From Candidatus Sulfomarinibacteraceae bacterium (GTDB lineage Bacteria > Acidobacteriota > Thermoanaerobaculia > Thermoanaerobaculales > Sulfomarinibacteraceae): a stretch of DNA of 64,000 nt. The notes beneath the pieces were generated by a model that was not told the origin of the DNA, made no database searches, and was given only the letters and a program-made list of their open reading frames with translations. Each line of letters begins with the position of its first letter. Position 1 is the first letter of the stretch. The position numbers and the translations under genes were made by a program. This document shows, piece by piece, positions 1 to 64,000 of the stretch. The stretch is from assembly GCA_963796455.1 (NCBI GenBank), contig CAWCLO010000004.1:800001-864000 (forward strand). Reading direction: 5' to 3'.

Positions 1-1192
1 CGGGGCCGATTTCAAAATCGCCAATCTTTTCTGCGACCTCTGTTTCGTCCCGGTCGACGCCGAGTGTCTGGAATAGAGCCTGCAGGTAGGGGTGCACCGG
101 GTTACCGGTCAACAGGGCATTGCGGAGGAGCCAGGGACCGAAAGAGAGACCGACTGCGAGACCGAAGGCCAGGGCGTGGATCCCCACCCGACGGAGTCGC
201 GAGGGAGCCGCCTGATCGGCGAACACCAGCAACACTCCCATACACGCGAGAGGGATCACGAACTGACCGATCGCGGTATATTTGCAGCCGGCGCTGAAGC
301 CCGCCAGAAGACCTGCAGTCACGATCCAGCGGAGGGACCGGTCCTGATTTCGGTACATTTCGAGGAGAGCGATCAGCCCGCCGATTCCGAATGCCGCCAC
401 TCCGAGATCGGAACCGGCCAGGGCTCCGAGTTGGACGAAAGCCGGAGTGGCCGTCAAGACGACGGCCGCAAGCAGCCGGCCGAAGCTTCGTGCGCCCAAC
501 TGTTTCGCCACGGCGGCCGATCCCCCGGCGGCGAGAAAACCGAACCACCAATGGGAAACCTGAGCGCCCCACGGGCCCGGACCTGCCAGGCTGTAGAGAT
601 AAAGCAGCCCCGAGTTGGCGGGCATGAACGAGAACCCGTGCAGAGGATAGGTGACGACTGTTCCTGCGCGAAGCCACTGATATGGGAAAGCGAGATGGTA
701 GTTCCATTGATCGTAAAAGGGGGCGAAGCTCGTGGCAGCGATCAGGGTCAGGGCGCTCGCGCCTAAAAAGATCAAAGCCGGTGGAAGTTCCTGCCAGCTG
801 CGGTCAGCGGACCATTCAGGCCGCAGTCGAGACAGGAGAACGGCTCCGCGACAGGTCCATCCGGTGAGCACGATCAGAAGAAGCGACGGATAGGCCAGGT
901 GCACGAGCGCAAGCAGGCCGGCGCAGGCAATCAATACAGCGGTGCCCAAAGTGAGGGTGATGATGACGTGCTCGAGACCGAGATCATCCGATGCAAAAAG
1001 CCAGCGGGCGCAGAGGCTCCCGGCGCCCCAGCAAGCGACGCCGATAACGGTAGCCCACAGGGAGGCAAGAAACAGGGGATAGACCGCGCTGATTGCCGGC
1101 AGCCATCCGTAGAGGGTCAGCACCAGACCGGCTGCAACGGCCAGGATTGCCGTGACAATTAAAGGGAACCGGTCGGTCTTTGCCTGAGCCAT
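1..1192 (-). CDS. Polytopic membrane protein, GT-C/ArnT-PMT-like glycosyltransferase (runs off left edge; absent from ORF track)
   Basis: Manual translation from ATG at 1192: MAQAKTDRFPLIVTAILAV...PFYDQWNYHLAFPYQW...GFSAGCKYT...PWLLRNALLTGNPVHPYL; many hydrophobic segments. Confidence 0.7.
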   Translation of the reverse strand, partial: MAQAKTDRFPLIVTAILAVAAGLVLTLYGWLPAISAVYPLFLASLWATVIGVACWGAGSLCARWLFASDDLGLEHVIITLTLGTAVLIACAGLLALVHLAYPSLLLIVLTGWTCRGAVLLSRLRPEWSADRSWQELPPALIFLGASALTLIAATSFAPFYDQWNYHLAFPYQWLRAGTVVTYPLHGFSFMPANSGLLYLYSLAGPGPWGAQVSHWWFGFLAAGGSAAVAKQLGARSFGRLLAAVVLTATPAFVQLGALAGSDLGVAAFGIGGLIALLEMYRNQDRSLRWIVTAGLLAGFSAGCKYTAIGQFVIPLACMGVLLVFADQAAPSRLRRVGIHALAFGLAVGLSFGPWLLRNALLTGNPVHPYLQALFQTLGVDRDETEVAEKIGDFEIGP

Positions 1193-1242
1193 CTACTCGA
1201 TCGTATCGCAGCAGGCCCGCACCTTTTGCTTCATCCGCGGGA

Positions 1243-2676
1243 TCAAACGGTCCTCGAATACACCGGCCCGTCGCTGGGCTGATCGAGGTAGGCGTCGAAA
1301 GGCATGCAGATATTGCGGAGAAAAAACCGTCCGGTGTCGCTGACCCTGAGACCGTGGTCGTCCATTTCAAGCAGACCATCTGCCCGCATCGTGTCGAGCT
1401 GCGACAGTGCCGCCGCGAAATGCGATCGAGGGTCTACCTGGAAGTGCTCTTCGACCCACCGGTAGTCCAGTTTGAGGGTGCAGATGATGCGGTTGATCAC
1501 CGCGCGTCGAAGTTCGTCCTCGGCGGAGCGAAGGATTCCCCGTTCAACCGGCAGTCGGCCCGAGGCCACGGTGCGTTCGTATTCGGCGAGTTTTTTCCGG
1601 TTGGCGACGAATGCTCCGGCCACATCACCGATGGAGCTGACGCCGATCCCCACCTGATCGGATGCAGGCATTGTCGTATAGCCCATAAAATTGCGGTGTA
1701 CCCGATCCTGCTCGAGCGATTGAGCCAACTCGTCGCCAGGTCGCGCAAAATGATCAAACCCGACAAAACGGTAGCCGGCTTCAGTGAACTCCTGGGCCGC
1801 ACCGACAAAGATCCTGAATTTGTTCCAGCCCGCGGGCATCGGCATCGTTTCGAGCTGTCGTTGGTGGGGCTTGATCCACGGCACGTGGGCATAGGAAAAA
1901 CAGGCTACGCGATCGGGCTCGAGCTCTCGAATCACTGTTCGGACGGTGCGGCGGAACTGTTCCTCGTCCTGGCCGGGGAGGCCATAGACGAGATCGATAT
2001 TGACCGATTGGAATCCCAGTCGCCTCGCCTCGGTCACATGATCGAGGGTGAGCTCCAGTGGTTGGATCCTTTTGATCGCCTCCTGGACGGAGTGGTCGAG
2101 ATCCTGGACGCCCATGGATACGCGATTGAAGCCGAGCTGCCGCAGTGTCGCGAGGTGATCATGGGTTGTCACGCAGGGATCGATCTCGAGGGCGATCTCA
2201 GCGTCCTCGGTGAGTTCGAATCTGGATGAGATGTCTGCAAACAAATGGGAGCATTGCTCGGGCGACAGATAGGTCGGGGTTCCGCCTCCCCAATGGAGCT
2301 GGTTGAGCAAGCGCCTCGGACCGAGCGCGCCCTGCAGGAGATCGAGTTCCGCCGCCACCACTTCGAGGTAGGCCTTCTCCGGTCCCCGCCGCGGCGAGAT
2401 CACCACGTTGCATCCGCAGAAGGTGCACCTTTCTTCGCAAAAGGGAAGGTGGACGTACATCGACAAGGTTTCATCGGGGCGTTCGGCGGCCGCCCGCAAT
2501 CGTTCCCGGTAGGCCACCTCGTCAAAATCCGGACTGAAATGGGGGGCGGTGGGGTAGGAGGTGTAGCGCGGACCCGGCTTGTCATAGCGGGCCAACAGAT
2601 CGGGCGACAGTGTGGACAGATCGAGCGTCACGCTCTTCGCCCGGCGCTCGGCTTCGAATTTCGGATTTCCGTCCAC
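1243..2676 (-). CDS. hemN: Oxygen-independent coproporphyrinogen III oxidase (radical SAM)
   Basis: GPRYTSYPTA, YVHLPFCEERCTFCGC, HWGGGTPT, HRNFMGYT motifs; hem operon context. Confidence 0.95.
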   Translation of the reverse strand: MDGNPKFEAERRAKSVTLDLSTLSPDLLARYDKPGPRYTSYPTAPHFSPDFDEVAYRERLRAAAERPDETLSMYVHLPFCEERCTFCGCNVVISPRRGPEKAYLEVVAAELDLLQGALGPRRLLNQLHWGGGTPTYLSPEQCSHLFADISSRFELTEDAEIALEIDPCVTTHDHLATLRQLGFNRVSMGVQDLDHSVQEAIKRIQPLELTLDHVTEARRLGFQSVNIDLVYGLPGQDEEQFRRTVRTVIRELEPDRVACFSYAHVPWIKPHQRQLETMPMPAGWNKFRIFVGAAQEFTEAGYRFVGFDHFARPGDELAQSLEQDRVHRNFMGYTTMPASDQVGIGVSSIGDVAGAFVANRKKLAEYERTVASGRLPVERGILRSAEDELRRAVINRIICTLKLDYRWVEEHFQVDPRSHFAAALSQLDTMRADGLLEMDDHGLRVSDTGRFFLRNICMPFDAYLDQPSDGPVYSRTV

Positions 2677-2740
2677 TCTCCTTGAAAGTCTTCTGAAGGC
2701 AGTGCGACAAATTCGAAATTCGAAATCCGAAATCCGAAAT
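2653..2740. repeat. Heptamer tandem repeat (GAAATYC)n with an inverted partial copy
   Basis: aaattcgaaattcgaaatccgaaatccgaaat at 2709-2740; ttcgaatttcggattt at 2653-2668. Confidence 0.7.
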
Positions 2741-3759
2741 CAGTTGCCATATCGAAAACCCTGCACGGTCCTGACGAAGGCCTCCATCGCGTGGACCGGC
2801 ACGTCGGGTGTGATGCCGTGGCCCAGGTTCGCGATGTATCCGGTTGTTGGTGCGCTCTTCAGCATGGCCGTGGCACGTCGTTCGATCTCTTCATCCGGGC
2901 CCATCAGGGATCCCGGGTCGAGGTTGCCCTGAAGCGCGTGGCCGGGCAGTGCCGCGGCCGCCCTGCGAAGATCCACACGCCAGTCGAGACCGAGGACCTC
3001 ACACGGCATATCAGGGAGGTCGTGCAGAAGGTGGGCGCCACCGTTGGCAAAGTAGATCCTCGGCACGCCGAGACTCTTGGTTGCTTCGAGAAGGCGTCGT
3101 GCCGGTCGAAGCGCCCATCGGCGGGCATCGTCCGCTCCGAGGGCTCCGACCCAGGAATCGAAGATCTGCACCGCCTGGGCGCCGTGTTCGACCTGCGTCG
3201 CGAGGTAGGCCGCCATCGCATCGGCGAGAGTGTTCAGCAGACTTTCGAATGCTTCGGGGTGGTGCAGCGCGAAGGACTTGACCTTGGTGAAGCTGCGCGA
3301 AGTCCCACCCTCCACCAGATATGAGGCCAGGGTCCACGGTGCGCCGCAGAAGCCGATCAACGCGGTTTCGTCGTCGAGATCGGAACGGACGAGCGCCAAC
3401 GTCTGCGACAGGAACTCGGTACCGGCCCAGGGCTCCGGAATCGACAGCCTCGCAAGGTCTTCGGGCCTGCGGATCGGGTTGTTGATGTGGGGAGCCGGAC
3501 TGAAGCTGAGTTCGATCCCCATGGGAACCAAGGGGGTCAGAATGTCCGAAAAGACGATCGCCGCATCGAGCCCGAATCGCCGGATCGGTTGCAGTGTCAC
3601 TTCTGAAGCGATCTCGGGGGTTCGGCACATGGTGAGGAAATCGCCGCTCTTCTTGCGGATTTCCCGGTACTCCGGCAGATAGCGTCCCGCCTGGCGCATG
3701 ACCCACACCGGCGGCCGATCGACGGTCTCGCGCCTGCACGCACGCAGAAAACGGTTCAC
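2740..3759 (-). CDS. hemE: Uroporphyrinogen decarboxylase
   Basis: PPVWVMRQAGRYLPEY, DAAIVFSDIL, LQGNLDP, NLGHGI. Confidence 0.96.
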   Translation of the reverse strand: MNRFLRACRRETVDRPPVWVMRQAGRYLPEYREIRKKSGDFLTMCRTPEIASEVTLQPIRRFGLDAAIVFSDILTPLVPMGIELSFSPAPHINNPIRRPEDLARLSIPEPWAGTEFLSQTLALVRSDLDDETALIGFCGAPWTLASYLVEGGTSRSFTKVKSFALHHPEAFESLLNTLADAMAAYLATQVEHGAQAVQIFDSWVGALGADDARRWALRPARRLLEATKSLGVPRIYFANGGAHLLHDLPDMPCEVLGLDWRVDLRRAAAALPGHALQGNLDPGSLMGPDEEIERRATAMLKSAPTTGYIANLGHGITPDVPVHAMEAFVRTVQGFRYGN

Positions 3760-3785
3760 GAGCGGTGCCCTCGATTTCTGAAACG

Positions 3786-3876
3786 GAATATCGAATTTTG
3801 AATTTTGAAGACTGAATCCTCAGTTCCTGGAGGCCAGGAGGATGAAAATCCGAAATCCGAAATTCGAAATTCGAAA
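3786..3876. repeat. Inverted pair of heptamer tandem repeats between hemL and hemE
   Basis: gaatatcgaattttgaattttgaa ... aaatccgaaatccgaaattcgaaattcgaaa. Confidence 0.7.
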
Positions 3877-3877
3877 C

Positions 3878-5176
3878 TCATTTCATGTCCCTCAGCACCG
3901 CTTCAAAGATCTCGACCGTCTGATCAATGACCTCCTCGTCATGGGCCAGTGAGACAAACATGACCTCGTAGGCCGACGGTGCGAGCGAGACCCCGTGGTC
4001 GAGGAGCGCGCCGTGAAGCGTTGCGTAGGTTTCGGCAGCGGCGGGATCGATGTCTTCGAATCGTCGCGGCGGATCACCATCCTGGAGCGCCAGCCACAGG
4101 ATCGAACCGACCCTGACCACTGTCCACGGCAGATCGACATCATCAATGGCACTCTGAAGTCCCGTTTGCAGTCTGTCGCCAATTTCGTCGAGGCGGGTGT
4201 AGGCGGCGCCGTCGTTTTCGAAGAGACGATTGAGGGTTGCCGTTCCGGCGGCCATCGCCACCGGGTTGCCGGAAAGAGTTCCGGCCTGGTAGACCGCCCC
4301 CAGCGGCGCCAGGTGTTCCATCAGTTCGCGGCTCCCTCCATAGGCGCCCACCGGCATGCCGCCTCCGATCACCTTGCCAAAGGTGCTGATATCCGGGGTC
4401 AGACCATAGCGGCCGGCCGCTCCCTGGGGACCGAGGCGGAAGCCGGTGATGACCTCGTCGAGGATGAGCATGGCGCCGCAGCGATCGCACTCGCTGCGCA
4501 ACAGAGCCATGAATTTCGAGCACTGAATCAAGAGCCCCGCGTTGGCCGGGACCCCCTCGATGATCACCGCCGCGATCTCGTCACCGCGCTCTGCCATCAC
4601 TTTGAGGAAGGCTTCGCTGTCGGCAAGAGGGAGGACGATTGTATGGCTGGCAAAGCTTGCCGGGACTCCGTCGGAGGAAGGTGTGCCAAAGGTCGCGAGA
4701 CCCGAACCGGCGGCCACGAGGAGGTGGTCGGCGTGACCGTGATAGCAACCGGTGAATTTGATCACGGCATCGCGGCCGGTGATTCCGCGGGCGAGCCGGA
4801 TGGCCGACATCACGGCCTCAGTTCCCGAGGAGACGAATCGGACGGACTCGACGTGCGGAACCGCCGATGTGACGAGCTCCGCCAACTCCACCTCTTGACG
4901 GCAGGGAGCTCCGAAGGAAAGGCCCGCCACTGCGGTTTCGCTGACCGCTGCCACCGCATCGGGATGGGCGTGGCCGAGGATCAAAGGCCCCCACGAGCAG
5001 ATGTAGTCGATATAGCGGTTACCATCGACATCGAACACGTGACAGCCCGCCCCACGATCGTAGAAGAATGGATCGCCGCCGACGCTCTTGAAGGCCCGTA
5101 CCGGAGAGTTGACCCCGGCCGGCATCACGTCGCAGGCACGGCGATAGAGTTCCTCGGAGCGCCGGCGATCTCTCAC
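3878..5176 (-). CDS. hemL: Glutamate-1-semialdehyde 2,1-aminomutase
   Basis: GVNSPVRAF, SSGTEAVMSAIRLARG, FGKVIGGGMPVGAYGG, YQAGTLSGNP. Confidence 0.96.
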   Translation of the reverse strand: MRDRRRSEELYRRACDVMPAGVNSPVRAFKSVGGDPFFYDRGAGCHVFDVDGNRYIDYICSWGPLILGHAHPDAVAAVSETAVAGLSFGAPCRQEVELAELVTSAVPHVESVRFVSSGTEAVMSAIRLARGITGRDAVIKFTGCYHGHADHLLVAAGSGLATFGTPSSDGVPASFASHTIVLPLADSEAFLKVMAERGDEIAAVIIEGVPANAGLLIQCSKFMALLRSECDRCGAMLILDEVITGFRLGPQGAAGRYGLTPDISTFGKVIGGGMPVGAYGGSRELMEHLAPLGAVYQAGTLSGNPVAMAAGTATLNRLFENDGAAYTRLDEIGDRLQTGLQSAIDDVDLPWTVVRVGSILWLALQDGDPPRRFEDIDPAAAETYATLHGALLDHGVSLAPSAYEVMFVSLAHDEEVIDQTVEIFEAVLRDMK

Positions 5177-6156
5177 AGCCAGCCCTCCTGCAGCGCCATG
5201 CGGCCGTGGTATGTGATGAGGATGTCGGCACCTGCCCGGCGGAAGGCGTGCCAGTTTTCCAGAACCACCGCACGTTCGTCGATCCAGCCCTTTTCGGCAG
5301 CGGCCTTGACCATGGAGTACTCGCCGGAGACGTTGTAGACGGCCAGCGGTTGGGTAAAGGCCTCGCGGAGATCGGCGACGATGTCGAGAAATGCCAGCGC
5401 CGGTTTGACCATCAGGATATCGGCGCCCTCTTCCACATCGAGTTCCGCCTCGGCCATGGCCTCGCGGCGATTGCGGGTGTCCATCTGATGAGATCGGCGA
5501 TCGCCCGAACTCGGCGCCGAATTGGCCGCCTCGCGAAAAGGACCGTAGTAGGCCGACGCATATTTCACCGAGTAGGACATGATGGCGACATCGGACATAC
5601 CGTCGTCGTCGAGGGCCTCGCGAATCGCCGCGACCCGTCCGTCCATCATGTCCGAGGGGGCCACGATGTCGGCTCCGGCCTGAGCGTGCGCCAGCGCCAT
5701 GGCCGCGAGGTGGGGGAGGGTGGAGTCGTTGTCGACCTTGTCGTTGACGATGAGCCCGCAGTGGCCGTGATTGGTGTAGGCGCAGAGACAGACGTCGGTC
5801 ATCACCAATAGATCGTTTCCATAGGCCTTTTTGAGGGCCGCCACTGCTTCGGAAACCAGATTGTCATCGCTGGCGGCGCCGCTTCCATCCGGTCTCTTGA
5901 CGTCGTTGTCGGGGACCCCGAAGAGGAGCACCGAACGGATACCCAGTTCGAGGTCGCTACCGACCGTTTTCACCAGGTGGTCGACGGACTGGTGGTCGAT
6001 CCCCGGCATGGCGCCGATGGGCTCGGTCACTCCGGTTCCTGGCACGACGAAATGTGGTTGAACCAGCATATTGGAATCCAGCCGGGACTCCGCAACCAGG
6101 TCGCGCAACACGGGATTCATACGAAGACGTCGGGGTCTGATGATCAGCTCTTGCAT
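5173..6156 (-). CDS. hemB: Porphobilinogen synthase (ALA dehydratase)
   Basis: DVCLCAYTNHGHCG, APSDMMDGRV, YASAYYGPFREA, MVKPA, VSGEYSM. Confidence 0.96.
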   Translation of the reverse strand: MQELIIRPRRLRMNPVLRDLVAESRLDSNMLVQPHFVVPGTGVTEPIGAMPGIDHQSVDHLVKTVGSDLELGIRSVLLFGVPDNDVKRPDGSGAASDDNLVSEAVAALKKAYGNDLLVMTDVCLCAYTNHGHCGLIVNDKVDNDSTLPHLAAMALAHAQAGADIVAPSDMMDGRVAAIREALDDDGMSDVAIMSYSVKYASAYYGPFREAANSAPSSGDRRSHQMDTRNRREAMAEAELDVEEGADILMVKPALAFLDIVADLREAFTQPLAVYNVSGEYSMVKAAAEKGWIDERAVVLENWHAFRRAGADILITYHGRMALQEGWL

Positions 6157-6869
6157 AGCTCCTCCGAGAGGCTTTTCATGGTCGGTTCATTGGGGATTTT
6201 GCACTCGATGCCGATGGCGGCGGCCGCCTGTTGGGTGGTGGTTCCGAGAGCCCAGTGTTGGCAGGGGAGAGGCATACCGCCGACTCCATCAAGGTAGAGC
6301 GTAGCGGCGCGGGGCGAGGTGAGAACGACCGCCTCCAGGCTCGGGCCGAGGGGTGGCAGTTCGCGTGGCGGTGTGGGTTTCATCCGGTAGACCACCACCG
6401 GCAACACGTGGTGCCCAGCGGTGCCGAGAATAGTCGGAAGCTCGCGGCGACGTTCGCGTCCGCAGGCAAAAACGACCGGCGTCGGGGCCTCGAGTTCAGT
6501 GACCATCTTTCGTGCGAGACCTTCTCCGTTGCCCGGCCCGACGATTCGAAGCTTGAATCCAGCGTCCTCGGCGGCTTGTGCGGTGCTGGTTCCCACGGCT
6601 GCAGTCGGAAGATCGAGCAGGTGCTCCGCATCGTGGAACCGGCAGGCGGCCGCAAAACGTTTCGGCGCCCTCGGTGAGGCCATGACCAGCCAGGCGTCGT
6701 GGTTCTCGGCCGGCACACTGGCGAGGACGTCGCGCCATCCCTTGCTGTCGTCCAACTCTTCGAGGCGAAGAACGGGGTAGGGCCGAACGGTGATGCCACA
6801 GGGGCCCAGCAGCGCACGAAGCTCATCACAATCGGATGGATGGCGAGTGATGAGAACGAATCGGCTCAA
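6144..6869 (-). CDS. hemD: Uroporphyrinogen-III synthase
   Basis: VLITR, AVGTSTAQA, VVYRM, TSPRAA, ALGTTTQQA; lies between hemC and hemB; TTG start overlaps hemC stop. Confidence 0.8.
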   Translation of the reverse strand: MSRFVLITRHPSDCDELRALLGPCGITVRPYPVLRLEELDDSKGWRDVLASVPAENHDAWLVMASPRAPKRFAAACRFHDAEHLLDLPTAAVGTSTAQAAEDAGFKLRIVGPGNGEGLARKMVTELEAPTPVVFACGRERRRELPTILGTAGHHVLPVVVYRMKPTPPRELPPLGPSLEAVVLTSPRAATLYLDGVGGMPLPCQHWALGTTTQQAAAAIGIECKIPNEPTMKSLSEELCKS

Positions 6870-7807
6870 TTGTCGACCACCGTGGGCATGGCCACGCGGA
6901 GCGCTTCGAAGCACACGCGGGCGGCGGTCTCCGGGTCGCGGGCGACTCCCGCCACACGGGCGACCCTGCCGCGGGTGGCTTCGTCGTCGATGTCTCCGAG
7001 GATCGCCTGCAGCCGCAGACCGTTCTCGTCCTCCGTCGCCAGACAACCGAGCGGCAGGTGACAGCCTCCTCCGAGGAGTTCGAGCAGCTGCCGTTCAGCG
7101 CCGACGCAGCGTGCAACATGGTGATCGTTGAGGCCGGTGAGAATCTCGACGGTCGGATCCTCGGCCCGGGTCTCGATGGCCAGAGCCCCCTGGCCGGGGG
7201 CCGGCAGCATGATCTCCGGCGCCATCTCCAGGAGATCGAGATCGCCAAGGTCGAGTTGCAGTCGTTCGACTCCGGCGGCGGCCAGGAGGATCGCATCATA
7301 GTCGCCGTCTTGCAGTTTGCGAACACGGGTCGGGACGTTGCCCCGAAGAGCACGGATCACGACCTCGGGATTGTGCCCGAGGGTCTGCGCCGCGCGACGC
7401 AGGGAGGAGGTCCCGACGATCGCTCCGGTCGGCAGACCCAGCGGGTTCGAGGGGGTCGAGTCGAGCAACCCAGACCTGGCCAGGAGCAGATCTCGCGGAT
7501 TGGCCCGTGAGAGCACGGCCGCAACCGCGAGCCCGTCGGGTTCTTCGGTCGGAAGATCCTTCAGAGAGTGCACCACGAGATCAATGCGTTTCTCGAACAA
7601 TGCCTCCTGCAGTTCTTTGGTGAAAAACCCCTTGCCTTCCATTTTTCGAAAGGCCACGTCGGTGACCCGGTCGCCCAACGTCTTGATGATCTCGATCGAA
7701 CAATCGCAGCCGAAGCGTTCTTCGATGAGAGCAGCCACATGGTGAGCCTGCCACAGCGCGAGATCCGATCCCCGGGTCCCGAGGCGAAAAGTCCCGGGAT
7801 CACTCAT
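6866..7807 (-). CDS. hemC: Hydroxymethylbilane synthase (porphobilinogen deaminase)
   Basis: GTRGSDLALWQA, KGFFTKEL, VHSLKDLP, GTSSLRR, RGNVPTR, GGGCHLP. Confidence 0.96.
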   Translation of the reverse strand: MSDPGTFRLGTRGSDLALWQAHHVAALIEERFGCDCSIEIIKTLGDRVTDVAFRKMEGKGFFTKELQEALFEKRIDLVVHSLKDLPTEEPDGLAVAAVLSRANPRDLLLARSGLLDSTPSNPLGLPTGAIVGTSSLRRAAQTLGHNPEVVIRALRGNVPTRVRKLQDGDYDAILLAAAGVERLQLDLGDLDLLEMAPEIMLPAPGQGALAIETRAEDPTVEILTGLNDHHVARCVGAERQLLELLGGGCHLPLGCLATEDENGLRLQAILGDIDDEATRGRVARVAGVARDPETAARVCFEALRVAMPTVVDN

Positions 7808-9114
7808 GTCGTGGATCCCCCGTCGCCGCCGTTTTTCCCATCGAGACCCTTGAGGAACCCGTCGATTACGGCGCTCGAGTGGTTCCAGGCTGCACTTTTG
7901 AGGCCTTTCAACGGGATCTGGACGAGGCGTTTTGCCAGGCCCGCTGTCATCCGCTCCACGGCCTCACGATCGGCTACCGCGAGGTGCGCCAGGTCCTTGC
8001 CGAAACTGTGCCGGATGGCCCGCTCCGCCACCTCCTGAAAACTCTCATTGAGGCTGCGGGCGGCGGGAGACAAGGCCCGATCGAAGAGATGCCGGCGAAG
8101 GGTTTCCAATTGGTGCTCGACCAGTACCTCGCAGCGGTCCATTTCTTCAAGCCGTCGCTGGCGGTTGGTCTCCGCCTCCTCGCGCATCTCCTCGATGCCG
8201 TACAGCGAGACCCTGGCCAGGGCCCCGGCCTCAGGCGCGACGTTTTGCGGCATTGCGAGGTCGATGACCAGAAGCTCTTCATCGCCTGCGAGTTTTTCCC
8301 GTACTGATTTGATTTGGTTGCGGTCCAGGAGCGCTTCGTGCGAAGAAGTGACCGCGACGATGGTGCCGACCAATGGGGTCTTGTCGATCGCATCCTGAAG
8401 CGTCATCGTCGAAGCATTGCCGTCGCCGTCGATCATCTCTTTGGCCCGGGCGGGTGTTCGATTGGCGACGATGACCGGTCTTTCGGGATCGGCGCTGCGG
8501 ATCAGTTTGAGGGTCTGGCGCGCCATGTCGCCGGCACCGAGGATCATGACCGGAAATTGATTGTTCGCCAGGTGTTCCCGCAGGGTCCGTTCCACCAGAG
8601 TGACCAGCGATACCGGACGGCGGGTGAGCTCGGTTTCCGAACGGATTCTCTTGGCGAGGTGGAAGGACTCGTGGAAGGTCTGGTCCAGGATCCCACCCAG
8701 CAGCCCGGATTGGTGGGCCGCTTCATGGGCCTCCTTGGCCTGGCCGGTGATCTGTGCCTCTCCCACCATCATCGAATCTAAGGCCGAGGTGACGCGAAAG
8801 AGGTGTCGGACGGCTGCCGGTCCGAAATGCACGTAAAGGCCTTCATCGGCGGGCAGTTGACAGGCACCTCCGGTAAGATCGGCGAGGCTGCGGCGAAGAT
8901 GGAAGAGCAGGGGATTGGTGTGGATCCGGGTTTCGCCGCGGAAGTAGAATTCGACCCGGTTGCACGTTCCGAGGTAGACAAGTTCCGAAAAACCCGCCAA
9001 CCGGGCGAGATCGACCAGATTTTCGTGCGGAAAATCGGCCGGCAACGAGGCCTCGGCGAGCTGATCTACGTGGACTGTCCGATAGGACGTCCCGACGACA
9101 CCGATTCGATCCAA
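7804..9114 (-). CDS. hemA: Glutamyl-tRNA reductase
   Basis: TCNRVEFY, LDSMMVGEAQITGQ, GAGDMA, ANRT, DLAMPQNV. Confidence 0.95.
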   Translation of the reverse strand: MDRIGVVGTSYRTVHVDQLAEASLPADFPHENLVDLARLAGFSELVYLGTCNRVEFYFRGETRIHTNPLLFHLRRSLADLTGGACQLPADEGLYVHFGPAAVRHLFRVTSALDSMMVGEAQITGQAKEAHEAAHQSGLLGGILDQTFHESFHLAKRIRSETELTRRPVSLVTLVERTLREHLANNQFPVMILGAGDMARQTLKLIRSADPERPVIVANRTPARAKEMIDGDGNASTMTLQDAIDKTPLVGTIVAVTSSHEALLDRNQIKSVREKLAGDEELLVIDLAMPQNVAPEAGALARVSLYGIEEMREEAETNRQRRLEEMDRCEVLVEHQLETLRRHLFDRALSPAARSLNESFQEVAERAIRHSFGKDLAHLAVADREAVERMTAGLAKRLVQIPLKGLKSAAWNHSSAVIDGFLKGLDGKNGGDGGSTT

Positions 9115-9293
9115 GCTACCTCCCGCAAGAGATTCTACGCGACATTCTATCGGTGATGGGTCATCGTGGCGTAAAACCAGCGAAATTGGCGCGATCAGTG
9201 GGGAAATCTGCGTTGTTTTATGGCGGAGACCGATTCCACAACGGATCTCATCTGATCACCATGGAGTCTTCGGAAGAGCCTCGGAGCAGGAGC

Positions 9294-9345
9294 TTGAGAA
9301 AATTTTCACAGAATCGTTGAGAAATTGTCCGGTGAGGAGTAATCT
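9294..9345 (+). promoter_or_regulatory. Candidate Rex operator (9294-9311) plus sigma70-like promoter for sdhC
   Basis: TTGAGAA-AATT-TTCACAG matches 12/14 of TTGTGAA-N4-TTCACAA; TTGAGA(9317)-17 bp-TAATCT(9340). Confidence 0.5.
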
Positions 9346-9421
9346 CGAAGCCACCATGACGCTTGCGGTCCACGGACTCGATCATCCGTCATGAATTCTC
9401 TGAGGGGGTTGCGTTCGGCCT

Positions 9422-10078
9422 ATGAGTCAAGCGGTTGGATTTTTGAGTTCGACGCTGGGCAAGAAGATCTTGATGGCGGTCACCGGCATCATTCTCTTTG
9501 GTTTTGTGGTCGGCCACATGCTCGGCAATTTACAAATTTATCTCGGTGAAGAACGGCTCAACCACTACGCTGAGTTGTTGCAGGCGAACCAGCCCTTTCT
9601 GTGGACATTTCGCCTGGTCATGCTGTTCTGTGTCGGCGTGCACATCCTCGCCGCCGTCCAGGTGTGGCTGAGAAACCGCGCCGCTCGGCCGGTGAAATAC
9701 AGGGTCTTCAATCCACCGGCTGTGGATTACGCTGCCCGCACAATGGTGTGGAGCGGCCCGATTCTGGCGGCTTTCATCCTGTTCCATCTCTTCGATTTGA
9801 CGGTGGGGACGGCCAACCCGGATTTCATTCGCGGTTCGGTCTATCACAACGTGATCGCCAGCTTCAGCCAACCGATCGTCGCGATCTTCTACATGGTCGC
9901 CAATCTGCTGCTGGCCTTCCACCTCTATCACGGGCTGTGGAGTCTCTTCCAGACCTTTGGTTGGGACCACAAGCGCTTTGGCGCTTGGCGCCGGGTGCCG
10001 GCAGTCTTTTTCTCGGTGCTGATCGGCGCCGGTAACATCTCGATCCCGTTGGCAGTGCTGACGGGAATCGTGAAGTAG
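9422..10078 (+). CDS. sdhC: Succinate dehydrogenase/fumarate reductase cytochrome b558 subunit
   Basis: [16 protein letters not shown], heme-ligand His residues, about 5 TM segments. Confidence 0.92.
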
Positions 10079-10089
10079 GAGGTGACGGA

Positions 10090-11999
<1,910 letters not shown>

Positions 12000-12003
<4 letters not shown>

Positions 12004-12770
12004 AGTTAACCCTGCACGTATGGCGCCAGCGGAACAGCCAGGACAAGGGCGGCTTTGAAACCTACGAGCTCGAGGACGTCAGCACGCACATGTCCTTTCT
12101 CGAAATGTTGGATGTCCTCAATCAGGATCTGATCAACAAGGGCGACCGGCCGATCGCTTTTGATCACGATTGCCGCGAGGGTGTGTGTGGAACCTGTGGC
12201 TTCGTCATCAACGGCGTTGCCCACGGCCACCAGAAGGGCAGCACGATCTGCCAGCTCCACATGCGTCATTTCAACGATGGCGACGAGATCACGATCGAGC
12301 CGTGGCGTGCCAAGGCCTTTCCGATTCTCAATGATCTGGTTGTTGACCGGTCGGCCTTCGACCGCATCATTCAGGCGGGAGGATTCATCACCATTCGCAC
12401 CGGGAGCGCACCCGATGCGAACGCGATCCCGATTCCGACCGAGACCCTCGAACACGCGATCGACTACGCCGAGTGCATCGGCTGCGGTGCGTGTGTGGCT
12501 TCATGCCCGAACGGCGCGGCCATGCTCTTTGTCGGGGCCAAGATCTCCCACCTCAGCCTGCTCCCGCAGGGCCAGCCTGAAAGGGCGAAGCGGGCCCTGA
12601 AAATGGTCGAGGCCATGGAGCGCGAGGCATTCGGCGCGTGCACCAACTATCGATCCTGCGAGGCAGTCTGCCCGAAGGAGATCTCGATCTCGGCGATTGC
12701 GAAAATGAATGCAGACTTCCGCCGCGCAGCGCTGCACGGCGACAAAGCGCCGGTCGGGAAAAAACACTAG
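12000..12770 (+). CDS. sdhB: Succinate dehydrogenase/fumarate reductase iron-sulfur subunit
   Basis: [32 protein letters not shown] at 12000 overlaps sdhA stop. Confidence 0.95.
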
Positions 12771-12789
12771 AACTGCCGGCGATCAATTC

Positions 12790-12822
12790 AAAAGGGGCGT
12801 GCTTCGGCACGCCCCCTTTTTT
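12790..12822 (+). terminator. Intrinsic terminator after sdhB
   Basis: aaaaggggcgtgc-ttcg-gcacgcccc followed by a T run. Confidence 0.9.
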
Positions 12823-12838
12823 GATGCTGCAAACGGTG

Positions 12839-13010
12839 AAACCGCAGATCACGCAGATGGACGCAGATTGCGGATAGAGCTGGTCACAACGGGCACGGCG
12901 TCACGCCTTGTTGCCCTGGTTGGTTTCGCGATCAGGTTTGCGGAAGGCTGTAAATAACTGAAGGCGCTTGCGATACCGATATCAGCGCGCATCTGCGTGA
13001 TCTGCGGTTT
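12839..13010. repeat. Perfect 21-bp inverted repeat pair (REP/MITE-like)
   Basis: aaaccgcagatcacgcagatg (12839-12859) and catctgcgtgatctgcggttt (12990-13010). Confidence 0.8.
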
Positions 13011-13027
13011 GTGATGGGAGCGGGTCC

Positions 13028-13192
13028 TCACCCGAGCAGGGAAGTGATGATGATCCCGGCGAACATCACCAGGATGGCCGCGCCGAGGATGGCCATCGCG
13101 ATCTCGCCTGCGCTGTACTTGTTATTGAGTTTCGGCTCGGCGGGCTTGTTCGCCTGCGCCGTCTTCTTCTTTTTGCGTGGTTTCTTCGACAT
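13028..13192 (-). CDS. Small single-TM membrane protein (54 aa, below ORF-track cutoff)
   Basis: MSKKPRKKKTAQANKPAEPKLNNKYSAGEIAMAILGAAILVMFAGIIITSLLG: basic N-terminus plus hydrophobic C-terminus. Confidence 0.6.
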   Translation of the reverse strand: MSKKPRKKKKTAQANKPAEPKLNNKYSAGEIAMAILGAAILVMFAGIIITSLLG

Positions 13193-13287
13193 GACTCAGC
13201 CATTGTAACCCGCAATCGGGAATCAGCGACCCTTCCGAGACGTAGTTGAAATTGATGTTCAGGTATCGGTCAAATCGCGGGATTGAC

Positions 13288-13320
13288 AAATCCGAAATCC
13301 GAAATCCGAAATCCGCATTC
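13288..13320. repeat. Heptamer tandem repeat (AAATCCG)x4
   Basis: aaatccgaaatccgaaatccgaaatccgcattc. Confidence 0.75.
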
Positions 13321-13645
13321 TCCGATGGCGAGGAGCCGCCCCGGAGTTCCCTGAACTCCGGAGACAGCCTCTAAAAGGTAGGTATAATGGTGGGCATTAT
13401 AGGTTGGTCGTTACTGACAGGAGGCGGAAAATCCGCCCGTGCAAGGTGGGCATGCTGTCGTCCCTCAAAGCCTTCCGGGCTCTCTCGTCTGAAAACGAGC
13501 AGGGATAGAGAGTCGATAACAACATGGCAATTTACTTATGAGCAATATTTGTGCCCGAATCTGAATATGAACGATGGATCGTGTCGCGCCGTCGTGACAC
13601 AGTCGGGTGCCACGATGTACCGAATTGGTAACAGGGAGGCGTGAA

Positions 13646-14166
13646 ATGAACGATGGTCTTGAGCAGGCGCGAGAGCGTCGCAATATTCTCGAACGTTTGG
13701 GTGCGAAGATACCTGGATTCAGTGGTTACCTCGAACGTGAGTTGCGTCGCGAGGTCGACAAACTGCAGCGGGACTGGCTGGCTCATCAGGTCGATCGGGC
13801 TCGATTTGCAATGAACGGAAAAATCCGCGACTGGTCTCGCAAGGGTCGGCTCGATGTTCTCACCGACGCCGGCAGCATCGAAAAGTCCCTCGACAGGATG
13901 GCCAATCGTATCCGTCATGCCGATTACGGTTCCTCGGGATTTTTTGATGCCGTCAAGATCGGTCAGGCGGAGCTCGACCGGATCTATGAGTTCGATCTCG
14001 CGTTGACCGACTCGGTCGAATACCTCGCTCTGCAGGTCGAACAGCTCCCGGAGACCGCGGATGAACAGATGCTGGCACGCCTTCTCGAGGCGGTGGAGTC
14101 GGCGGACAAGAAATTTGACGAACGGGCGACTGTATTTGAAGACGTCACCCGAACAGGGGGTGTGTG

Positions 14167-14167
<1 letters not shown>
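13646..14167 (+). CDS. Alpha-helical hypothetical protein, first gene of SPFH cluster
   Basis: SD gggagg then ATG 13646; [15 protein letters not shown]...[14 protein letters not shown]. Confidence 0.8.
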
Positions 14168-15267
<1,100 letters not shown>

Positions 15268-15273
15268 GGAATC

Positions 15274-16026
15274 GTGGCCGTCTCGTGCACCCAGTGCGGG
15301 GCCTCCATCGAGCCGCGCTCGGATGAACGGCTGCTTGAATGCCCCTATTGCGACACCGCGCTGGTGATTGATGGGAGCCTGACTCTCTTTCACGAGAGGA
15401 TGGTTCCCACTGTGCCCTACGACAAGGTGGCGGCCAACCTGCGTCGCTTTCTCGGCGGCCGGTCGACGGTCGCCGATCTCGACAGCAAGGCACGGCTTGC
15501 CGATCCGCAGTTGGAGTACTTTCCGTTCTGGGCCTTCACTGTCCGGGTGAAAGGAGGTGACGAGAGGGTGATTCTGCAGCCCGCTGCACCTTCATCCCTC
15601 CAGGGCTTGCAGGGGATCGAGCTTCCTGCCGGGAGCACCCGCCCAATGCGCAGTGACGCGATTGGTGAATCGACGGTGGTCGAGCCGGAGGTGCCTTTGG
15701 AGACCGCCAGGGAATGGCTGGTGGCCCGGCATGGCGACGTCGAGATCACGCGAACAGTGCTCTACCACCTGCCGATGTACCGGACGCCCTATTCATTTCA
15801 GGGAAAAGACTATCTGGCGGCTGTAGACGGCGTTTCCGGCAGGGTCTTCCCGGCCGATTTTCCTGCCAAGGCCGAGGCCCCGTTTGTCGGAGTTGCAGCT
15901 CTCGCGGTGATTGTTTTTGGCCTGGAGGGGCTGATCATTCAGAACCTCATCCTCAAGATGGCGGTCTACCTCATGTCGGCGGTGCCGATCCTCGGAATTG
16001 CCTGGTTGACGTCGAGGAAAGTCTGA
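15274..16026 (+). CDS. Zinc-ribbon membrane protein (YdjG-like)
   Basis: CTQCGA...CPYCD, YFPFW, YHLPMY, VDGVSGRV, 2 C-terminal TM. Confidence 0.75.
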   Translation: MAVSCTQCGASIEPRSDERLLECPYCDTALVIDGSLTLFHERMVPTVPYDKVAANLRRFLGGRSTVADLDSKARLADPQLEYFPFWAFTVRVKGGDERVILQPAAPSSLQGLQGIELPAGSTRPMRSDAIGESTVVEPEVPLETAREWLVARHGDVEITRTVLYHLPMYRTPYSFQGKDYLAAVDGVSGRVFPADFPAKAEAPFVGVAALAVIVFGLEGLIIQNLILKMAVYLMSAVPILGIAWLTSRKV

Positions 16027-16030
16027 TGAC

Positions 16031-16143
16031 GAGTTCTGAGTTCGGATTTCGGAATTCGGAGTTTCCCGCACGCAGCTGGTGTGAATACAACGGTTGGGTA
16101 GAGGGGGCGACATTCCGAACCCCGAACTCCGAACTCCGAATTC
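16031..16143. repeat. Inverted pair of heptamer tandem repeats
   Basis: gagttcggatttcggaattcggagtt ... attccgaaccccgaactccgaactccgaattc. Confidence 0.7.
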
Positions 16144-16177
16144 GCGGCCGTCGTCAACGCGGCCGGGGAACGCCACC

Positions 16178-17302
16178 ATGACGGATCGGCCGCTTCCGCC
16201 GCCACCGCCGCCGCCTCCTCCCGTGGAGGGGGCAAAGGTCAAGGTCAAGGCACCCGCAGCGCCGGAGAAAAAGAAGGGTAAGAAACGTCTTCTGACAGGT
16301 TTGAGATGTTTCTCCTGCGGTGGTTCGGTCGATGTCCAGGAGGGCGTCACAAACGTCGAATGCCGCTACTGCGGAACGCCTCAGGCGGTTGTCGGACGGC
16401 GCGGCGTCGTCAACGTGATGGTTCTCAACACGGTCGAGCGGGAAAAAGCCAGCCGTATTGTCCGAAATTGGTTCACCAAAGGAATCCGCAAGGATCCCGC
16501 GCTGCGCAAAGAGGCCCATTTTCAGGAGGCCTTTCTCGCGTGGTTCCCCTTTGTCCGGGCTCGTCTCGATGTGGTGGGTTGGGTGCTCGGTATCCGGGAG
16601 AAAAAACGCAAGCGCGGCAACAAATGGGAAACCGTCCGCGAACCGGTCGAACGGGCGATTGAACAGTCGGTGGATCTGACCATGCCGGCGGCGGAGATGG
16701 CCGAATTCGGGGTTCACCGGATCGATCTGGCCGGCGATGAAGTCCATCCCCTCGACGACGCCCTGTTGCGCAGCCGGGGAATGGTCTTTCGACCGAGCCG
16801 GTCGCTCGAAGAAACCGCCGCGCTCCTCAGCGACGGCGCCATCGACAACATCAAGCGGTCCAATCGCCTCGATCATGTTTCATTTTCGTGGCTGGCTGGA
16901 GTCCGACGCAGGGTGGCGCTGGTCTATTACCCTTTGTGGGTCGTTCGCTATGGCTTTCGCGGCCGGACCTATCAGGTATTGGTCGATGCCGAGGACGGGA
17001 GCCTTGCTTACGCCAAGGCGCCGGGGAACCATTTCTACCGTGCCTTCAGCCTGGTTGGAACTGCTGCCGGTGCCTGTTTCATTGGCACCACCATCCTCCA
17101 ACACGCCGGTTCCTTCCTGCGCTCCGAAAATGGTCTCATGGGCCTCGGGATCGTCGGTCTCGCGTTGGCTGGTCTGGTGTACTGGGGCTTCACCCAGTTC
17201 CGGCACGGTGGCGAGGTGGAGGAGGGGACCGGGCTGGCCAGTGATCGAGAACGAAAAACCCTCTCCGACACGGTCAAGGACGTGGTGGATCAATTCCAAT
17301 GA
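16178..17302 (+). CDS. Zinc-ribbon membrane protein (YdjG-like), Pro/Lys-rich N-terminus
   Basis: CFSCGG...CRYCG, WFPFV, YYPLWVVRY, VDAEDGSL, 2 TM. Confidence 0.75.
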   Translation: MTDRPLPPPPPPPPPVEGAKVKVKAPAAPEKKKGKKRLLTGLRCFSCGGSVDVQEGVTNVECRYCGTPQAVVGRRGVVNVMVLNTVEREKASRIVRNWFTKGIRKDPALRKEAHFQEAFLAWFPFVRARLDVVGWVLGIREKKRKRGNKWETVREPVERAIEQSVDLTMPAAEMAEFGVHRIDLAGDEVHPLDDALLRSRGMVFRPSRSLEETAALLSDGAIDNIKRSNRLDHVSFSWLAGVRRRVALVYYPLWVVRYGFRGRTYQVLVDAEDGSLAYAKAPGNHFYRAFSLVGTAAGACFIGTTILQHAGSFLRSENGLMGLGIVGLALAGLVYWGFTQFRHGGEVEEGTGLASDRERKTLSDTVKDVVDQFQ

Positions 17303-17886
17303 CGCTTCATCTGGTTTCCCTCGATTGTCCCTCCTGCGGTTCGGCCCTTCATGGGGAGGGTCTGGATACGATCTTCTTCTGCGATCACTGCGGCGACGCG
17401 GCCACCCTCTCGGAGGATGGTTTGCAGATGGTGGAGAGCTCGGCACTGGTGCCGGCGCCGGGACGATCGGCTCGATGGTGGAAACCGGCGTGGATGCTCG
17501 AGACCGATGTCACGGTCGATGAACGGGTGCGGTCGGGTGGCCGAAGAAGCGAGGGTTGGAGTGGTCGGCGGATGTTCGTTGTGCCCGCCTTTCCGATGCC
17601 TCTGGAGGATCTGACCCGGCTTTCCCGTGCGCTCTCCGAGGCCGCCGGCGACACCGCGGAGGTTCCGCGCGAGCCGATCCACGGCGGCTCACTTGCGGTG
17701 GAGGACGCGGTCACTCTCGTGCGTCACATACTGATCGGAGACGAGGTTCGCCGTTCCGACATGCTGGCGTCGGTGCGAGTCGATGTCGATGTGGTGGCCA
17801 GTCGCCTGGTGGCGACTCCCTTCGAACCCACCACCGGCGGCCTGCGCTGTTCGGTCACCGGGGTCACCGTCCGCGCCGAGGTGTGA
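17299..17886 (+). CDS. Zinc-ribbon protein
   Basis: CPSCGS...CDHCG, WKPAW; ATGA overlap with previous gene. Confidence 0.7.
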   Translation: MTLHLVSLDCPSCGSALHGEGLDTIFFCDHCGDAATLSEDGLQMVESSALVPAPGRSARWWKPAWMLETDVTVDERVRSGGRRSEGWSGRRMFVVPAFPMPLEDLTRLSRALSEAAGDTAEVPREPIHGGSLAVEDAVTLVRHILIGDEVRRSDMLASVRVDVDVVASRLVATPFEPTTGGLRCSVTGVTVRAEV

Positions 17887-17918
17887 CGCCTCACGGCGCC
17901 AGGCGCTGGATGCTGGAT

Positions 17919-18770
17919 CACTGCTGTCCAAAACAGATTGTCATGAAGTTGCCCACCTGACAACACGTGGATTACGGGTTGGTTTTTGGCATATCCGGTT
18001 CGTGGTTCGCAGGTACCCGATCCCGATCCCGAATCGCAGCGGCAGCGACAGGCAGCAGCGAACAGGGACAGCGACAGGAAACAGCGGTCAGCGATCAGTA
18101 GTCAGCGATCGGCGGCAGCGGTCATGAGTCCATGCGACGAAGTGGCCACCTCCGGGTCGTTCAACAGAAGGAGTATCCGGTGGGCGTCCGATGTCAAGGA
18201 CAGGCAGGGTGCAGGGCATCCTTGACATCGGCCGCCACACCGGCTTGTGGGTATGGGCATGAACGACCCGGAGGTGACCATGTCCAACGCCGCCGCGAAC
18301 ACCAACCTCGTTGCCCACTCGAAAGCCCTCGAAGCAGCAGGTATCGCTATCAAGCTCGTGATGAGGGTTCCAGCTCCGCTGAAATCCATAGCCGATCAGG
18401 TGATCCGATCGGCGAGTTCAGTCCCTGCGAACCTGGCAGAAGGCCACGGCCGATTCGGTAGAGACCGGTTGAACCACTGGAGAATCGCCTACGCCTCGGC
18501 CAAAGAGGTCGACAGCCACTTGCAGCTCCTCGCCCACGCCGGGGCGATCAGCCCGAACGGAGCCGGTGAAGCGATGAACGCCTTCGATCACGTCCGTGCG
18601 ATGACCTGGCGTTTACTCAACCCAAAGTCTTGATTTCAGGGCTCCATACCAGTCAAACGTGACGCTGACTTCTGTTCGCTGACGCTGAACACTGATCGCT
18701 GTTCCCTGTCCCTGACGCTGGCCCCTGTCGCCGTCCCTGAACGCTGTCCGAAACACTGTCTTGGACAAGA
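17919..18770 (+). mobile_element. Duplicated four-helix-bundle element, copy 1
   Basis: Colinear with 36501-37316; 11/12 terminal IR tgtccaaaacag/ctgtcttggaca; inverted low-complexity flanks. Confidence 0.7.
18280..18633 (+). CDS. Four helix bundle protein (23S rRNA IVP / TIGR02436-like)
   Basis: DQVIRSASSVPANLAEGHGR...IAYASAKEVDSHL; SD ggaggt before ATG 18280. Confidence 0.88.
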   Translation: MSNAAANTNLVAHSKALEAAGIAIKLVMRVPAPLKSIADQVIRSASSVPANLAEGHGRFGRDRLNHWRIAYASAKEVDSHLQLLAHAGAISPNGAGEAMNAFDHVRAMTWRLLNPKS

Positions 18771-18894
18771 TCGATCCTCCGCCTTGAATCCAGCATCCAG
18801 AAAACGGGCGGTTTGGAAGATATCCGAGCTTCGTGCGTAATCCTCTTCATGAACGAATTGCTAAGATGGTTCTCTCAACTCCGGAGGTGAAGTC

Positions 18895-20388
18895 ATGGGG
18901 TTCACGATCCTGATAACTGCGTTGATCGTCATTCCGGTCCTGCTCTTTTTTGCGTATCTGGTGATCCGGGTTCGTTATAAAAAGGCTGGGCCCGATGAGG
19001 CATTGATCGTCTTCGGTCGGCGGAGGATCTTCGGCAAAAAGGTCCGCTCGGAGAAAGGCGAGATCGAAGGATTTCGCATTATCCGCGGCGGCGGAACCTT
19101 TGTGTGGCCGGCGTGGGAACAATACGAGGTGTTGTCGCTTCGGATGATGACCCTCGAGATCGACATGCCGCACGTCTACACGATCCAGGGCATTCCCATC
19201 AACGTGAAGGCGGTGGCCCAGGTCAAGGTCCAGGGCGATATCGGACACATCCGAAGCGCCGCCGAGGGCTTTCTTGGCATGCCGGTCGATGACATCCAGG
19301 CAACCATCAAGGAAACAGTTGCCGGTCACCTCCGCGGGATCGTCGGAACCTTGACGGTCGAGGAGCTCTATCGAGACCAGCGTCGTTTCCAGGAGAAGGT
19401 CCGCGAGGAAGCCCACGTCGATCTCGAAGGAATGGGCTTCGAATTCCGTTCCTTTGTGTTCCGGGCCATCCAGGACGACCAGGGCTACCTCAATGCGCTC
19501 GGTCAGCCCAAGATCCAGGAAGCGCTCAAAAACGCCCGAATCGCCACCGCCGGCGCCGACCGCGATGCCAAGATCGAAGAGGAGCAAGCGCGGCAGCAGA
19601 AGGAACAGAAGCGGATCGGTGTGGACACCGAAATTGCCGAGGCCGACAAGGCATTGAGCCTCAAGGTCGCGTCCATCAAAAAGGAAGTCGATGTTGCCGA
19701 CGCCATGGCGATCAAGGCGGGCGAGATGGAGCTCAAGGTTCAGGATATCCAGATCGCCGATCAGGAGGTCAAACGGCAGAAGCTCGAACTCAATGCCTCG
19801 ATCCGCGAACAGGCGGACGCCAAAAAGTACGAGGCCGAACGCCTGGCCGATGCGAAGAAGTACACCGTCGAACAGGAAGCCACGGCGGAGCGGCTACGCA
19901 GAGAGCAGGCGGCAATGGCGCTGCAGGCCGAGGGTATTGCGAAGGCCGAGTCCGAGTCCGTCCAGCGCCGACAGATCGGTCTCGCCGAAGCCGAGGCGAT
20001 CCAGGCCAAGGGCGACGCGGAGGCGGGAGCCCGACGCAAACTTGCCGAGGCCCTCAAGCTCTACAATGAGGCCGGTCTTTCGATCGAGGCCCTCAAAGTA
20101 CTGCCCGAGATCGCTGCGGCGGTCTCCGAGCCCCTCGCCCGTGCCGGCGAGACAACCATCATCTCCACCGGAGGCGGCCCGGGTGACGGCACGGGTGCCG
20201 CTCGTCTGACCGACGATGTGATTCAGGTTCTCTCGCAGCTCGGGCCGGTAATGAAACAGCTCTCAGGCGTGGATCTGGACAATCTACTGCAAGACCTCGC
20301 CCGTTTGCCGGGAGCGGTTGCCGACAAGGCGAAAACTAAACCCGAAACGGCCGCCAAGGACGCCGGTAAGGTCTTCGGTTCGGACTAG
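18895..20388 (+). CDS. Flotillin family SPFH protein
   Basis: N-terminal TM, YKKAGPDEALIV, GGGTFVWP, GHLRGIVGTLTVEEL, GYLNALG, AEA-rich coiled coil. Confidence 0.9.
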   Translation: MGFTILITALIVIPVLLFFAYLVIRVRYKKAGPDEALIVFGRRRIFGKKVRSEKGEIEGFRIIRGGGTFVWPAWEQYEVLSLRMMTLEIDMPHVYTIQGIPINVKAVAQVKVQGDIGHIRSAAEGFLGMPVDDIQATIKETVAGHLRGIVGTLTVEELYRDQRRFQEKVREEAHVDLEGMGFEFRSFVFRAIQDDQGYLNALGQPKIQEALKNARIATAGADRDAKIEEEQARQQKEQKRIGVDTEIAEADKALSLKVASIKKEVDVADAMAIKAGEMELKVQDIQIADQEVKRQKLELNASIREQADAKKYEAERLADAKKYTVEQEATAERLRREQAAMALQAEGIAKAESESVQRRQIGLAEAEAIQAKGDAEAGARRKLAEALKLYNEAGLSIEALKVLPEIAAAVSEPLARAGETTIISTGGGPGDGTGAARLTDDVIQVLSQLGPVMKQLSGVDLDNLLQDLARLPGAVADKAKTKPETAAKDAGKVFGSD

Positions 20389-20396
20389 AGGGAACG

Positions 20397-21515
20397 ATGA
20401 GTCAGCGCAAGCTCAACGCCCTGCTCTTCGAGCTCCAGACGGCAAATTCGCCGCTTGCTCAGGCCAAGATTCTGGCCCGAGCCTGGCGAACCGTCCGCGA
20501 GCTCAGCCCGACGGACCGCAAGTTGCTTGCGCGACATGCGGGATTCGATGGGGCCGGCGAAATCCTGGAGGGAATCTCGACGAAAAAGGGCGGGATGGCA
20601 CCGGCCATGTTGCTCCGGGCTCTGACCGACGCACGGAATGCCGACGGATCGACCGTCCGCAATCTGCTGGATGGTCTGCGCGATCCCGAGCGACGCGAAG
20701 AGACGGTGGCCGGCGGCCTCGATTACGCGGCTGAGCTGCTTCGAAAACCGGGTGAAGATGAGCCCGCACCGGGGGTCGAAGAGGCTCTGGGTCAGCTCCA
20801 GGCGGTAGAGTCAAAGGTGGAGGAGACGCCTGAAGAGGCCCTGGCCGCTCTCGGGGCCTTGGATATCAAGGGAGAGGCCGCCGAGACCGAAGCACAGGTC
20901 CCCGAGGCGGCGACGCCCGCCGAACCCGAGCCGGTGCCGGAGGTGACCCCGGAGTTCAAGTTGACGATGAAGCCGCCGGCGCTCCCGATACCGCCACCGC
21001 CGCCGGCAAAGGTTCGTGCAAAACCCGAACAACAGGCCGTCGACTGGAGCCGCTGGCAATCTGGGCCAGAAAAGGAACGTCCCGCTCCGACCCCGAGACC
21101 CGATGCTCCGGCTACGGGACAACACGCCTCCGTACCCAGTTTTGATGCCAGGAAAGTGCTCGAGGCCCTCGGTGCGGAGGGGTCGGTCTTTTCGCGTCTG
21201 CGGGTGCTTCGCCGGGAGCTCCAGGGTTTCAAGGGCTCGAGCCTCGAGACGGTACGCAATTTGGTCGAGGTCTTTCCTCCAGGGTGGGCGCGGCGCCGCG
21301 CGCTGTCCGCGCTCCTCGAAGCGGGGATTCCCGAGAACACCGGCGACGCGGTGGATCTGGTGGGGGATTTTGATCGCGAGCTCGATCGGCGCTGGTGTCT
21401 CGGCATCCTCGCGCGCTCAGGCAGGCTTCGCGGCCAGGAACTCGAGCGTGCCCTCGATATGCTCGAGTCTCCGGCAGCCAGGCGAAGGATCGAGTCTGCG
21501 GCCGAGGTGGGTTGA
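20397..21515 (+). CDS. Hypothetical protein with Pro/Glu-rich linker
   Basis: 372-aa ORF with SD directly after flotillin. Confidence 0.7.
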   Translation: MSQRKLNALLFELQTANSPLAQAKILARAWRTVRELSPTDRKLLARHAGFDGAGEILEGISTKKGGMAPAMLLRALTDARNADGSTVRNLLDGLRDPERREETVAGGLDYAAELLRKPGEDEPAPGVEEALGQLQAVESKVEETPEEALAALGALDIKGEAAETEAQVPEAATPAEPEPVPEVTPEFKLTMKPPALPIPPPPPAKVRAKPEQQAVDWSRWQSGPEKERPAPTPRPDAPATGQHASVPSFDARKVLEALGAEGSVFSRLRVLRRELQGFKGSSLETVRNLVEVFPPGWARRRALSALLEAGIPENTGDAVDLVGDFDRELDRRWCLGILARSGRLRGQELERALDMLESPAARRRIESAAEVG

Positions 21516-21520
21516 GACGC

Positions 21521-23407
21521 CTATTCAGGCGTGCTGTGCATCCGCAGCAGTTCTTGAAAGCGGGGGTCGTCGCGAATCGGATCCCAATCGGGGTCGAGCC
21601 GGAGGTTTGAAACGGACAACCAACCCGGCGTTCGCAGTGATTTTTCAATCCTCTTGACCGCCTGGTAGGGTTCGTCGACCCAGGCGTAGATCTTGGCCAG
21701 CCGGACGAGGTGGCTGTGGCCGGCCATGGCGTCGGACGTGACCGGCAGGAGCTCGACCGCCCGTTCCCCGGCCTCGATTGCCTGGGCCTTGTCGCCCGTC
21801 AACGCATAGGCCCATCCAAGTGCCGCGTGAATCGCTGGATCTCCGGGTGACAGATCTCTCGCGTGTTGCAGGTACTCAAGAGCCGCGCCGCAGCTGTCGA
21901 TGGAAGGCCCCGAGGCCCCGGCGAGCACGTCAACTTCGCACTCAACGAGAACCCTCGGGAGCATGGCCTCGTCGATCGGATCGGGGATCAACTCGCCCGC
22001 CGTGGCGAGCGCGTCCCGTGCCGCGTCGAAGTCACGCTCGTACTTGGCCTGTTCGTACCAATACAAGAGTTGTTGGCTTGGATCCTTATGCGGCATGGCC
22101 TCGATCATCCGTCGCGATTCCTCGAGCGATCCGTCACGGGCCCGGACGATTCTCGCGTAGAAAACATAAGGATAGATGTCGTCGGGTGCCATTTCGACGG
22201 CCCTCCGACAGAAGTCGATTCCGTTGGACCAGCGTCTCATCCGTCCATAGGTCGAGGCGATGTCGAGTACGTAGATATCGCTTTCCGGGTCGAGATCGGC
22301 TGCCCGACTGAGTGCAACGACCGCTTCCTCCCACCGACCCTGGCGTCGAAGGACGACGCCCATTGCGGACATGATCTCGGGATCGTTCGGTCGGCCGTTG
22401 GCGGCCATGCTGAACTCGGTGAGTGCCTGTTCGTAGTTGCGCTGGCCCCAATAGTAGTAATACCCGAGCGCACGATGGCCGTCGGGCAGGTCCGAATTGA
22501 TCTCGAGCGCGCGGTGGGCCGAACCGATCGCCCCCGCCAGACGCTGCGGCGACCGGTCGTAACGAAAATGGAATGTCAGACTGTGGCTTTCGCTCAGGGC
22601 AGCGTGGGCTGCCGCAAAATTCGGATCGAGAGAAACCGCTTCCTGGAAAAACCTTTCGGCAGTGGCTATCTCCTGGCGTTCAAAGCTCCCTTCGTGGAGA
22701 ATCCCTCGCAGAAAAGCCATGTAGGCGTCCATATTGTTGGTGGGACGGTCATCTACGGCCTGCCGTTCGGATTCGTCAAGAGTGATCCGCATATTGTCGG
22801 TCGCGGCGTGGACGACGCTGGATTGAACTGAAAAGACATCTTCCATGGGACGACGAAATCGTTCGTTCCACACGACGTTTCCGTCCGTCGCGTCGATAAG
22901 AGACGCCTCCATCACGAGCTCTCGGCCTTCGGCGGACTCGTGATCCCACAGGACGGAACCGGTCAAAATGTAATCGACGCCAAGATCCTGTGCGATCTCG
23001 TGCACGGGTCGGGACCCCTGTTCCGAGTCGATATTCGGGTGGGAGACCACTCCGAGGTCTGAAATCGCCCCCAACCGATCGGTGATTTCCTCGGTCATCC
23101 CGACGGTCAGAAAAGCGTCTTCGGTAACGCCGAGGTTGTGGAATGGCATCACGACGATCCTGGTCACGTCGGTGCTCTGAGTCGGAACGACAGGTGTCTG
23201 GCTCTGGTATCTCTTACACGCCGGAGATCCAGTCAGCAGGATGGCGATGGCGGTCGAAAGCAGAACGCCGCGAATCGTTCCCCGAGCAAACCGGCCCGAG
23301 CGGTCAATTCGCGATTCACACATCGCGCCGTCCAGCCCGAAGAAGCTTGCTCGGCAATTGCTAGGAAATCTGTAGTGGTGTGGCATCGTTTTCGGTCCCC
23401 GGCACAA
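21521..23407 (-). CDS. TolB-like/FlgO N-domain plus TPR repeat protein (start uncertain)
   Basis: IVVMPFHNLG, GMTEEITDRL, LGVDYILTGSV, PTNNMDAY, TPRs, LRLDPDWDPIRDDPRFQELL. Confidence 0.8.
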   Translation of the reverse strand: MCRGPKTMPHHYRFPSNCRASFFGLDGAMCESRIDRSGRFARGTIRGVLLSTAIAILLTGSPACKRYQSQTPVVPTQSTDVTRIVVMPFHNLGVTEDAFLTVGMTEEITDRLGAISDLGVVSHPNIDSEQGSRPVHEIAQDLGVDYILTGSVLWDHESAEGRELVMEASLIDATDGNVVWNERFRRPMEDVFSVQSSVVHAATDNMRITLDESERQAVDDRPTNNMDAYMAFLRGILHEGSFERQEIATAERFFQEAVSLDPNFAAAHAALSESHSLTFHFRYDRSPQRLAGAIGSAHRALEINSDLPDGHRALGYYYYWGQRNYEQALTEFSMAANGRPNDPEIMSAMGVVLRRQGRWEEAVVALSRAADLDPESDIYVLDIASTYGRMRRWSNGIDFCRRAVEMAPDDIYPYVFYARIVRARDGSLEESRRMIEAMPHKDPSQQLLYWYEQAKYERDFDAARDALATAGELIPDPIDEAMLPRVLVECEVDVLAGASGPSIDSCGAALEYLQHARDLSPGDPAIHAALGWAYALTGDKAQAIEAGERAVELLPVTSDAMAGHSHLVRLAKIYAWVDEPYQAVKRIEKSLRTPGWLSVSNLRLDPDWDPIRDDPRFQELLRMHSTPE

Positions 23408-23496
23408 TCGTTCCTTGTGCCAAAGATCATAGCGCAGAGTTCTACAACCGGCCTCAGTTTTGCGGGCATTTCGCCGAAATTTTACTTTCGACCCGA

Positions 23497-25710
23497 TCAG
23501 GTGGTCGGTGTGCCTGCGTTCCGCAATCTCTCGGCGAGCAAGGTGTGCCTGGTGCGGACGGTAGCATTGTGAATTGCCCTGGCAAGCGCCCGTCGCGACC
23601 CGACAATCACCACCAACCGTCGTCCACGGGTAATCGCTGTGTAGAGCAGATTGCGCTGCAACATGACATGGTGCTGGTGGTGGAGAACGATTACCACCGC
23701 GGGATATTCGCTTCCCTGACTTTTGTGAATTGTGCAGGCGTAGGCAGGCACGATGTCCTCGAGTGATTCGGGTGGCACGATGACCCGGCGGCCATCGAAT
23801 TCGGTGGTCAACTGCCGCTCGCGGTGGTCGATGGCGAGGATCCGTCCGAGATCGCCATTGAATATGTCGAGGTCATAATTGTTGCGGACCTGCATGATCT
23901 TGTCGCCGACTTTGAATCGCCGCCAACCAACGACCAGCTCGCGGCTTCCCGGTGTCAACAGCTCCTGCAGACGTTCGTTGAGGCGGGTCACTCCGAGCTC
24001 ACCCCGGTGCATCGGCGCAAGAACCTGGATGTCCCTGATGGGATCGAGCTTGAAGTGTTCAGGGATTCGGGTGGTCACGAACTCGATGGCGAGTTCGGCG
24101 GCCTCGGCGGGATCGTCACGAGCGACAAAATAGAAATCGCTGTCGCCGTCGTCGTTTTCGATCTTCGGCATGCCACCGGAGTTGACCCGGTGAGCATTGT
24201 CGACGATCAGACTGCGCCGGGACTGACGGAAGATGTGTTCGAGCCGGATCACCGGAAGCGAGCCCGATTTGATCAGGTCGGCGAGGACGTTGCCGGGGCC
24301 GACTGAAGGCAACTGATCTGCGTCCCCGACGAACACGAGTCTGCATCCAGCCGGAATTGCCTCCATGAGGGCAGCCGCCAACTCGATGTCGAGCATCGAA
24401 ACCTCGTCGATCACCAGACAGTCTGCGGCGATCGGATTATCGCGGTTGCGGCTGAATTGCCTTGTCTTTGGATTGAATTCGAGCAACCGGTGGATCGTTT
24501 TTGCTGCCAGGCCGGTAGATTCCGTCAGCCGTTTGGCCGCGCGGCCGGTTGGCGCCGCCAGCAGGACACAAAGCTCTTTGCGTCCGAGAATCTGCACGAT
24601 GCCGCGGACCAGGGTCGTCTTGCCGGTGCCGGGGCCACCGGTGATCACGACCATTTTTTCCCGCAAAGCGGCTATCAGGGCTTCTCGCTGGCGGGTGGCG
24701 AGGCGGATATTGGCTTCCCCCTGATACCAGGAGACCGCGGTATTGATGATGATCGGTGCGCAGGCGTCCGGTCGTTCCAGGATGGCCGCGAGTGTGTACG
24801 CGACAAGCTCTTCGGCCTCGGCGAGACGCGGCAGGTAGATCGCAGGGCTTTCGTTCTGCCTCGGATGGATCACGACCATGCGTCTCGCGACGAGTCCTGC
24901 GAGGGCCGACGGGAGTGCTTCGGATGAAATCTCGAGCAGGTTTGCGGCGTTGGCCAGCAGCTCCTCTTCGGGGAGAAAGACGTGGCCCTGACCGGCCGCC
25001 TCCTGCAGTGAGTGGAGGATACCGGCTTCTATGCGTTCCGGGGCGTCGGCGGCGATTCCGAGCTGACGTGCAATACGATCCGCGGTCAGGAATCCGACGC
25101 CGAACACCTCCTCGGCGAGCTGAAAGGGATTGGACCGAACCACTTCCAAAGCCGCGGGGCCGTAGCGGCGAAAGGCCTTGACGGCGATCCCGGGCGCGAC
25201 GCCGTGCCCGGTGAGGAAGATCATCACCTGCTGGATGCCGCGATGTTTCTCCCAGGACTCCCGGATGCCCTCGAGCGTGGCGTTGCCGATGCCGCGAATC
25301 TTCAGGAGCCGCTCGAGGTCGGTGTCGAAAACGTCCAGCGTTTCGAGACCGAAGGCCTCCACGATCTGGGCGGCACGTTTGGGCCCGACGCCGCGGATCT
25401 TTCCCGAACCCAGGAAGCCGCGCAGGCCTTCGAGGGTTGAGGGCGCGATCTGAACATAGGATTCAGCCTCGAACTGCTCGCCGTACCGAGGATGGTTGAC
25501 CCATCGCCCGCTGAGGCGGAGCTGGTCGCCCTGGTGCGCGCCGAGAAGGGGGCCAATCGCCGTCAGCGCCGGTTTGTCGTCGGGTTGAAGCCTTACAACG
25601 CACCAACCGTTCTCTTCGTTGGCGAACAGAACGCGTTCAATCCGGCCTTCAGCCGTCTCTCGCTCCTCTGATCTTGTACCGAGCATCGCTGGAGATTGTA
25701 CGGCAATCAC
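23497..25710 (-). CDS. recD2: ATP-dependent RecD-like DNA helicase RecD2
   Basis: HhH N-terminus, TGGPGTGKTT, AAPTGRAAKRL, DEVSM, GDADQLPSVGPG, TIHKSQGSEY. Confidence 0.93.
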   Translation of the reverse strand: MIAVQSPAMLGTRSEERETAEGRIERVLFANEENGWCVVRLQPDDKPALTAIGPLLGAHQGDQLRLSGRWVNHPRYGEQFEAESYVQIAPSTLEGLRGFLGSGKIRGVGPKRAAQIVEAFGLETLDVFDTDLERLLKIRGIGNATLEGIRESWEKHRGIQQVMIFLTGHGVAPGIAVKAFRRYGPAALEVVRSNPFQLAEEVFGVGFLTADRIARQLGIAADAPERIEAGILHSLQEAAGQGHVFLPEEELLANAANLLEISSEALPSALAGLVARRMVVIHPRQNESPAIYLPRLAEAEELVAYTLAAILERPDACAPIIINTAVSWYQGEANIRLATRQREALIAALREKMVVITGGPGTGKTTLVRGIVQILGRKELCVLLAAPTGRAAKRLTESTGLAAKTIHRLLEFNPKTRQFSRNRDNPIAADCLVIDEVSMLDIELAAALMEAIPAGCRLVFVGDADQLPSVGPGNVLADLIKSGSLPVIRLEHIFRQSRRSLIVDNAHRVNSGGMPKIENDDGDSDFYFVARDDPAEAAELAIEFVTTRIPEHFKLDPIRDIQVLAPMHRGELGVTRLNERLQELLTPGSRELVVGWRRFKVGDKIMQVRNNYDLDIFNGDLGRILAIDHRERQLTTEFDGRRVIVPPESLEDIVPAYACTIHKSQGSEYPAVVIVLHHQHHVMLQRNLLYTAITRGRRLVVIVGSRRALARAIHNATVRTRHTLLAERLRNAGTPTT

Positions 25711-25733
25711 GCAGCTTTGTGGCGTTTTCCGGT

Positions 25734-26327
25734 CTACTCGGTGCCAGCAAAGCCCATCGAGAGTCGAATATTGTGTGCGTTCTCTGCGTCTGTGAGAGCC
25801 TCGAGTAGCGTCAGTGCGACCTCGATGGCGGTTGCAGGTGACGTGGAAGTCACGACATTTCCGTCGCGAACGATTGACTGCGAAGACACCTCGACCCCGA
25901 AATCGGCAAGTTGGCGCATTCGCCGGCCGTCGCCGAGATGATAGGTGGTGGCGCGGCGGCCCTTCAGAACACCCGAGTTGGCGAGCGGGAGCGCACCGAC
26001 GCAGATCGAGGCGATGGGCATCGACCGTTCGTCGAAGGCCCGGATGAGATTCGAGACGCGTTCCGAATAGGCATCGTCGTAGAACCCGTGTTCTTCGAAT
26101 CCACCCGGAACCGCCAGGGCGTCAAAGGATTCCACATCCACCTCGTCGACCAGCACATCGGGGAGGATGCGCAAACCGAAAGTACAGCGGACCTCCCTTT
26201 CGAGCCCGGCGGTCACCACCTCGATCGGTTCCGATCCTTCGGTGGACGCCCAGCCGAGCACGTCGAAGAAGGCAGCCGTTTCGAAGACCTCGGCGCCTTT
26301 TGGTATCAACAACAGCACTCGTTTCAC
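25734..26327 (-). CDS. DJ-1/PfpI family protein
   Basis: ALAVPGG, SICVGA, GRRATTY, VVTSTSP. Confidence 0.88.
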   Translation of the reverse strand: MKRVLLLIPKGAEVFETAAFFDVLGWASTEGSEPIEVVTAGLEREVRCTFGLRILPDVLVDEVDVESFDALAVPGGFEEHGFYDDAYSERVSNLIRAFDERSMPIASICVGALPLANSGVLKGRRATTYHLGDGRRMRQLADFGVEVSSQSIVRDGNVVTSTSPATAIEVALTLLEALTDAENAHNIRLSMGFAGTE

Positions 26328-26355
26328 TGCGAGTCTCCTTGACCTATTACTTGGA

Positions 26356-26889
26356 TCAGCCGTCTTCGGCTCGGCAGTAGTGGAGAGTCACGACGCCGTT
26401 TCCCGAGCGATGTGTTCCGACGAGCTGGAGGGACTGGCGTTTTCCGGGATCGACGAAAAGCGGGATCCCATCGCCGAGAACGACCGGTATGACAGTGATG
26501 ACGAACTCGTCGATCAGATTCTGCGCGCGGAACGAACCGGCCAGTTGGCCGCCGCCAACCAGCCATGCGTGGCTAAAGCCTTCGGCCTCGATTTCGGCAA
26601 GCACCTCCGCCGGTCCCTCGGGGCTGATCGAGATCTCGAGACGGGTGGGCTGTAAGGGACGATCGCTCATCACCCAGCACCGTTTGTCGTCATAGGGCCA
26701 GTCGCCAAAGCCCAGGACCTGTTCATAGGTTGTACTGCCCATGACCATGGCGTCGATCGACGCGAAGAAATCCGCATAGCCGAAATCTTCGCCCTCTACG
26801 CTGACGTCCTCCAACCAATCGAGTCCGCCATCGGGGGTGGCGATAAAGCCATCCAGGCTGCAGGCCACATAGTAGGTCACCGTAATCAT
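26356..26889 (-). CDS. Dihydrofolate reductase family (RibD C-terminal) protein
   Basis: YVACSLDGFIA, MGSTTYE, WLVGGG, IPVVLGDGIPLF. Confidence 0.88.
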   Translation of the reverse strand: MITVTYYVACSLDGFIATPDGGLDWLEDVSVEGEDFGYADFFASIDAMVMGSTTYEQVLGFGDWPYDDKRCWVMSDRPLQPTRLEISISPEGPAEVLAEIEAEGFSHAWLVGGGQLAGSFRAQNLIDEFVITVIPVVLGDGIPLFVDPGKRQSLQLVGTHRSGNGVVTLHYCRAEDG

Positions 26890-27365
26890 GTGCCGTCCTT
26901 AGCCAACATATGTTCCGGCATCTGCACTGTCACCACCTCGCCTCGAGCGCAGAGTTGCCCCTCCGCCGTTACGGTGGCCGACACAATGACCTTTCGTCCG
27001 CGGATTTCTTCGACCTTGCCACGAATCGTCAACGGCACACCGATCGGTGTCGGTCGCAGATAGTCGACCTTCAGTGATGCCGTCACAAAACGAAAGGGTG
27101 GGTCGGAATCCATCTCACGACCGGCGTCACGGTACGACGCCGCGGCGGCGGTCCCGGTACCGTGGCAATCGATGACCGACGCGATCAGACCGCCGTACAC
27201 GTAACCGGGGATCGCCATATGGCAGGGCTCCGGGGTGTAGTGGGCGACCGTCTCGTCGCCGTCCCAGAAACTTTTGAGCTGATGTCCGTGCTCATTGAGC
27301 CGGCCGCAACCATAACAGTGGCTCAGTTCGTCGGGGTAATAATCCTGAAACGCCTTTTCCTTCAT
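26886..27365 (-). CDS. PaaI family thioesterase
   Basis: HCYGCG, GYVYGGLIASVIDCHG, VTASLKVDYLRPTP; start taken at ATG 27365. Confidence 0.85.
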   Translation of the reverse strand: MKEKAFQDYYPDELSHCYGCGRLNEHGHQLKSFWDGDETVAHYTPEPCHMAIPGYVYGGLIASVIDCHGTGTAAAASYRDAGREMDSDPPFRFVTASLKVDYLRPTPIGVPLTIRGKVEEIRGRKVIVSATVTAEGQLCARGEVVTVQMPEHMLAKDGT

Positions 27366-27399
27366 ACGCTGCCTTCCCAAATTTGCGGACGGTCCGAGG

Positions 27400-27783
27400 T
27401 CAATCCTTGACGATGTCGCACACGTGCGACGCGACCAGCTGTAAATTGTTGTGGCGACGCGCGTAAACGTCAAGAAAGCGAAGTTCGTGTTCGAAACTGT
27501 GCTCACCGTATCGACCACGAATCGACGCAGCGCCGCGGACCAGGACGGTGTCGGACCACGATGTACTTTCGATCTCGTGGACGCCGAACGAGTCGAGCTC
27601 CACGCCCCCCGGTCCATAGGCCTCGAGATACATCTCGCGGCCGTGAACCCTGCCCCCGGCATCGCAACCCTGGTAGTCTTCCGCGACGTGTCTTCGCAGC
27701 GGCTCCACGTCGTTTTCCAACATCGCCTGGCGGATCTCTCCGAATATTTCGAGTGCCTGTTTGGTGTTGCTCGAGTCGGTCAT
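27400..27783 (-). CDS. NTF2/DUF4440 family protein
   Basis: SnoaL-like pattern, RFLDVYARR...VASH. Confidence 0.7.
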   Translation of the reverse strand: MTDSSNTKQALEIFGEIRQAMLENDVEPLRRHVAEDYQGCDAGGRVHGREMYLEAYGPGGVELDSFGVHEIESTSWSDTVLVRGAASIRGRYGEHSFEHELRFLDVYARRHNNLQLVASHVCDIVKD

Positions 27784-27837
27784 GAGCGCTCCTTTTGCAT
27801 GACGCCCTTCAGCTTAGCAAGAAGTTGCGTGAGATTC

Positions 27838-28431
27838 TCAGCGTCGCCTGGCGACGATCCACGAGAACCTGTGTCGGATTTCTTTGGCGGCAACGATCTC
27901 GAATCCGGTCTCGTGACACACGCTGCAGAATTCTTCATGATTGAACCGGTCTTCAACAGGGTGCTCGAAAAAGCGCCGCATGATGGGGCCCGCAAGAAAC
28001 CTGGATTGCGGTTCTTCGGCATAGAGCCGGCCGCCGGGTTTGAGCACGCGCGCGATTTCGGAAACGGCGGACCGCCAGCGCGGCACGTGGTGGAGGATGC
28101 CGAAATCAAAGACTGCTTCGTAGCTCGCGTCCGCGAGCGGTAGCGACGTCGCGTCTCCGACCCAGATTGTTGATGCAGCGCAGCTGTTTTTCATCCGGGT
28201 GGACGCCCTCAGAACCATCCGGGGATCCAGATCAAAGGCATCGATCCGGTCGGCCTCGAAATGTCTGCGGATGATCTGGGTTCCCACTCCCTGCCCGCAG
28301 CCGAGTTCGAGTGCCCGGCCGCCCGAAACCTTCCCGCCCATACGCCTCAGGAGCGGTGCCTCGACAAATCTCTGCATCGCGGCCCGAACAGGGTTGTTCA
28401 TCAACAGGTACTCGAGGCGATTCAGGATCAA
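27838..28431 (-). CDS. Class I SAM-dependent methyltransferase
   Basis: LELGCGQG, GDATSLP, ARVLKPGG. Confidence 0.85.
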   Translation of the reverse strand: MILNRLEYLLMNNPVRAAMQRFVEAPLLRRMGGKVSGGRALELGCGQGVGTQIIRRHFEADRIDAFDLDPRMVLRASTRMKNSCAASTIWVGDATSLPLADASYEAVFDFGILHHVPRWRSAVSEIARVLKPGGRLYAEEPQSRFLAGPIMRRFFEHPVEDRFNHEEFCSVCHETGFEIVAAKEIRHRFSWIVARRR

Positions 28432-28502
28432 CGGTGGATTCCAATCATCGGGTCAGAATCGAGGCCTGAACGGTTCGTCGTGCACCGGGGGTGCGGTTCG
28501 GA

Positions 28503-28940
28503 TCATGGATGGCGTTGATAGATCTTGGCGACGATCTTCCAGCCTTCCGGGGTCTTGTAGAGCGAGAGAAAATCGGTGAATACGTGTTTGCCGTCACGGC
28601 TCAATTCAACCTTGACCACCGCAGCATCGCCGCTCCTTCCAACCACCTCGAGGTCCGCCTCGACCTCGTAGATCGTGCGATCGGGGTCCGCGCCGGCCTT
28701 TTCGATTCGAGCTGCCCAATCATCGCGGGTTACGGTCATCAATCCCTCGTCGGCATTCACATACATCACGAATTTCTCGTGGAATCCCGCCCGCATCGCG
28801 GCGGCGTCAGCATTCCGGTGGATGCCGTCGACGTAGGCGGTCTGGACCACATCGACGGGTCCTTCGTCACCAGCGAGAGCCGGAACGGAAGTGAGGAGAA
28901 GAATGGTGACGAACACGGTGAGTTTTTGGTTGCGATTCAT
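28503..28940 (-). CDS. Exported NTF2/lumazine-binding-like protein
   Basis: Signal peptide; FTDFLSLYK...WKIVAKIY. Confidence 0.75.
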   Translation of the reverse strand: MNRNQKLTVFVTILLLTSVPALAGDEGPVDVVQTAYVDGIHRNADAAAMRAGFHEKFVMYVNADEGLMTVTRDDWAARIEKAGADPDRTIYEVEADLEVVGRSGDAAVVKVELSRDGKHVFTDFLSLYKTPEGWKIVAKIYQRHP

Positions 28941-28963
28941 GGAAACCTCCAAGGATCTTGATT

Positions 28964-29407
28964 CTACCGATCCCGCCGGGGATCGATCTGTCTGTACTTT
29001 TCGAGTTGTCGCGATTCGCTGTCCAGTTCGGGCAGTCCGTCGTTGATGTGGATCCACGGCACGTGCTGGTCAAAAAAAACGTGCGCCTGCGGCTCCCGAT
29101 CAACCGGTCCCTCGATACAAGCGGAAGCAATGTGCATTTCCCCGGGGGATAGTTTCGAGGCGTAGAACATTGTCGTCCCGCAGGTCGGGCAGAAGCCCCG
29201 CCGGCTCTGACGGGACGATTGATACCAAGAAACCTGGTTCTCTCCCTTCAAGAGCACGAATTTCTCTTCGGAGACGCCGAGCCACGTGACAAAGGCGGCG
29301 CCGTGGGCCTGCCGGCAGAAGCGGCAATGGCAGTGGACACAGAAGAGAGTCGGCCCTCCGGCCTCGAATTGCACTTCCCCGCACAGGCACTGACCGGTGA
29401 ATTTCAT
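28964..29407 (-). CDS. GFA family protein
   Basis: GQCLCG, CHCRFCR, RGFCPTCG. Confidence 0.88.
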   Translation of the reverse strand: MKFTGQCLCGEVQFEAGGPTLFCVHCHCRFCRQAHGAAFVTWLGVSEEKFVLLKGENQVSWYQSSRQSRRGFCPTCGTTMFYASKLSPGEMHIASACIEGPVDREPQAHVFFDQHVPWIHINDGLPELDSESRQLEKYRQIDPRRDR

Positions 29408-29683
29408 TGTGGTGTGAACTCCTTTCCTGGATACCGGAGAAGCGAGGTTCGGATCAGGTGATCCACTAATGGTTGTCCAAAGAACCGAGCGCGTAGGTGT
29501 CCACGATAAGGCGCAAAGAACGGAGAATGTAGCTGGCCACAAAAATACCCCACGTCGTTCTCACCGAGAGCGTTTTGACAGATTGTCAATTGAGCATACC
29601 CTTTGCAACGGACACTACGGGAAATACGACGACTGCCCCGAAAATGTTCAAAAGGCCTCAACGAATCGAGAATCGAGAATCGA

Positions 29684-30043
29684 TCAGAGCGTTTCGAGAT
29701 CGTGAACCATCCGGTGATCGTCGGCGTCTCCCGTATTGAGGGTCTCAGCCGGCTCGAAGAGAAGGATGTGGACCTCCTCATCAGCCCTCGGACAGTGCTC
29801 GATTCCGCGGGGAACGATGATGAACTCGTCCTTCTCAACGACGACGGTCCGGTCGCGAAACTGCATCTCGAGTGTGCCGTCGAGGACCAGGAAGAGTTCG
29901 TCCTCAGAAACGTGAGAGTGCCAGACGAACTCGCCCTGGAGCTTGGCGAGGCGGACATGTTGCCCGTTGAGCGAGCCGACTATCTTGGGGCTCCAGTGTT
30001 CGCTGAACTGCCCGAGCTTTTCGCGAAGATTGACTTTATCCAT
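29684..30043 (-). CDS. Cupin domain protein
   Basis: EHWSPKIV, GEFVWHSH, EDELF, VPRGIEHCP. Confidence 0.88.
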   Translation of the reverse strand: MDKVNLREKLGQFSEHWSPKIVGSLNGQHVRLAKLQGEFVWHSHVSEDELFLVLDGTLEMQFRDRTVVVEKDEFIIVPRGIEHCPRADEEVHILLFEPAETLNTGDADDHRMVHDLETL

Positions 30044-30260
30044 CGTGTGCCGGGCGAACGGGTGCTGCAAAAAACCGGATGCCGAGGCCGAGGCCGAGCA
30101 CAATGGTGGGGATGACGAACCCCCAGATATTCTGACGAACAAATGTCGGAATGAACGCACCGATGATGACTCCAAACAAAACGCAATAGATCTTCAGAAC
30201 GCCGATGTCCCAGATTCCGAGTGCTCGTGTCCTGCGGTCCGCCCACTGGATCAATTCCAT
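30036..30260 (-). CDS. Small membrane protein
   Basis: SD ggagga; 2 hydrophobic segments. Confidence 0.65.
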   Translation of the reverse strand: MELIQWADRRTRALGIWDIGVLKIYCVLFGVIIGAFIPTFVRQNIWGFVIPTIVLGLGLGIRFFAAPVRPAHDG

Positions 30261-30293
30261 TGTTCCTCCACGAATGTTCGTTGATTTCGCGCC

Positions 30294-31037
30294 TCAATTG
30301 GTCGTTGGAGCACCACGATCTCGGCACCCGGGAGATCTGGCGTCCGGCATACAACCGACGATGCCGTCGATCTCGGCCAGATCCTTGATCGTGAATGTCG
30401 GTTCCGGAAATCCGTTGAGTTCGAGCCCATTCGGGTTGAACCAGCAGGTGTCGATTCCAAATGCCGCACCGCCCGCGATGTCGGAGCTGAGGCTGTCGCC
30501 GATCATCAAGACCTCGGACTTCGAGGGGTTGCCCATTCTGGAAAATGCTTCGACCATGAAGGCCACTTGCGGCTTGGCGACGCCGATCTCGTCCGAAATC
30601 ACCACATCCTCGAAGAAGCCTCGGATGGACGACTGGCTGAATCGGGAACGTTGGACAATAGCAATCCCATTGGTCGCAAGCAGAAGTCGGTGCTTGGTCG
30701 ACAATCGCTTCACCAGATCTTCGGCTCCCGGCAACAACTGTGTCTGTTGTCCCAGGGCCCTCATAAAGGAGAGGTTGAATTGCACCGGATCGAGGTCGAT
30801 GCCGAGCTCGTCGAAGAGGTCTTTGAAGCGGGCTATGCGCAATTCCTCGGAAGAGATCTCTCCGTTTTCGAATTTCCGCCATAAACCGGCGCTGATACCG
30901 GCGTAGGTCTGGTGGATTTCGGCGGAATAGCTGAGATCGTGGCTCCGGGTCGTCTCCATCAGGGCCACCTTTTCGCCGCTGCGGAAATCGAAAAGCGTGC
31001 CGTCAGCGTCAAAGACCAACCACTGATATGGCGGCAT
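30294..31037 (-). CDS. HAD hydrolase, YjjG-like noncanonical pyrimidine nucleotidase
   Basis: FDADGTLFDF, TNG, GVAKP, MIGDSLSSDIAG. Confidence 0.85.
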   Translation of the reverse strand: MPPYQWLVFDADGTLFDFRSGEKVALMETTRSHDLSYSAEIHQTYAGISAGLWRKFENGEISSEELRIARFKDLFDELGIDLDPVQFNLSFMRALGQQTQLLPGAEDLVKRLSTKHRLLLATNGIAIVQRSRFSQSSIRGFFEDVVISDEIGVAKPQVAFMVEAFSRMGNPSKSEVLMIGDSLSSDIAGGAAFGIDTCWFNPNGLELNGFPEPTFTIKDLAEIDGIVGCMPDARSPGCRDRGAPTTN

Positions 31038-31039
31038 CC

Positions 31040-31426
31040 TCAAGCGACCTGATAGATCTGGATGACGTTGCCGCAGGTGTCTTCAAAAGCCGCGACCATC
31101 GTGCCGCCCACATCGGTGGGGTCCATGGTGAACACCACGCCGAGCTCCTTGAGTCTCGCGTGCTCCGCCTCCATGTCGTCGACCTGGAACGCGGTCAGCG
31201 GGATGCCCTCATCGAAGAGCGATTTTTGGTAAGCCGCCGCTCCGGAATGAACGTTCGGCTCGAGAACGAGCTGGGTTCCCTCGGGCTCGTCGCGCGACAC
31301 CACCGTCAACCACCGGAAATCTCCCGCCGGGAGGTCGACAGCTTTGATGAATCCGAGAACCTCGGTATAGAACTCGAGGGCGCGCTCCTGGTCGTTGACG
31401 ATCACACTGTTCAATTTGATTTTCAC
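31040..31426 (-). CDS. VOC/glyoxalase family protein
   Basis: ALEFYTEVLGF, FEDTCGNVIQIYQ. Confidence 0.88.
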   Translation of the reverse strand: MKIKLNSVIVNDQERALEFYTEVLGFIKAVDLPAGDFRWLTVVSRDEPEGTQLVLEPNVHSGAAAYQKSLFDEGIPLTAFQVDDMEAEHARLKELGVVFTMDPTDVGGTMVAAFEDTCGNVIQIYQVA

Positions 31427-31504
31427 TGGTGTCTCCGTTTGAACGGCCGCCGGTCGGTTTTCGCGAAATTCGGGCCCCTGAACTCTGGTGGGGGACGCCT
31501 CACT

Positions 31505-31892
31505 TTACCAGGCCACAATCCTTGGAAACGGTTCACCGCAATGTTCGGTGGTGGCAAGCAAGTGGTATTTTCCGCCCTCTTCGCTGCAGATCGCTTGGGT
31601 CACAAAGGCCTGATCGCCGTCTGCAAACCGGAACACGAAGACAAAGCTGTCGTAACCCACGTCATTCGGTTCAGCCTCGGCCCGAGCATACCTCCGGCGA
31701 CCGACGTGCAGTGTCTCCAGCAGCGTCCACTTATTGTGTTCATTGTCCGGGAATTCGGAGACCCCGATCCTCTGCAACAAATCGGAGATCATGCGATCCC
31801 GCGATAGCTTGAGCTCGCGGGCCAGAGATCCGAGTTCGAGAACCCCGGGGTTCCGATGGTGCTGCTGGTGGCTTTTTCTTTTTGAAAAACAT
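31505..31892 (-). pseudogene. Hypothetical gene with apparent +1 frameshift
   Basis: SD aaggag plus ATG 31892 (MFFKKKKPPAAPSEP); frame switches in gaaccccgggg to GVLELGSLARE... Confidence 0.5.
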
Positions 31893-31893
31893 C

Positions 31894-32154
31894 TCACTCC
31901 TTCGAACTCGAAGGCCTCCAGTCCATTTTCATATAAACGTCGCCCCGGCTCAGTTCGTCCAGCATCTGGAGCAGGCGCTTTTCCCTGGTGGCCGGTCGTT
32001 TGGCGCGCCCGATCCAACCGATGTAATCGTTCTGCTGGTAAGGCGGCCGGCTGCGGTAGGCCTCGAGAAGATGACGTTCTCCGAGCGCGTCCAGCACGAA
32101 ATCCGGCATCGGATGAATCTTTCGTGACAGCTTGGAAAAATCCTCATTGGTCAT
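31894..32154 (-). CDS. YdeI/OmpD-associated family protein
   Basis: RPPYQQNDYIGWI, AKRPATREKRL. Confidence 0.8.
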   Translation of the reverse strand: MTNEDFSKLSRKIHPMPDFVLDALGERHLLEAYRSRPPYQQNDYIGWIGRAKRPATREKRLLQMLDELSRGDVYMKMDWRPSSSKE

Positions 32155-32184
32155 TGTGCCTCCGAAGGGTATATATCGAGCAGT

Positions 32185-32580
32185 TCACTCAAGGTGTTCG
32201 GCATCGGGGGGTGTTGCGACCCAGGAGTGGCGTCTTGCTTCGTAAACGGAGACTCGTGGTGGTGGAAAACCCGGGTCGGCAAAGGCGCCGATAGGTATGG
32301 CCGTAGTGTCGGGCTGCGAGTGCAAACAATAGAACACGGTCGCTCCACAGGAGGGACAGAAGTTGTAGGTGATCTCGTTGCCGCTGTCGGCCACCCGCAG
32401 AAATTGTCGCGACGATCCGTCTACCGTCACCTTCTGGTTGGGAAACCATGCCTGGGCTCCGAATACGCTCCCAGTTCGCTTCTGGCAATCAAGACAGTGA
32501 CACATGGAGATCCGAGCGGGCTCCCCGTGGGCGATCACCGAGAGCCTGCCGCAACTACACGAGGCTTTGCGAGATGTGAT
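32185..32580 (-). CDS. GFA family protein with ATC at the expected start position
   Basis: ITSRKASCSCG, CHCLDCQKRTG, FCPSCG; SD ggaggtga precedes ATC 32580. Confidence 0.75.
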   Translation of the reverse strand: MTSRKASCSCGRLSVIAHGEPARISMCHCLDCQKRTGSVFGAQAWFPNQKVTVDGSSRQFLRVADSGNEITYNFCPSCGATVFYCLHSQPDTTAIPIGAFADPGFPPPRVSVYEARRHSWVATPPDAEHLE

Positions 32581-32627
32581 CCCTCACCTCCATAGAGTAT
32601 TCGCCGTGGTCACGCGTATCGGACCGA

Positions 32628-32990
32628 TCAACTTGCCGGTTGGCTGCCGAGGGCCGAGAGAGTCCACAGTGCAGCCGCCGCATCGATCACCCCGAAGAGA
32701 ATCAGGGCTGATGGAGCGAAGCCGAGAACCACGAATGCGATGAAAAAAGCCAGCACCGAGAGACGGCCATAAGCCGTGGCCCGGAGAAACATGGTCATCT
32801 CGTTGCGCGCCGCGGTGGAGTAATAGTAGCCGAGGATGAGCACCAACATCCCCACCACACGGACCCAGACCTCGTTCGTTTCCGGAATCCGGAACAACGA
32901 GAGGAGAACATTCGGCACGATCACGAGCACCGCCCCGAGGATGAAAAGATAGATCGAAAATACAAAGACGCTGAGTGCGGCTCGACTCAT
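32628..32990 (-). CDS. Four-TM membrane protein
   Basis: SD gggagg; hydrophobic. Confidence 0.7.
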   Translation of the reverse strand: MSRAALSVFVFSIYLFILGAVLVIVPNVLLSLFRIPETNEVWVRVVGMLVLILGYYYSTAARNEMTMFLRATAYGRLSVLAFFIAFVVLGFAPSALILFGVIDAAAALWTLSALGSQPAS

Positions 32991-33134
32991 GAACTACCTC
33001 CCGTGGATTCTCGTTCGAGTATCTCACGACCGGTCGGGTGCATCGACGCGCGCCTTTTTACCGTCGGCTGGCTGAAACGCGGTTGCGGCCAGCAACGAAA
33101 AAAAATGGACTGAAGTGGCTGTTCTCATTTCAGT

Positions 33135-33623
33135 TCAAACCTCTCCCGCGTCGCCTGAAATTTTGGTCGGCCCATCAACAATCCAGATGTTTCCGCATTT
33201 CCGGCAGTGCCAACGGTCGCCCCGGAACTGCCGGAAATACCTGCTCATTGCCAGGAGCGCCATGATGGGGTGTTCGCGTCGGAGCGTCTTGTGCGTGGAG
33301 CCGCACTCGGGGCATTCCTGATGATCTGCGTCTTCACGGTACTCCGGTGGAATGTCGATCTCATGGTCGGTTTCGATCGACTGCAGAAGGAGGCGAGCCT
33401 CCCCGGCCTTGTCACTCCTCACCGCGACGGAGATGCCTCCGGAGTGGCCGGGATTCAACCACGACGTTCCGAGTATTCCACCTTGCTCGATACGCGTTTC
33501 GATACCAGCGGCTTCGAGTCGTCCGGCAGCGAGTTCGGCTTCCAGTGGGCTCGTGAGCTCGGCAATCACCTCGAAATCGGCGACCGTTTCATCGTCAGCA
33601 GGTTTGTATTCTTCAGAACTCAT
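33135..33623 (-). CDS. DUF2007-like domain plus zinc ribbon
   Basis: EAELAAGRLEAAGI; CPECGS...CRKCG. Confidence 0.7.
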   Translation of the reverse strand: MSSEEYKPADDETVADFEVIAELTSPLEAELAAGRLEAAGIETRIEQGGILGTSWLNPGHSGGISVAVRSDKAGEARLLLQSIETDHEIDIPPEYREDADHQECPECGSTHKTLRREHPIMALLAMSRYFRQFRGDRWHCRKCGNIWIVDGPTKISGDAGEV

Positions 33624-34407
33624 CGGAGTGATCCGGGGTCACCCTTCCGGCCTGACTTGGCCTTTGAGCAGTGACTGCGTTCGACCCGAGCACCGCAATG
33701 GTCTCGTCACCATTGTTGCTGATCTCCTCGATCGAGAATGCTCCGTCGAGGAGAGCGGTTGCACGGGAGAGGAATTGCGTGAACGATATATGAGACCACA
33801 CGTGGAAGTGGATGCTGTAACGAGACTGCATCAATTCCAAGGCACGTTGGCTGGCATTGGCTTCCGAAACCCCTTCCACGAATCGAACCCATTCGAGGTA
33901 GTGCTGCTCGCGGGACCCTTTCGGTCCGTCCCGCCAATCGCGTTCGAGGTGGGCCCAGGAAGTAACCGGTCGCCGGCGATCGAAGGACAGGGTTTTGTTC
34001 GGTACGACGACCAGAACCCTGCCACCCGGCCGCAGGACTCGGGCCCAGGCCCGCAGCGCGCTGATCGGGTCTTCACAGTGTTCGATGAGGTGACTCGCGA
34101 TCACGAAATCCTGGCTATCGTCCGGTACGCCCTGCAGCGTCTCCGCGTCGCTGACGATTTCGACCTGGACAAGACCGTCTGAAGAGATTTCCGGATAGTG
34201 GTGTTTCAGTCCCTCGTTGTCCAGCCTGTCGACGTAGGTCACTCGCATCGCCTCAGAGGGGGGCAGGGGATCGTGGAGTGCGCCGATCTCGATTCCGGTT
34301 CCGAGCAGATATCGGTGCCCGAATGCGACGCGCCGTCTGGTCCGCTGGGCCCTCGATCCGAATCGGAGCCGCGCCAGCACCCGGTCGAAAAGGAATCGAA
34401 TTTCCAT
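33613..34407 (-). CDS. SAM-dependent methyltransferase domain protein
   Basis: GIEIGALHDP, DFVIASHLIEH, RVLRPGG. Confidence 0.8.
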   Translation of the reverse strand: MEIRFLFDRVLARLRFGSRAQRTRRRVAFGHRYLLGTGIEIGALHDPLPPSEAMRVTYVDRLDNEGLKHHYPEISSDGLVQVEIVSDAETLQGVPDDSQDFVIASHLIEHCEDPISALRAWARVLRPGGRVLVVVPNKTLSFDRRRPVTSWAHLERDWRDGPKGSREQHYLEWVRFVEGVSEANASQRALELMQSRYSIHFHVWSHISFTQFLSRATALLDGAFSIEEISNNGDETIAVLGSNAVTAQRPSQAGRVTPDHSDEF

Positions 34408-34459
34408 CGGTCAACCATACCGACGACTCATGGATTGCCGAAACGAGAATCTTCGGATG

Positions 34460-34717
34460 TCAGACGAAATGTGCGTCCAGGCGTTTTTTGAGCGCCCAGC
34501 GAACATCCTCCGTCAGAGAATGCCAACGAACACCCTGGATGGCGCCTTCGAGGGCGTAGAGCATGCTGTAACAACCGCTGCTGGTGGCCTGCCCGATACT
34601 GATGACCGCCTCGACGCTACCCAGGTCGGCGAGTTGGTCGCGGTTTTCGATCCCGATGCATAGCAGCTTTTCCGCCAAAACGTCACCGATGTTCGGCAGA
34701 TCGGTGAGGTGGCTCAT
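34460..34717 (-). CDS. TfoX/Sxy C-terminal domain protein
   Basis: LTDLPNIG, LYALEGAIQGVRW. Confidence 0.85.
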   Translation of the reverse strand: MSHLTDLPNIGDVLAEKLLCIGIENRDQLADLGSVEAVISIGQATSSGCYSMLYALEGAIQGVRWHSLTEDVRWALKKRLDAHFV

Positions 34718-34733
34718 CGGTCGGTCTCCCTGA

Positions 34734-35081
34734 TTACCCGAAAAAGGTCCCGTATGCGTCGCGCTCGACTCCGGCGAGGACTTCACTGAACCGTTCCTTC
34801 TGGCCGATCCAGTCGCAGTAGAGCCAGCGCCTTTTTGTGCGCTGCCACGATACCGACCAACGCTCGCCGACGGTATCGTATCGGAAGCGGGCCACGGGCT
34901 CCGTTGCCCACTCGGTGGTTGAGTTGCCGGCCGTTGGCGATTCCCGGAACAGGGTGACGTCGTTGCCTCGAAAACGGTAGGAAAAACGAAGCTGATTCCG
35001 GTACTCCGGGGGGACGAGATTCATGCAGAATCTTTTGAGGTCGCGGTCCGCCTCGGAGCGTTTTTCGTCTGGAAGGGTCAT
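34734..35081 (-). CDS. DUF3024-like protein
   Basis: PVARFRY...W, ERDAYGTFFG C-terminus. Confidence 0.7.
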   Translation of the reverse strand: MTLPDEKRSEADRDLKRFCMNLVPPEYRNQLRFSYRFRGNDVTLFRESPTAGNSTTEWATEPVARFRYDTVGERWSVSWQRTKRRWLYCDWIGQKERFSEVLAGVERDAYGTFFG

Positions 35082-35172
35082 CTTCGATGATGATTGTATC
35101 GAATCCAGAGGTCTTCGAACAACTCGGCAGTCACGCGGCCGGGGCGGAGCGATCAGTCAGACGAGGAAACCA

Positions 35173-35673
35173 TTAAGAATACAGAGCTGTGCCAGGGTCC
35201 TCTTCGGACATTTTGACCATTTTCTGAAACCGTAAGCCCATCTTTTCAAGCAGTCCGATCGATGCGAGATTCTCCACCGAGGTCAGTCCCACGATGGTCT
35301 CGATACCAAGCGTTCCACGGCCGTATTCCATCACCGCGGAAGCAGCCTCGAAGGCATATCCTGATCTCCAGTATTCGGGCAGCAGCGCAATGCCGACATC
35401 CGAGACATCCAGGATCTCTCGGTACAACAGGCCGCAGACACCAATTGGAGTTCGGTCATCCACAAGCTCGGTCAAGAACTGGCCGTAACCATCCTCCCTC
35501 CGATACGACCAGGGCCCGCTCTGGATGAAGCGCCTCGCATCGGCCAGATTCCGGACGCCCTTATCGCCGATATTGGCAAGAAAGGAGGCTTCGTTGACCA
35601 GCCGCAGTACAAATTCGGCGTCGCTGGCCTGCAAATCACGAAGCCGCAACCGCGGAGTTTCCAGAATCACCAT
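35173..35673 (-). CDS. GNAT family N-acetyltransferase (RimJ/RimL-like)
   Basis: LETPRLRLR, IGDKGVR, YWRSGYAFEAA, NLASIGLLEKMG. Confidence 0.88.
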   Translation of the reverse strand: MVILETPRLRLRDLQASDAEFVLRLVNEASFLANIGDKGVRNLADARRFIQSGPWSYRREDGYGQFLTELVDDRTPIGVCGLLYREILDVSDVGIALLPEYWRSGYAFEAASAVMEYGRGTLGIETIVGLTSVENLASIGLLEKMGLRFQKMVKMSEEDPGTALYS

Positions 35674-35799
35674 GTTTCGCGCCGGTCGATTCGGATTTGA
35701 GTTTCTGATCTGGTGGTCGTTCCAGCAAAAATCACGTTTGTTTCCCTGATTGCTGTGGAAAATCCCGTGGCTGTGCCTCGAGCCGCGGCAGAACGATCT

Positions 35800-36030
35800 T
35801 CACGGGCGACTTGCTGAGATGACCTTGAGGTATTCATCTTCGACCTTTTTCCGGGCCCAGGGTGTTTTGCGCAGAAATTTCAGGCTGGATTTCACCGACG
35901 GGTCACTGTTGAAACAGCGGATCCTGATGCGTTTCCCCAACTCGTTCCAGCCGTAGTGCTGCACCAGGTGATTCACGATCATCTCCAGGGTCTGGCCGTG
36001 GAGAGGGTTGTTCGCTTGTTGCTGAGTCAT
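35800..36030 (-). CDS. VF530 family (DUF2132) DNA-binding protein
   Basis: [38 protein letters not shown]. Confidence 0.88.
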
Positions 36031-36042
36031 CGAGTTGCCGGT

Positions 36043-36405
36043 CTACCTCTCCTGCTCGAATTCCTCCTGGCAGTCGATGCAGAACGGGGTTTCCGGCTGC
36101 GCTTCGAGGCGCTCAGGGTGGATTTTTCCATTGCAGCTCCGGCACAACCCGAAGGAGCCCTTGTCGACGGCCGTCAATGCTCCCTCGATCTGCTTCAGCT
36201 TGATTTCGAGCTGCCGCTTGTTCAGCGCCGCCATGTTCTGCATCTGGATCGCATCGGCTCGCGACAGTCTGCCGATCGGGAGATCGAGGTCCACCGGTTT
36301 GGAGTCATCGGCCGTTCTCCCGAGCAGGGTGTTGACCTCGGCTTCCATGGTCAGAAGTCGTTGTCGATAATTTTCAGTCTGGTCACTTTTCTTGGCTGTC
36401 ATCAA
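36043..36405 (-). CDS. TraR/DksA C4-type zinc finger protein
   Basis: IGRLSRADAIQ, FGLCRSC...ERLEAQPETPFCIDC. Confidence 0.88.
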   Translation of the reverse strand: MMTAKKSDQTENYRQRLLTMEAEVNTLLGRTADDSKPVDLDLPIGRLSRADAIQMQNMAALNKRQLEIKLKQIEGALTAVDKGSFGLCRSCNGKIHPERLEAQPETPFCIDCQEEFEQER

Positions 36406-36500
36406 TTCTCCGGCTATCGAACCTGGTGTTTCACGGTATCAAAGAGGCCCGCGAACGCCTATTCAAGGCTCGTGGCGGGTTTGCATTGTGGAGATCAGTA

Positions 36501-37316
36501 CACTGCTGGCCAAACCAGATTGTCATGGAGTTACCCACCATACAACACGTGGTTTACGAGTTGGTTTTTGGCATATCCGGTTCGCGGTTTGGGCGTACCC
36601 GATCCCGATCCCGATCCCGAATTGCAGCGCCAGCGACAGGGACAGGCAACAGCGAACAGGGACAGCGACAGGGAACAGCGATCAGTGATCAGCGGCAGCG
36701 GTCAGGAGTACAGGCGGCAAAGTGGTCACCTCCGGGTCGTTCAAAGGAGAGGGATAGCCGGTGGGCGGCCGATGTCAAGGACAGGCAGGGTGCAGGGCAT
36801 CCTTGACATCGGCCGCCACACCGGCTTGTGGGTATGTGCATGAACGACCCGGAGGTGACCATGTCGTCAGCCGCCACGAACACAAACCTCGTTGCCCACT
36901 CGAAAGCCCTCGAAGCAGCAGGAATCGCGATCAAACTCGTGATGAGAGTTCCCGCTCCGCTGAAATCCATAGCCGATCAGGTGATCCGGTCGGCAAGTTC
37001 AGTCCCTGCGAACCTGGCGGAAGGGCACGGCCGATTCGGTAGAGACCGGTTGAATCACTGGAGAATCGCCTACGCCTCGGCGAAAGAGGTCGACAGCCAC
37101 TTACAGCTCCTCGCCCACGCCGGGGCGATCAGCCCGAACGGAGCCAGTGAAGCGATGAACGCCTTCGATCGGGTCCGTGCGATGACCTGGCGGCTCTTGA
37201 ACCCGAAGATGTGAGCGCTGTTCGCTGCCGCTGATAACTGAACACTGCTCCTGACTACTGTTCGCTGTTGCTGACGCTGTCCCTGAACGCTGTCTGAGAC
37301 TCTGTCTTGGACAAGA
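36501..37316 (+). mobile_element. Duplicated four-helix-bundle element, copy 2
   Basis: Colinear with 17919-18770; only plus-strand gene inside a roughly 38-kb minus-strand run. Confidence 0.7.
36861..37214 (+). CDS. Four helix bundle protein (23S rRNA IVP / TIGR02436-like)
   Basis: 5 aa differences out of 117 versus 18280-18633. Confidence 0.88.
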   Translation: MSSAATNTNLVAHSKALEAAGIAIKLVMRVPAPLKSIADQVIRSASSVPANLAEGHGRFGRDRLNHWRIAYASAKEVDSHLQLLAHAGAISPNGASEAMNAFDRVRAMTWRLLNPKM

Positions 37317-37367
37317 GTGAGATGAACCCGGCCGCACGGGAATTTCGTTTTTTCGTAGGAACGGCGT

Positions 37368-37778
37368 TCATTCCCGCCCCATCGAGGGCTGCCTCAATTC
37401 TCGAGCGAAGGCCAGGACGTGCGAATCAGGATCGAGTGAATAGGCGACCTCATGACCCCAATCGGTCGTTGCCAAAGGACGAAGCTCGGTCGCACCGGAT
37501 CGAATCGCACGCGCGTGGTGGGCCGCCGGATCATCGACCACCAGATAAACCTCGGCTCTCGGTACGCCGCGCGAGCCTGCCGGATCGGGGAGAGCCTCTC
37601 CGAGCAGACGCTTGATTCCACTTTCCGGCATCAGGGCCAGCACAGTGGTTTCGGAGAGTGCGAACTCGGTGATTCCCGGGACATTCAAAGTGGGGTCCAC
37701 GTCCAGCGTTGCGCTGTAAAAGGCGGTGCTCGCAGCCCGGTCGCGAACGTAAAGGATGAAGAAGAACTGCTGCATCAC
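37368..37778 (-). CDS. VOC/glyoxalase family protein
   Basis: ILYVRD...FY, DWGHEVAYSLDPDSHVLAF. Confidence 0.85.
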   Translation of the reverse strand: MMQQFFFILYVRDRAASTAFYSATLDVDPTLNVPGITEFALSETTVLALMPESGIKRLLGEALPDPAGSRGVPRAEVYLVVDDPAAHHARAIRSGATELRPLATTDWGHEVAYSLDPDSHVLAFARELRQPSMGRE

Positions 37779-38113
37779 TTGTTCTTCTTCGGTTTCTTTT
37801 TCTTCGGTTTTGGCGGCGGGAGCTCTTTCTCTGTCAATCTCACGAGTTCACTGATCCATTCCTTGTCGTCGATCTGCTCTCCGATCAGAAAACACGGTTT
37901 GGCCCCGGGATAGGGGGGAGCCTCGACCACATCACCGATGAATGCTCTTCCCGCCTTCGTGGGTTTGAAAAGCAACCGGTTGTCGCACAAAAGTGCCACG
38001 ATCTTGCCCTCGCAGTAGACCGCATATTCCCCAAACATCTTTTTGTGGGTGATCACCCCGGCATTTTCGATCTGGCCGACCACAAATTCGGCAAATTCAG
38101 AATCCGACGCCAT
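37775..38113 (-). CDS. TfoX/Sxy N-terminal domain protein
   Basis: KKMFGEYAVY, LCDNRLLFKPT, PPYPGAK. Confidence 0.85.
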   Translation of the reverse strand: MASDSEFAEFVVGQIENAGVITHKKMFGEYAVYCEGKIVALLCDNRLLFKPTKAGRAFIGDVVEAPPYPGAKPCFLIGEQIDDKEWISELVRLTEKELPPPKPKKKKPKKNK

Positions 38114-38215
38114 TGCAGCTCCCTTTTGCTGTTGTTCCCGACCAACTGAGCCGAACAGATCGTATCACCCAGATGATCAGCTCTTCCGGAAGACGGTAGG
38201 TTGTGCCGGCCTTGC

Positions 38216-38638
38216 TTATTGATTCGTCGCGGCGAGCCATGTTGCGAGGGCGGCGATGACGATACAGAGAGGCGAGAAAAACAATGAGTCGTTGCGTGCG
38301 AATCTGGTGTTGCGGACGCGTTTGAAAAAACCGACGTAGTGGAAATCCCCGATGGCTCGAAGCAGGAAAGACACTGCAATGATCCAGATGCCGATGCGGG
38401 GAACCCAGACCGGAGCGGCTTCAGGAAAGGCTCCGAGCCAAACTGAAATCAGCGCGCCGGCCAGAAGCGCGGCCGCAACCAGCAGTGTCAGAGCTTTACC
38501 CGGCTCGAACAGAGGCCTGCCATCGACTGTCGGAACAGCTCCACCTTTTCCTAACTTGTCGCCAAACGCCCAGACGATATGTACGGCCGAGAGGGCCATA
38601 AACAGGACCGAAAGCAGGATGGCGGGTATCGGGATCAT
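38216..38638 (-). CDS. DUF3995-like membrane protein
   Basis: HIVWAFG, LRAIGDFHYVGFFK, FSPLC. Confidence 0.75.
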   Translation of the reverse strand: MIPIPAILLSVLFMALSAVHIVWAFGDKLGKGGAVPTVDGRPLFEPGKALTLLVAAALLAGALISVWLGAFPEAAPVWVPRIGIWIIAVSFLLRAIGDFHYVGFFKRVRNTRFARNDSLFFSPLCIVIAALATWLAATNQ

Positions 38639-38725
38639 CTGTTCCTCAGAATTGTCGGTCAGAGCACTTCCGGGTTGTTCAGGGCCTGGGTCGAGGGCCG
38701 GTTCGGGCGAAGCCTGTGCTCGGCT

Positions 38726-39529
38726 TCAGGGTGTCCGCGCAACCGCCACGACCCGGAAGCCGACGTCGCTTTGGCGATGATCGGGTGGGAAGAAGTCACG
38801 AAAATAGGGTAGCGCGCGGTTGGAATGGGTCAACCACGAACCGCCCCGCATAACCCTGAACGACCCTTCGAGCGGACCTCGGGGATCCGTGGTTTCTTCG
38901 GAGGGGTAGGGGCCCTTCCAGTCCTCGCACCACTCGTACACGTTGCCGAGCATGTCGTACAGGCCCCATCCATTGCTGGCCTTCCGACCCACGGGGTGCG
39001 TGGTGCCGCCGCTATTCGGCGTGAACCACGCAGCAGATTCGGGGTCGCCTTCTGGATCCTCGGTGTCGCCCGCCCGGCAGGCGTACTCCCATTCGGCCTC
39101 GGTTGGGAGGCGGTACCGGGCTTTCTCGTCCAAAGAATTCAACGTCTTCAAAAACGTTGTAGTGTCAAACCAACTGACATTCTCCACGGGCCGATCGTCG
39201 CCCTGAAAACGTGATGGGTTGCTGTCGACAACAGCTCGCCACTGGGCCTGTGTCACCTCCGTCGTGGCCATGTAGAAGGGCCGGCTGATGGTCACTGTGT
39301 GGATCGGTTGCTCGTGGCTGCCGGCTCCGTCGGAATCCGATCCCATGACGAAAGTGCCGGCTGGAATTCGCACGAATTCCATTCCGATGTCATTGGTCCA
39401 ACTCTGATGAGTGGGGCCTGGATCGATTTTTGTGGTGGCGGGATCGTTGAGCGCTATTTCCTGTCGGTTGCATGCTGATGTCGTTGTCAGGATCAGGACG
39501 ATAGCCGACAGCAGCATTACGAACTGCAT
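38726..39529 (-). CDS. Formylglycine-generating enzyme (SUMF1/FGE-sulfatase) family protein, possible lipoprotein
   Basis: IPAGTFVMGS, TEVTQAQW, RLPTEAEWEYACRAG, GLYDMLGNVYEWC, RGGSW, GFRV. Confidence 0.88.
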   Translation of the reverse strand: MQFVMLLSAIVLILTTTSACNRQEIALNDPATTKIDPGPTHQSWTNDIGMEFVRIPAGTFVMGSDSDGAGSHEQPIHTVTISRPFYMATTEVTQAQWRAVVDSNPSRFQGDDRPVENVSWFDTTTFLKTLNSLDEKARYRLPTEAEWEYACRAGDTEDPEGDPESAAWFTPNSGGTTHPVGRKASNGWGLYDMLGNVYEWCEDWKGPYPSEETTDPRGPLEGSFRVMRGGSWLTHSNRALPYFRDFFPPDHRQSDVGFRVVAVARTP

Positions 39530-39683
39530 ACGGAAAGGTGTTTTGCCGGATTGAACTTGCATTGAAATCAACCGTGTGACTGAGCTGTGGGAAGCCCGAG
39601 GATCCTCCTTTCCGAAACTACGATGAGGCCGCAGCAATTGTTTCGAGCGCAGGAGGCGGGTGGTGCCGTTGTTCAGGTTCTCG

Positions 39684-40365
39684 TCAGTTCGAGGCCTTGA
39701 AGAACTCTTCGGGAAGCGGTTTCTGGCATCTCGAACACAAGTGCTCTTCAGCGTCCTTCTCGATAGTCTGCCGGATTGAAATCGTGACCGCAATTTGGGC
39801 ATGAAGTCGGCGTCGGCCCCGGGTCCCGCGCCGGCTTCACGCGAGACCGAGGGTTCTTTCTGTTCCGCCACCAGTTGCCCACCGAATGCGCGTACATGAA
39901 CAGATAGGAACCGACAATCAGCTTCGCGATCGTCCCCAGGTAGAACATGAGGTTGTCCCGGAACACGCCCAGGTATTCTTGGATGTTTTCCATCCCGCGC
40001 AGATTGATCAACGCCGATGCCACGCTGCCGAGTTTCGGGAGGGTGGAGATGACCAGAAAGATTCCGAGTACCGCAAACGCCAGATCCTGGATCTCTTCGA
40101 TTCTCAGCGCGGCTGACTCGTGGTTGTCGGAGTCCTGAAACAGCCATTGCACGAGCCGCTCCCGGCGGACGATCAGTCCGATGCCAGTGGATACCAGAAC
40201 CAAAAGCGGCAGGAGCCAGGCGAGGACGATGACCGCGCCGCGTCCGCTGTATTCCTCCGGAAAAAACGGCATCGAGATCAGTGCCTGGAGCAAAGGTAGC
40301 GCCGCGATGAGCGCGTAGATGCCTGTGAGGACAAAGGCGAGTTTTCCGAGGTCCTGGATTTTCAC
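39684..40365 (-). pseudogene. Membrane protein with C-terminal zinc ribbon, +1 frameshift near 39755
   Basis: CPNCGHDFNPADYRE, then the next frame continues DAEEHLCSRCQKPLPEEFFKASN*. Confidence 0.55.
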
Positions 40366-40395
40366 TGCCGTTCCCTTCTGAATTTGAATCGACTT

Positions 40396-40593
40396 CTATT
40401 GTCCGGAAAAGAAGAAGCCCGCCGCCAGGATGAGGATCACGAGGCCGAACAGAACAGAGAGGATTCGAAATCGAATCCTCAGGCCACGTGATGGTTCCGG
40501 TAGGGGGGAGAAAAGACCATCATTCTTCACGAATGACATGAGCACCCACACGATGCCAAGTAATGCGAGAAAGTATGAGAATCGCAAGACCAT
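40396..40593 (-). CDS. Small 2-TM membrane protein
   Basis: SD-like ggggag; hydrophobic. Confidence 0.55.
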   Translation of the reverse strand: MVLRFSYFLALLGIVWVLMSFVKNDGLFSPLPEPSRGLRIRFRILSVLFGLVILILAAGFFFSGQ

Positions 40594-40637
40594 CTCCCCT
40601 GTGAAAGACTACGATGTGCCTCGAGCAATATTCGGTG

Positions 40638-41249
40638 TCAACGCCCCGGTCGCCTGAAAGTCCGGCGCGCGCGTTCGACCTTGGCTCTGGTCACACAGTC
40701 CTCCGCATGATCGTTGACCAGTCCCATCGCCTGCATGAAGGCATAGACGGTGGTCGGTCCGATGAATTTCCAGCCCTGCTTTTTCAGATCCTTTGACAAA
40801 GCGATGGATTCCGCAGAGGTTGAAACGGTCTGCGGTTCTTCGAGCCCAGTCGGAGCGGCTTCATATCGCCAGATGAAGGCCGCCAGCGAGCCTTCTCGTT
40901 CGACCAGTTCCTGCGCCCGCCGCGCGTTGTTGATGACCGCTTCGATCTTGCCCCGGTGGCGGACGATGCCTTCATCCTGCAGCAGACGATCGATGTCGCG
41001 CTGGCTGAAACCTGCAATCCGGTCGAAATCGAATTGATGGAAGGCGGCGCGAAAATTCTCGCGCTTGGCCAGGATGGTCCGCCAACTCAGTCCGGATTGG
41101 AAACCTTCCAGACATATTTTTTCGAATAGACGACGATCATCGTCCACCGGAAAGCCCCACTCGGTATCGTGATATTCGAAAAACTCGGGCGCCGCGCCAC
41201 TCCAGCGGCAGCGAGGTTTGCCGTCGGGACCAAGGATCGTAGTGCTCAT
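40638..41249 (-). CDS. tag: DNA-3-methyladenine glycosylase I
   Basis: YHDTEWG, LEGFQSGLSW, GIVRHRGKI, GPTTVYAFMQAMGLVNDH. Confidence 0.92.
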   Translation of the reverse strand: MSTTILGPDGKPRCRWSGAAPEFFEYHDTEWGFPVDDDRRLFEKICLEGFQSGLSWRTILAKRENFRAAFHQFDFDRIAGFSQRDIDRLLQDEGIVRHRGKIEAVINNARRAQELVEREGSLAAFIWRYEAAPTGLEEPQTVSTSAESIALSKDLKKQGWKFIGPTTVYAFMQAMGLVNDHAEDCVTRAKVERARRTFRRPGR

Positions 41250-41317
41250 GTGTTGTCTTAACAACGGCACGGGAGGTGAGATTTCGGTGAAACTGCCCTG
41301 GTGCCTGATTCAGGACC

Positions 41318-41662
41318 TTATTCTTCGATCAACCCCAATGGGTTTCCCTCGGGATCTTTGATGAGGGCGAAACGAAGATCGCCGTATTGCGTCGGCGGAA
41401 TGCGGAGGCTCCCGCCGAGAGACTCGGCCTTCTCGATCGAAGACTGCAAATCGTCCACCTCGACATAAATGACGACCTCGGGACCACTCTTCGGTTCGTG
41501 TCGAATACCGGCGGTGAGTTCTCCCGGAATCTCCGCATCGTGGTAATCGAAGCCGCCCACTTCCCTCCGCGTCATGCCCCAACCGAATAACTTTCCGTAG
41601 AAATCCTGGAGCTTGTATCCATCAAGACCGGCGATCTCGATGTGCTTGATTTTCGCGGCCAT
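41318..41662 (-). CDS. VOC family protein
   Basis: HIEI, FYGKLFGW, DPEGNPLGL. Confidence 0.85.
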   Translation of the reverse strand: MAAKIKHIEIAGLDGYKLQDFYGKLFGWGMTRREVGGFDYHDAEIPGELTAGIRHEPKSGPEVVIYVEVDDLQSSIEKAESLGGSLRIPPTQYGDLRFALIKDPEGNPLGLIEE

Positions 41663-41724
41663 TCGTCCACCTCTTTTCTGGTTCGCCTCATGGGAGGCGG
41701 GGCCGGGGTCGCTCTACCGAAGGG

Positions 41725-42162
41725 TCAGCCGTCGTCCTGTCGATCGTCGTGACCTGCTGGTGCGTGTGCGGCATGCTGTATTGCTTCGCCACCGATGTGG
41801 TCCCACGGGGCCTTCGATCCGACGAAAATGTGCATTTCGATCTCGACGCCTGGATCGTCGTCGAGGCACCCCAAGGTCAGACCATGAACCGTTCCGTCAT
41901 GAATTCCACACAGAGTCGAGCCGCACTTTGAGCAGAATCCCATTCCCCATCCCGCCCCTGTTTCGTGGAATGAAAGAAGGTTCTCACCCGACAGCCATTC
42001 CAGTGAACTCGACGCTGAGAGTTCTGCGTACGCTGAAGATGCCCCGCTGAAAGCCTTGCGGCATCGAGAGCAATGACAAGCCCTGGCATTTTGCAGTGGA
42101 CCCACGAGTCTGTAACTCACGGAGCCACAGAAACAACTGCCATGGAGGGTCGGATGTGCCAT
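41725..42162 (-). CDS. GFA family protein
   Basis: GSCFCG, CHCSRCRK, FCSKCGS, HIFVGSKAPW. Confidence 0.88.
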   Translation of the reverse strand: MAHPTLHGSCFCGSVSYRLVGPLQNARACHCSRCRKAFSGASSAYAELSASSSLEWLSGENLLSFHETGAGWGMGFCSKCGSTLCGIHDGTVHGLTLGCLDDDPGVEIEMHIFVGSKAPWDHIGGEAIQHAAHAPAGHDDRQDDG

Positions 42163-42252
42163 CAGAGACTCCTAGCTGTCCGAGTCCGGCGGTCCCCAGA
42201 TGCATCCCAGGGTCCGGGCGAACGAACTACCAGGGTTTCCCAAGCGGTTGCC

Positions 42253-42605
42253 CTAGCCGGAAATATGAGGCGCCTTCGCGGCGCTCTCTTTGAAAATGAA
42301 CGCGGCCATGAGGACCAGCAAAATGGTGACAAAGCCGAGCGGGATCTTTCCGCCACGAACAACATTGCAGCGGAACCAAGAAACGCCAGAGCCACGACCG
42401 CTGCGCCCCACATTCTCGTCCCCCGAAAAACCAGGAGAGCTCCTCCTACCAGTTGTACCAGGCCAAAAATGACGACCGAGGTGGTACCAAGTCCCGCGCT
42501 CTCAAAAAATTTCACTTCCTCTGTCATGCGCATGACCTTTGGTATGCCCGCGGCAATGCTCAGGACTGTTATGAGAATGAGGTTGATCGTTCGTAGGACG
42601 GTCAT
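42253..42605 (-). pseudogene. DoxX-like membrane protein, frameshift near 42350
   Basis: AAGIPKV...AMLFV, then alternative frame GKIPLGFVTILLVLMAAFIFKE...*. Confidence 0.55.
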
Positions 42606-43090
42606 TCGATCGCCTGTGCTGGAATGAGAACATTCGATGCATGGAGATGGACGATCTTCCATTCTCCGTTCCGGATGTGAAGCACAAACGTCCGCCGAGA
42701 GAATGAATAGGTTTCGGACAGCGGTAGATCCGGCAACTGGCCGAGATGAAAGGTCACGATGGCGCTCTCGCCCAACAATTGGACCTCGAGATCACGATGA
42801 ACCAGATTCATCCGAACAGGGCCGTCGACTTCGTGCTCGAGACTGCTGAAAAACGGTTCAAAAAGAGCCGATATCTGGGCGCGACCCCGAATGCGTTGTG
42901 GCGAACTGGTGAGAGGAGCGAAAACCGTAGCGTCCTCTGCAACGTGGACGAGCATTCCGTCCAGGTCGGCCCGACTCAATGCATCCAGAAACCCCTCGAC
43001 CACGAAGACAGGGCCGGCATCATTCCCGTGTGCAGGCAAAAAGAGCGAAGCAAAGGTGACAAGAATGAGAAGGCACTTCAAAACTCTCAC
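42602..43090 (-). CDS. Exported SnoaL/NTF2 family protein
   Basis: Signal peptide; RRTFVL...WKIVHLHAS. Confidence 0.75.
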   Translation of the reverse strand: MRVLKCLLILVTFASLFLPAHGNDAGPVFVVEGFLDALSRADLDGMLVHVAEDATVFAPLTSSPQRIRGRAQISALFEPFFSSLEHEVDGPVRMNLVHRDLEVQLLGESAIVTFHLGQLPDLPLSETYSFSRRTFVLHIRNGEWKIVHLHASNVLIPAQAIE

Positions 43091-43157
43091 TTTTTAGCTC
43101 CCGGATGTCTCTCGAAGCAAGCTCAATAGATCGATTTCGCCGGGCGGGCCTCTCCCG

Positions 43158-43589
43158 TCAGGCCGTTTGAGATCGAATCCTCCCGGCAAGGGCGGCCCCG
43201 AGGATGCTCATCGGGATATAAGCCAAAAGGAGATCGGCCACGTTGAACCACATCGGGCCTCCGAGCATGTTGACCGCAGCAATCCCCCCCAACAAGAAAA
43301 ACAGACCGATACACAGTGCGAACTTCAGGTGGTGGCTTGCCGTGAACCTGGCGGCGATGAAGGCTCCGACGAGGGTTCCGAGTGCGTGGGCCAAAAAGGG
43401 AAAAATGAAATTCACCGGGGTGAACAACTTCATGCTATCGCGCAGGTTTTCCATCGTGGAAACATCCGCGCCCTCGGGAAGAGGAACAATTGACGGGCCG
43501 ATATTCACGAGCAGGATATTGACGAGACTGCCTCCGACAACTCCGGCAATCACTGCCAGGATGTTCTTTCCAACGGATTTCATGGCCAT
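43158..43589 (-). CDS. Membrane protein
   Basis: 4 TM; FPFLAHALGTLVGA, ADLLLAYIPM. Confidence 0.7.
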   Translation of the reverse strand: MAMKSVGKNILAVIAGVVGGSLVNILLVNIGPSIVPLPEGADVSTMENLRDSMKLFTPVNFIFPFLAHALGTLVGAFIAARFTASHHLKFALCIGLFFLLGGIAAVNMLGGPMWFNVADLLLAYIPMSILGAALAGRIRSQTA

Positions 43590-43659
43590 GGTGTTGATCC
43601 TTCAGAAATAGACAGCAATTATTGCACCCCGGAGATTCCTTCCTCGTCGTGCAAGAAGA

Positions 43660-43962
43660 TCAAGGGAACAAGCCTGCCGTCACCGGCAAGGCGACGAGGA
43701 TCGCAATCGCGATGACCCAGAAAAGCAGCCCCACGTAGCCACTGAAAAGCAGATTGCCGCCAAAGCCCAACAGATAAATCGCCTGTGCGAGCAGCAACGC
43801 CGCGTCCCGCATCGAGCGGATTTCCAGATGGGGCACAGATCCGAAAAGCCAGAGGGCGAACTGCGTCAGCATCCAGAAGCCGGTGGCCAGGCACAGCAGC
43901 CCGGCAACGATCTCGAACCGGCGGAAGGTTTTCTGCATGGGCTGGGGAACGACCGTCATCAA
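43660..43962 (-). CDS. Small membrane protein
   Basis: Hydrophobic 100-aa ORF. Confidence 0.55.
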   Translation of the reverse strand: MMTVVPQPMQKTFRRFEIVAGLLCLATGFWMLTQFALWLFGSVPHLEIRSMRDAALLLAQAIYLLGFGGNLLFSGYVGLLFWVIAIAILVALPVTAGLFP

Positions 43963-44107
43963 CTGGCCGTCCTTGTGAACAATCTGCGTGCTCTACTCTG
44001 GTTGCTCGGTGAAGGCCATATCCTCCGCATGCCTCCGAGCGTCGAGCAAGCGTTTGGAGATAGATTCTGTTTGATCAATTCTATGTACACCTTTCAGGTC
44101 GGTTGAG

Positions 44108-44495
44108 CTATATTCGCGCTTCTTTCTGAATCCTGGAGAGCACCGCCCATTCGAACACAAATGCTCCCGCAACTCCTACTGCAAACATCAGATAGTCGAG
44201 CGGATCAAACGTCCTACCGAAGATTGGTATGCAGAAATACTGAAGCGACTCCGTAACGGCTCCGACGCCGAATACCAGAACGAATCTCACGGTCTTTCCC
44301 CGGAGCACCGGAATCCGTTGAACCCCGAGGAGCAGGCACATTGCGAAGGGAAGTAATATGTCGATCAAATACCCGTTCACGAACGCCGGGAACGGGCCTT
44401 TTTTAGCCGGGACCGGTAACGACGTGGAGCCCGCCCACTATGACGCAAATCAAGACGGCGATCATTTTCTGGAGAGATTGAATTCTGTAACTCAC
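44108..44495 (-). pseudogene. Membrane protein split by frameshift/stop in an A6 run near 44400
   Basis: ...GGLHVVTGPG* and KGPFPAFVNGYLIDILLPF... are in different frames. Confidence 0.55.
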
Positions 44496-44557
44496 AATCT
44501 GATTGCGTCCTGTCGGTCCGCTGCATTGATCGCGTGAGGCGAGTTTTTGACCCTGCC

Positions 44558-44905
44558 TCAGCCTTTCCGGCCCAGACCCAGCATTGGTGCGCTGATTACC
44601 ATTGTTGCTCCGGCTCCTGCCACGAGGAATTGCGGAAGCGCGGGAGTGGCGGAGACGCCGGCGACAAGCCAGAAAAAGAAGAGGAGATTGGCGCCGGCGG
44701 CCAACCGTTTTGAAAGGGGCGTGGCATCTTTGGGCCACAAACCTGTGTTGAGCAGCGCGACAAAAACGGCACAGAGCCCCGCTCCTGCAAACCAGATTGC
44801 TGGTTCATCCAGGTTTTTGTAGAAAACGAACGTGGCTGCGGTGTGGATCAGACCGATCGCGAGAACCAGGACGGTAGAAATCTTGTGAATCCAACTGATC
44901 ATCAT
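44558..44905 (-). CDS. Four-TM membrane protein
   Basis: Hydrophobic ORF. Confidence 0.65.
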   Translation of the reverse strand: MMISWIHKISTVLVLAIGLIHTAATFVFYKNLDEPAIWFAGAGLCAVFVALLNTGLWPKDATPLSKRLAAGANLLFFFWLVAGVSATPALPQFLVAGAGATMVISAPMLGLGRKG

Positions 44906-44925
44906 TCAGCCTTTCCCTGCAGTCC

Positions 44926-44993
44926 ACCCAACGGTCCGATTGGCCCGGCCCGAGACCGCAGTGGGTGGGGCCCGTTGGAACGTCGTGTCATAC
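44926..44993 (-). repeat. Degenerate attC site of the host family
   Basis: acccaacggtccga...gggtggggcccgttggaacgtcgtgtcatac aligns with the 69-bp consensus. Confidence 0.65.
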
Positions 44994-45012
44994 CCATGTT
45001 CAACAATAATAC

Positions 45013-45540
45013 CTAGCGCGAGTCGGTCCCTCGGAGATCGATGGCCAGATATCGGGAGGGTCCGTATTCCGGGTCCTCGAAGTCACGCAAAAATCGAAAT
45101 CCGGCTTTCTCGAACGCCGCAAGCGCTGCATGATTCAAACGCGACGTCCCGACGCCCGCCCAGCGCACCTCAGAGTTTTGGCGGAGGCGGTCGATGAGCA
45201 GGCAGAGTGCCCGTGGCCCTATTCCGCAGCCGACGAACCGCAGTTCACCGATGAGAATATCGATGTCGAGAAGGGCATCGGGGAGGTCAGTCAAGCCGGC
45301 GGCCATGAGCTCTTCGACTTCAGGTGGTCCCCAGCAGAGGTATCCAACGGGAATGGTATCCACGACGATCACTGCGTGAGTGCTCGGGCGTCGGCCCAGC
45401 AGAAGGGGAAGAGCTTGGATCTGATCGCCCCACCAGCGAATGACATGTGGGCGTTGGAGCCAGGCATCGAGCAGTTCCCGGTGTTTTTGCGGATTGACCG
45501 GTTGGAGTTCTACGTGATTCTCAAAGCTTTTTGGATCCAT
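45013..45540 (-). CDS. GNAT acetyltransferase (AAC(6')-Ib-like fold)
   Basis: WLQRPHVIRWWG, IDILIGE...GCGIG, NHAALAAFEKAGF. Confidence 0.8.
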   Translation of the reverse strand: MDPKSFENHVELQPVNPQKHRELLDAWLQRPHVIRWWGDQIQALPLLLGRRPSTHAVIVVDTIPVGYLCWGPPEVEELMAAGLTDLPDALLDIDILIGELRFVGCGIGPRALCLLIDRLRQNSEVRWAGVGTSRLNHAALAAFEKAGFRFLRDFEDPEYGPSRYLAIDLRGTDSR

Positions 45541-45584
45541 AGCGTCGTTTTGTGCCTTATAGGTTTTAGGGGTTTCTGCTGGGC

Positions 45585-45612
45585 ATCATAAAAGGAACAG
45601 TTGTGGTTGCAA
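45585..45612 (-). promoter_or_regulatory. Sigma70-like promoter TTGCAA-16-TATGAT
   Basis: Minus-strand hexamers at 45607-45612 and 45585-45590, upstream of the GNAT gene. Confidence 0.4.
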
Positions 45613-45762
45613 GGATTGCCCATTTGGGGTCGTCGAAGGAATTGTTGAGATTCAGGCGCGAATCGAGTACCCATGTTCCCTGGACCGGTTTGCTACCTCT
45701 TCCCTGGCGGATTCAGACGGTTCGTTGACGTTGCACGACTCAGCTGAACCGAGTGCGGGTGT

Positions 45763-46110
45763 CTATTTCATGGGAGTGCCGAGTGTGACTTCATAGGACT
45801 CGATGAGCCACTTTTCCCAGACTTTATTGGGTATCGGCTGCTCCGCTGTGAATCGGGCGGTCACCCAACCCGTCGATCCCACTTCATACCGCTTCGGATC
45901 CTCCTCGGCGAACTTGAGCGCCTCCGGTATCGAGGCCTTCAGCTTGAACATCGCTTTGAATCCTTGTCCCTTCGGGCCAGGGCCGATAAACAAAAAAGTG
46001 CCCTTCCCGACTTTGAAAGTGCTTTGGGAGCACGACTTTCCTGTTAGCACGCCCGGAAGGGCCAGAGCTTGCCGCAGAATTGCGTCTGTGGGGTCTTGGA
46101 TACCGCTCAT
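45763..46110 (-). CDS. MmcQ/YjbR-like protein
   Basis: TFKVGKGTFLF, GSTGWVTARF, WLIESY; SD ggagg. Confidence 0.65.
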   Translation of the reverse strand: MSGIQDPTDAILRQALALPGVLTGKSCSQSTFKVGKGTFLFIGPGPKGQGFKAMFKLKASIPEALKFAEEDPKRYEVGSTGWVTARFTAEQPIPNKVWEKWLIESYEVTLGTPMK

Positions 46111-46179
46111 TTTGAACCTCCTGTCGAGAGCCCGCCGTGCAGCACTGGTCTGCTGCAACGATCTGTAAGGTGGCCCGCA

Positions 46180-46362
46180 CTAATGCAGTTCCTGTGAGTC
46201 ACCTGGCTGCAGAAGATCCCATAGGTTGCCGTAGAGGTCTTGAAACACGGCCACTGTACCGTAATCGAATTCCTTTGGTTCGCGCACGAAAACGACGCCT
46301 TTTGACCTCAAGAGGTCGTAATCGCGAACCACGAGGGAGACAATTGCAAGTTTGCGCTTCAT
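46180..46362 (-). pseudogene. VOC family gene with internal deletion
   Basis: N-terminal SLVVRDYD joined directly to C-terminal GVVFVREP...YGTVAVFQDLYGNLWDLLQ. Confidence 0.65.
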
Positions 46363-46395
46363 CTGTTCAGACCTTCCTGTGCCTCGGCGAGGGTT

Positions 46396-46464
46396 GCCTG
46401 AGGTTTCGAATCCAGCCGACCGAGGCCGCTACGGTTGGGAGTCCGCTGGAATGAAGCGTTAGGC
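46396..46464 (-). repeat. attC (degenerate R' arm)
   Basis: gcctgagg...gtccgctggaatgaagcgttaggc. Confidence 0.75.
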
Positions 46465-46473
46465 CTCCAGCTG

Positions 46474-46800
46474 TTAGCCGTGCTTCGCTCCGGTGCCATC
46501 GGGTTGCACGCCAATCCAATCTTCAGCAGAGGGAGACGGTCGGCGCTCGGGGAACCCTTGCTGACCAAAACTGTATTGATTTCCGAAATCGTCTTCTGCA
46601 ACGAAAGGAGATTCAGATGGCAATAGCTCAAGTCTTGAGGTGAGTTTGGCGAATGACTCCTCAGAAAAGACAATCGTCCTCAGGGTATTCTCCGCAGTGG
46701 CATAGAGCAGGACTCGAGTCGGCCATTTACCGTGCGAAAGATAGAAGCCATCGACGGCCGCGCAAAGCCTGATCCAGCTCTGATCAAAACCATTTGGCAT
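46474..46800 (-). CDS. Cassette hypothetical protein
   Basis: Fills cassette; SD ggag. Confidence 0.7.
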   Translation of the reverse strand: MPNGFDQSWIRLCAAVDGFYLSHGKWPTRVLLYATAENTLRTIVFSEESFAKLTSRLELLPSESPFVAEDDFGNQYSFGQQGFPERRPSPSAEDWIGVQPDGTGAKHG

Positions 46801-46813
46801 AATGCATCTCCCT

Positions 46814-46874
46814 GTCTGACGGTCCGCTGCATCCGTGGGTCAGGTGTCGTGGCCCGTGCGGCTACATGTTATTC
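46814..46874 (-). repeat. attC (degenerate, divergent family)
   Basis: gtctgacggtccgctgca...tgcggctacatgttattc; DUF1428 stop lies in R''. Confidence 0.55.
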
Positions 46875-47249
46875 GGCGTTTGGTTGAGACGATCGAACGA
46901 ACGACTGGAACCCACCGTACGCCATCCGTTGAGCATCAAATCCTGAATTCGATGAAGCAATCAAATCCGCCATCCTTGGGTCCGCCGCGACCTTCTTGTT
47001 TACCAGATCACGTGCCTCACGAGAATCAAATACCACCCATCCAAATACGATGACTTCATCCTCCGTTGCAGCTATGAGATCAGTGAAGGAGCGAGTTCCC
47101 TCCAGTCTCAAATCGTCACCGACGAATTCCCGGTAGTCGAGCGCGCCATGTTCCTTCCAGATCTCCGCAACCGCTTCAGCGAGACGCTTGTACTCATTCA
47201 GGCGATCGCGCGGAACGGGAAGAACGAATCCATCAACATAGTCAGCCAT
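46869..47249 (-). CDS. DUF1428 (YbaA-like) protein
   Basis: YVDGFVLPVP, WKEHGAL, FDAQRMAYGGF. Confidence 0.88.
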   Translation of the reverse strand: MADYVDGFVLPVPRDRLNEYKRLAEAVAEIWKEHGALDYREFVGDDLRLEGTRSFTDLIAATEDEVIVFGWVVFDSREARDLVNKKVAADPRMADLIASSNSGFDAQRMAYGGFQSFVRSSQPNAE

Positions 47250-47290
47250 AACTGCTCCGATAGTGGTAAGTGAATCTTGTGTTTTCAGCC

Positions 47291-47381
47291 GCCGAACGGC
47301 TGCGAGCTGAGCGGCGCCGCCAATCCCACTCCAATCTTCAACTCCACCCCGGGCGGCGTCCGCTCCAGCGAGTTGTTAGGG
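47291..47381 (-). repeat. attC (foreign family, 91 bp)
   Basis: gccgaacggctgcgagctgagcggcgccgcc...ggcggcgtccgctccagcgagttgttaggg. Confidence 0.8.
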
Positions 47382-47410
47382 GCCCAATCAAGCTGGTGCA
47401 CGGCAGAGAA

Positions 47411-47800
47411 TCAGTCGCGATGGTATGTTGCAACGTACCAGTTGTTTCCTGCTGGATCCTTGACAGCTGAGGCGCGCTCTCCATAGTCCATTTCCATGGG
47501 CTCGTGTAGAACCTCGGCTCCATTTTGCACGGCGCGTTGGTGGCATTCGTCTACATCCGGTACATAGATGTGAATCGCACCTGGCATCGGTCCGTACGCG
47601 TCGGTAGCGTCGGCCAGTTCAATGGTGGCGTCCCCGAGCCGCACCGATGCATGTCTGAGCCGCCCATCCTCCGTCTCGACCCTGTCAGTGACCTCCACAT
47701 CGAATACCGCTACTAGAAAGTCCAGCAGCTTCTGCGCACCGTCGACAGTGAGGTAGGGGGTCACGCGGGTGAAACCGTCTGGCACATAGGACTCGCTCAT
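47411..47800 (-). CDS. VOC/PhnB-like protein
   Basis: VTPYLTV, HIYVPDVD, YGERASAVKDPAGNNW. Confidence 0.88.
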   Translation of the reverse strand: MSESYVPDGFTRVTPYLTVDGAQKLLDFLVAVFDVEVTDRVETEDGRLRHASVRLGDATIELADATDAYGPMPGAIHIYVPDVDECHQRAVQNGAEVLHEPMEMDYGERASAVKDPAGNNWYVATYHRD

Positions 47801-47870
47801 GATGCTCCTCCTCGAAAAACTTGGTCGGACACGTTGGCATCGCAACCGAAAACAACACGGTCAGACGGGC

Positions 47871-47939
47871 GCCTAGCGGTCCGAGTTCAGCGGATCGAGG
47901 CCGCCGCGGGTGGGGGTCAGCTGGAACGAGGTGTTAGGT
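47871..47939 (-). repeat. attC (R' box AAC changed to AGC)
   Basis: 69-bp family member. Confidence 0.85.
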
Positions 47940-48413
47940 TTCATGAGAGTTCGACTCTTCTGGCCAGAGGTCCCAAAACTGATACATGAAAATTTCGAAG
48001 AAATCCCCCATCATGAGCGCCCACAACAATGCATCCAATAGTGATGGCTCCTTGACCGTCTGTTTGGGATCCCAGTCGCGAGGATTTTGAGTGTCCAATA
48101 TTTGCTGAATCGAGGATTCTCGGAAGAAGAGGCCGGAGCAAATACGACAGGCTCCGAATGGGACGGCTCGAAACACACCAAATCTGAAGTTCGCCCCCCC
48201 GCACTTCGGACAAGGAGAAGCTTCACCGACATTGGCAATTCGAAATTTTTGGTCCGAAGGAACCGGTCGCTCTGGAGTGGAGCGGATACGGCGAAGGTAT
48301 GGCGCGAGTTCGTTCCGTTCGAACCAGACAGCTCGGCAGGACCCACATTCGTCTACGGTCACGCCCATCACGGTTCGATCCGCCATCTGATGATTGCAGT
48401 CAGGACATTTCAT
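47934..48413 (-). CDS. Double zf-TFIIB zinc ribbon protein
   Basis: CPDC..CGSCRAVWF..EL; CPKC..CRICSGLFF; stop TAA in attC. Confidence 0.75.
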   Translation of the reverse strand: MKCPDCNHQMADRTVMGVTVDECGSCRAVWFERNELAPYLRRIRSTPERPVPSDQKFRIANVGEASPCPKCGGANFRFGVFRAVPFGACRICSGLFFRESSIQQILDTQNPRDWDPKQTVKEPSLLDALLWALMMGDFFEIFMYQFWDLWPEESNSHET

Positions 48414-48426
48414 GTTTTCGCTCTGG

Positions 48427-48500
48427 ACCTAACGGTCCGAGGTCAGCGGCCCGAGGCCGCGCAAGGCGCGAGAAGGGTCCGCTTGATTGCCGGGTTAGGC
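48427..48500 (-). repeat. attC (variant, 74 bp)
   Basis: acctaacggtccgaggtcagcgg...gggtccgcttgattgccgggttaggc. Confidence 0.8.
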
Positions 48501-48530
48501 TTCGTTTGAGTACCCTTCGCAAGTTCGACT

Positions 48531-49022
48531 CTATCTTGCGGGCTCATTCGCCGTCCAACTGATGGCTACCAGCCGCCAGTGTCCTTCAATCCTCTGCCAA
48601 ACCCCCAGATACTTACCCTCGCTCAGAACTTTTTCACCGGAAATCTCCAGCATCAAATGGCTCCTGCCGTCCAGGTAGGCGAGGTCGCCTGAAGCTGCAA
48701 CGATAATTGTGTCCGCTTGACCGGAAAACTCAACGTAGGGAAGCGTGAACCAGCGCTGCTCATAGAACCGTCTGATGGCTTCATTCCCCACAATAGCGGG
48801 AAGGCCCGGCGGATGAAAGACAGCATGTGGTGCGACCAAAGCCATTGCGCTTTCCAAGTCTCTTTGCTCCTCGGCCTGCAATAAGGCTTGGTCAGCTTGT
48901 CGAATCTGGTCCACTACTGCTTCAATATCCATTGAGGCACTACGGTTTCCGGCACAGCCGGCAGACAGGGCAGTGGCCACCGCCAAAAGAACATAGGCAA
49001 ATATGCGATTCACAACAGACAT
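48531..49022 (-). CDS. DUF4440/SnoaL-like lipoprotein
   Basis: LSAGC lipobox; ASGDLAY, GKYLGVWQR..G.W. Confidence 0.78.
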   Translation of the reverse strand: MSVVNRIFAYVLLAVATALSAGCAGNRSASMDIEAVVDQIRQADQALLQAEEQRDLESAMALVAPHAVFHPPGLPAIVGNEAIRRFYEQRWFTLPYVEFSGQADTIIVAASGDLAYLDGRSHLMLEISGEKVLSEGKYLGVWQRIEGHWRLVAISWTANEPAR

Positions 49023-49057
49023 CCTCCTTCAGCTTTTTCTGCCATCAGAGATCTGAG

Positions 49058-49126
49058 GCCTAACGATCCGAGTTCAGCGGACACCACCCGCCGCGGGTCG
49101 GGGTCCGCTGGAATGAGGTGTTAGGC
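49058..49126 (-). repeat. attC
   Basis: 69-bp family member. Confidence 0.9.
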
Positions 49127-49150
49127 GATTGTCGCATTTCAAACTTGAAC

Positions 49151-49525
49151 CTAGGCCTCGGGCTCATGGCATATCGCTTCGATGTTGTGCCCATCAGGGC
49201 CGATGACGAAAGCCGCGTAGTAGCTGGCGTGATAGTGCGGACGCAGACCAGGAGGACCATTGTCCTTGCCGCCCGCTTCCAGAGCCGCGCGATAGAAGGC
49301 CTGTACTTGCTGACGGCTCTCAGCCACGAATGCCAAGTGAAGATGCGCCGGCTTCTCCTTTGTTTCATACAAGCACAGTGAAACCGTGCCCTTCGGTTGG
49401 CTTAGCTCGACACCGTTCGGCGGCCACTCTCTCACATCAGTGACTCCGAGTGGCTCCAGGGCCCTGACGAAGAAGGACCTGCTCGCCGCATAGTCGCTGA
49501 CGCCGATTTTGACGTGGTCAAACAT
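49151..49525 (-). CDS. VOC family protein
   Basis: MFDHV, HLAF, GGKDNGPPGLRPHYH..YYAAFV.GPDGHNIEA. Confidence 0.9.
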   Translation of the reverse strand: MFDHVKIGVSDYAASRSFFVRALEPLGVTDVREWPPNGVELSQPKGTVSLCLYETKEKPAHLHLAFVAESRQQVQAFYRAALEAGGKDNGPPGLRPHYHASYYAAFVIGPDGHNIEAICHEPEA

Positions 49526-49627
49526 GGGTTCTCCTGAATCGCCCGGTCCTGTGCGGGTGGGGCCACAGTCGGTTCATGGCCTGGCTGTTGAGGGGTGCTA
49601 GGAGCTGCACGGTGCGCTTCTTCCGAG

Positions 49628-49762
49628 ACCTAACGCCCTCGAGCTAACCGGAGCCGCGAGCGGTGGCACCCGGAACCTCGGTTGCTTGAACAATTCACGT
49701 TGAGAGTCTACAACCTCTCCAGCAACGCGAAGGGCGGCGTCCGGTTCAGCGAGTTGTTAGGG
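49628..49762 (-). repeat. attC (foreign family, 135 bp)
   Basis: acctaacgccctcgagctaaccggagccgc...ggcggcgtccggttcagcgagttgttaggg. Confidence 0.8.
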
Positions 49763-50140
49763 GCGCCCACCATCCAACGGTTCAAAGGTGCCATTGCCCG
49801 TCAAGTGAACCGCCAGGCACGTAACTGCCACGAAGAGACCAAGGCCGGTCATGTAGAGCGCTTCGACAGGGGTATCCGCCTTCAGAAAGAAATGAAAGTA
49901 CGTCAACGCACTCAAAAAAACGGCTAGAAATCCACCCCACGCTACCGCGTTGAGGAGACGCCCAATCGGCCGCCTGATCAACACAACACTGATCAGCATA
50001 ATGAGACCAAGCACGAGGTCCGCAAACGTAAACTGGTTGATGAACCCGTTCTTCCGAACATAAAGCCACTGGAATAGCGGAGCTCCAACGCCGTAGAAGA
50101 CGCCCCAAGAAACGAGCCACGACTTTGCAAATCTTGACAT
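49757..50140 (-). CDS. Cassette membrane protein
   Basis: 4 TM; stop in attC. Confidence 0.7.
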   Translation of the reverse strand: MSRFAKSWLVSWGVFYGVGAPLFQWLYVRKNGFINQFTFADLVLGLIMLISVVLIRRPIGRLLNAVAWGGFLAVFLSALTYFHFFLKADTPVEALYMTGLGLFVAVTCLAVHLTGNGTFEPLDGGRP

Positions 50141-50169
50141 GAACGAGAGTATACCTCGGAGCCAGTCGC

Positions 50170-50238
50170 ACCGAACGGTCCGAGTTCAGCGGCCCACACC
50201 CGGCGCGGGTGGGGGTCCCCTGGAATGACGGGTTAGGA
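50170..50238 (-). repeat. attC
   Basis: 69-bp family member. Confidence 0.85.
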
Positions 50239-50727
50239 CTCGGGCACCTCTTGCGTTTGACGATTTTCATACGCTTTGGTGCCGATCCTCTCGTCGATTT
50301 GGTCCACGAACCAAATGAGTTCCTTTTCGGTTGTTGAGTAACCTGACCGCCTGATGTGGCTCATTGCTTCTCGCATCAACCGTACGTCCTTGTCCGTTTC
50401 GCCTTCGGCTCTTGCCAGCTTTGCCAATCTCGTTCGGTTGACTGCGATCTCGTGATGGAAAGAGCCACGCTCAAGTTCGTCTTCTGACTCTTCTGCGAGT
50501 CGTTAGAGCAGCTCGTTTTCCCGATCAAGGTATTCCTCGGCGACAGGGTAGGGCGCGTGCAGATAGATGGCGTAGGTGTAGCCAGAAACTTCGGCGGCTT
50601 CAGCGATTCGCCCCATGGGACGCCACATGGAATCGAGACGTTCCTGAGCCAAGACGACGAGCGCTGCACCCGCTATCAGTCCAAGTAGAAAGCCGATGAA
50701 GCCGCCTTTGATGAGAGGTCGTTTCAT
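50233..50727 (-). pseudogene. Cassette gene with in-frame premature TAA at 50503-50505
   Basis: ...RENELL*RLAEESEDELERGSF...RLAKLARAEG in one frame (495 nt); final stop in attC. Confidence 0.65.
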
Positions 50728-50748
50728 GACATGTACTCCTTGGGATGG

Positions 50749-50816
50749 GCCTAACGGTTCGAGCTCAGCGGCCCAAACAGCTGCGCTGTTTGGGCCGCTG
50801 GAATCAGGGGTTAGGC
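50749..50816 (-). repeat. attC (aaacagc..gctgttt loop subfamily)
   Basis: 68 bp. Confidence 0.88.
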
Positions 50817-51874
50817 ACCGATTGGTTTGTTTCGGAAACGAATTTTGCGGTGCTGAACCAGAACAAAAGGGAGGCTGGGATCAAAAAAAGAACCCACGAA
50901 AATCTACCGATCACGTTCATTGTCTGAATAACAACCTGATAGGCATAGGGAAAACTCATGTCCGATGCCTCGAGGTGCGAAGCAAGCACCGGCACGACTT
51001 TCCACAACCAGAAGTAGGCGGCCAAAAATGGGCCAATCAAAAGTGCAGGAATCAAAAGTAGCCACAACTGAAGCGCGAACCACGGTCCAAGTGTCTTCCA
51101 AGTGAAAATGGATCTCCAGTTAGTTTGCTCAGAAGAGGATGCTGCAAAAAGAATCTTGCCTTGTATCAAAGGAGCAATACTGGAGAACAAGAAATACGCT
51201 ACAAGCGCCAGTGCCTGCACCATGATCCAGCCGGACATAGCCTGGTATCGGAGAAAATCAGCGCCTTTCTCAAAGATCTCTATCGCGAGAAAAATCCCAA
51301 CAGCCGAAAGGCCCGGCCATCGGAGTCGCCACCAGCGGTTGGCGAACCTCCCAGCGACAACTGCCGGCTGGCACAAAGAAATCGGAATGGCCACAAACGC
51401 GATCACCAGAACGGTTGCCATCAAGAAGATGTCATCGTTTGAGATTGTGATGAAAAGGAGAGCAATTGAGGCAATCGAGAGCAGTGAAGCCGGCCAAAAA
51501 ACCATCGATCGGAGAGCCCATCTGAAACTGCGGAATCCGATTGATTCGGGGTCCAGAGATACCAACCGACTGACACTGGCGACCACTGAGCCTATCGCCG
51601 CAGCCACAAACGTGATCAAGAAAAGAAACGTCAGTGGGTGTGTCGGTAGGTCAAGGTGGAGATAAGCGCCTACAATGCTCAGTGCATCGTCTGAGTTCAT
51701 GCGAAGGAAATCTGAGTATTCGGGTCGAATGGCCACTCCAGGGTGAAGCATGCCCTTTTCCCACAGTACGAGAAAACCGGCAATCCAGAGACCTGTCCAA
51801 AGACCTATCAGACCTCCGCAGCCCCCGCCCACGAGAAGTATTGGTTTCCAGTTATCGTTATTCATCGATGTCAA
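50804..51874 (-). CDS. Polytopic membrane protein (cassette)
   Basis: 356 aa, many TM, fills cassette. Confidence 0.7.
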   Translation of the reverse strand: MTSMNNDNWKPILLVGGGCGGLIGLWTGLWIAGFLVLWEKGMLHPGVAIRPEYSDFLRMNSDDALSIVGAYLHLDLPTHPLTFLFLITFVAAAIGSVVASVSRLVSLDPESIGFRSFRWALRSMVFWPASLLSIASIALLFITISNDDIFLMATVLVIAFVAIPISLCQPAVVAGRFANRWWRLRWPGLSAVGIFLAIEIFEKGADFLRYQAMSGWIMVQALALVAYFLFSSIAPLIQGKILFAASSSEQTNWRSIFTWKTLGPWFALQLWLLLIPALLIGPFLAAYFWLWKVVPVLASHLEASDMSFPYAYQVVIQTMNVIGRFSWVLFLIPASLLFWFSTAKFVSETNQSVPNP

Positions 51875-51910
51875 TCTTACGTGCGAAGAAGGGGAGTATT
51901 CCCGTCATTC

Positions 51911-51979
51911 GCCTAACGTTCCGAGTTGAGCAGGCCGAGGCCGCCGGGGACTCGGGTCCGCTGGAAGGAGGTGTTAGAT
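51911..51979 (-). repeat. attC (diverged)
   Basis: gcctaacgttccgagttgagc...gtccgctggaaggaggtgttagat. Confidence 0.82.
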
Positions 51980-52216
51980 CGTATTGCCCGAGATACCATC
52001 TAGGATTCCCCGAATCCAATCGATCTTCCCTTTTCTTTCGGGGTTGTCGATAGCGTGCCTCACTTTGTCGAGTTGTGCCCTTTCGTAGCACTCCATCCCG
52101 TTGCGATTTTGCCGTTCGATTTTTCCAGCACGAACGAGTCTGTCAAACACACGCGCCTGCAAATGGATGTATGCGATCGCGTCCTTTCTCTTGAGGTATT
52201 TCGAGGATCGTCCCAT
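51974..52216 (-). CDS. Small basic protein, excisionase/MerR-type HTH-like
   Basis: YLKRKDAIAYI..ARVFDRLVRAGKI...YERAQLD; stop in attC. Confidence 0.55.
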   Translation of the reverse strand: MGRSSKYLKRKDAIAYIHLQARVFDRLVRAGKIERQNRNGMECYERAQLDKVRHAIDNPERKGKIDWIRGILDGISGNTI

Positions 52217-52232
52217 GAGAAGTCCCAGACTA

Positions 52233-52301
52233 ACCTAAGGGTCCGAGTTCAGCGGACGCCAACCGCCGCGGGTGAGGGTCCGCTGGAATGAGGTGTTAGG
52301 C
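52233..52301 (-). repeat. attC (R' box AAC changed to AAG)
   Basis: 69-bp family member. Confidence 0.87.
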
Positions 52302-52340
52302 CGACACATCACCTAACACTTGCGATCTCGGCACTCTGGA

Positions 52341-53003
52341 TCACCTCGACATGAGTTTGCGCCGAACGATCTTTTGCTCCTCGGTGAATTCGAAGATGTA
52401 ATTGAAAACCACAAAACCCTGATCTTTCATTTCAATCACACCCTCCTCGAGTGTTTCAGCAGGCACAATCTCTTGGGGAACAGAGTCATCAAACATCCAA
52501 GAGTATATATTCTCTCCTTCCGCCATCGAATAGACCCGAATACGGTAGCTGCCATCCTTTGTAGATAATGTACTGGGTCTCTTCCATCCACGCCAAGGCG
52601 CTTCAAACGTAACAACCACGAAATGCGAGTCGAACTGTGCCAACCCGACAATGCGAGACGTTGAGTTCAACGGATACCGTTGCACTCCGAGCAATTCTCC
52701 TGTCATACAGAGCCACTTTGTTTCCCCTGTTTCAAGATTGGTGTGAGATAAGACATATCCTCTGCGAGTCCGAAACAGCTGACCGGGATTACCAATAGAA
52801 CCCCAAAACGCGTTAACGGCGCTGCCGGAACCGGAAGCAATCAAACGGGCAGCATGATCGAAGTCCCATTCGGCCACTTCGCTAACGGCCGGTTCCTCTG
52901 CGGCGATGATCATCGTCGCGAATATCGTTATCGCTATTAGAAGCACCTGCAGATGAGGGAATCGCTGAACCACTTCGCTCTCCTTCCTAGGTTGGGGCGC
53001 CAC
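52341..53003 (-). CDS. Exported hypothetical protein (cassette)
   Basis: N-terminal hydrophobic segment; fills cassette. Confidence 0.65.
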   Translation of the reverse strand: MAPQPRKESEVVQRFPHLQVLLIAITIFATMIIAAEEPAVSEVAEWDFDHAARLIASGSGSAVNAFWGSIGNPGQLFRTRRGYVLSHTNLETGETKWLCMTGELLGVQRYPLNSTSRIVGLAQFDSHFVVVTFEAPWRGWKRPSTLSTKDGSYRIRVYSMAEGENIYSWMFDDSVPQEIVPAETLEEGVIEMKDQGFVVFNYIFEFTEEQKIVRRKLMSR

Positions 53004-53164
53004 TTCTTCTCCGCCTTCTGCTCGCTTCCCACCTTTTCCTTATCGATCCGATGAGCTCGGTCCAAGTGTGTCTTCAGAAGCCAAAGATCGTGCGCCTGAG
53101 AAGCTCTCAATGCTCTGCACAAGTGAAGGGAAGTGAGTCACGCACATCCTCTTGCGGAGTTCTT

Positions 53165-53233
53165 GCCTAACGGTCCGAGTTCAGCGGCCCACACCCGCCG
53201 CGGGTGAGGGTCCGCTGGAATGAGGTGTTAGGC
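53165..53233 (-). repeat. attC
   Basis: 69-bp family member. Confidence 0.92.
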
Positions 53234-53250
53234 CATCTCACGAGGAGCCG

Positions 53251-53658
53251 TCACAGGTTCACGCTGCTCTTCTGTTTGGCGATGAGATCGCCTCCGTACG
53301 TGACCTCAAGCGTGTAGTTTGCGTTAGTGGCATCCGCAAAGAAGGTCAACACGATATCGAGGCTTGTGTCAGCCAATTGCACTTTCGACCTTGCCACCGC
53401 TTCCTCTCCTATTGGTGCAGTTACCCGCGGTGCCGCCACCACCTCGCCATTCACGAGGTCTGACACAACGGCGGTACAGGTGAAGGTCCCATTGTCGGAA
53501 GACACATCGAATTCCACTTCAACGCCGTACTGCCCTGACGGCATCGATGGCTCTTCGGCTATCGTGGCTGTGGTCGGCATCAGAAAGAATAAAACCAGCA
53601 CAAAAGCGACAACGACACCGGCGACCCCATTGTGGTTCATTCCTACCTCCGTGTTCAT
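53251..53658 (-). CDS. Exported beta-rich hypothetical protein (cassette)
   Basis: Signal peptide; fills cassette. Confidence 0.7.
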   Translation of the reverse strand: MNTEVGMNHNGVAGVVVAFVLVLFFLMPTTATIAEEPSMPSGQYGVEVEFDVSSDNGTFTCTAVVSDLVNGEVVAAPRVTAPIGEEAVARSKVQLADTSLDIVLTFFADATNANYTLEVTYGGDLIAKQKSSVNL

Positions 53659-53663
53659 GAATT

Positions 53664-53732
53664 GCCTAACGGTCCGAGTTCAGCGGCCCGCACCCGGCCC
53701 GGGTGAGGGTCCGCTGGAACGAGGTGTTAGGT
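53664..53732 (-). repeat. attC
   Basis: 69-bp family member. Confidence 0.92.
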
Positions 53733-53756
53733 ACGTGTTGATTCCTATGACTCCAT

Positions 53757-54068
53757 TCATCGGAAGACATAAGCGGCTAGAGCCACTACAACAAGGATAA
53801 CGATGACAACGGCGATTGTGGCTGCTGAGAAAATGTACCATTTGAATACCCCGTATAGGAATGGTCTACGAATTTCCCCTGGCTCGAGGTACGCGAGCAC
53901 AACGAACGCCAGGAACCCGGCGACTGAAAGCCCCAGTCCTACGGGCGACACCCATTCAGGCCAGAACCAACCTCCCTTCATCAGAGTGCTAAGAATTGTG
54001 ATGACAAAGGCAGCCATGCCAGAAATCCTGACCGGTTCCCAAAACCACCTTTCTTCTGTTATCTCCAT
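53757..54068 (-). CDS. Membrane protein (2nd ORF of cassette)
   Basis: 3 TM. Confidence 0.6.
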   Translation of the reverse strand: MEITEERWFWEPVRISGMAAFVITILSTLMKGGWFWPEWVSPVGLGLSVAGFLAFVVLAYLEPGEIRRPFLYGVFKWYIFSAATIAVVIVILVVVALAAYVFR

Positions 54069-54086
54069 CGTTACCCTTTCTAATCT

Positions 54087-54278
54087 CTATCGAGAAGCCA
54101 GAAAAAACATCAACGCAAGAGCGGCTAGCACCGCAATACCCAGGATCAAGTCGACTCGTTTTGCGAGCTTTCGACTCTCTTCAGGACCGGCGCTCGGTTT
54201 CCCTCCCGCCGGCCGGTTTGCGACCGCGCACGGTGTTCCTGGGTCATGGTGCCTTCCGCAGATTCCGCAGTATGCCAT
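54087..54278 (-). CDS. Small protein with CxxCxxxH..C motif plus TM
   Basis: YCGICGRHHDPGTPC; C-terminal TM. Confidence 0.55.
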   Translation of the reverse strand: MAYCGICGRHHDPGTPCAVANRPAGGKPSAGPEESRKLAKRVDLILGIAVLAALALMFFLASR

Positions 54279-54301
54279 CGGTATCTCGCTTGGTCCTTCC
54301 T

Positions 54302-54375
54302 GCCTAACGATTGGCGTTCAACGGACGCGAACCGCGCTCGCGCAGGTCGCGGTCCGTTGGACGGCGCGACTAGGC
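54302..54375 (-). repeat. attC (foreign family, R'' mutated)
   Basis: gcctaacgattggcgttcaacggac...gtccgttggacggcgcgactaggc. Confidence 0.75.
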
Positions 54376-54393
54376 AATTTACAACTGACCATT

Positions 54394-55005
54394 CTAGATT
54401 CCGGGTGGGTTGGTGACCTTGTCGATGAATGTGAAGAATGCAACCAACGCGATAAGGCCAAGATAACTGATCAAGTTCGCGAAGAATACGGTTCTGACGA
54501 GGTCACTTGGTAGGTTTCCCGATCGAGAAGTCCATCTCCGGATCAGCATCCACTCGACCCACCACGTTGGGAAAAAGGTCACAAAGAAACCGATTGCAGT
54601 TGCCGCCAACGCTACGTTCGGATACGGAGAGTTGTCGCCCAATATCCAGGTACCACTCGCAAGGACGAGTTTTCCGAGTTCGGAGTCGCCGGCAAGGGAA
54701 GAAACCCCAATCGTAAGGATCGCCCAGACAAGCGGAAGGCCGATCGCGCAAACGATCGTCGATATGACGTTTGCACCGAGAATCCAACCGAAGGTGTTTG
54801 CTGGTGGAACACCCAGCCGCTTTCGAAGGAAGAACCACTCAGAACCGATGATCCAGACTTGGCCGAACGTGAAGAGTGGAACGCTAAAGAGCAGGAGAAG
54901 TGGGCCGCCTCCATCTGCCATTACTGACGTCGGTATTAGGACCCACAGTACCCCAAAGATAATCACAAGCTTCGCTTCCCGGCTCAATAGTCCTGGTCCT
55001 TTCAC
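54394..55005 (-). CDS. Membrane protein (cassette)
   Basis: ANVIS and ANLISY motifs, several TM. Confidence 0.7.
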   Translation of the reverse strand: MKGPGLLSREAKLVIIFGVLWVLIPTSVMADGGGPLLLLFSVPLFTFGQVWIIGSEWFFLRKRLGVPPANTFGWILGANVISTIVCAIGLPLVWAILTIGVSSLAGDSELGKLVLASGTWILGDNSPYPNVALAATAIGFFVTFFPTWWVEWMLIRRWTSRSGNLPSDLVRTVFFANLISYLGLIALVAFFTFIDKVTNPPGI

Positions 55006-55007
55006 TG

Positions 55008-55078
55008 GCCTATCAGTCCGAGTTCAGCGGACCGAACACCCGCCTCGGGTGGGGGTCCGCTGGAACGAGGTGTTAGGC
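55008..55078 (-). repeat. attC (R' box AAC changed to ATC)
   Basis: 71 bp family member. Confidence 0.85.
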
Positions 55079-55079
55079 G

Positions 55080-55490
55080 TCATTGGCTCGACTGCTCAGG
55101 CAAGCGATATTTGAACTCGTACGAGTGTTTGCCTTCGTCGATGTCGATCTTGAAATCGCCTTCCAGTCCGACCAATTCCTCGGTACCTGAGTCCGGAACC
55201 ACGGTTACTACAAGGGATGGTGCGCCGCGATTCATGGTGCCGGTGTGTTGCAGAACAAAGGTTCCTCGCTTTCCGTTCAGAACACCTGCTACCCGCTCAA
55301 TTGCAACGTAGCCGGCGGACCCATCAATATCCGTCATCGCGCTGAGCATTTGACCCACTGTGCTCGCAGTGAGGTCGCCGGAAATCTGCTTGTCAATGGA
55401 CATCCGCCCGAGCTTGAATTCTGGGTTGGCGCCCTCAAACGCCAAGGGCTTCATGGAGACGACGAATTGACCTCTTGCGGTTTGAGCCAT
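55080..55490 (-). CDS. DUF3224 family protein
   Basis: GSAGYVAIE, GTFVLQH.GTM, VVPDSGTEEL.GLEG. Confidence 0.88.
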   Translation of the reverse strand: MAQTARGQFVVSMKPLAFEGANPEFKLGRMSIDKQISGDLTASTVGQMLSAMTDIDGSAGYVAIERVAGVLNGKRGTFVLQHTGTMNRGAPSLVVTVVPDSGTEELVGLEGDFKIDIDEGKHSYEFKYRLPEQSSQ

Positions 55491-55633
55491 GGACTGTCCC
55501 TTCTCTCGTGAATGACATGAGGCCATCGAAAGTGATGACGCAATCAAACCTAGGATAACGACGCGGCACTTCGAAAGGGTAGTTCTTGACGCTCGGCGCT
55601 CGTTCATTCTGCTTTTCCCCTCTGTTTCTGTGC

Positions 55634-55702
55634 GCCTAACGGTCCGAGTTCAGCGGACCACACCCGCCGCGGGTGGGGGTCCGCTGGAATGAGGTGTTAG
55701 GT
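55634..55702 (-). repeat. attC
   Basis: 69-bp family member. Confidence 0.92.
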
Positions 55703-55720
55703 GTCCCCTTCGATTGGCCA

Positions 55721-56530
55721 TCAATCTCCCCTGCGAATTTCCTCTAGCGTGCCATCCTCTGTTGGTTTTATTTTGATACCCCTCACGTCCAGAAAATGTA
55801 GGAACTTTCGATAAGCGAGGTGGTTTTGGAAGCCGGAGCGAGGGAACCAGGACTGTCCGGTTTTTCCTCTCATCAGGGTTACGCCGGCTGCATCCACTCT
55901 CGCGAGCGTGTGAATGTCCCAGCTGAGTATTGAGCTTGCAAGTTCTCCTGCTCGACAGCTGAGCCCGTGTTCGGAAATCTCCCATTCAATCCTGATCGAT
56001 TCGAAATTTTGACCCTTGAACGCAATCCAAATCTGGAGTTTTGGGAGCACCACCAGTACGACGAGACCAATGACCGCAATCGATACCACCACGAACTGTA
56101 GCCAATGGAAACCCAATGTGATCCCGTAGGTTAAAACGAGGACAGCAATGAACATCCACGAAAGAGTCGCTAGAAGACGCTTCGCTGCTCCACCCGCGAT
56201 GTTGTTCCACTCTGACCGCGCAGCGTGACACGCCTCCGAACGGTCCCAGATGTATCTGCAGGTTACAGGCGCGTGGTCAAATTCGACGGTGTCATCTGTG
56301 AATTCCGAATCTGTGGGTTCTTGAAAGCGAATCCTTTTGAATAGGTAAGCGGGTCCTACGACGATTGGCAGTAAGAGGAAAGCGAACGCCCACGCCAAGC
56401 CCCCAGTGTTCAGGGTGTACTTGCGACCGTAGGTTGGGATCCGCTTTCGCCTTGCGTCGAAACCTAGTGTCGTCGCAAGTATCAGGTCGACCAGGATGAC
56501 AACAACGATCAGCGTTGGTGATACGTTCAT
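55721..56530 (-). CDS. Membrane protein with YcxB-like C-terminal domain
   Basis: 4 TM then WEISEHG...LSWD...WFPRSGF. Confidence 0.6.
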   Translation of the reverse strand: MNVSPTLIVVVILVDLILATTLGFDARRKRIPTYGRKYTLNTGGLAWAFAFLLLPIVVGPAYLFKRIRFQEPTDSEFTDDTVEFDHAPVTCRYIWDRSEACHAARSEWNNIAGGAAKRLLATLSWMFIAVLVLTYGITLGFHWLQFVVVSIAVIGLVVLVVLPKLQIWIAFKGQNFESIRIEWEISEHGLSCRAGELASSILSWDIHTLARVDAAGVTLMRGKTGQSWFPRSGFQNHLAYRKFLHFLDVRGIKIKPTEDGTLEEIRRGD

Positions 56531-56554
56531 TCGTCCATCCTTTTGTCGGTTTTT

Positions 56555-56622
56555 ACCTAACGGTCCGAGTTCAGCGGACACCACCCGCCGCGGGTGGGGG
56601 TCCGTTGAACGAGGTGTTAGGC
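56555..56622 (-). repeat. attC
   Basis: 68 bp family member. Confidence 0.9.
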
Positions 56623-56625
56623 CCA

Positions 56626-56856
56626 TCAACCCTTGAGAAACGTCTCGAGATCGTCACGTGTGAGCTTCGTATCGCGGAGGATCTTGGACAACAGACCGGG
56701 GCCGATTGTCTCACCGCGGTGCACAGGAACTGTCGTAGCGCGTCCATCGGGATGCCGCAGAAAGTGGTGACTGCCTCTGGTCCGTGTGACCTCAAAGCCA
56801 GCACATCCGAGCGCTGAAAGGAGGTCCTTGCCTTTGACTCGCAGCCGAGGGGTCAT
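56626..56856 (-). CDS. hicA: HicA family toxin
   Basis: GFEVTRTRGSHHFLRHPDGRATTVPVH.GE.IGPGLL.KIL. Confidence 0.92.
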   Translation of the reverse strand: MTPRLRVKGKDLLSALGCAGFEVTRTRGSHHFLRHPDGRATTVPVHRGETIGPGLLSKILRDTKLTRDDLETFLKG

Positions 56857-57068
56857 GACGCGATGCGGACTCTCTGTACGCCGATGAATTCGAGTGGCTC
56901 GGCAGGAATGCCCTGCTCCTCAAGGCAAAGAGCGATCACTTCCCGCACCCGTTCCATGAGCTCGTCGAGGGATCGAGCTTGGGTGTGACAACCGTGCAGA
57001 GACGGAACCGACGCTACGTAATAGCCTTCAGCATCCCGTTCAACGACGACATCAAAGTCGGTGGTCAT
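56853..57068 (-). CDS. hicB: HicB family antitoxin (short, no DNA-binding domain)
   Basis: EGYYVASVPSLHGCHTQARSLDELMER.RE.I.L.LE; ATGA overlap with hicA. Confidence 0.9.
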   Translation of the reverse strand: MTTDFDVVVERDAEGYYVASVPSLHGCHTQARSLDELMERVREVIALCLEEQGIPAEPLEFIGVQRVRIAS

Positions 57069-57099
57069 GTCGCTATCTTATCCCAAATGACGTCATGTT

Positions 57100-57168
57100 G
57101 CCTAACGGTCCGAGTTCAGCGGACCGAACCCGCCGCGGGTGAGGGTCCGCTGGAACGAGGTGTTAGGC
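57100..57168 (-). repeat. attC
   Basis: 69-bp family member. Confidence 0.92.
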
Positions 57169-57182
57169 CTTTCATCAATCAT

Positions 57183-57716
57183 TCATCGAAGTAGTCCGTC
57201 GCCATCACTAGAGTCTCCTGACGCACGACGGTATTCGCGCATCGCGTTCATGAATGCGATTGTGCCAACACCGATTGCCGGAACTGCACTACACCATAAG
57301 TGGACGTTATCGTCAGATCTTTGATACGAATACCCTTCGGTCATGATTTTCCAGGTGTTGCCCTCTGCATAGGTCTCGAACATGAATCTGAGGTCCTTTT
57401 CCGGGGCTGGGTAGCTGGACCAGTATGTGATTTGGTGAATCCTATCCTGCCACACGGTAATCACGGCTTCGTGAAAAACCCCTGCTTCAAACGTGTACGT
57501 TGTAGCTTCTGGAAGCTTTTCATGTTCCCCCTTTTCGGTAGGTTCCCCGTACAGCTCGACCGCTACCGACAATTCCGCGCCCAAACAGACCGGGTCTATC
57601 GCGTCAAGACGGTTTACCTTGAATACGATGCGCGACAACCAAAGGAGCGGGCGGAGAAGAATCGTCAGTATCTTATCCCTCATTCGACGGCTTCCTCCTG
57701 CAGCTAACTCTGACAC
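57183..57716 (-). CDS. Cassette hypothetical protein (start may be 57683)
   Basis: Fills cassette. Confidence 0.65.
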   Translation of the reverse strand: MSELAAGGSRRMRDKILTILLRPLLWLSRIVFKVNRLDAIDPVCLGAELSVAVELYGEPTEKGEHEKLPEATTYTFEAGVFHEAVITVWQDRIHQITYWSSYPAPEKDLRFMFETYAEGNTWKIMTEGYSYQRSDDNVHLWCSAVPAIGVGTIAFMNAMREYRRASGDSSDGDGLLR

Positions 57717-57725
57717 GCACAGTTT

Positions 57726-57794
57726 GCCTAACGGTCCGAGTTCAGCGGACCGAACCCGCCGCGGGTTAGGGTCCGCTGGAACGAGGTTTTAGGC
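57726..57794 (-). repeat. attC (R'' GTT changed to TTT)
   Basis: 69-bp family member. Confidence 0.88.
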
Positions 57795-58289
57795 CTACCG
57801 GTTTTCACTTTTTCGAAATGCATCCAAGAGTTCTCGAAAGTCATCCCACTTCGGATCATCATTGAAAACGATTTCGAGTGGGAATTGAGGATGATCGCTG
57901 AGGGCCGTGTTGAACGCAGCCATGGATCGTTCACGATCCGAGGTGTAGTACACGAGCTCCTTCAAACCGTTTCCCGTCCGGCTGTAGGCATGTCGACACA
58001 CGCCGTCGTTGGTCGGGCCTTCGGCGATAGCCTGTTCGAGGTCTTTCATTTGTTCAAGGACGTCATCAGTTGGCATGCCGTTGTTCGCTTGACCGTCGTA
58101 CTTCCAAGAAACGACGGTCAGCCAAGGTTGAGATGCGCGAGTGCGCTGATCCGGCAATTCGTCAATTAGTTTGTAGATTACTGGTACGTCGCCCTCGTAG
58201 GCCCTTCCAATGATCCCAAGTTCCTGGCTATTTGCCATACCGCAACCCCAACAAAACAACACTATGACGAGGAGCGCCGACAACCTCAA
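57795..58289 (-). CDS. DUF695-like protein, possible lipoprotein
   Basis: WKY...NNGMP, RTGNGLKELVYY, DPKWDDF. Confidence 0.75.
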   Translation of the reverse strand: MRLSALLVIVLFCWGCGMANSQELGIIGRAYEGDVPVIYKLIDELPDQRTRASQPWLTVVSWKYDGQANNGMPTDDVLEQMKDLEQAIAEGPTNDGVCRHAYSRTGNGLKELVYYTSDRERSMAAFNTALSDHPQFPLEIVFNDDPKWDDFRELLDAFRKSENR

Positions 58290-58294
58290 GGCTT

Positions 58295-58363
58295 GCCTAA
58301 CGGTCCGAGTTCAGCGGACCAAACAGCCGCGCTGTTTGGGCCCGCTGGAACGAGTTGTTAGGC
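58295..58363 (-). repeat. attC (aaacagc..gctgttt loop subfamily)
   Basis: 69 bp. Confidence 0.9.
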
Positions 58364-58370
58364 GTTACTC

Positions 58371-58841
58371 TCACCGAAACTCCTCTCCGATTGTCTCGTC
58401 AATTCGCTCTTGCATGTGGATGAGCATCGCAACTGTTGGCCCGCAAAGGAGTACGTCGAAAATGACCTCCAGCGGATCGAATCGGGCCACATCGAACAGT
58501 TCTGTAGAGGGCCGTCGAACGCCTGCCAGGAGCTGAAGGTTACGAACTGTGATGAAAACTCCGTTGCAGGAACCACAGGCCTTGAAGGGTGCAGTCTTGA
58601 GGGAGCCAGTACGAAGAGAAGGTACACCGCATCGTGGGCAAGATTCGTCGGAGATCGGACCATACAACTTGAAATGGGCGTCCGTCGGGATTTCTGCGAG
58701 CCGATCTTCATACGTTTTTCGAAACACCGTTTCGACTTCTCCTGGGTCAAACCAAAGCGCCTCGCAGTCGGTACAGACGTCGACTGAGACCCCCGAAATC
58801 ACGTGCTCACTCATGAGCCCCTTGCAGTCAGGACAATTCAT
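58371..58841 (-). CDS. Double zf-TFIIB zinc ribbon protein
   Basis: CPDC..VDVCTDCEALWFDPGEV; CPRC..CGSCNGVF. Confidence 0.78.
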   Translation of the reverse strand: MNCPDCKGLMSEHVISGVSVDVCTDCEALWFDPGEVETVFRKTYEDRLAEIPTDAHFKLYGPISDESCPRCGVPSLRTGSLKTAPFKACGSCNGVFITVRNLQLLAGVRRPSTELFDVARFDPLEVIFDVLLCGPTVAMLIHMQERIDETIGEEFR

Positions 58842-58871
58842 GTATTTGCATTCCCTGCAGACATTACGTTC

Positions 58872-58940
58872 GCCTAACGGTCCGAGTTCAGCGGACACCA
58901 CCCGCCGCGGGTGGGGGTCCGCTGGAATGAGGTGTTAGGC
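58872..58940 (-). repeat. attC
   Basis: 69-bp family member. Confidence 0.92.
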
Positions 58941-58949
58941 GGATCGAAT

Positions 58950-59163
58950 TCACTTTTTTCCCCTGCCCAAGAACTCAACATCGTCGACTTCGACGTAAAC
59001 GCGCCCGAATGTGGGGTTGGTCGAGTAGAAGCCCAAGGTAATTCACTCTCCACTCCAGACGCTTCTCCTTTGTGTCGACCAGGTCCTCAACCACAGATGG
59101 TTCGCCGTCGTAGTCGACACGATCTCCTGCGCGCGCTTCGTTTCCATCTCGGTAATACAGCAT
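58950..59163 (-). pseudogene. Small cassette gene with +1 frameshift near 59022
   Basis: ...YLGLLL then alternative frame TNPTFGRVYVEVDDVEFLGRGKK*. Confidence 0.5.
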
Positions 59164-59179
59164 GATTAGACCTGCACCT

Positions 59180-59248
59180 GCCTAACGGTTCGAGTTCAGC
59201 GGACCACACCCGCCGCGGGTGGGGGTCCCCTGGAACGAGGTGTTAGGT
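59180..59248 (-). repeat. attC
   Basis: 69-bp family member. Confidence 0.9.
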
Positions 59249-59251
59249 CGT

Positions 59252-59621
59252 TTATCGTCCAAGAGTCGATTCCACGGTCACCTCGAGTTCTGGACTGATC
59301 TCTACGTTCACGATGTATCCGCAACAGCGTTCAAAGTACCCTTGCGGTGGGAACTCGAAGTGATCGGGCCCGGCATGCGAATGAGACCTCCAAGCCGGTT
59401 TCACCGCTCGGGACAACTACGGAATCGTGTTGCCCGCCTGAAGGCAGGATTTCGATAGTTTCTTCGAACCCAATACCGACAAGTCGTACATTCCGAAGAT
59501 CGAGAGGTGAGGAGTTCTTCAGGCGAAGGACAGGCGGTGCAGATCGCTGGCATCCCAGGAGGGCAACAACAAGAATTGCGCCTACGATAACAACGAGAGG
59601 TTTCAGGTTTCTAATAAACAC
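59252..59621 (-). pseudogene. Lipoprotein cassette with +1 frameshift near 59378
   Basis: LLGC lipobox; ...GLEVSF then alternative frame HAGPDHFEFPPQGYFE...ESTLGR*. Confidence 0.55.
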
Positions 59622-59641
59622 TTGGAAGAACTTCCCTTGGC

Positions 59642-59710
59642 ACCTAACGGTCCGAATTCAGCGGACCACACCCGCCGCGGGTGAGGGTCCGCTGGAATGA
59701 GGTGTTAGGT
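59642..59710 (-). repeat. attC
   Basis: 69-bp family member. Confidence 0.92.
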
Positions 59711-59734
59711 GTGTACGTTGCTTTGGTTCCGGAT

Positions 59735-60112
59735 TCACGACTGGGGTGGAGCCTCCTCGTCTCCTTCGGCGTGTCTTTCTTTGAGGTTCCACTGATACAT
59801 AGAGTATCCAGTCCAAATTAAGGCGATCATGCCTATCGCCATATTTCCCCAATTTTCACGGGGATTCGACAAAAACTCAGAAAGGTAACTTGCGATCCAG
59901 GCAACCCAGAGCCCCGCCAGAGGAAATAGAAACCATTTACGACCGAGCACAGCTCCAATCACAGCGATGCTGAGGAGCGAGATGAATCCCCACGCGAGGA
60001 CCAGATCCTTCGCTGTCCCTCCGGAGTACGGCGCGAAGGCCACCCAAAAAATGAGGATTCCCCCGAGTATCGCGATTGTGGGCCAGTTGCGTTGGTAATC
60101 TTGGGACGCCAT
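59735..60112 (-). CDS. Four-TM membrane protein (cassette)
   Basis: MASQDYQRNW...; fills cassette. Confidence 0.65.
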   Translation of the reverse strand: MASQDYQRNWPTIAILGGILIFWVAFAPYSGGTAKDLVLAWGFISLLSIAVIGAVLGRKWFLFPLAGLWVAWIASYLSEFLSNPRENWGNMAIGMIALIWTGYSMYQWNLKERHAEGDEEAPPQS

Positions 60113-60133
60113 AGGTAACTTGTCTTTCAATTG

Positions 60134-60202
60134 ACCTAACGGTCCGAGTTCAGCGGCCCACACCCGCCGCGGGTGGGGGTCCGCTGGAATGAGGTGTTAG
60201 GG
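60134..60202 (-). repeat. attC
   Basis: 69-bp family member. Confidence 0.92.
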
Positions 60203-60226
60203 CAATGGCCAACCATTTCGAGACTC

Positions 60227-60645
60227 CTACTGAAACCGGGAAGATAGTTGGATTTCTTGGCCACAACGGGAACACCGGATCTCAAGCACATCATCGCGAT
60301 AGTCAGAAAGTGCGTACGGAGTTGCGCACTCGGGGCACTGGCCATCATAGGCTGTCTCGGAGTCTGTCAGAACCCGTGTTGCGTAGACATCTGGCAGGTC
60401 GATTCGGCAAAGGCCGCACTGCTGCACGTTCGGTGGGTAAGACGAACCACATTTCGGACACCGGCGATCGTGCCGCGATATCAGGAGGAGCGCGACAAGC
60501 GCAGCACCCGGAAAAAGGTGCCAATCGCTAGCCATTTCCTAGGGTCGCGGTTTTTCTTCCTCGCGAGGTCCATCGTCGTCAAACCCAACGCGAGCGGGAA
60601 TGCGATTAGGAAGGCGATACCGAAAATATCTCTGGCCAAATCCAT
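60227..60645 (-). pseudogene. Membrane protein with two zinc ribbons, frameshift in a T5 run near 60513
   Basis: MDLARDIFG...RKKNRDPRKWLAIGTF / FPGAALVALLL..CPKCG..CGLC..CPEC..CSRC. Confidence 0.55.
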
Positions 60646-60670
60646 CGAGAACACCTCGGATGTACTGCTT

Positions 60671-60739
60671 GCCTAACGGTCCGAGTTCAGCGGACCGAAC
60701 AGCCGCGCTGATTGGGTCCGCTGGAACGAGGTGTTAGGT
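60671..60739 (-). repeat. attC (aacagc..gctg loop subfamily)
   Basis: 69 bp. Confidence 0.9.
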
Positions 60740-60756
60740 GCAAGCGTACCCATCAG

Positions 60757-61074
60757 TCACACAACTGCAGTGAAATACCAAAAAATCGAAAAACAATATA
60801 GGCCTACTAATAGCCACGAGATCAACCCCCAAGTGATTCGGCGTGGTTTTGATCGCCAACCCACAATGGTTGAGATCCAGGCGCCTACCACTGCAATAGC
60901 CCCACCAATGACGTACATGCAGAGTCCGAAAAGAATTCGCTGGACGTCACCATGAACGGCCGCGGCGCCAAGCCCCGCTACCATTAAATAAGCGCCAACG
61001 GAGCCCAGAACCACCGAAAGGACAATCGACAACTGCGGTGCTAACTCGAGCTTTTCATTTGGTTCCGATCTCAT
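60757..61074 (-). CDS. Three-TM membrane protein (cassette)
   Basis: Fills cassette. Confidence 0.65.
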   Translation of the reverse strand: MRSEPNEKLELAPQLSIVLSVVLGSVGAYLMVAGLGAAAVHGDVQRILFGLCMYVIGGAIAVVGAWISTIVGWRSKPRRITWGLISWLLVGLYCFSIFWYFTAVV

Positions 61075-61087
61075 CTGATCACCGATT

Positions 61088-61156
61088 GCCTAACGGTCCG
61101 AGTTCAGCGGACCGAACCCGCCGCGGGTGAGGGTCCGCTGGGACGAGGTGTTAGGG
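61088..61156 (-). repeat. attC
   Basis: 69-bp family member. Confidence 0.9.
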
Positions 61157-61181
61157 GACTGAAGAAGAGTCTGCGAGGACG

Positions 61182-61702
61182 TCATTTGGGGCCTCTTTGA
61201 CCAGACAGAGTTGCACGCAGATTCTGATAGGCCTCTTCAGACCATTCCGTTTCAGGATTGATCACCTCTGAAAGGTCTTCTATGAAAGGAAAGTCGATTG
61301 ACGTTGCAAAGGAAACAGCTTCACGGGCCTCTTGAGCACCTCCGCCAAACTCGATCACATGAAGAAAGATCATGCGCAGAATAGGAACGAAGATGCTGGT
61401 TCCGTGTGATTCGAACTCACCTACTGATTCGCGGTAGAACTCAACGAACTCGGGAGGATCCTTAACGAGATCAGCAGCAATAATCCGATCCTCGAATTCC
61501 CAAAGTGGTAGTAACCGCTTTTCGGAGAACTGGGCCAGTTCCCTGGCGCATCGGGCCACCCTTGCGCGTAGAAACTGGTGGGGGCCTCAAAGTACGAATC
61601 GAATGGCGCGTCAATGTCGAAACTTGTCAGTAAACTACGAATTGCATCGGGGATACAGAGTTCTTTGATGCTCCCAACCCTCTCTTCCGCAGGAATATGC
61701 AC
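61182..61702 (-). pseudogene. Acidic cassette protein split by frameshift near 61520-61550
   Basis: Two overlapping ORFs (61421-61702, 61182-61559) jointly fill one cassette. Confidence 0.5.
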
Positions 61703-61717
61703 GATTACCTTCTTTTC

Positions 61718-61792
61718 ACCTATCGGTCCGAGTTCAGCGGCCCGAGGCCGCGCAGTGCGCTGACTTGGGTCCGCTGGAACGAGGTGTCAGGA
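61718..61792 (-). repeat. attC (both R boxes mutated, 75 bp)
   Basis: acctatcggtccgagttcagcgg...gtccgctggaacgaggtgtcagga. Confidence 0.82.
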
Positions 61793-62314
61793 ATCAGCCC
61801 GTTGCAGGTGTGTAGCCATTGGTTTCCAAACTTCTTCGGCGTTCAATCTCATTGCATCAGATATCCAGGATTCGTCGTCATCATCGGGCGTCACAACGTT
61901 GATCAGAAGGCGACTTGGATCACCGAATGAGTTGAAGACGCCCTCATCCCGGAGTCCACCAAGCACACCAAAGACGACGTCTTTCAATTCGCCCTCAAGA
62001 AAGGCCATCTCATCATCCTCAGACACCGACTCTAGGAGGCTGGCCAAAGCATCGTTGGAGGATTCCATCCCGTCCAGGGAGTCAAGCCGGCAGGACCATT
62101 CTCCTGGAACCCACCGCCACTGCTCATCCGACAAGGCTTCCTCTGAATTGCCGACTGGTGCGAAATACTCGCAGAGCGGTGTTGTGTAGAGTCCGACAAC
62201 ATAAAAACTGTGGCCCTCGTACGACGCTCGGAGGCGCGGCAACTCCCGCCGCAGATCTGTTTCGAGGAGATTTGCGAAGCGTCCGAGCTCGTTAAGGATT
62301 GTCGTGTTGATCAT
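61787..62314 (-). CDS. DUF4303-like protein
   Basis: FYVVGLYT, NSEEAL, RWVPGEW, LRDEGVF, MRLN; stop in attC. Confidence 0.72.
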   Translation of the reverse strand: MINTTILNELGRFANLLETDLRRELPRLRASYEGHSFYVVGLYTTPLCEYFAPVGNSEEALSDEQWRWVPGEWSCRLDSLDGMESSNDALASLLESVSEDDEMAFLEGELKDVVFGVLGGLRDEGVFNSFGDPSRLLINVVTPDDDDESWISDAMRLNAEEVWKPMATHLQRADS

Positions 62315-62324
62315 CTTCTCGATT

Positions 62325-62393
62325 GCCTAACGGTCCGAGTTCAGCGGACACCACCCGCCGCGGGTGGGGGTCCGCTGGAACGAGGTGTTAGGC
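62325..62393 (-). repeat. attC
   Basis: 69-bp family member. Confidence 0.92.
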
Positions 62394-62702
62394 CACACGC
62401 AATGGTTTGATTTGGAGAACATCGTCCTTGATCGCATTTTCGGCTTCCCATAGGTCAACAGCCCTCTGGAGATTCAACCAAAACTCGGCCGAATTCCCGA
62501 AGAGACGAGAGAGGCGCAACGCCATTCTTGGGCTGACGGCGCGGCGCTCACGAAGAAGCTCATTCACCGACTGGCGCGAAACCCCAAGTGAGGTTGCCAG
62601 ACCAGAAACCGTAAGACCATAGTCCGGAAGAAAATCTTCTCGAAGAAACTCGCCCGGATGGGTGGGTGGCCGCTTGAGTTTTTTATCGTTCGGGATACTC
62701 AT
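62388..62702 (-). CDS. higA: HigA family antitoxin
   Basis: PTHPGEFLREDFL, GVSRQSVNEL, MALRLSRLFGNSAEFWLNLQ. Confidence 0.93.
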   Translation of the reverse strand: MSIPNDKKLKRPPTHPGEFLREDFLPDYGLTVSGLATSLGVSRQSVNELLRERRAVSPRMALRLSRLFGNSAEFWLNLQRAVDLWEAENAIKDDVLQIKPLRVA

Positions 62703-62714
62703 CTTGAACCTCTT

Positions 62715-62996
62715 TCAATGGTAGTCGCAGATCTCGACATCGTACGCGTCGCCGTCAACGAACCAAAAACAGATTCGCCACTGTTCGTTGATCGATATCG
62801 AGTGCTGCCCTTTGCGATCATCTTTCAGGTCGTGCAACCGATTGCTTGGCGGCACTTTCAAATCGCTGAGAACAGATGCAGCGTTGATCTGCTCCAGCTT
62901 CCGCCGAGCCCTGGTCAAGATCTCCGGAGGCAACCTCCGCGCTTTGCCTGTCAGATACAGTTCGTAGGTGCGTTTGTCCGCGAAGGTTTTGATCAC
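62715..62996 (-). CDS. higB: HigB (RelE-family) toxin
   Basis: MIKTFADK, DLKVPPSNRLH.L..DRKGQHSI.IN.QWRICF, VEICDYH. Confidence 0.93.
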   Translation of the reverse strand: MIKTFADKRTYELYLTGKARRLPPEILTRARRKLEQINAASVLSDLKVPPSNRLHDLKDDRKGQHSISINEQWRICFWFVDGDAYDVEICDYH

Positions 62997-63002
62997 TCAT
63001 TA

Positions 63003-63031
63003 AATGTAATGCGTCACGTGACACTTGTCAA
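63003..63031 (-). promoter_or_regulatory. higBA promoter with palindromic operator
   Basis: TTGACA-17 bp-TACATT; GTCACGTGAC palindrome (63013-63022) in the spacer. Confidence 0.75.
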
Positions 63032-63054
63032 GTTCGGGAGACGGTAGTCACCTT

Positions 63055-63123
63055 GCCTAACGGTCCGAGTTCAGCGGACCGAACCCGCCGCGGGTGAGGG
63101 TCCGCTGGAATGAGGTGTTAGGC
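63055..63123 (-). repeat. attC
   Basis: 69-bp family member. Confidence 0.92.
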
Positions 63124-63167
63124 CTCCCAGTGCCTCTCGTGCATCGCTTCTTTCCTTGGCCCACGCT

Positions 63168-63581
63168 CTACCTCAGGCTTCGAAGGGTCAGCAGTTGCGA
63201 TTTGACTTCGCCCAAGTTCTGGTGCTCCGAGAACGGGACAAGGTCCAACGCTTCATCTGAATCGAGAAGCTCGTTGAGCCTTCTGCACAGCTCCTCGCGC
63301 TTCTCACGGTTCTTTCTGTACGCAAGCCTGGTAGCCATCTCAACATATGCATGGGACTTGCCATCGATTGTCCGAAGGAATTCGGGCGCTTGGGAGTAGG
63401 CGTAGCTGTTTAGCAGTCTGAAGAACAGATCCCGAGCGTGCTGCCAAACCGCGTGTTCCTGTTTCCTACACGGGAAACATCGTCGATTGTCGACCAATAA
63501 AGCATCTCCTACAGCCACCAAATACACGACAATACCCAGCAGTTCGGCGGTTGAGTAGCTGTCATGTCTTCGAATATTCAA
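63168..63581 (-). CDS. Cassette hypothetical protein
   Basis: Fills cassette. Confidence 0.55.
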   Translation of the reverse strand: MNIRRHDSYSTAELLGIVVYLVAVGDALLVDNRRCFPCRKQEHAVWQHARDLFFRLLNSYAYSQAPEFLRTIDGKSHAYVEMATRLAYRKNREKREELCRRLNELLDSDEALDLVPFSEHQNLGEVKSQLLTLRSLR

Positions 63582-63612
63582 AACAACCTGCCAAAACGTC
63601 CACCTCAGGCGA

Positions 63613-63681
63613 GCCTAACGGTCCGAGTTCAGCGGACCACACCCGCCGCGGGTGGGGGTCTGCTGGAACGAGGTGTTAGGT
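63613..63681 (-). repeat. attC
   Basis: 69-bp family member. Confidence 0.92.
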
Positions 63682-63687
63682 GTTCTC

Positions 63688-63999
63688 CTATTCAATGGGC
63701 TCCATCACAATCCACGGATCTCTTTCAACTACGCGGAACCGCGCGTTTCCAGCGTTGGATACATGGCCAGAGAGCGCCGATAAGTCAACTACACTGCGCG
63801 GCAGCTGATAGCCCCGCACGAGACTCCCTCGAGCAGTGAAAACGATCACTCCCTCCGATTCGGAAACGTGTGCGGTAACGTCCGGCGCTACGTATTCCTG
63901 TTCGAGAGTTCGCGATGCCTGGAAACCGGTTTCAGTTTCGATCTGATCGAGTGGGGTGTAGGGTCCGTAGAAAGAGACCTTGTCCCACCGAAACGAAGT
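63688..63999 (-). CDS. Cassette hypothetical protein, 3' part (starts beyond window)
   Basis: Open frame TSFRWDKVSFYGPYTPLDQIE...WIVMEPIE*, ending just before attC. Confidence 0.6.
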   Translation of the reverse strand, partial: TSFRWDKVSFYGPYTPLDQIETETGFQASRTLEQEYVAPDVTAHVSESEGVIVFTARGSLVRGYQLPRSVVDLSALSGHVSNAGNARFRVVERDPWIVMEPIE

Positions 64000-64000
64000 C

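Follow-up and report, generated by a model that had tools for sequence, protein, structure and literature searches.

The window, as we call the whole 64,000-nucleotide stretch of Candidatus Sulfomarinibacteraceae DNA analysed here (genome G000), holds two collinear copies of a segment that runs from cactgctg to ctgtcttggacaaga within unrelated flanking DNA, and the locus raises the question of what kind of unit this is, how it reached these places and why it carries a gene. The element in fact begins with CAC and finishes with GTG, its termini forming an imperfect inverted repeat of 18 bp, which sets the limits at 17919-18773 for copy 1 (855 bp, + strand) and 36501-37319 for copy 2 (819 bp, + strand). 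The original prediction had recognised a terminal inverted repeat but misjudged its length and the element limits; comparison of both copies bore out its description of a collinear pair, its order of parts, the lack of a transposase within the element and the two 117-aa open reading frames with five residue differences, both above the PF05635 and TIGR02436 cut-offs. Copy 1, which had been thought to interrupt a flotillin cluster, is intergenic (between a 195-aa gene and a flotillin gene) and breaks no open reading frame. Copy 2 does lie antisense among minus-strand genes, between a DksA-like gene (36043-36405, - strand) and a glyoxalase gene (37368-37778, - strand). Other copies, too, are found between called protein genes, in both orientations.

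Copy 1 adjoins a heptamer array, (GATGCTG)n (17904-17918, +), and opens with a terminal inverted repeat (17919-17936, +) that has exactly the sequence of the downstream end in autonomous IS4-family elements; the following stretch (17937-18012, +), with weak by-eye similarity to the autonomous ends, would be the remainder of the IS4-derived end, from the non-coding 3' part of the IS. Next come a short (GATCCC)n array (18019-18030, +), a purine-rich CAGCGA/CAGGGA tract (18037-18125, +, limits approximate), a hairpin (18142-18281), the four-helix-bundle gene (18280-18633, +; 117 aa, PF05635/TIGR02436), a pyrimidine-rich tract complementary to the first (18660-18750, +, limits approximate) and a terminal inverted repeat of the IS4 upstream type (18756-18773, +), whose last four bases are damaged. 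In copy 2, the hairpin spans 36722-36862, the 117-aa gene 36861-37214 (+) and the right-hand terminal inverted repeat, which has the consensus sequence, 37302-37319 (+). As had been proposed, the flanks are predicted to pair around the open reading frame (whole-element folds of the two copies, z = -7.5 and -10.2).

The unit, originally reported as present twice, has 226 loci in G000, with 65 near-full open reading frames and 58 intact PF05635 genes, and the genome search returned 255 end-like sites, against 1-9 with shuffled 18-mers. A 9-bp duplication with at most one mismatch flanks 41 of the 83 two-ended copies (permuted mean 7.5, maximum 15). At 30 sites outside arrays the two flanks are most alike at k = 9 (identity 0.67, compared with 0.42 for k = 2 and 0.20-0.27 for other lengths), and these sites ruled out a 2-bp 'AT' duplication. 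The earlier statement that no target duplication is obvious thus holds for the two window copies, in which it has been lost or has decayed (flanks alike at 4/9 positions in copy 1 and 5/9 in copy 2), but not for the family. The cassette prefers AT-N5-AT targets, and such sites are supplied by heptamer arrays of the type that adjoins copy 1.

Complete elements of 1.35-1.71 kb with identical ends made up 18 of 122 loci examined. The cassette ends match those of the cognate IS at 18/18 positions on one side and at 18/18 (L097, L118) or 15-17/18 on the other, and 5 of the 15 scorable autonomous examples have an exact 9-bp duplication, the other ten having none. The transposase of these partner elements is of the DUF4372+DDE type (NF033592 match of 243 bits, cut-off 115) and is encoded by 8 of the 77 family genomes, among them the congener G017, which has matching ends. 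No cognate transposase was found in G000 (90.5% complete), G006, G008, G084 or G086. Three other sets of candidates were discarded: a DDE_Tnp_1 match in G000 (C7:291107) lacks these ends, the 498-aa transposases of G006 have the end motif only inside the 5' coding region, and the single left-end matches in G053 and G057 belong to short derivatives rather than to autonomous IS. Relatives also have a second end type, GGYTCATCCG, with duplications of about 8 bp in 5 of 6 two-ended loci; a search for an ISL3 partner of these ends gave none, the two ISL3 transposases in five genomes being without them.

The copy 1 site is empty at all 11 congener loci that have both neighbours (15 fetched); copy 2 showed no synteny in five congeners, and no exact empty allele was seen among contigs of four DNA runs, which is no proof of absence. 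Identical ends enclose other palindromes in G008, G084 and G086, and in a gene-less seven-copy subfamily the duplications match at 7-9/9 positions. Since gene-less derivatives also spread, the protein is unnecessary for the IS4 hop. Judged by its sequence, the shell is a non-autonomous cassette of the IS4Sa type, which probably reached its sites through an IS4 transposase supplied in trans. The idea of a mobile unit moved in trans is therefore supported, by IS4Sa-type ends and 9-bp duplications; that of a self-contained unit is not, since shell and cargo have separate histories in the genomes compared.

The cargo (inverted tracts, hairpin and gene) is present in 58 of the 77 family genomes, inside IS4 ends, other ends or none, and by this genome comparison it is older than the shell. 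Among 30 G036 copies examined, 15 have no 12-mer of flanking sequence in common, and none of these 15 contains a stop (dS 1.16, dN/dS 0.10). In G000 purifying selection acts on the gene (dN/dS 0.14) even as the ends decay: of the 58 intact genes only 30 still have an end on either side, the ends are 7% decayed, and one premature stop was found in 65 genes against about ten expected. Seven copies have a broken open reading frame, six of them through 1-2-nt indels that may be sequencing errors. The gene thus evidently stays intact after end decay; most end-less G000 copies bear worn IS4-end remnants, so they do not demonstrate, in G000, spread without ends. Linkage is higher between near than far sites (r2 0.057 vs 0.021, reached in 0/1000 permutations), which indicates mosaicism, and the copies are, on these alignments, recombination mosaics. 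Shared variants (137 synonymous, 54 nonsynonymous) show much tighter constraint than private ones (39 and 67; p = 5e-9, G000), and private variants themselves lie below neutral (pN/pS 0.56-0.72, and 0.27 in seven end-less copies with 11 changes), which host-level selection on each copy explains too.

Such selection is the core of the best-surviving rival, unlikely in our judgement yet deserving serious weight: a simple mobile insertion cassette with a passenger that selection on the host maintains, through a useful dose of a nucleic-acid-binding or defence protein or through the harm that mutant subunits do in an oligomer, and that plays no part in its own spread. Hopping of gene-less derivatives, sub-neutral private variants and genes intact without ends all suit it. 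It sits badly with the much stronger constraint on shared than on private variants, with congener copy numbers anywhere between 0 and at least 59 (7 of the 24 congeners gave no match, several of these genomes being incomplete), and with a gene that has no visible forward promoter and a buried Shine-Dalgarno sequence.

These last features belong to the hairpin. In copy 1 its outer stem pairs 18142-18163 with 18260-18281, followed by an internal loop (18164-18174 opposite 18246-18259) and, beyond it, an inner stem. The minus strand carries a promoter-like arrangement (18170-18197, -) of TTGACA (18197-18192), a 16-nt spacer and TA (18175-18174), while the right-arm TTGACA (18222-18227, +) is without a TA at 16-18 nt; within the copy 2 hairpin the corresponding positions are 36778-36773 and 36756-36755 on the minus strand and 36803-36808 on the plus strand. 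Across the family, a TA follows TTGACA by 16-18 nt on the reverse strand of the left arm in 101/102 copies and in the right arm in 0/102. In duplex DNA this TTGACA-N16/17-TA is oriented away from the gene, and in the folded bottom strand it is predicted to point at the gene. In the predicted folds position -11 is unpaired in 109/109 copies, -12 is paired in 103/109 and the loop measures 10-14 nt in 107/109; the -35, -12T and -11A are present in 109/111 copies, and 36 distinct covarying spacers were counted. The -7T is absent from 96/109 copies, whereas ordinary TTGACA promoters here have it in 56/68, a deficit compatible with a pre-opened bubble and also with a weak or dead promoter. A consensus promoter scan of the duplex found no forward promoter, and the outer stem is predicted to bury the Shine-Dalgarno sequence (GGAGGT, 18270-18275, + in copy 1) and the start codon in any read-through RNA. 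We therefore predict that the hairpin is a promoter active only on single-stranded DNA. The single-stranded intermediate of the original prediction gains indirect support from this geometry as far as gene expression is concerned, and none for the IS4 hop. Among viral contigs a pattern scan yielded no convincing instance: 79 loci were scored among the 80 listed of 121, six had long stems, and the two with a one-armed TA lacked a gene at the expected position. One RNA run gave no contig on the element, which is not a sign of absence.

The same hairpin could instead work in RNA, as in intervening sequences (IVSs), RNase III cutting the insert from read-through transcripts and the protein binding that RNA. 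We consider this improbable. The protein family is that of 23S IVSs, the open reading frame is enclosed by a strong RNA fold and the Shine-Dalgarno sequence is paired; against this, the sense strand has no G-U preference, a weak argument against an RNA stem (hairpin mismatches show a slight strand bias of 27 vs 18 distinct events, with 18 on the side that an RNA would favour, among copies that are kin), an RNA role does not account for a TTGACA that never varies or for a TA on one arm alone at the distance of a promoter, and the copies are intergenic, in both orientations, with no Rfam match in the window. Somewhat less probable still is that the left arm is an ordinary outward duplex promoter, whose RNA frees the Shine-Dalgarno sequence by pairing with the read-through left arm, or which drives neighbouring genes: the near-universal minus-strand motif (101/102) speaks for it, but a -7T is found in just 13/109 copies, and such a promoter needs neither the conserved unpaired -11 nor the 10-14-nt loop nor the covarying spacer.

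A REPIN-like inner module, moved by a Y1 (RAYT-type) transposase, with the conserved TA belonging to a GTAG guide at the base of the hairpin, appears very unlikely. G000 has six Y1_Tnp matches, the plus strand reads GTA at that spot in 98/109 copies and the congeners' identical shell carries GTAG-type doublets, but the G of GTA varies (11/109) while TTGACA is fixed at promoter distance. Retro-mobility, with the Avd-like protein either working alongside a reverse transcriptase or being required for transposition in its own right, has in our view only a slim chance: the fold is that of XCC0516, BT_0352 and Avd (TM 0.76-0.81 and 8-12% identity to Avd) and long tandem expansions adjoin the hairpin in G036 and G070, but G000 (90.5% complete) has no PF00078 reverse transcriptase match, and IS4 ends with 9-bp duplications account for the hops, gene-less ones included. 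With no reverse transcriptase found in G000 and no sense-strand G-U preference, the RNA intermediate that had been envisaged lacks support. An assembly artefact, which metagenomic origin and some 1-2-nt indels might suggest, is practically negligible, as the copies differ (1 of 1653 pairs with dS <0.03), a contig from run X3 crosses the copy 1 right junction (18608-19119) and the family occurs in many other genomes.

The course to which we give an even chance is that of an IS4-type cassette placed by a transposase in trans, with the hairpin as a single-strand-only switch for a gene whose protein helps its own copy to spread. On the sequence evidence, the non-autonomous shell favours AT-N5-AT sites, as offered by heptamer arrays, and carries an older cargo that is also found with other ends or none and is dispensable for the hop; the gene outlasts the decay of the ends, in copies that recombine into mosaics. 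As duplex, the gene is predicted to be silent, any read-through RNA burying its ribosome-binding site; in the folded bottom strand, the -35 and -12T would lie in the stem, and a bubble from -11 to about +1 would open towards the gene. In the last and weakest step, we infer that a single-stranded copy (from DNA uptake, conjugation or replication gaps) would express the Avd-fold protein, and that this protein would attach to the fold-back strand and give it an advantage as donor in gene conversion or tract-directed integration. A ComEC-family gene is present, and plasmid searches with the protein and with the hairpin gave no match. Because the protein would act on its own strand, functional alleles would be those that spread; on this model, the protein likely favours its own copy in recombination.

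Other PF05635 genes also lie between inverted short arrays, 4/4 by eye in G000 and 17/30 class-wide by a strict test, against 7/1005 control genes. We tentatively suggest, as a generalisation that is possible but rather doubtful, that such genes form an enzyme-free selfish module, silent in the chromosome and switched on by a fold-back promoter once its strand is exposed, with an Avd-fold product that would drive that strand by recombination into other copies or matching arrays, for which MITE shells, of the IS4 type here and of a different one in relatives, are only lifts, of which rRNA IVSs and DGR Avd would be offshoots and gene-less heptamer arrays non-autonomous debris. No description of this module was found in the literature searched, whose coverage excluded subscription papers and supplements. 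PF05635 proteins are common, and we know of no function for them outside DGRs; this genome offers the free-standing gene in some 60 copies under selection, whose ends are defined and for which empty sites and naturally occurring deletions are available. If the prediction is right, a chromosomal, multicopy single-strand promoter widens a mode of control so far described for plasmid leading regions.

Five known systems offer a comparison. Like the DGR accessory protein Avd (PMC10053308; PDB 4DWL, 8UB7), the protein has a four-helix-bundle fold at the TM scores given above; the two share little sequence identity, and the protein has neither a DGR context nor a reverse transcriptase found in its genome. 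Among ORF-bearing 23S rRNA intervening sequences, for which an origin as mobile elements is an old idea and gene decay is reported in Coxiella (S23p; PMC4990558), the PF05635 gene inside complementary flanks and the XCC0516 fold recur, but our element is intergenic rather than in rRNA, has no Rfam match in the window, and adds purifying selection on the gene, a promoter-like hairpin and an IS4 shell. The Frpo/ssi single-strand promoters of F, ColIb-P9 and pESBL (PMC9849209, PMC11541004, PMC12672017) likewise have an extensive stem-loop, from which -35 and -10 boxes ahead of a gene would be re-formed, whereas this hairpin is chromosomal and multicopy, outside any plasmid leading region, with one fixed downstream gene, no plasmid sequence match and a mostly absent -7T.

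Consistently with the IS4Sa subgroup (1150-1750 bp, ends CA------T, 8-10-bp duplications, YREK motif; PMC2266710), we found CA------T ends, a 9-bp duplication and 1.35-1.71-kb partners with a Y-2-R-3-E-6-K motif, although the window's elements lack a transposase and the placement of the partners rests on ends, size, motif and NF033592. A further comparison is with MICs and MITEs, non-autonomous IS derivatives (PMC3129680; MIC231 is cited in PMC2266710), with which the elements share IS ends without a transposase, a passenger gene, a target duplication and shorter gene-less derivatives (PMC3129680). Differences from that account are the roughly 200 chromosomal copies, the sister species' identical shell with a different palindromic cargo, and a cargo that also turns up in different shells or outside any and that stays whole once the ends have decayed; a resident cognate IS, absent from G000 as assembled (90.5% complete), is present in the congener G017. 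By these comparisons, the cassette is a MIC/MITE-like IS derivative with an unexplained, strongly conserved passenger gene: the shell is ordinary, and the cargo is the odd part.

Alignment bore out that the two window copies (17919-18773 and 36501-37319) are colinear over their whole length within unrelated flanks, and that their ORFs (18280-18633 and 36861-37214), both members of PF05635/TIGR02436, differ at five residues. The AlphaFold model of this four-helix-bundle protein (pLDDT 94.6) resembled XCC0516 and BT_0352 (TM 0.79-0.84) and Avd (TM 0.76-0.81); the 64-kb window held no Rfam match. The original description was of two copies; a search with profiles of four parts of the element found 226 loci in the source genome (131 hits to the left end, 168 to the right end and 116 to pieces of the ORF), occupying at least 1.8% of it and including 65 near-full-length ORFs, 58 of them intact. 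Full copies favour convergent gaps, which hold 26 of the 65, compared with 409 of all 2591 gaps called with a simple purpose-made gene caller. Window positions 21521-63839 form a long stretch of small genes, mostly on the minus strand (TfoX N and C, GNAT, glyoxalase, methyltransferase, DUF3024, DUF3995), resembling a cassette array or island. The genome also carries a 1.7-kb repeat that is present three times (contig positions C6:37094-38824, C7:279899-281563 and C7:285081-286808) and includes a transposase-like ORF, and a tandem Y1 transposase gene pair with palindromic ends (C4:1143372-1147449).

Ends and duplications were analysed in 83 two-ended copies shorter than 900 bp, 33 of them with a full gene. 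Their termini were sharp (CACTGCTGTCCAAAACAG and CTGTCTTGGACAAGAGTG), and in 41 the flanks were duplicated over 9 bp with one mismatch or none, compared with 7.5 (maximum 15) for permuted flank pairs; no duplication had originally been seen because the window copies are only 4/9 and 5/9 alike. Since a 2-bp duplication could imitate a 9-bp one at heptamer arrays (53 target sites), the 30 other sites were considered separately: flank identity was maximal at 9 bp (0.67), and 13 reached 7/9 (0.8 by chance) with none perfect, so that insertions there are old. At the copy-1 site, 15 congener loci were fetched, and in all 11 with both neighbour genes the four-helix-bundle gene was missing from the gap, which measures 1011 nt here and 188-255 nt in six congener loci. 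This gap, behind a gene end and before flotillin, is an insertion hot spot; several congeners have other, unrelated repeats in it (loci L339, L341, L342, L348, L351).

The same shell ends surround the gene module in one relative (G006) and REP-like palindromes in three others (G008, G084, G086), so a single IS4 shell type appears to have picked up other palindromic repeats repeatedly. The palindromes form doublets of two kinds (L016, L017, L022 and L028 in G008 and G084; L018, L023 and L027 in G086). A gene-less subfamily of seven copies with duplications of 7-9/9 exists in the source genome itself (C7:251904, C1:10899 and five more), a different palindrome, of GTAG type, replacing most of the hairpin and gene. 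Shared ends, duplications, empty sites and this subfamily together identify the shell, at sequence level, as a non-autonomous IS4 cassette for whose hop the protein is dispensable. MITEs of 120-410 bp with these IS4 ends were also seen in distant phyla (L064, L065, L108, L149; G091 and G092, with 20-28 end sites per genome).

Among 122 examined loci with the left end (121 metagenomic, plus L061), 18 held complete elements of 1.35-1.71 kb with one transposase gene (DUF4372 plus DDE_Tnp_1; NF033592 above cut-off), and exact 9-bp duplications flanked 5 of the 15 scorable ones, the other 10 having none. A cognate transposase was not found in the source genome (tblastn, eight queries, best E 0.011) and was present in 8 of 77 family genomes, including a congener (G017) that shares these ends; in another relative (G044), likeness to the source genome's right end runs about 9 bases past the inverted repeat. 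The proposed mobilisation in trans is thus supported by IS4-type ends, 9-bp duplications and a cognate transposase seen in relatives, and an IS4 transposase very probably moved the shell in this way. An RNA intermediate, also proposed, found no backing, as no reverse transcriptase was detected in the source genome.

The cargo has a history separate from that of the shell. Its gene turned up in 58 of the 77 family genomes, where tens of copies are common; of 201 genomes from across the phylum, two had it, and both belong to Candidatus Sulfomarinibacteraceae. Some relatives carry it between GGYTCATCCG ends, with duplications of about 8 bp at 5 of 6 two-ended loci; an ISL3 identity for these ends found no confirmation, as the two ISL3 transposases detected in five genomes lack them. 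In G036, the 15 of 30 copies examined, all stop-free, had no flanking 12-mer in common (dS 1.16, dN/dS 0.10), and in G070 (15 of 26 copies) about half shared a downstream repeat. In both, the left hairpin foot directly adjoins a long and perfect tandem expansion at some loci (L261, L269, L281, L285; L264, L270, L276), with as many as 20 or more repeats of a 12-13-nt unit that varies between copies. Four unrelated PF05635 genes of the source genome, lacking the cassette hairpin and lying directly 3' of a co-oriented gene, are each flanked by inverted short arrays built from a unit specific to that gene, and under a strict test such arrays occurred at 17 of the 30 PF05635 loci tested across the class versus 7 of 1005 control genes. 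The inverted tracts therefore belong to the PF05635 gene family rather than to the IS. The source genome also has many dispersed gene-less short-array families (for example GATGCTG, 66 loci; ATCGCT, 65; GGAATTC, 47; GAGGAGCA, 46; GGGAGAAA, 72).

The 58 intact genes gave a dN/dS of 0.14, with 137 synonymous and 54 non-synonymous shared variants and 39 and 67 private ones; the two EF-Tu genes show 13 base differences and 2 residue differences, and random base errors accordingly do not dominate. Shell ends were 7% off consensus, only 30 of the 58 genes kept an end on both sides, and premature stops affected 1 of 65 genes, about 10 being expected even with 1.8% drift. Linkage fell off along the gene (5' versus 3' thirds, r 0.07) and some modules were inverted relative to their own ends. 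Linkage decay, stop scarcity, worn ends and inverted modules indicate that copies have been renewed by recombination long after insertion, functional alleles winning out. A protein acting in cis during conversion would fit this pattern, and so would host-level selection, given that private variants lie below the neutral expectation. That the protein serves its own copy in recombination is a tentative proposal, to which we give somewhat less than even chances. By analogy with homologues (PMC4990558 and PMC10053308, in the parts concerning them; five chains in structures 2GSC and 2RLD), we infer that it may bind nucleic acid and may form a pentamer.

The hairpin upstream of the gene (18142-18281 in copy 1) bears TTGACA on both arms, followed 16-18 nt on by TA in 101 of 102 copies on the left-arm reverse strand and in none of 102 on the right arm; in relatives, 36 versions of the spacer occur, differing by complete Watson-Crick swaps, and the hexamer is constant. 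In duplex DNA this promoter-like signal is directed away from the gene, no forward promoter was found, and folding predicts that the outer stem pairs with the SD in read-through RNA. In the predicted folded bottom strand, the left arm would serve as non-template and the template would continue into the gene. Of 109 copies, 103 have -12 paired, all 109 have -11 unpaired, and 107 have a loop of 10-14 nt. An open-complex bubble spans about -11 to +2, and the predicted loop coincides with its position. The -7T is missing from 96 of 109 hairpin copies but present at 56 of the 68 ordinary TTGACA..TA sites that precede other genes. Two comparisons are weak and involve related copies: G-U mismatches showed no sense-strand excess (18 versus 27 distinct events), and in 79 of 115 the better DNA fold was that of the bottom strand. 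From this modelled geometry, the hairpin is rather more probably a single-strand promoter than not, and a ComEC-family gene, present in the source genome, would be one possible source of ssDNA; searches of plasmids and viral contigs for the hairpin yielded no support.

Our searches of the open-access literature yielded no published description of a gene module that is flanked by arrays and has a fold-back promoter. Its shell is of an already known kind, the mobile insertion cassette (MIC) as outlined in parts of PMC3129680, and the partner elements match IS4Sa in size, ends, duplication and YREK motif, following the subgroup criteria in the relevant section of PMC2266710. Several gene-less array families share units with the arrays around a single PF05635 gene, a relationship we liken to that of REPs and RAYT. 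Stem-loop promoters that work on ssDNA have been described from plasmid leading regions (PMC9849209, PMC11541004 and PMC12672017), and the predicted stem-loop would resemble them at the level of these text descriptions.
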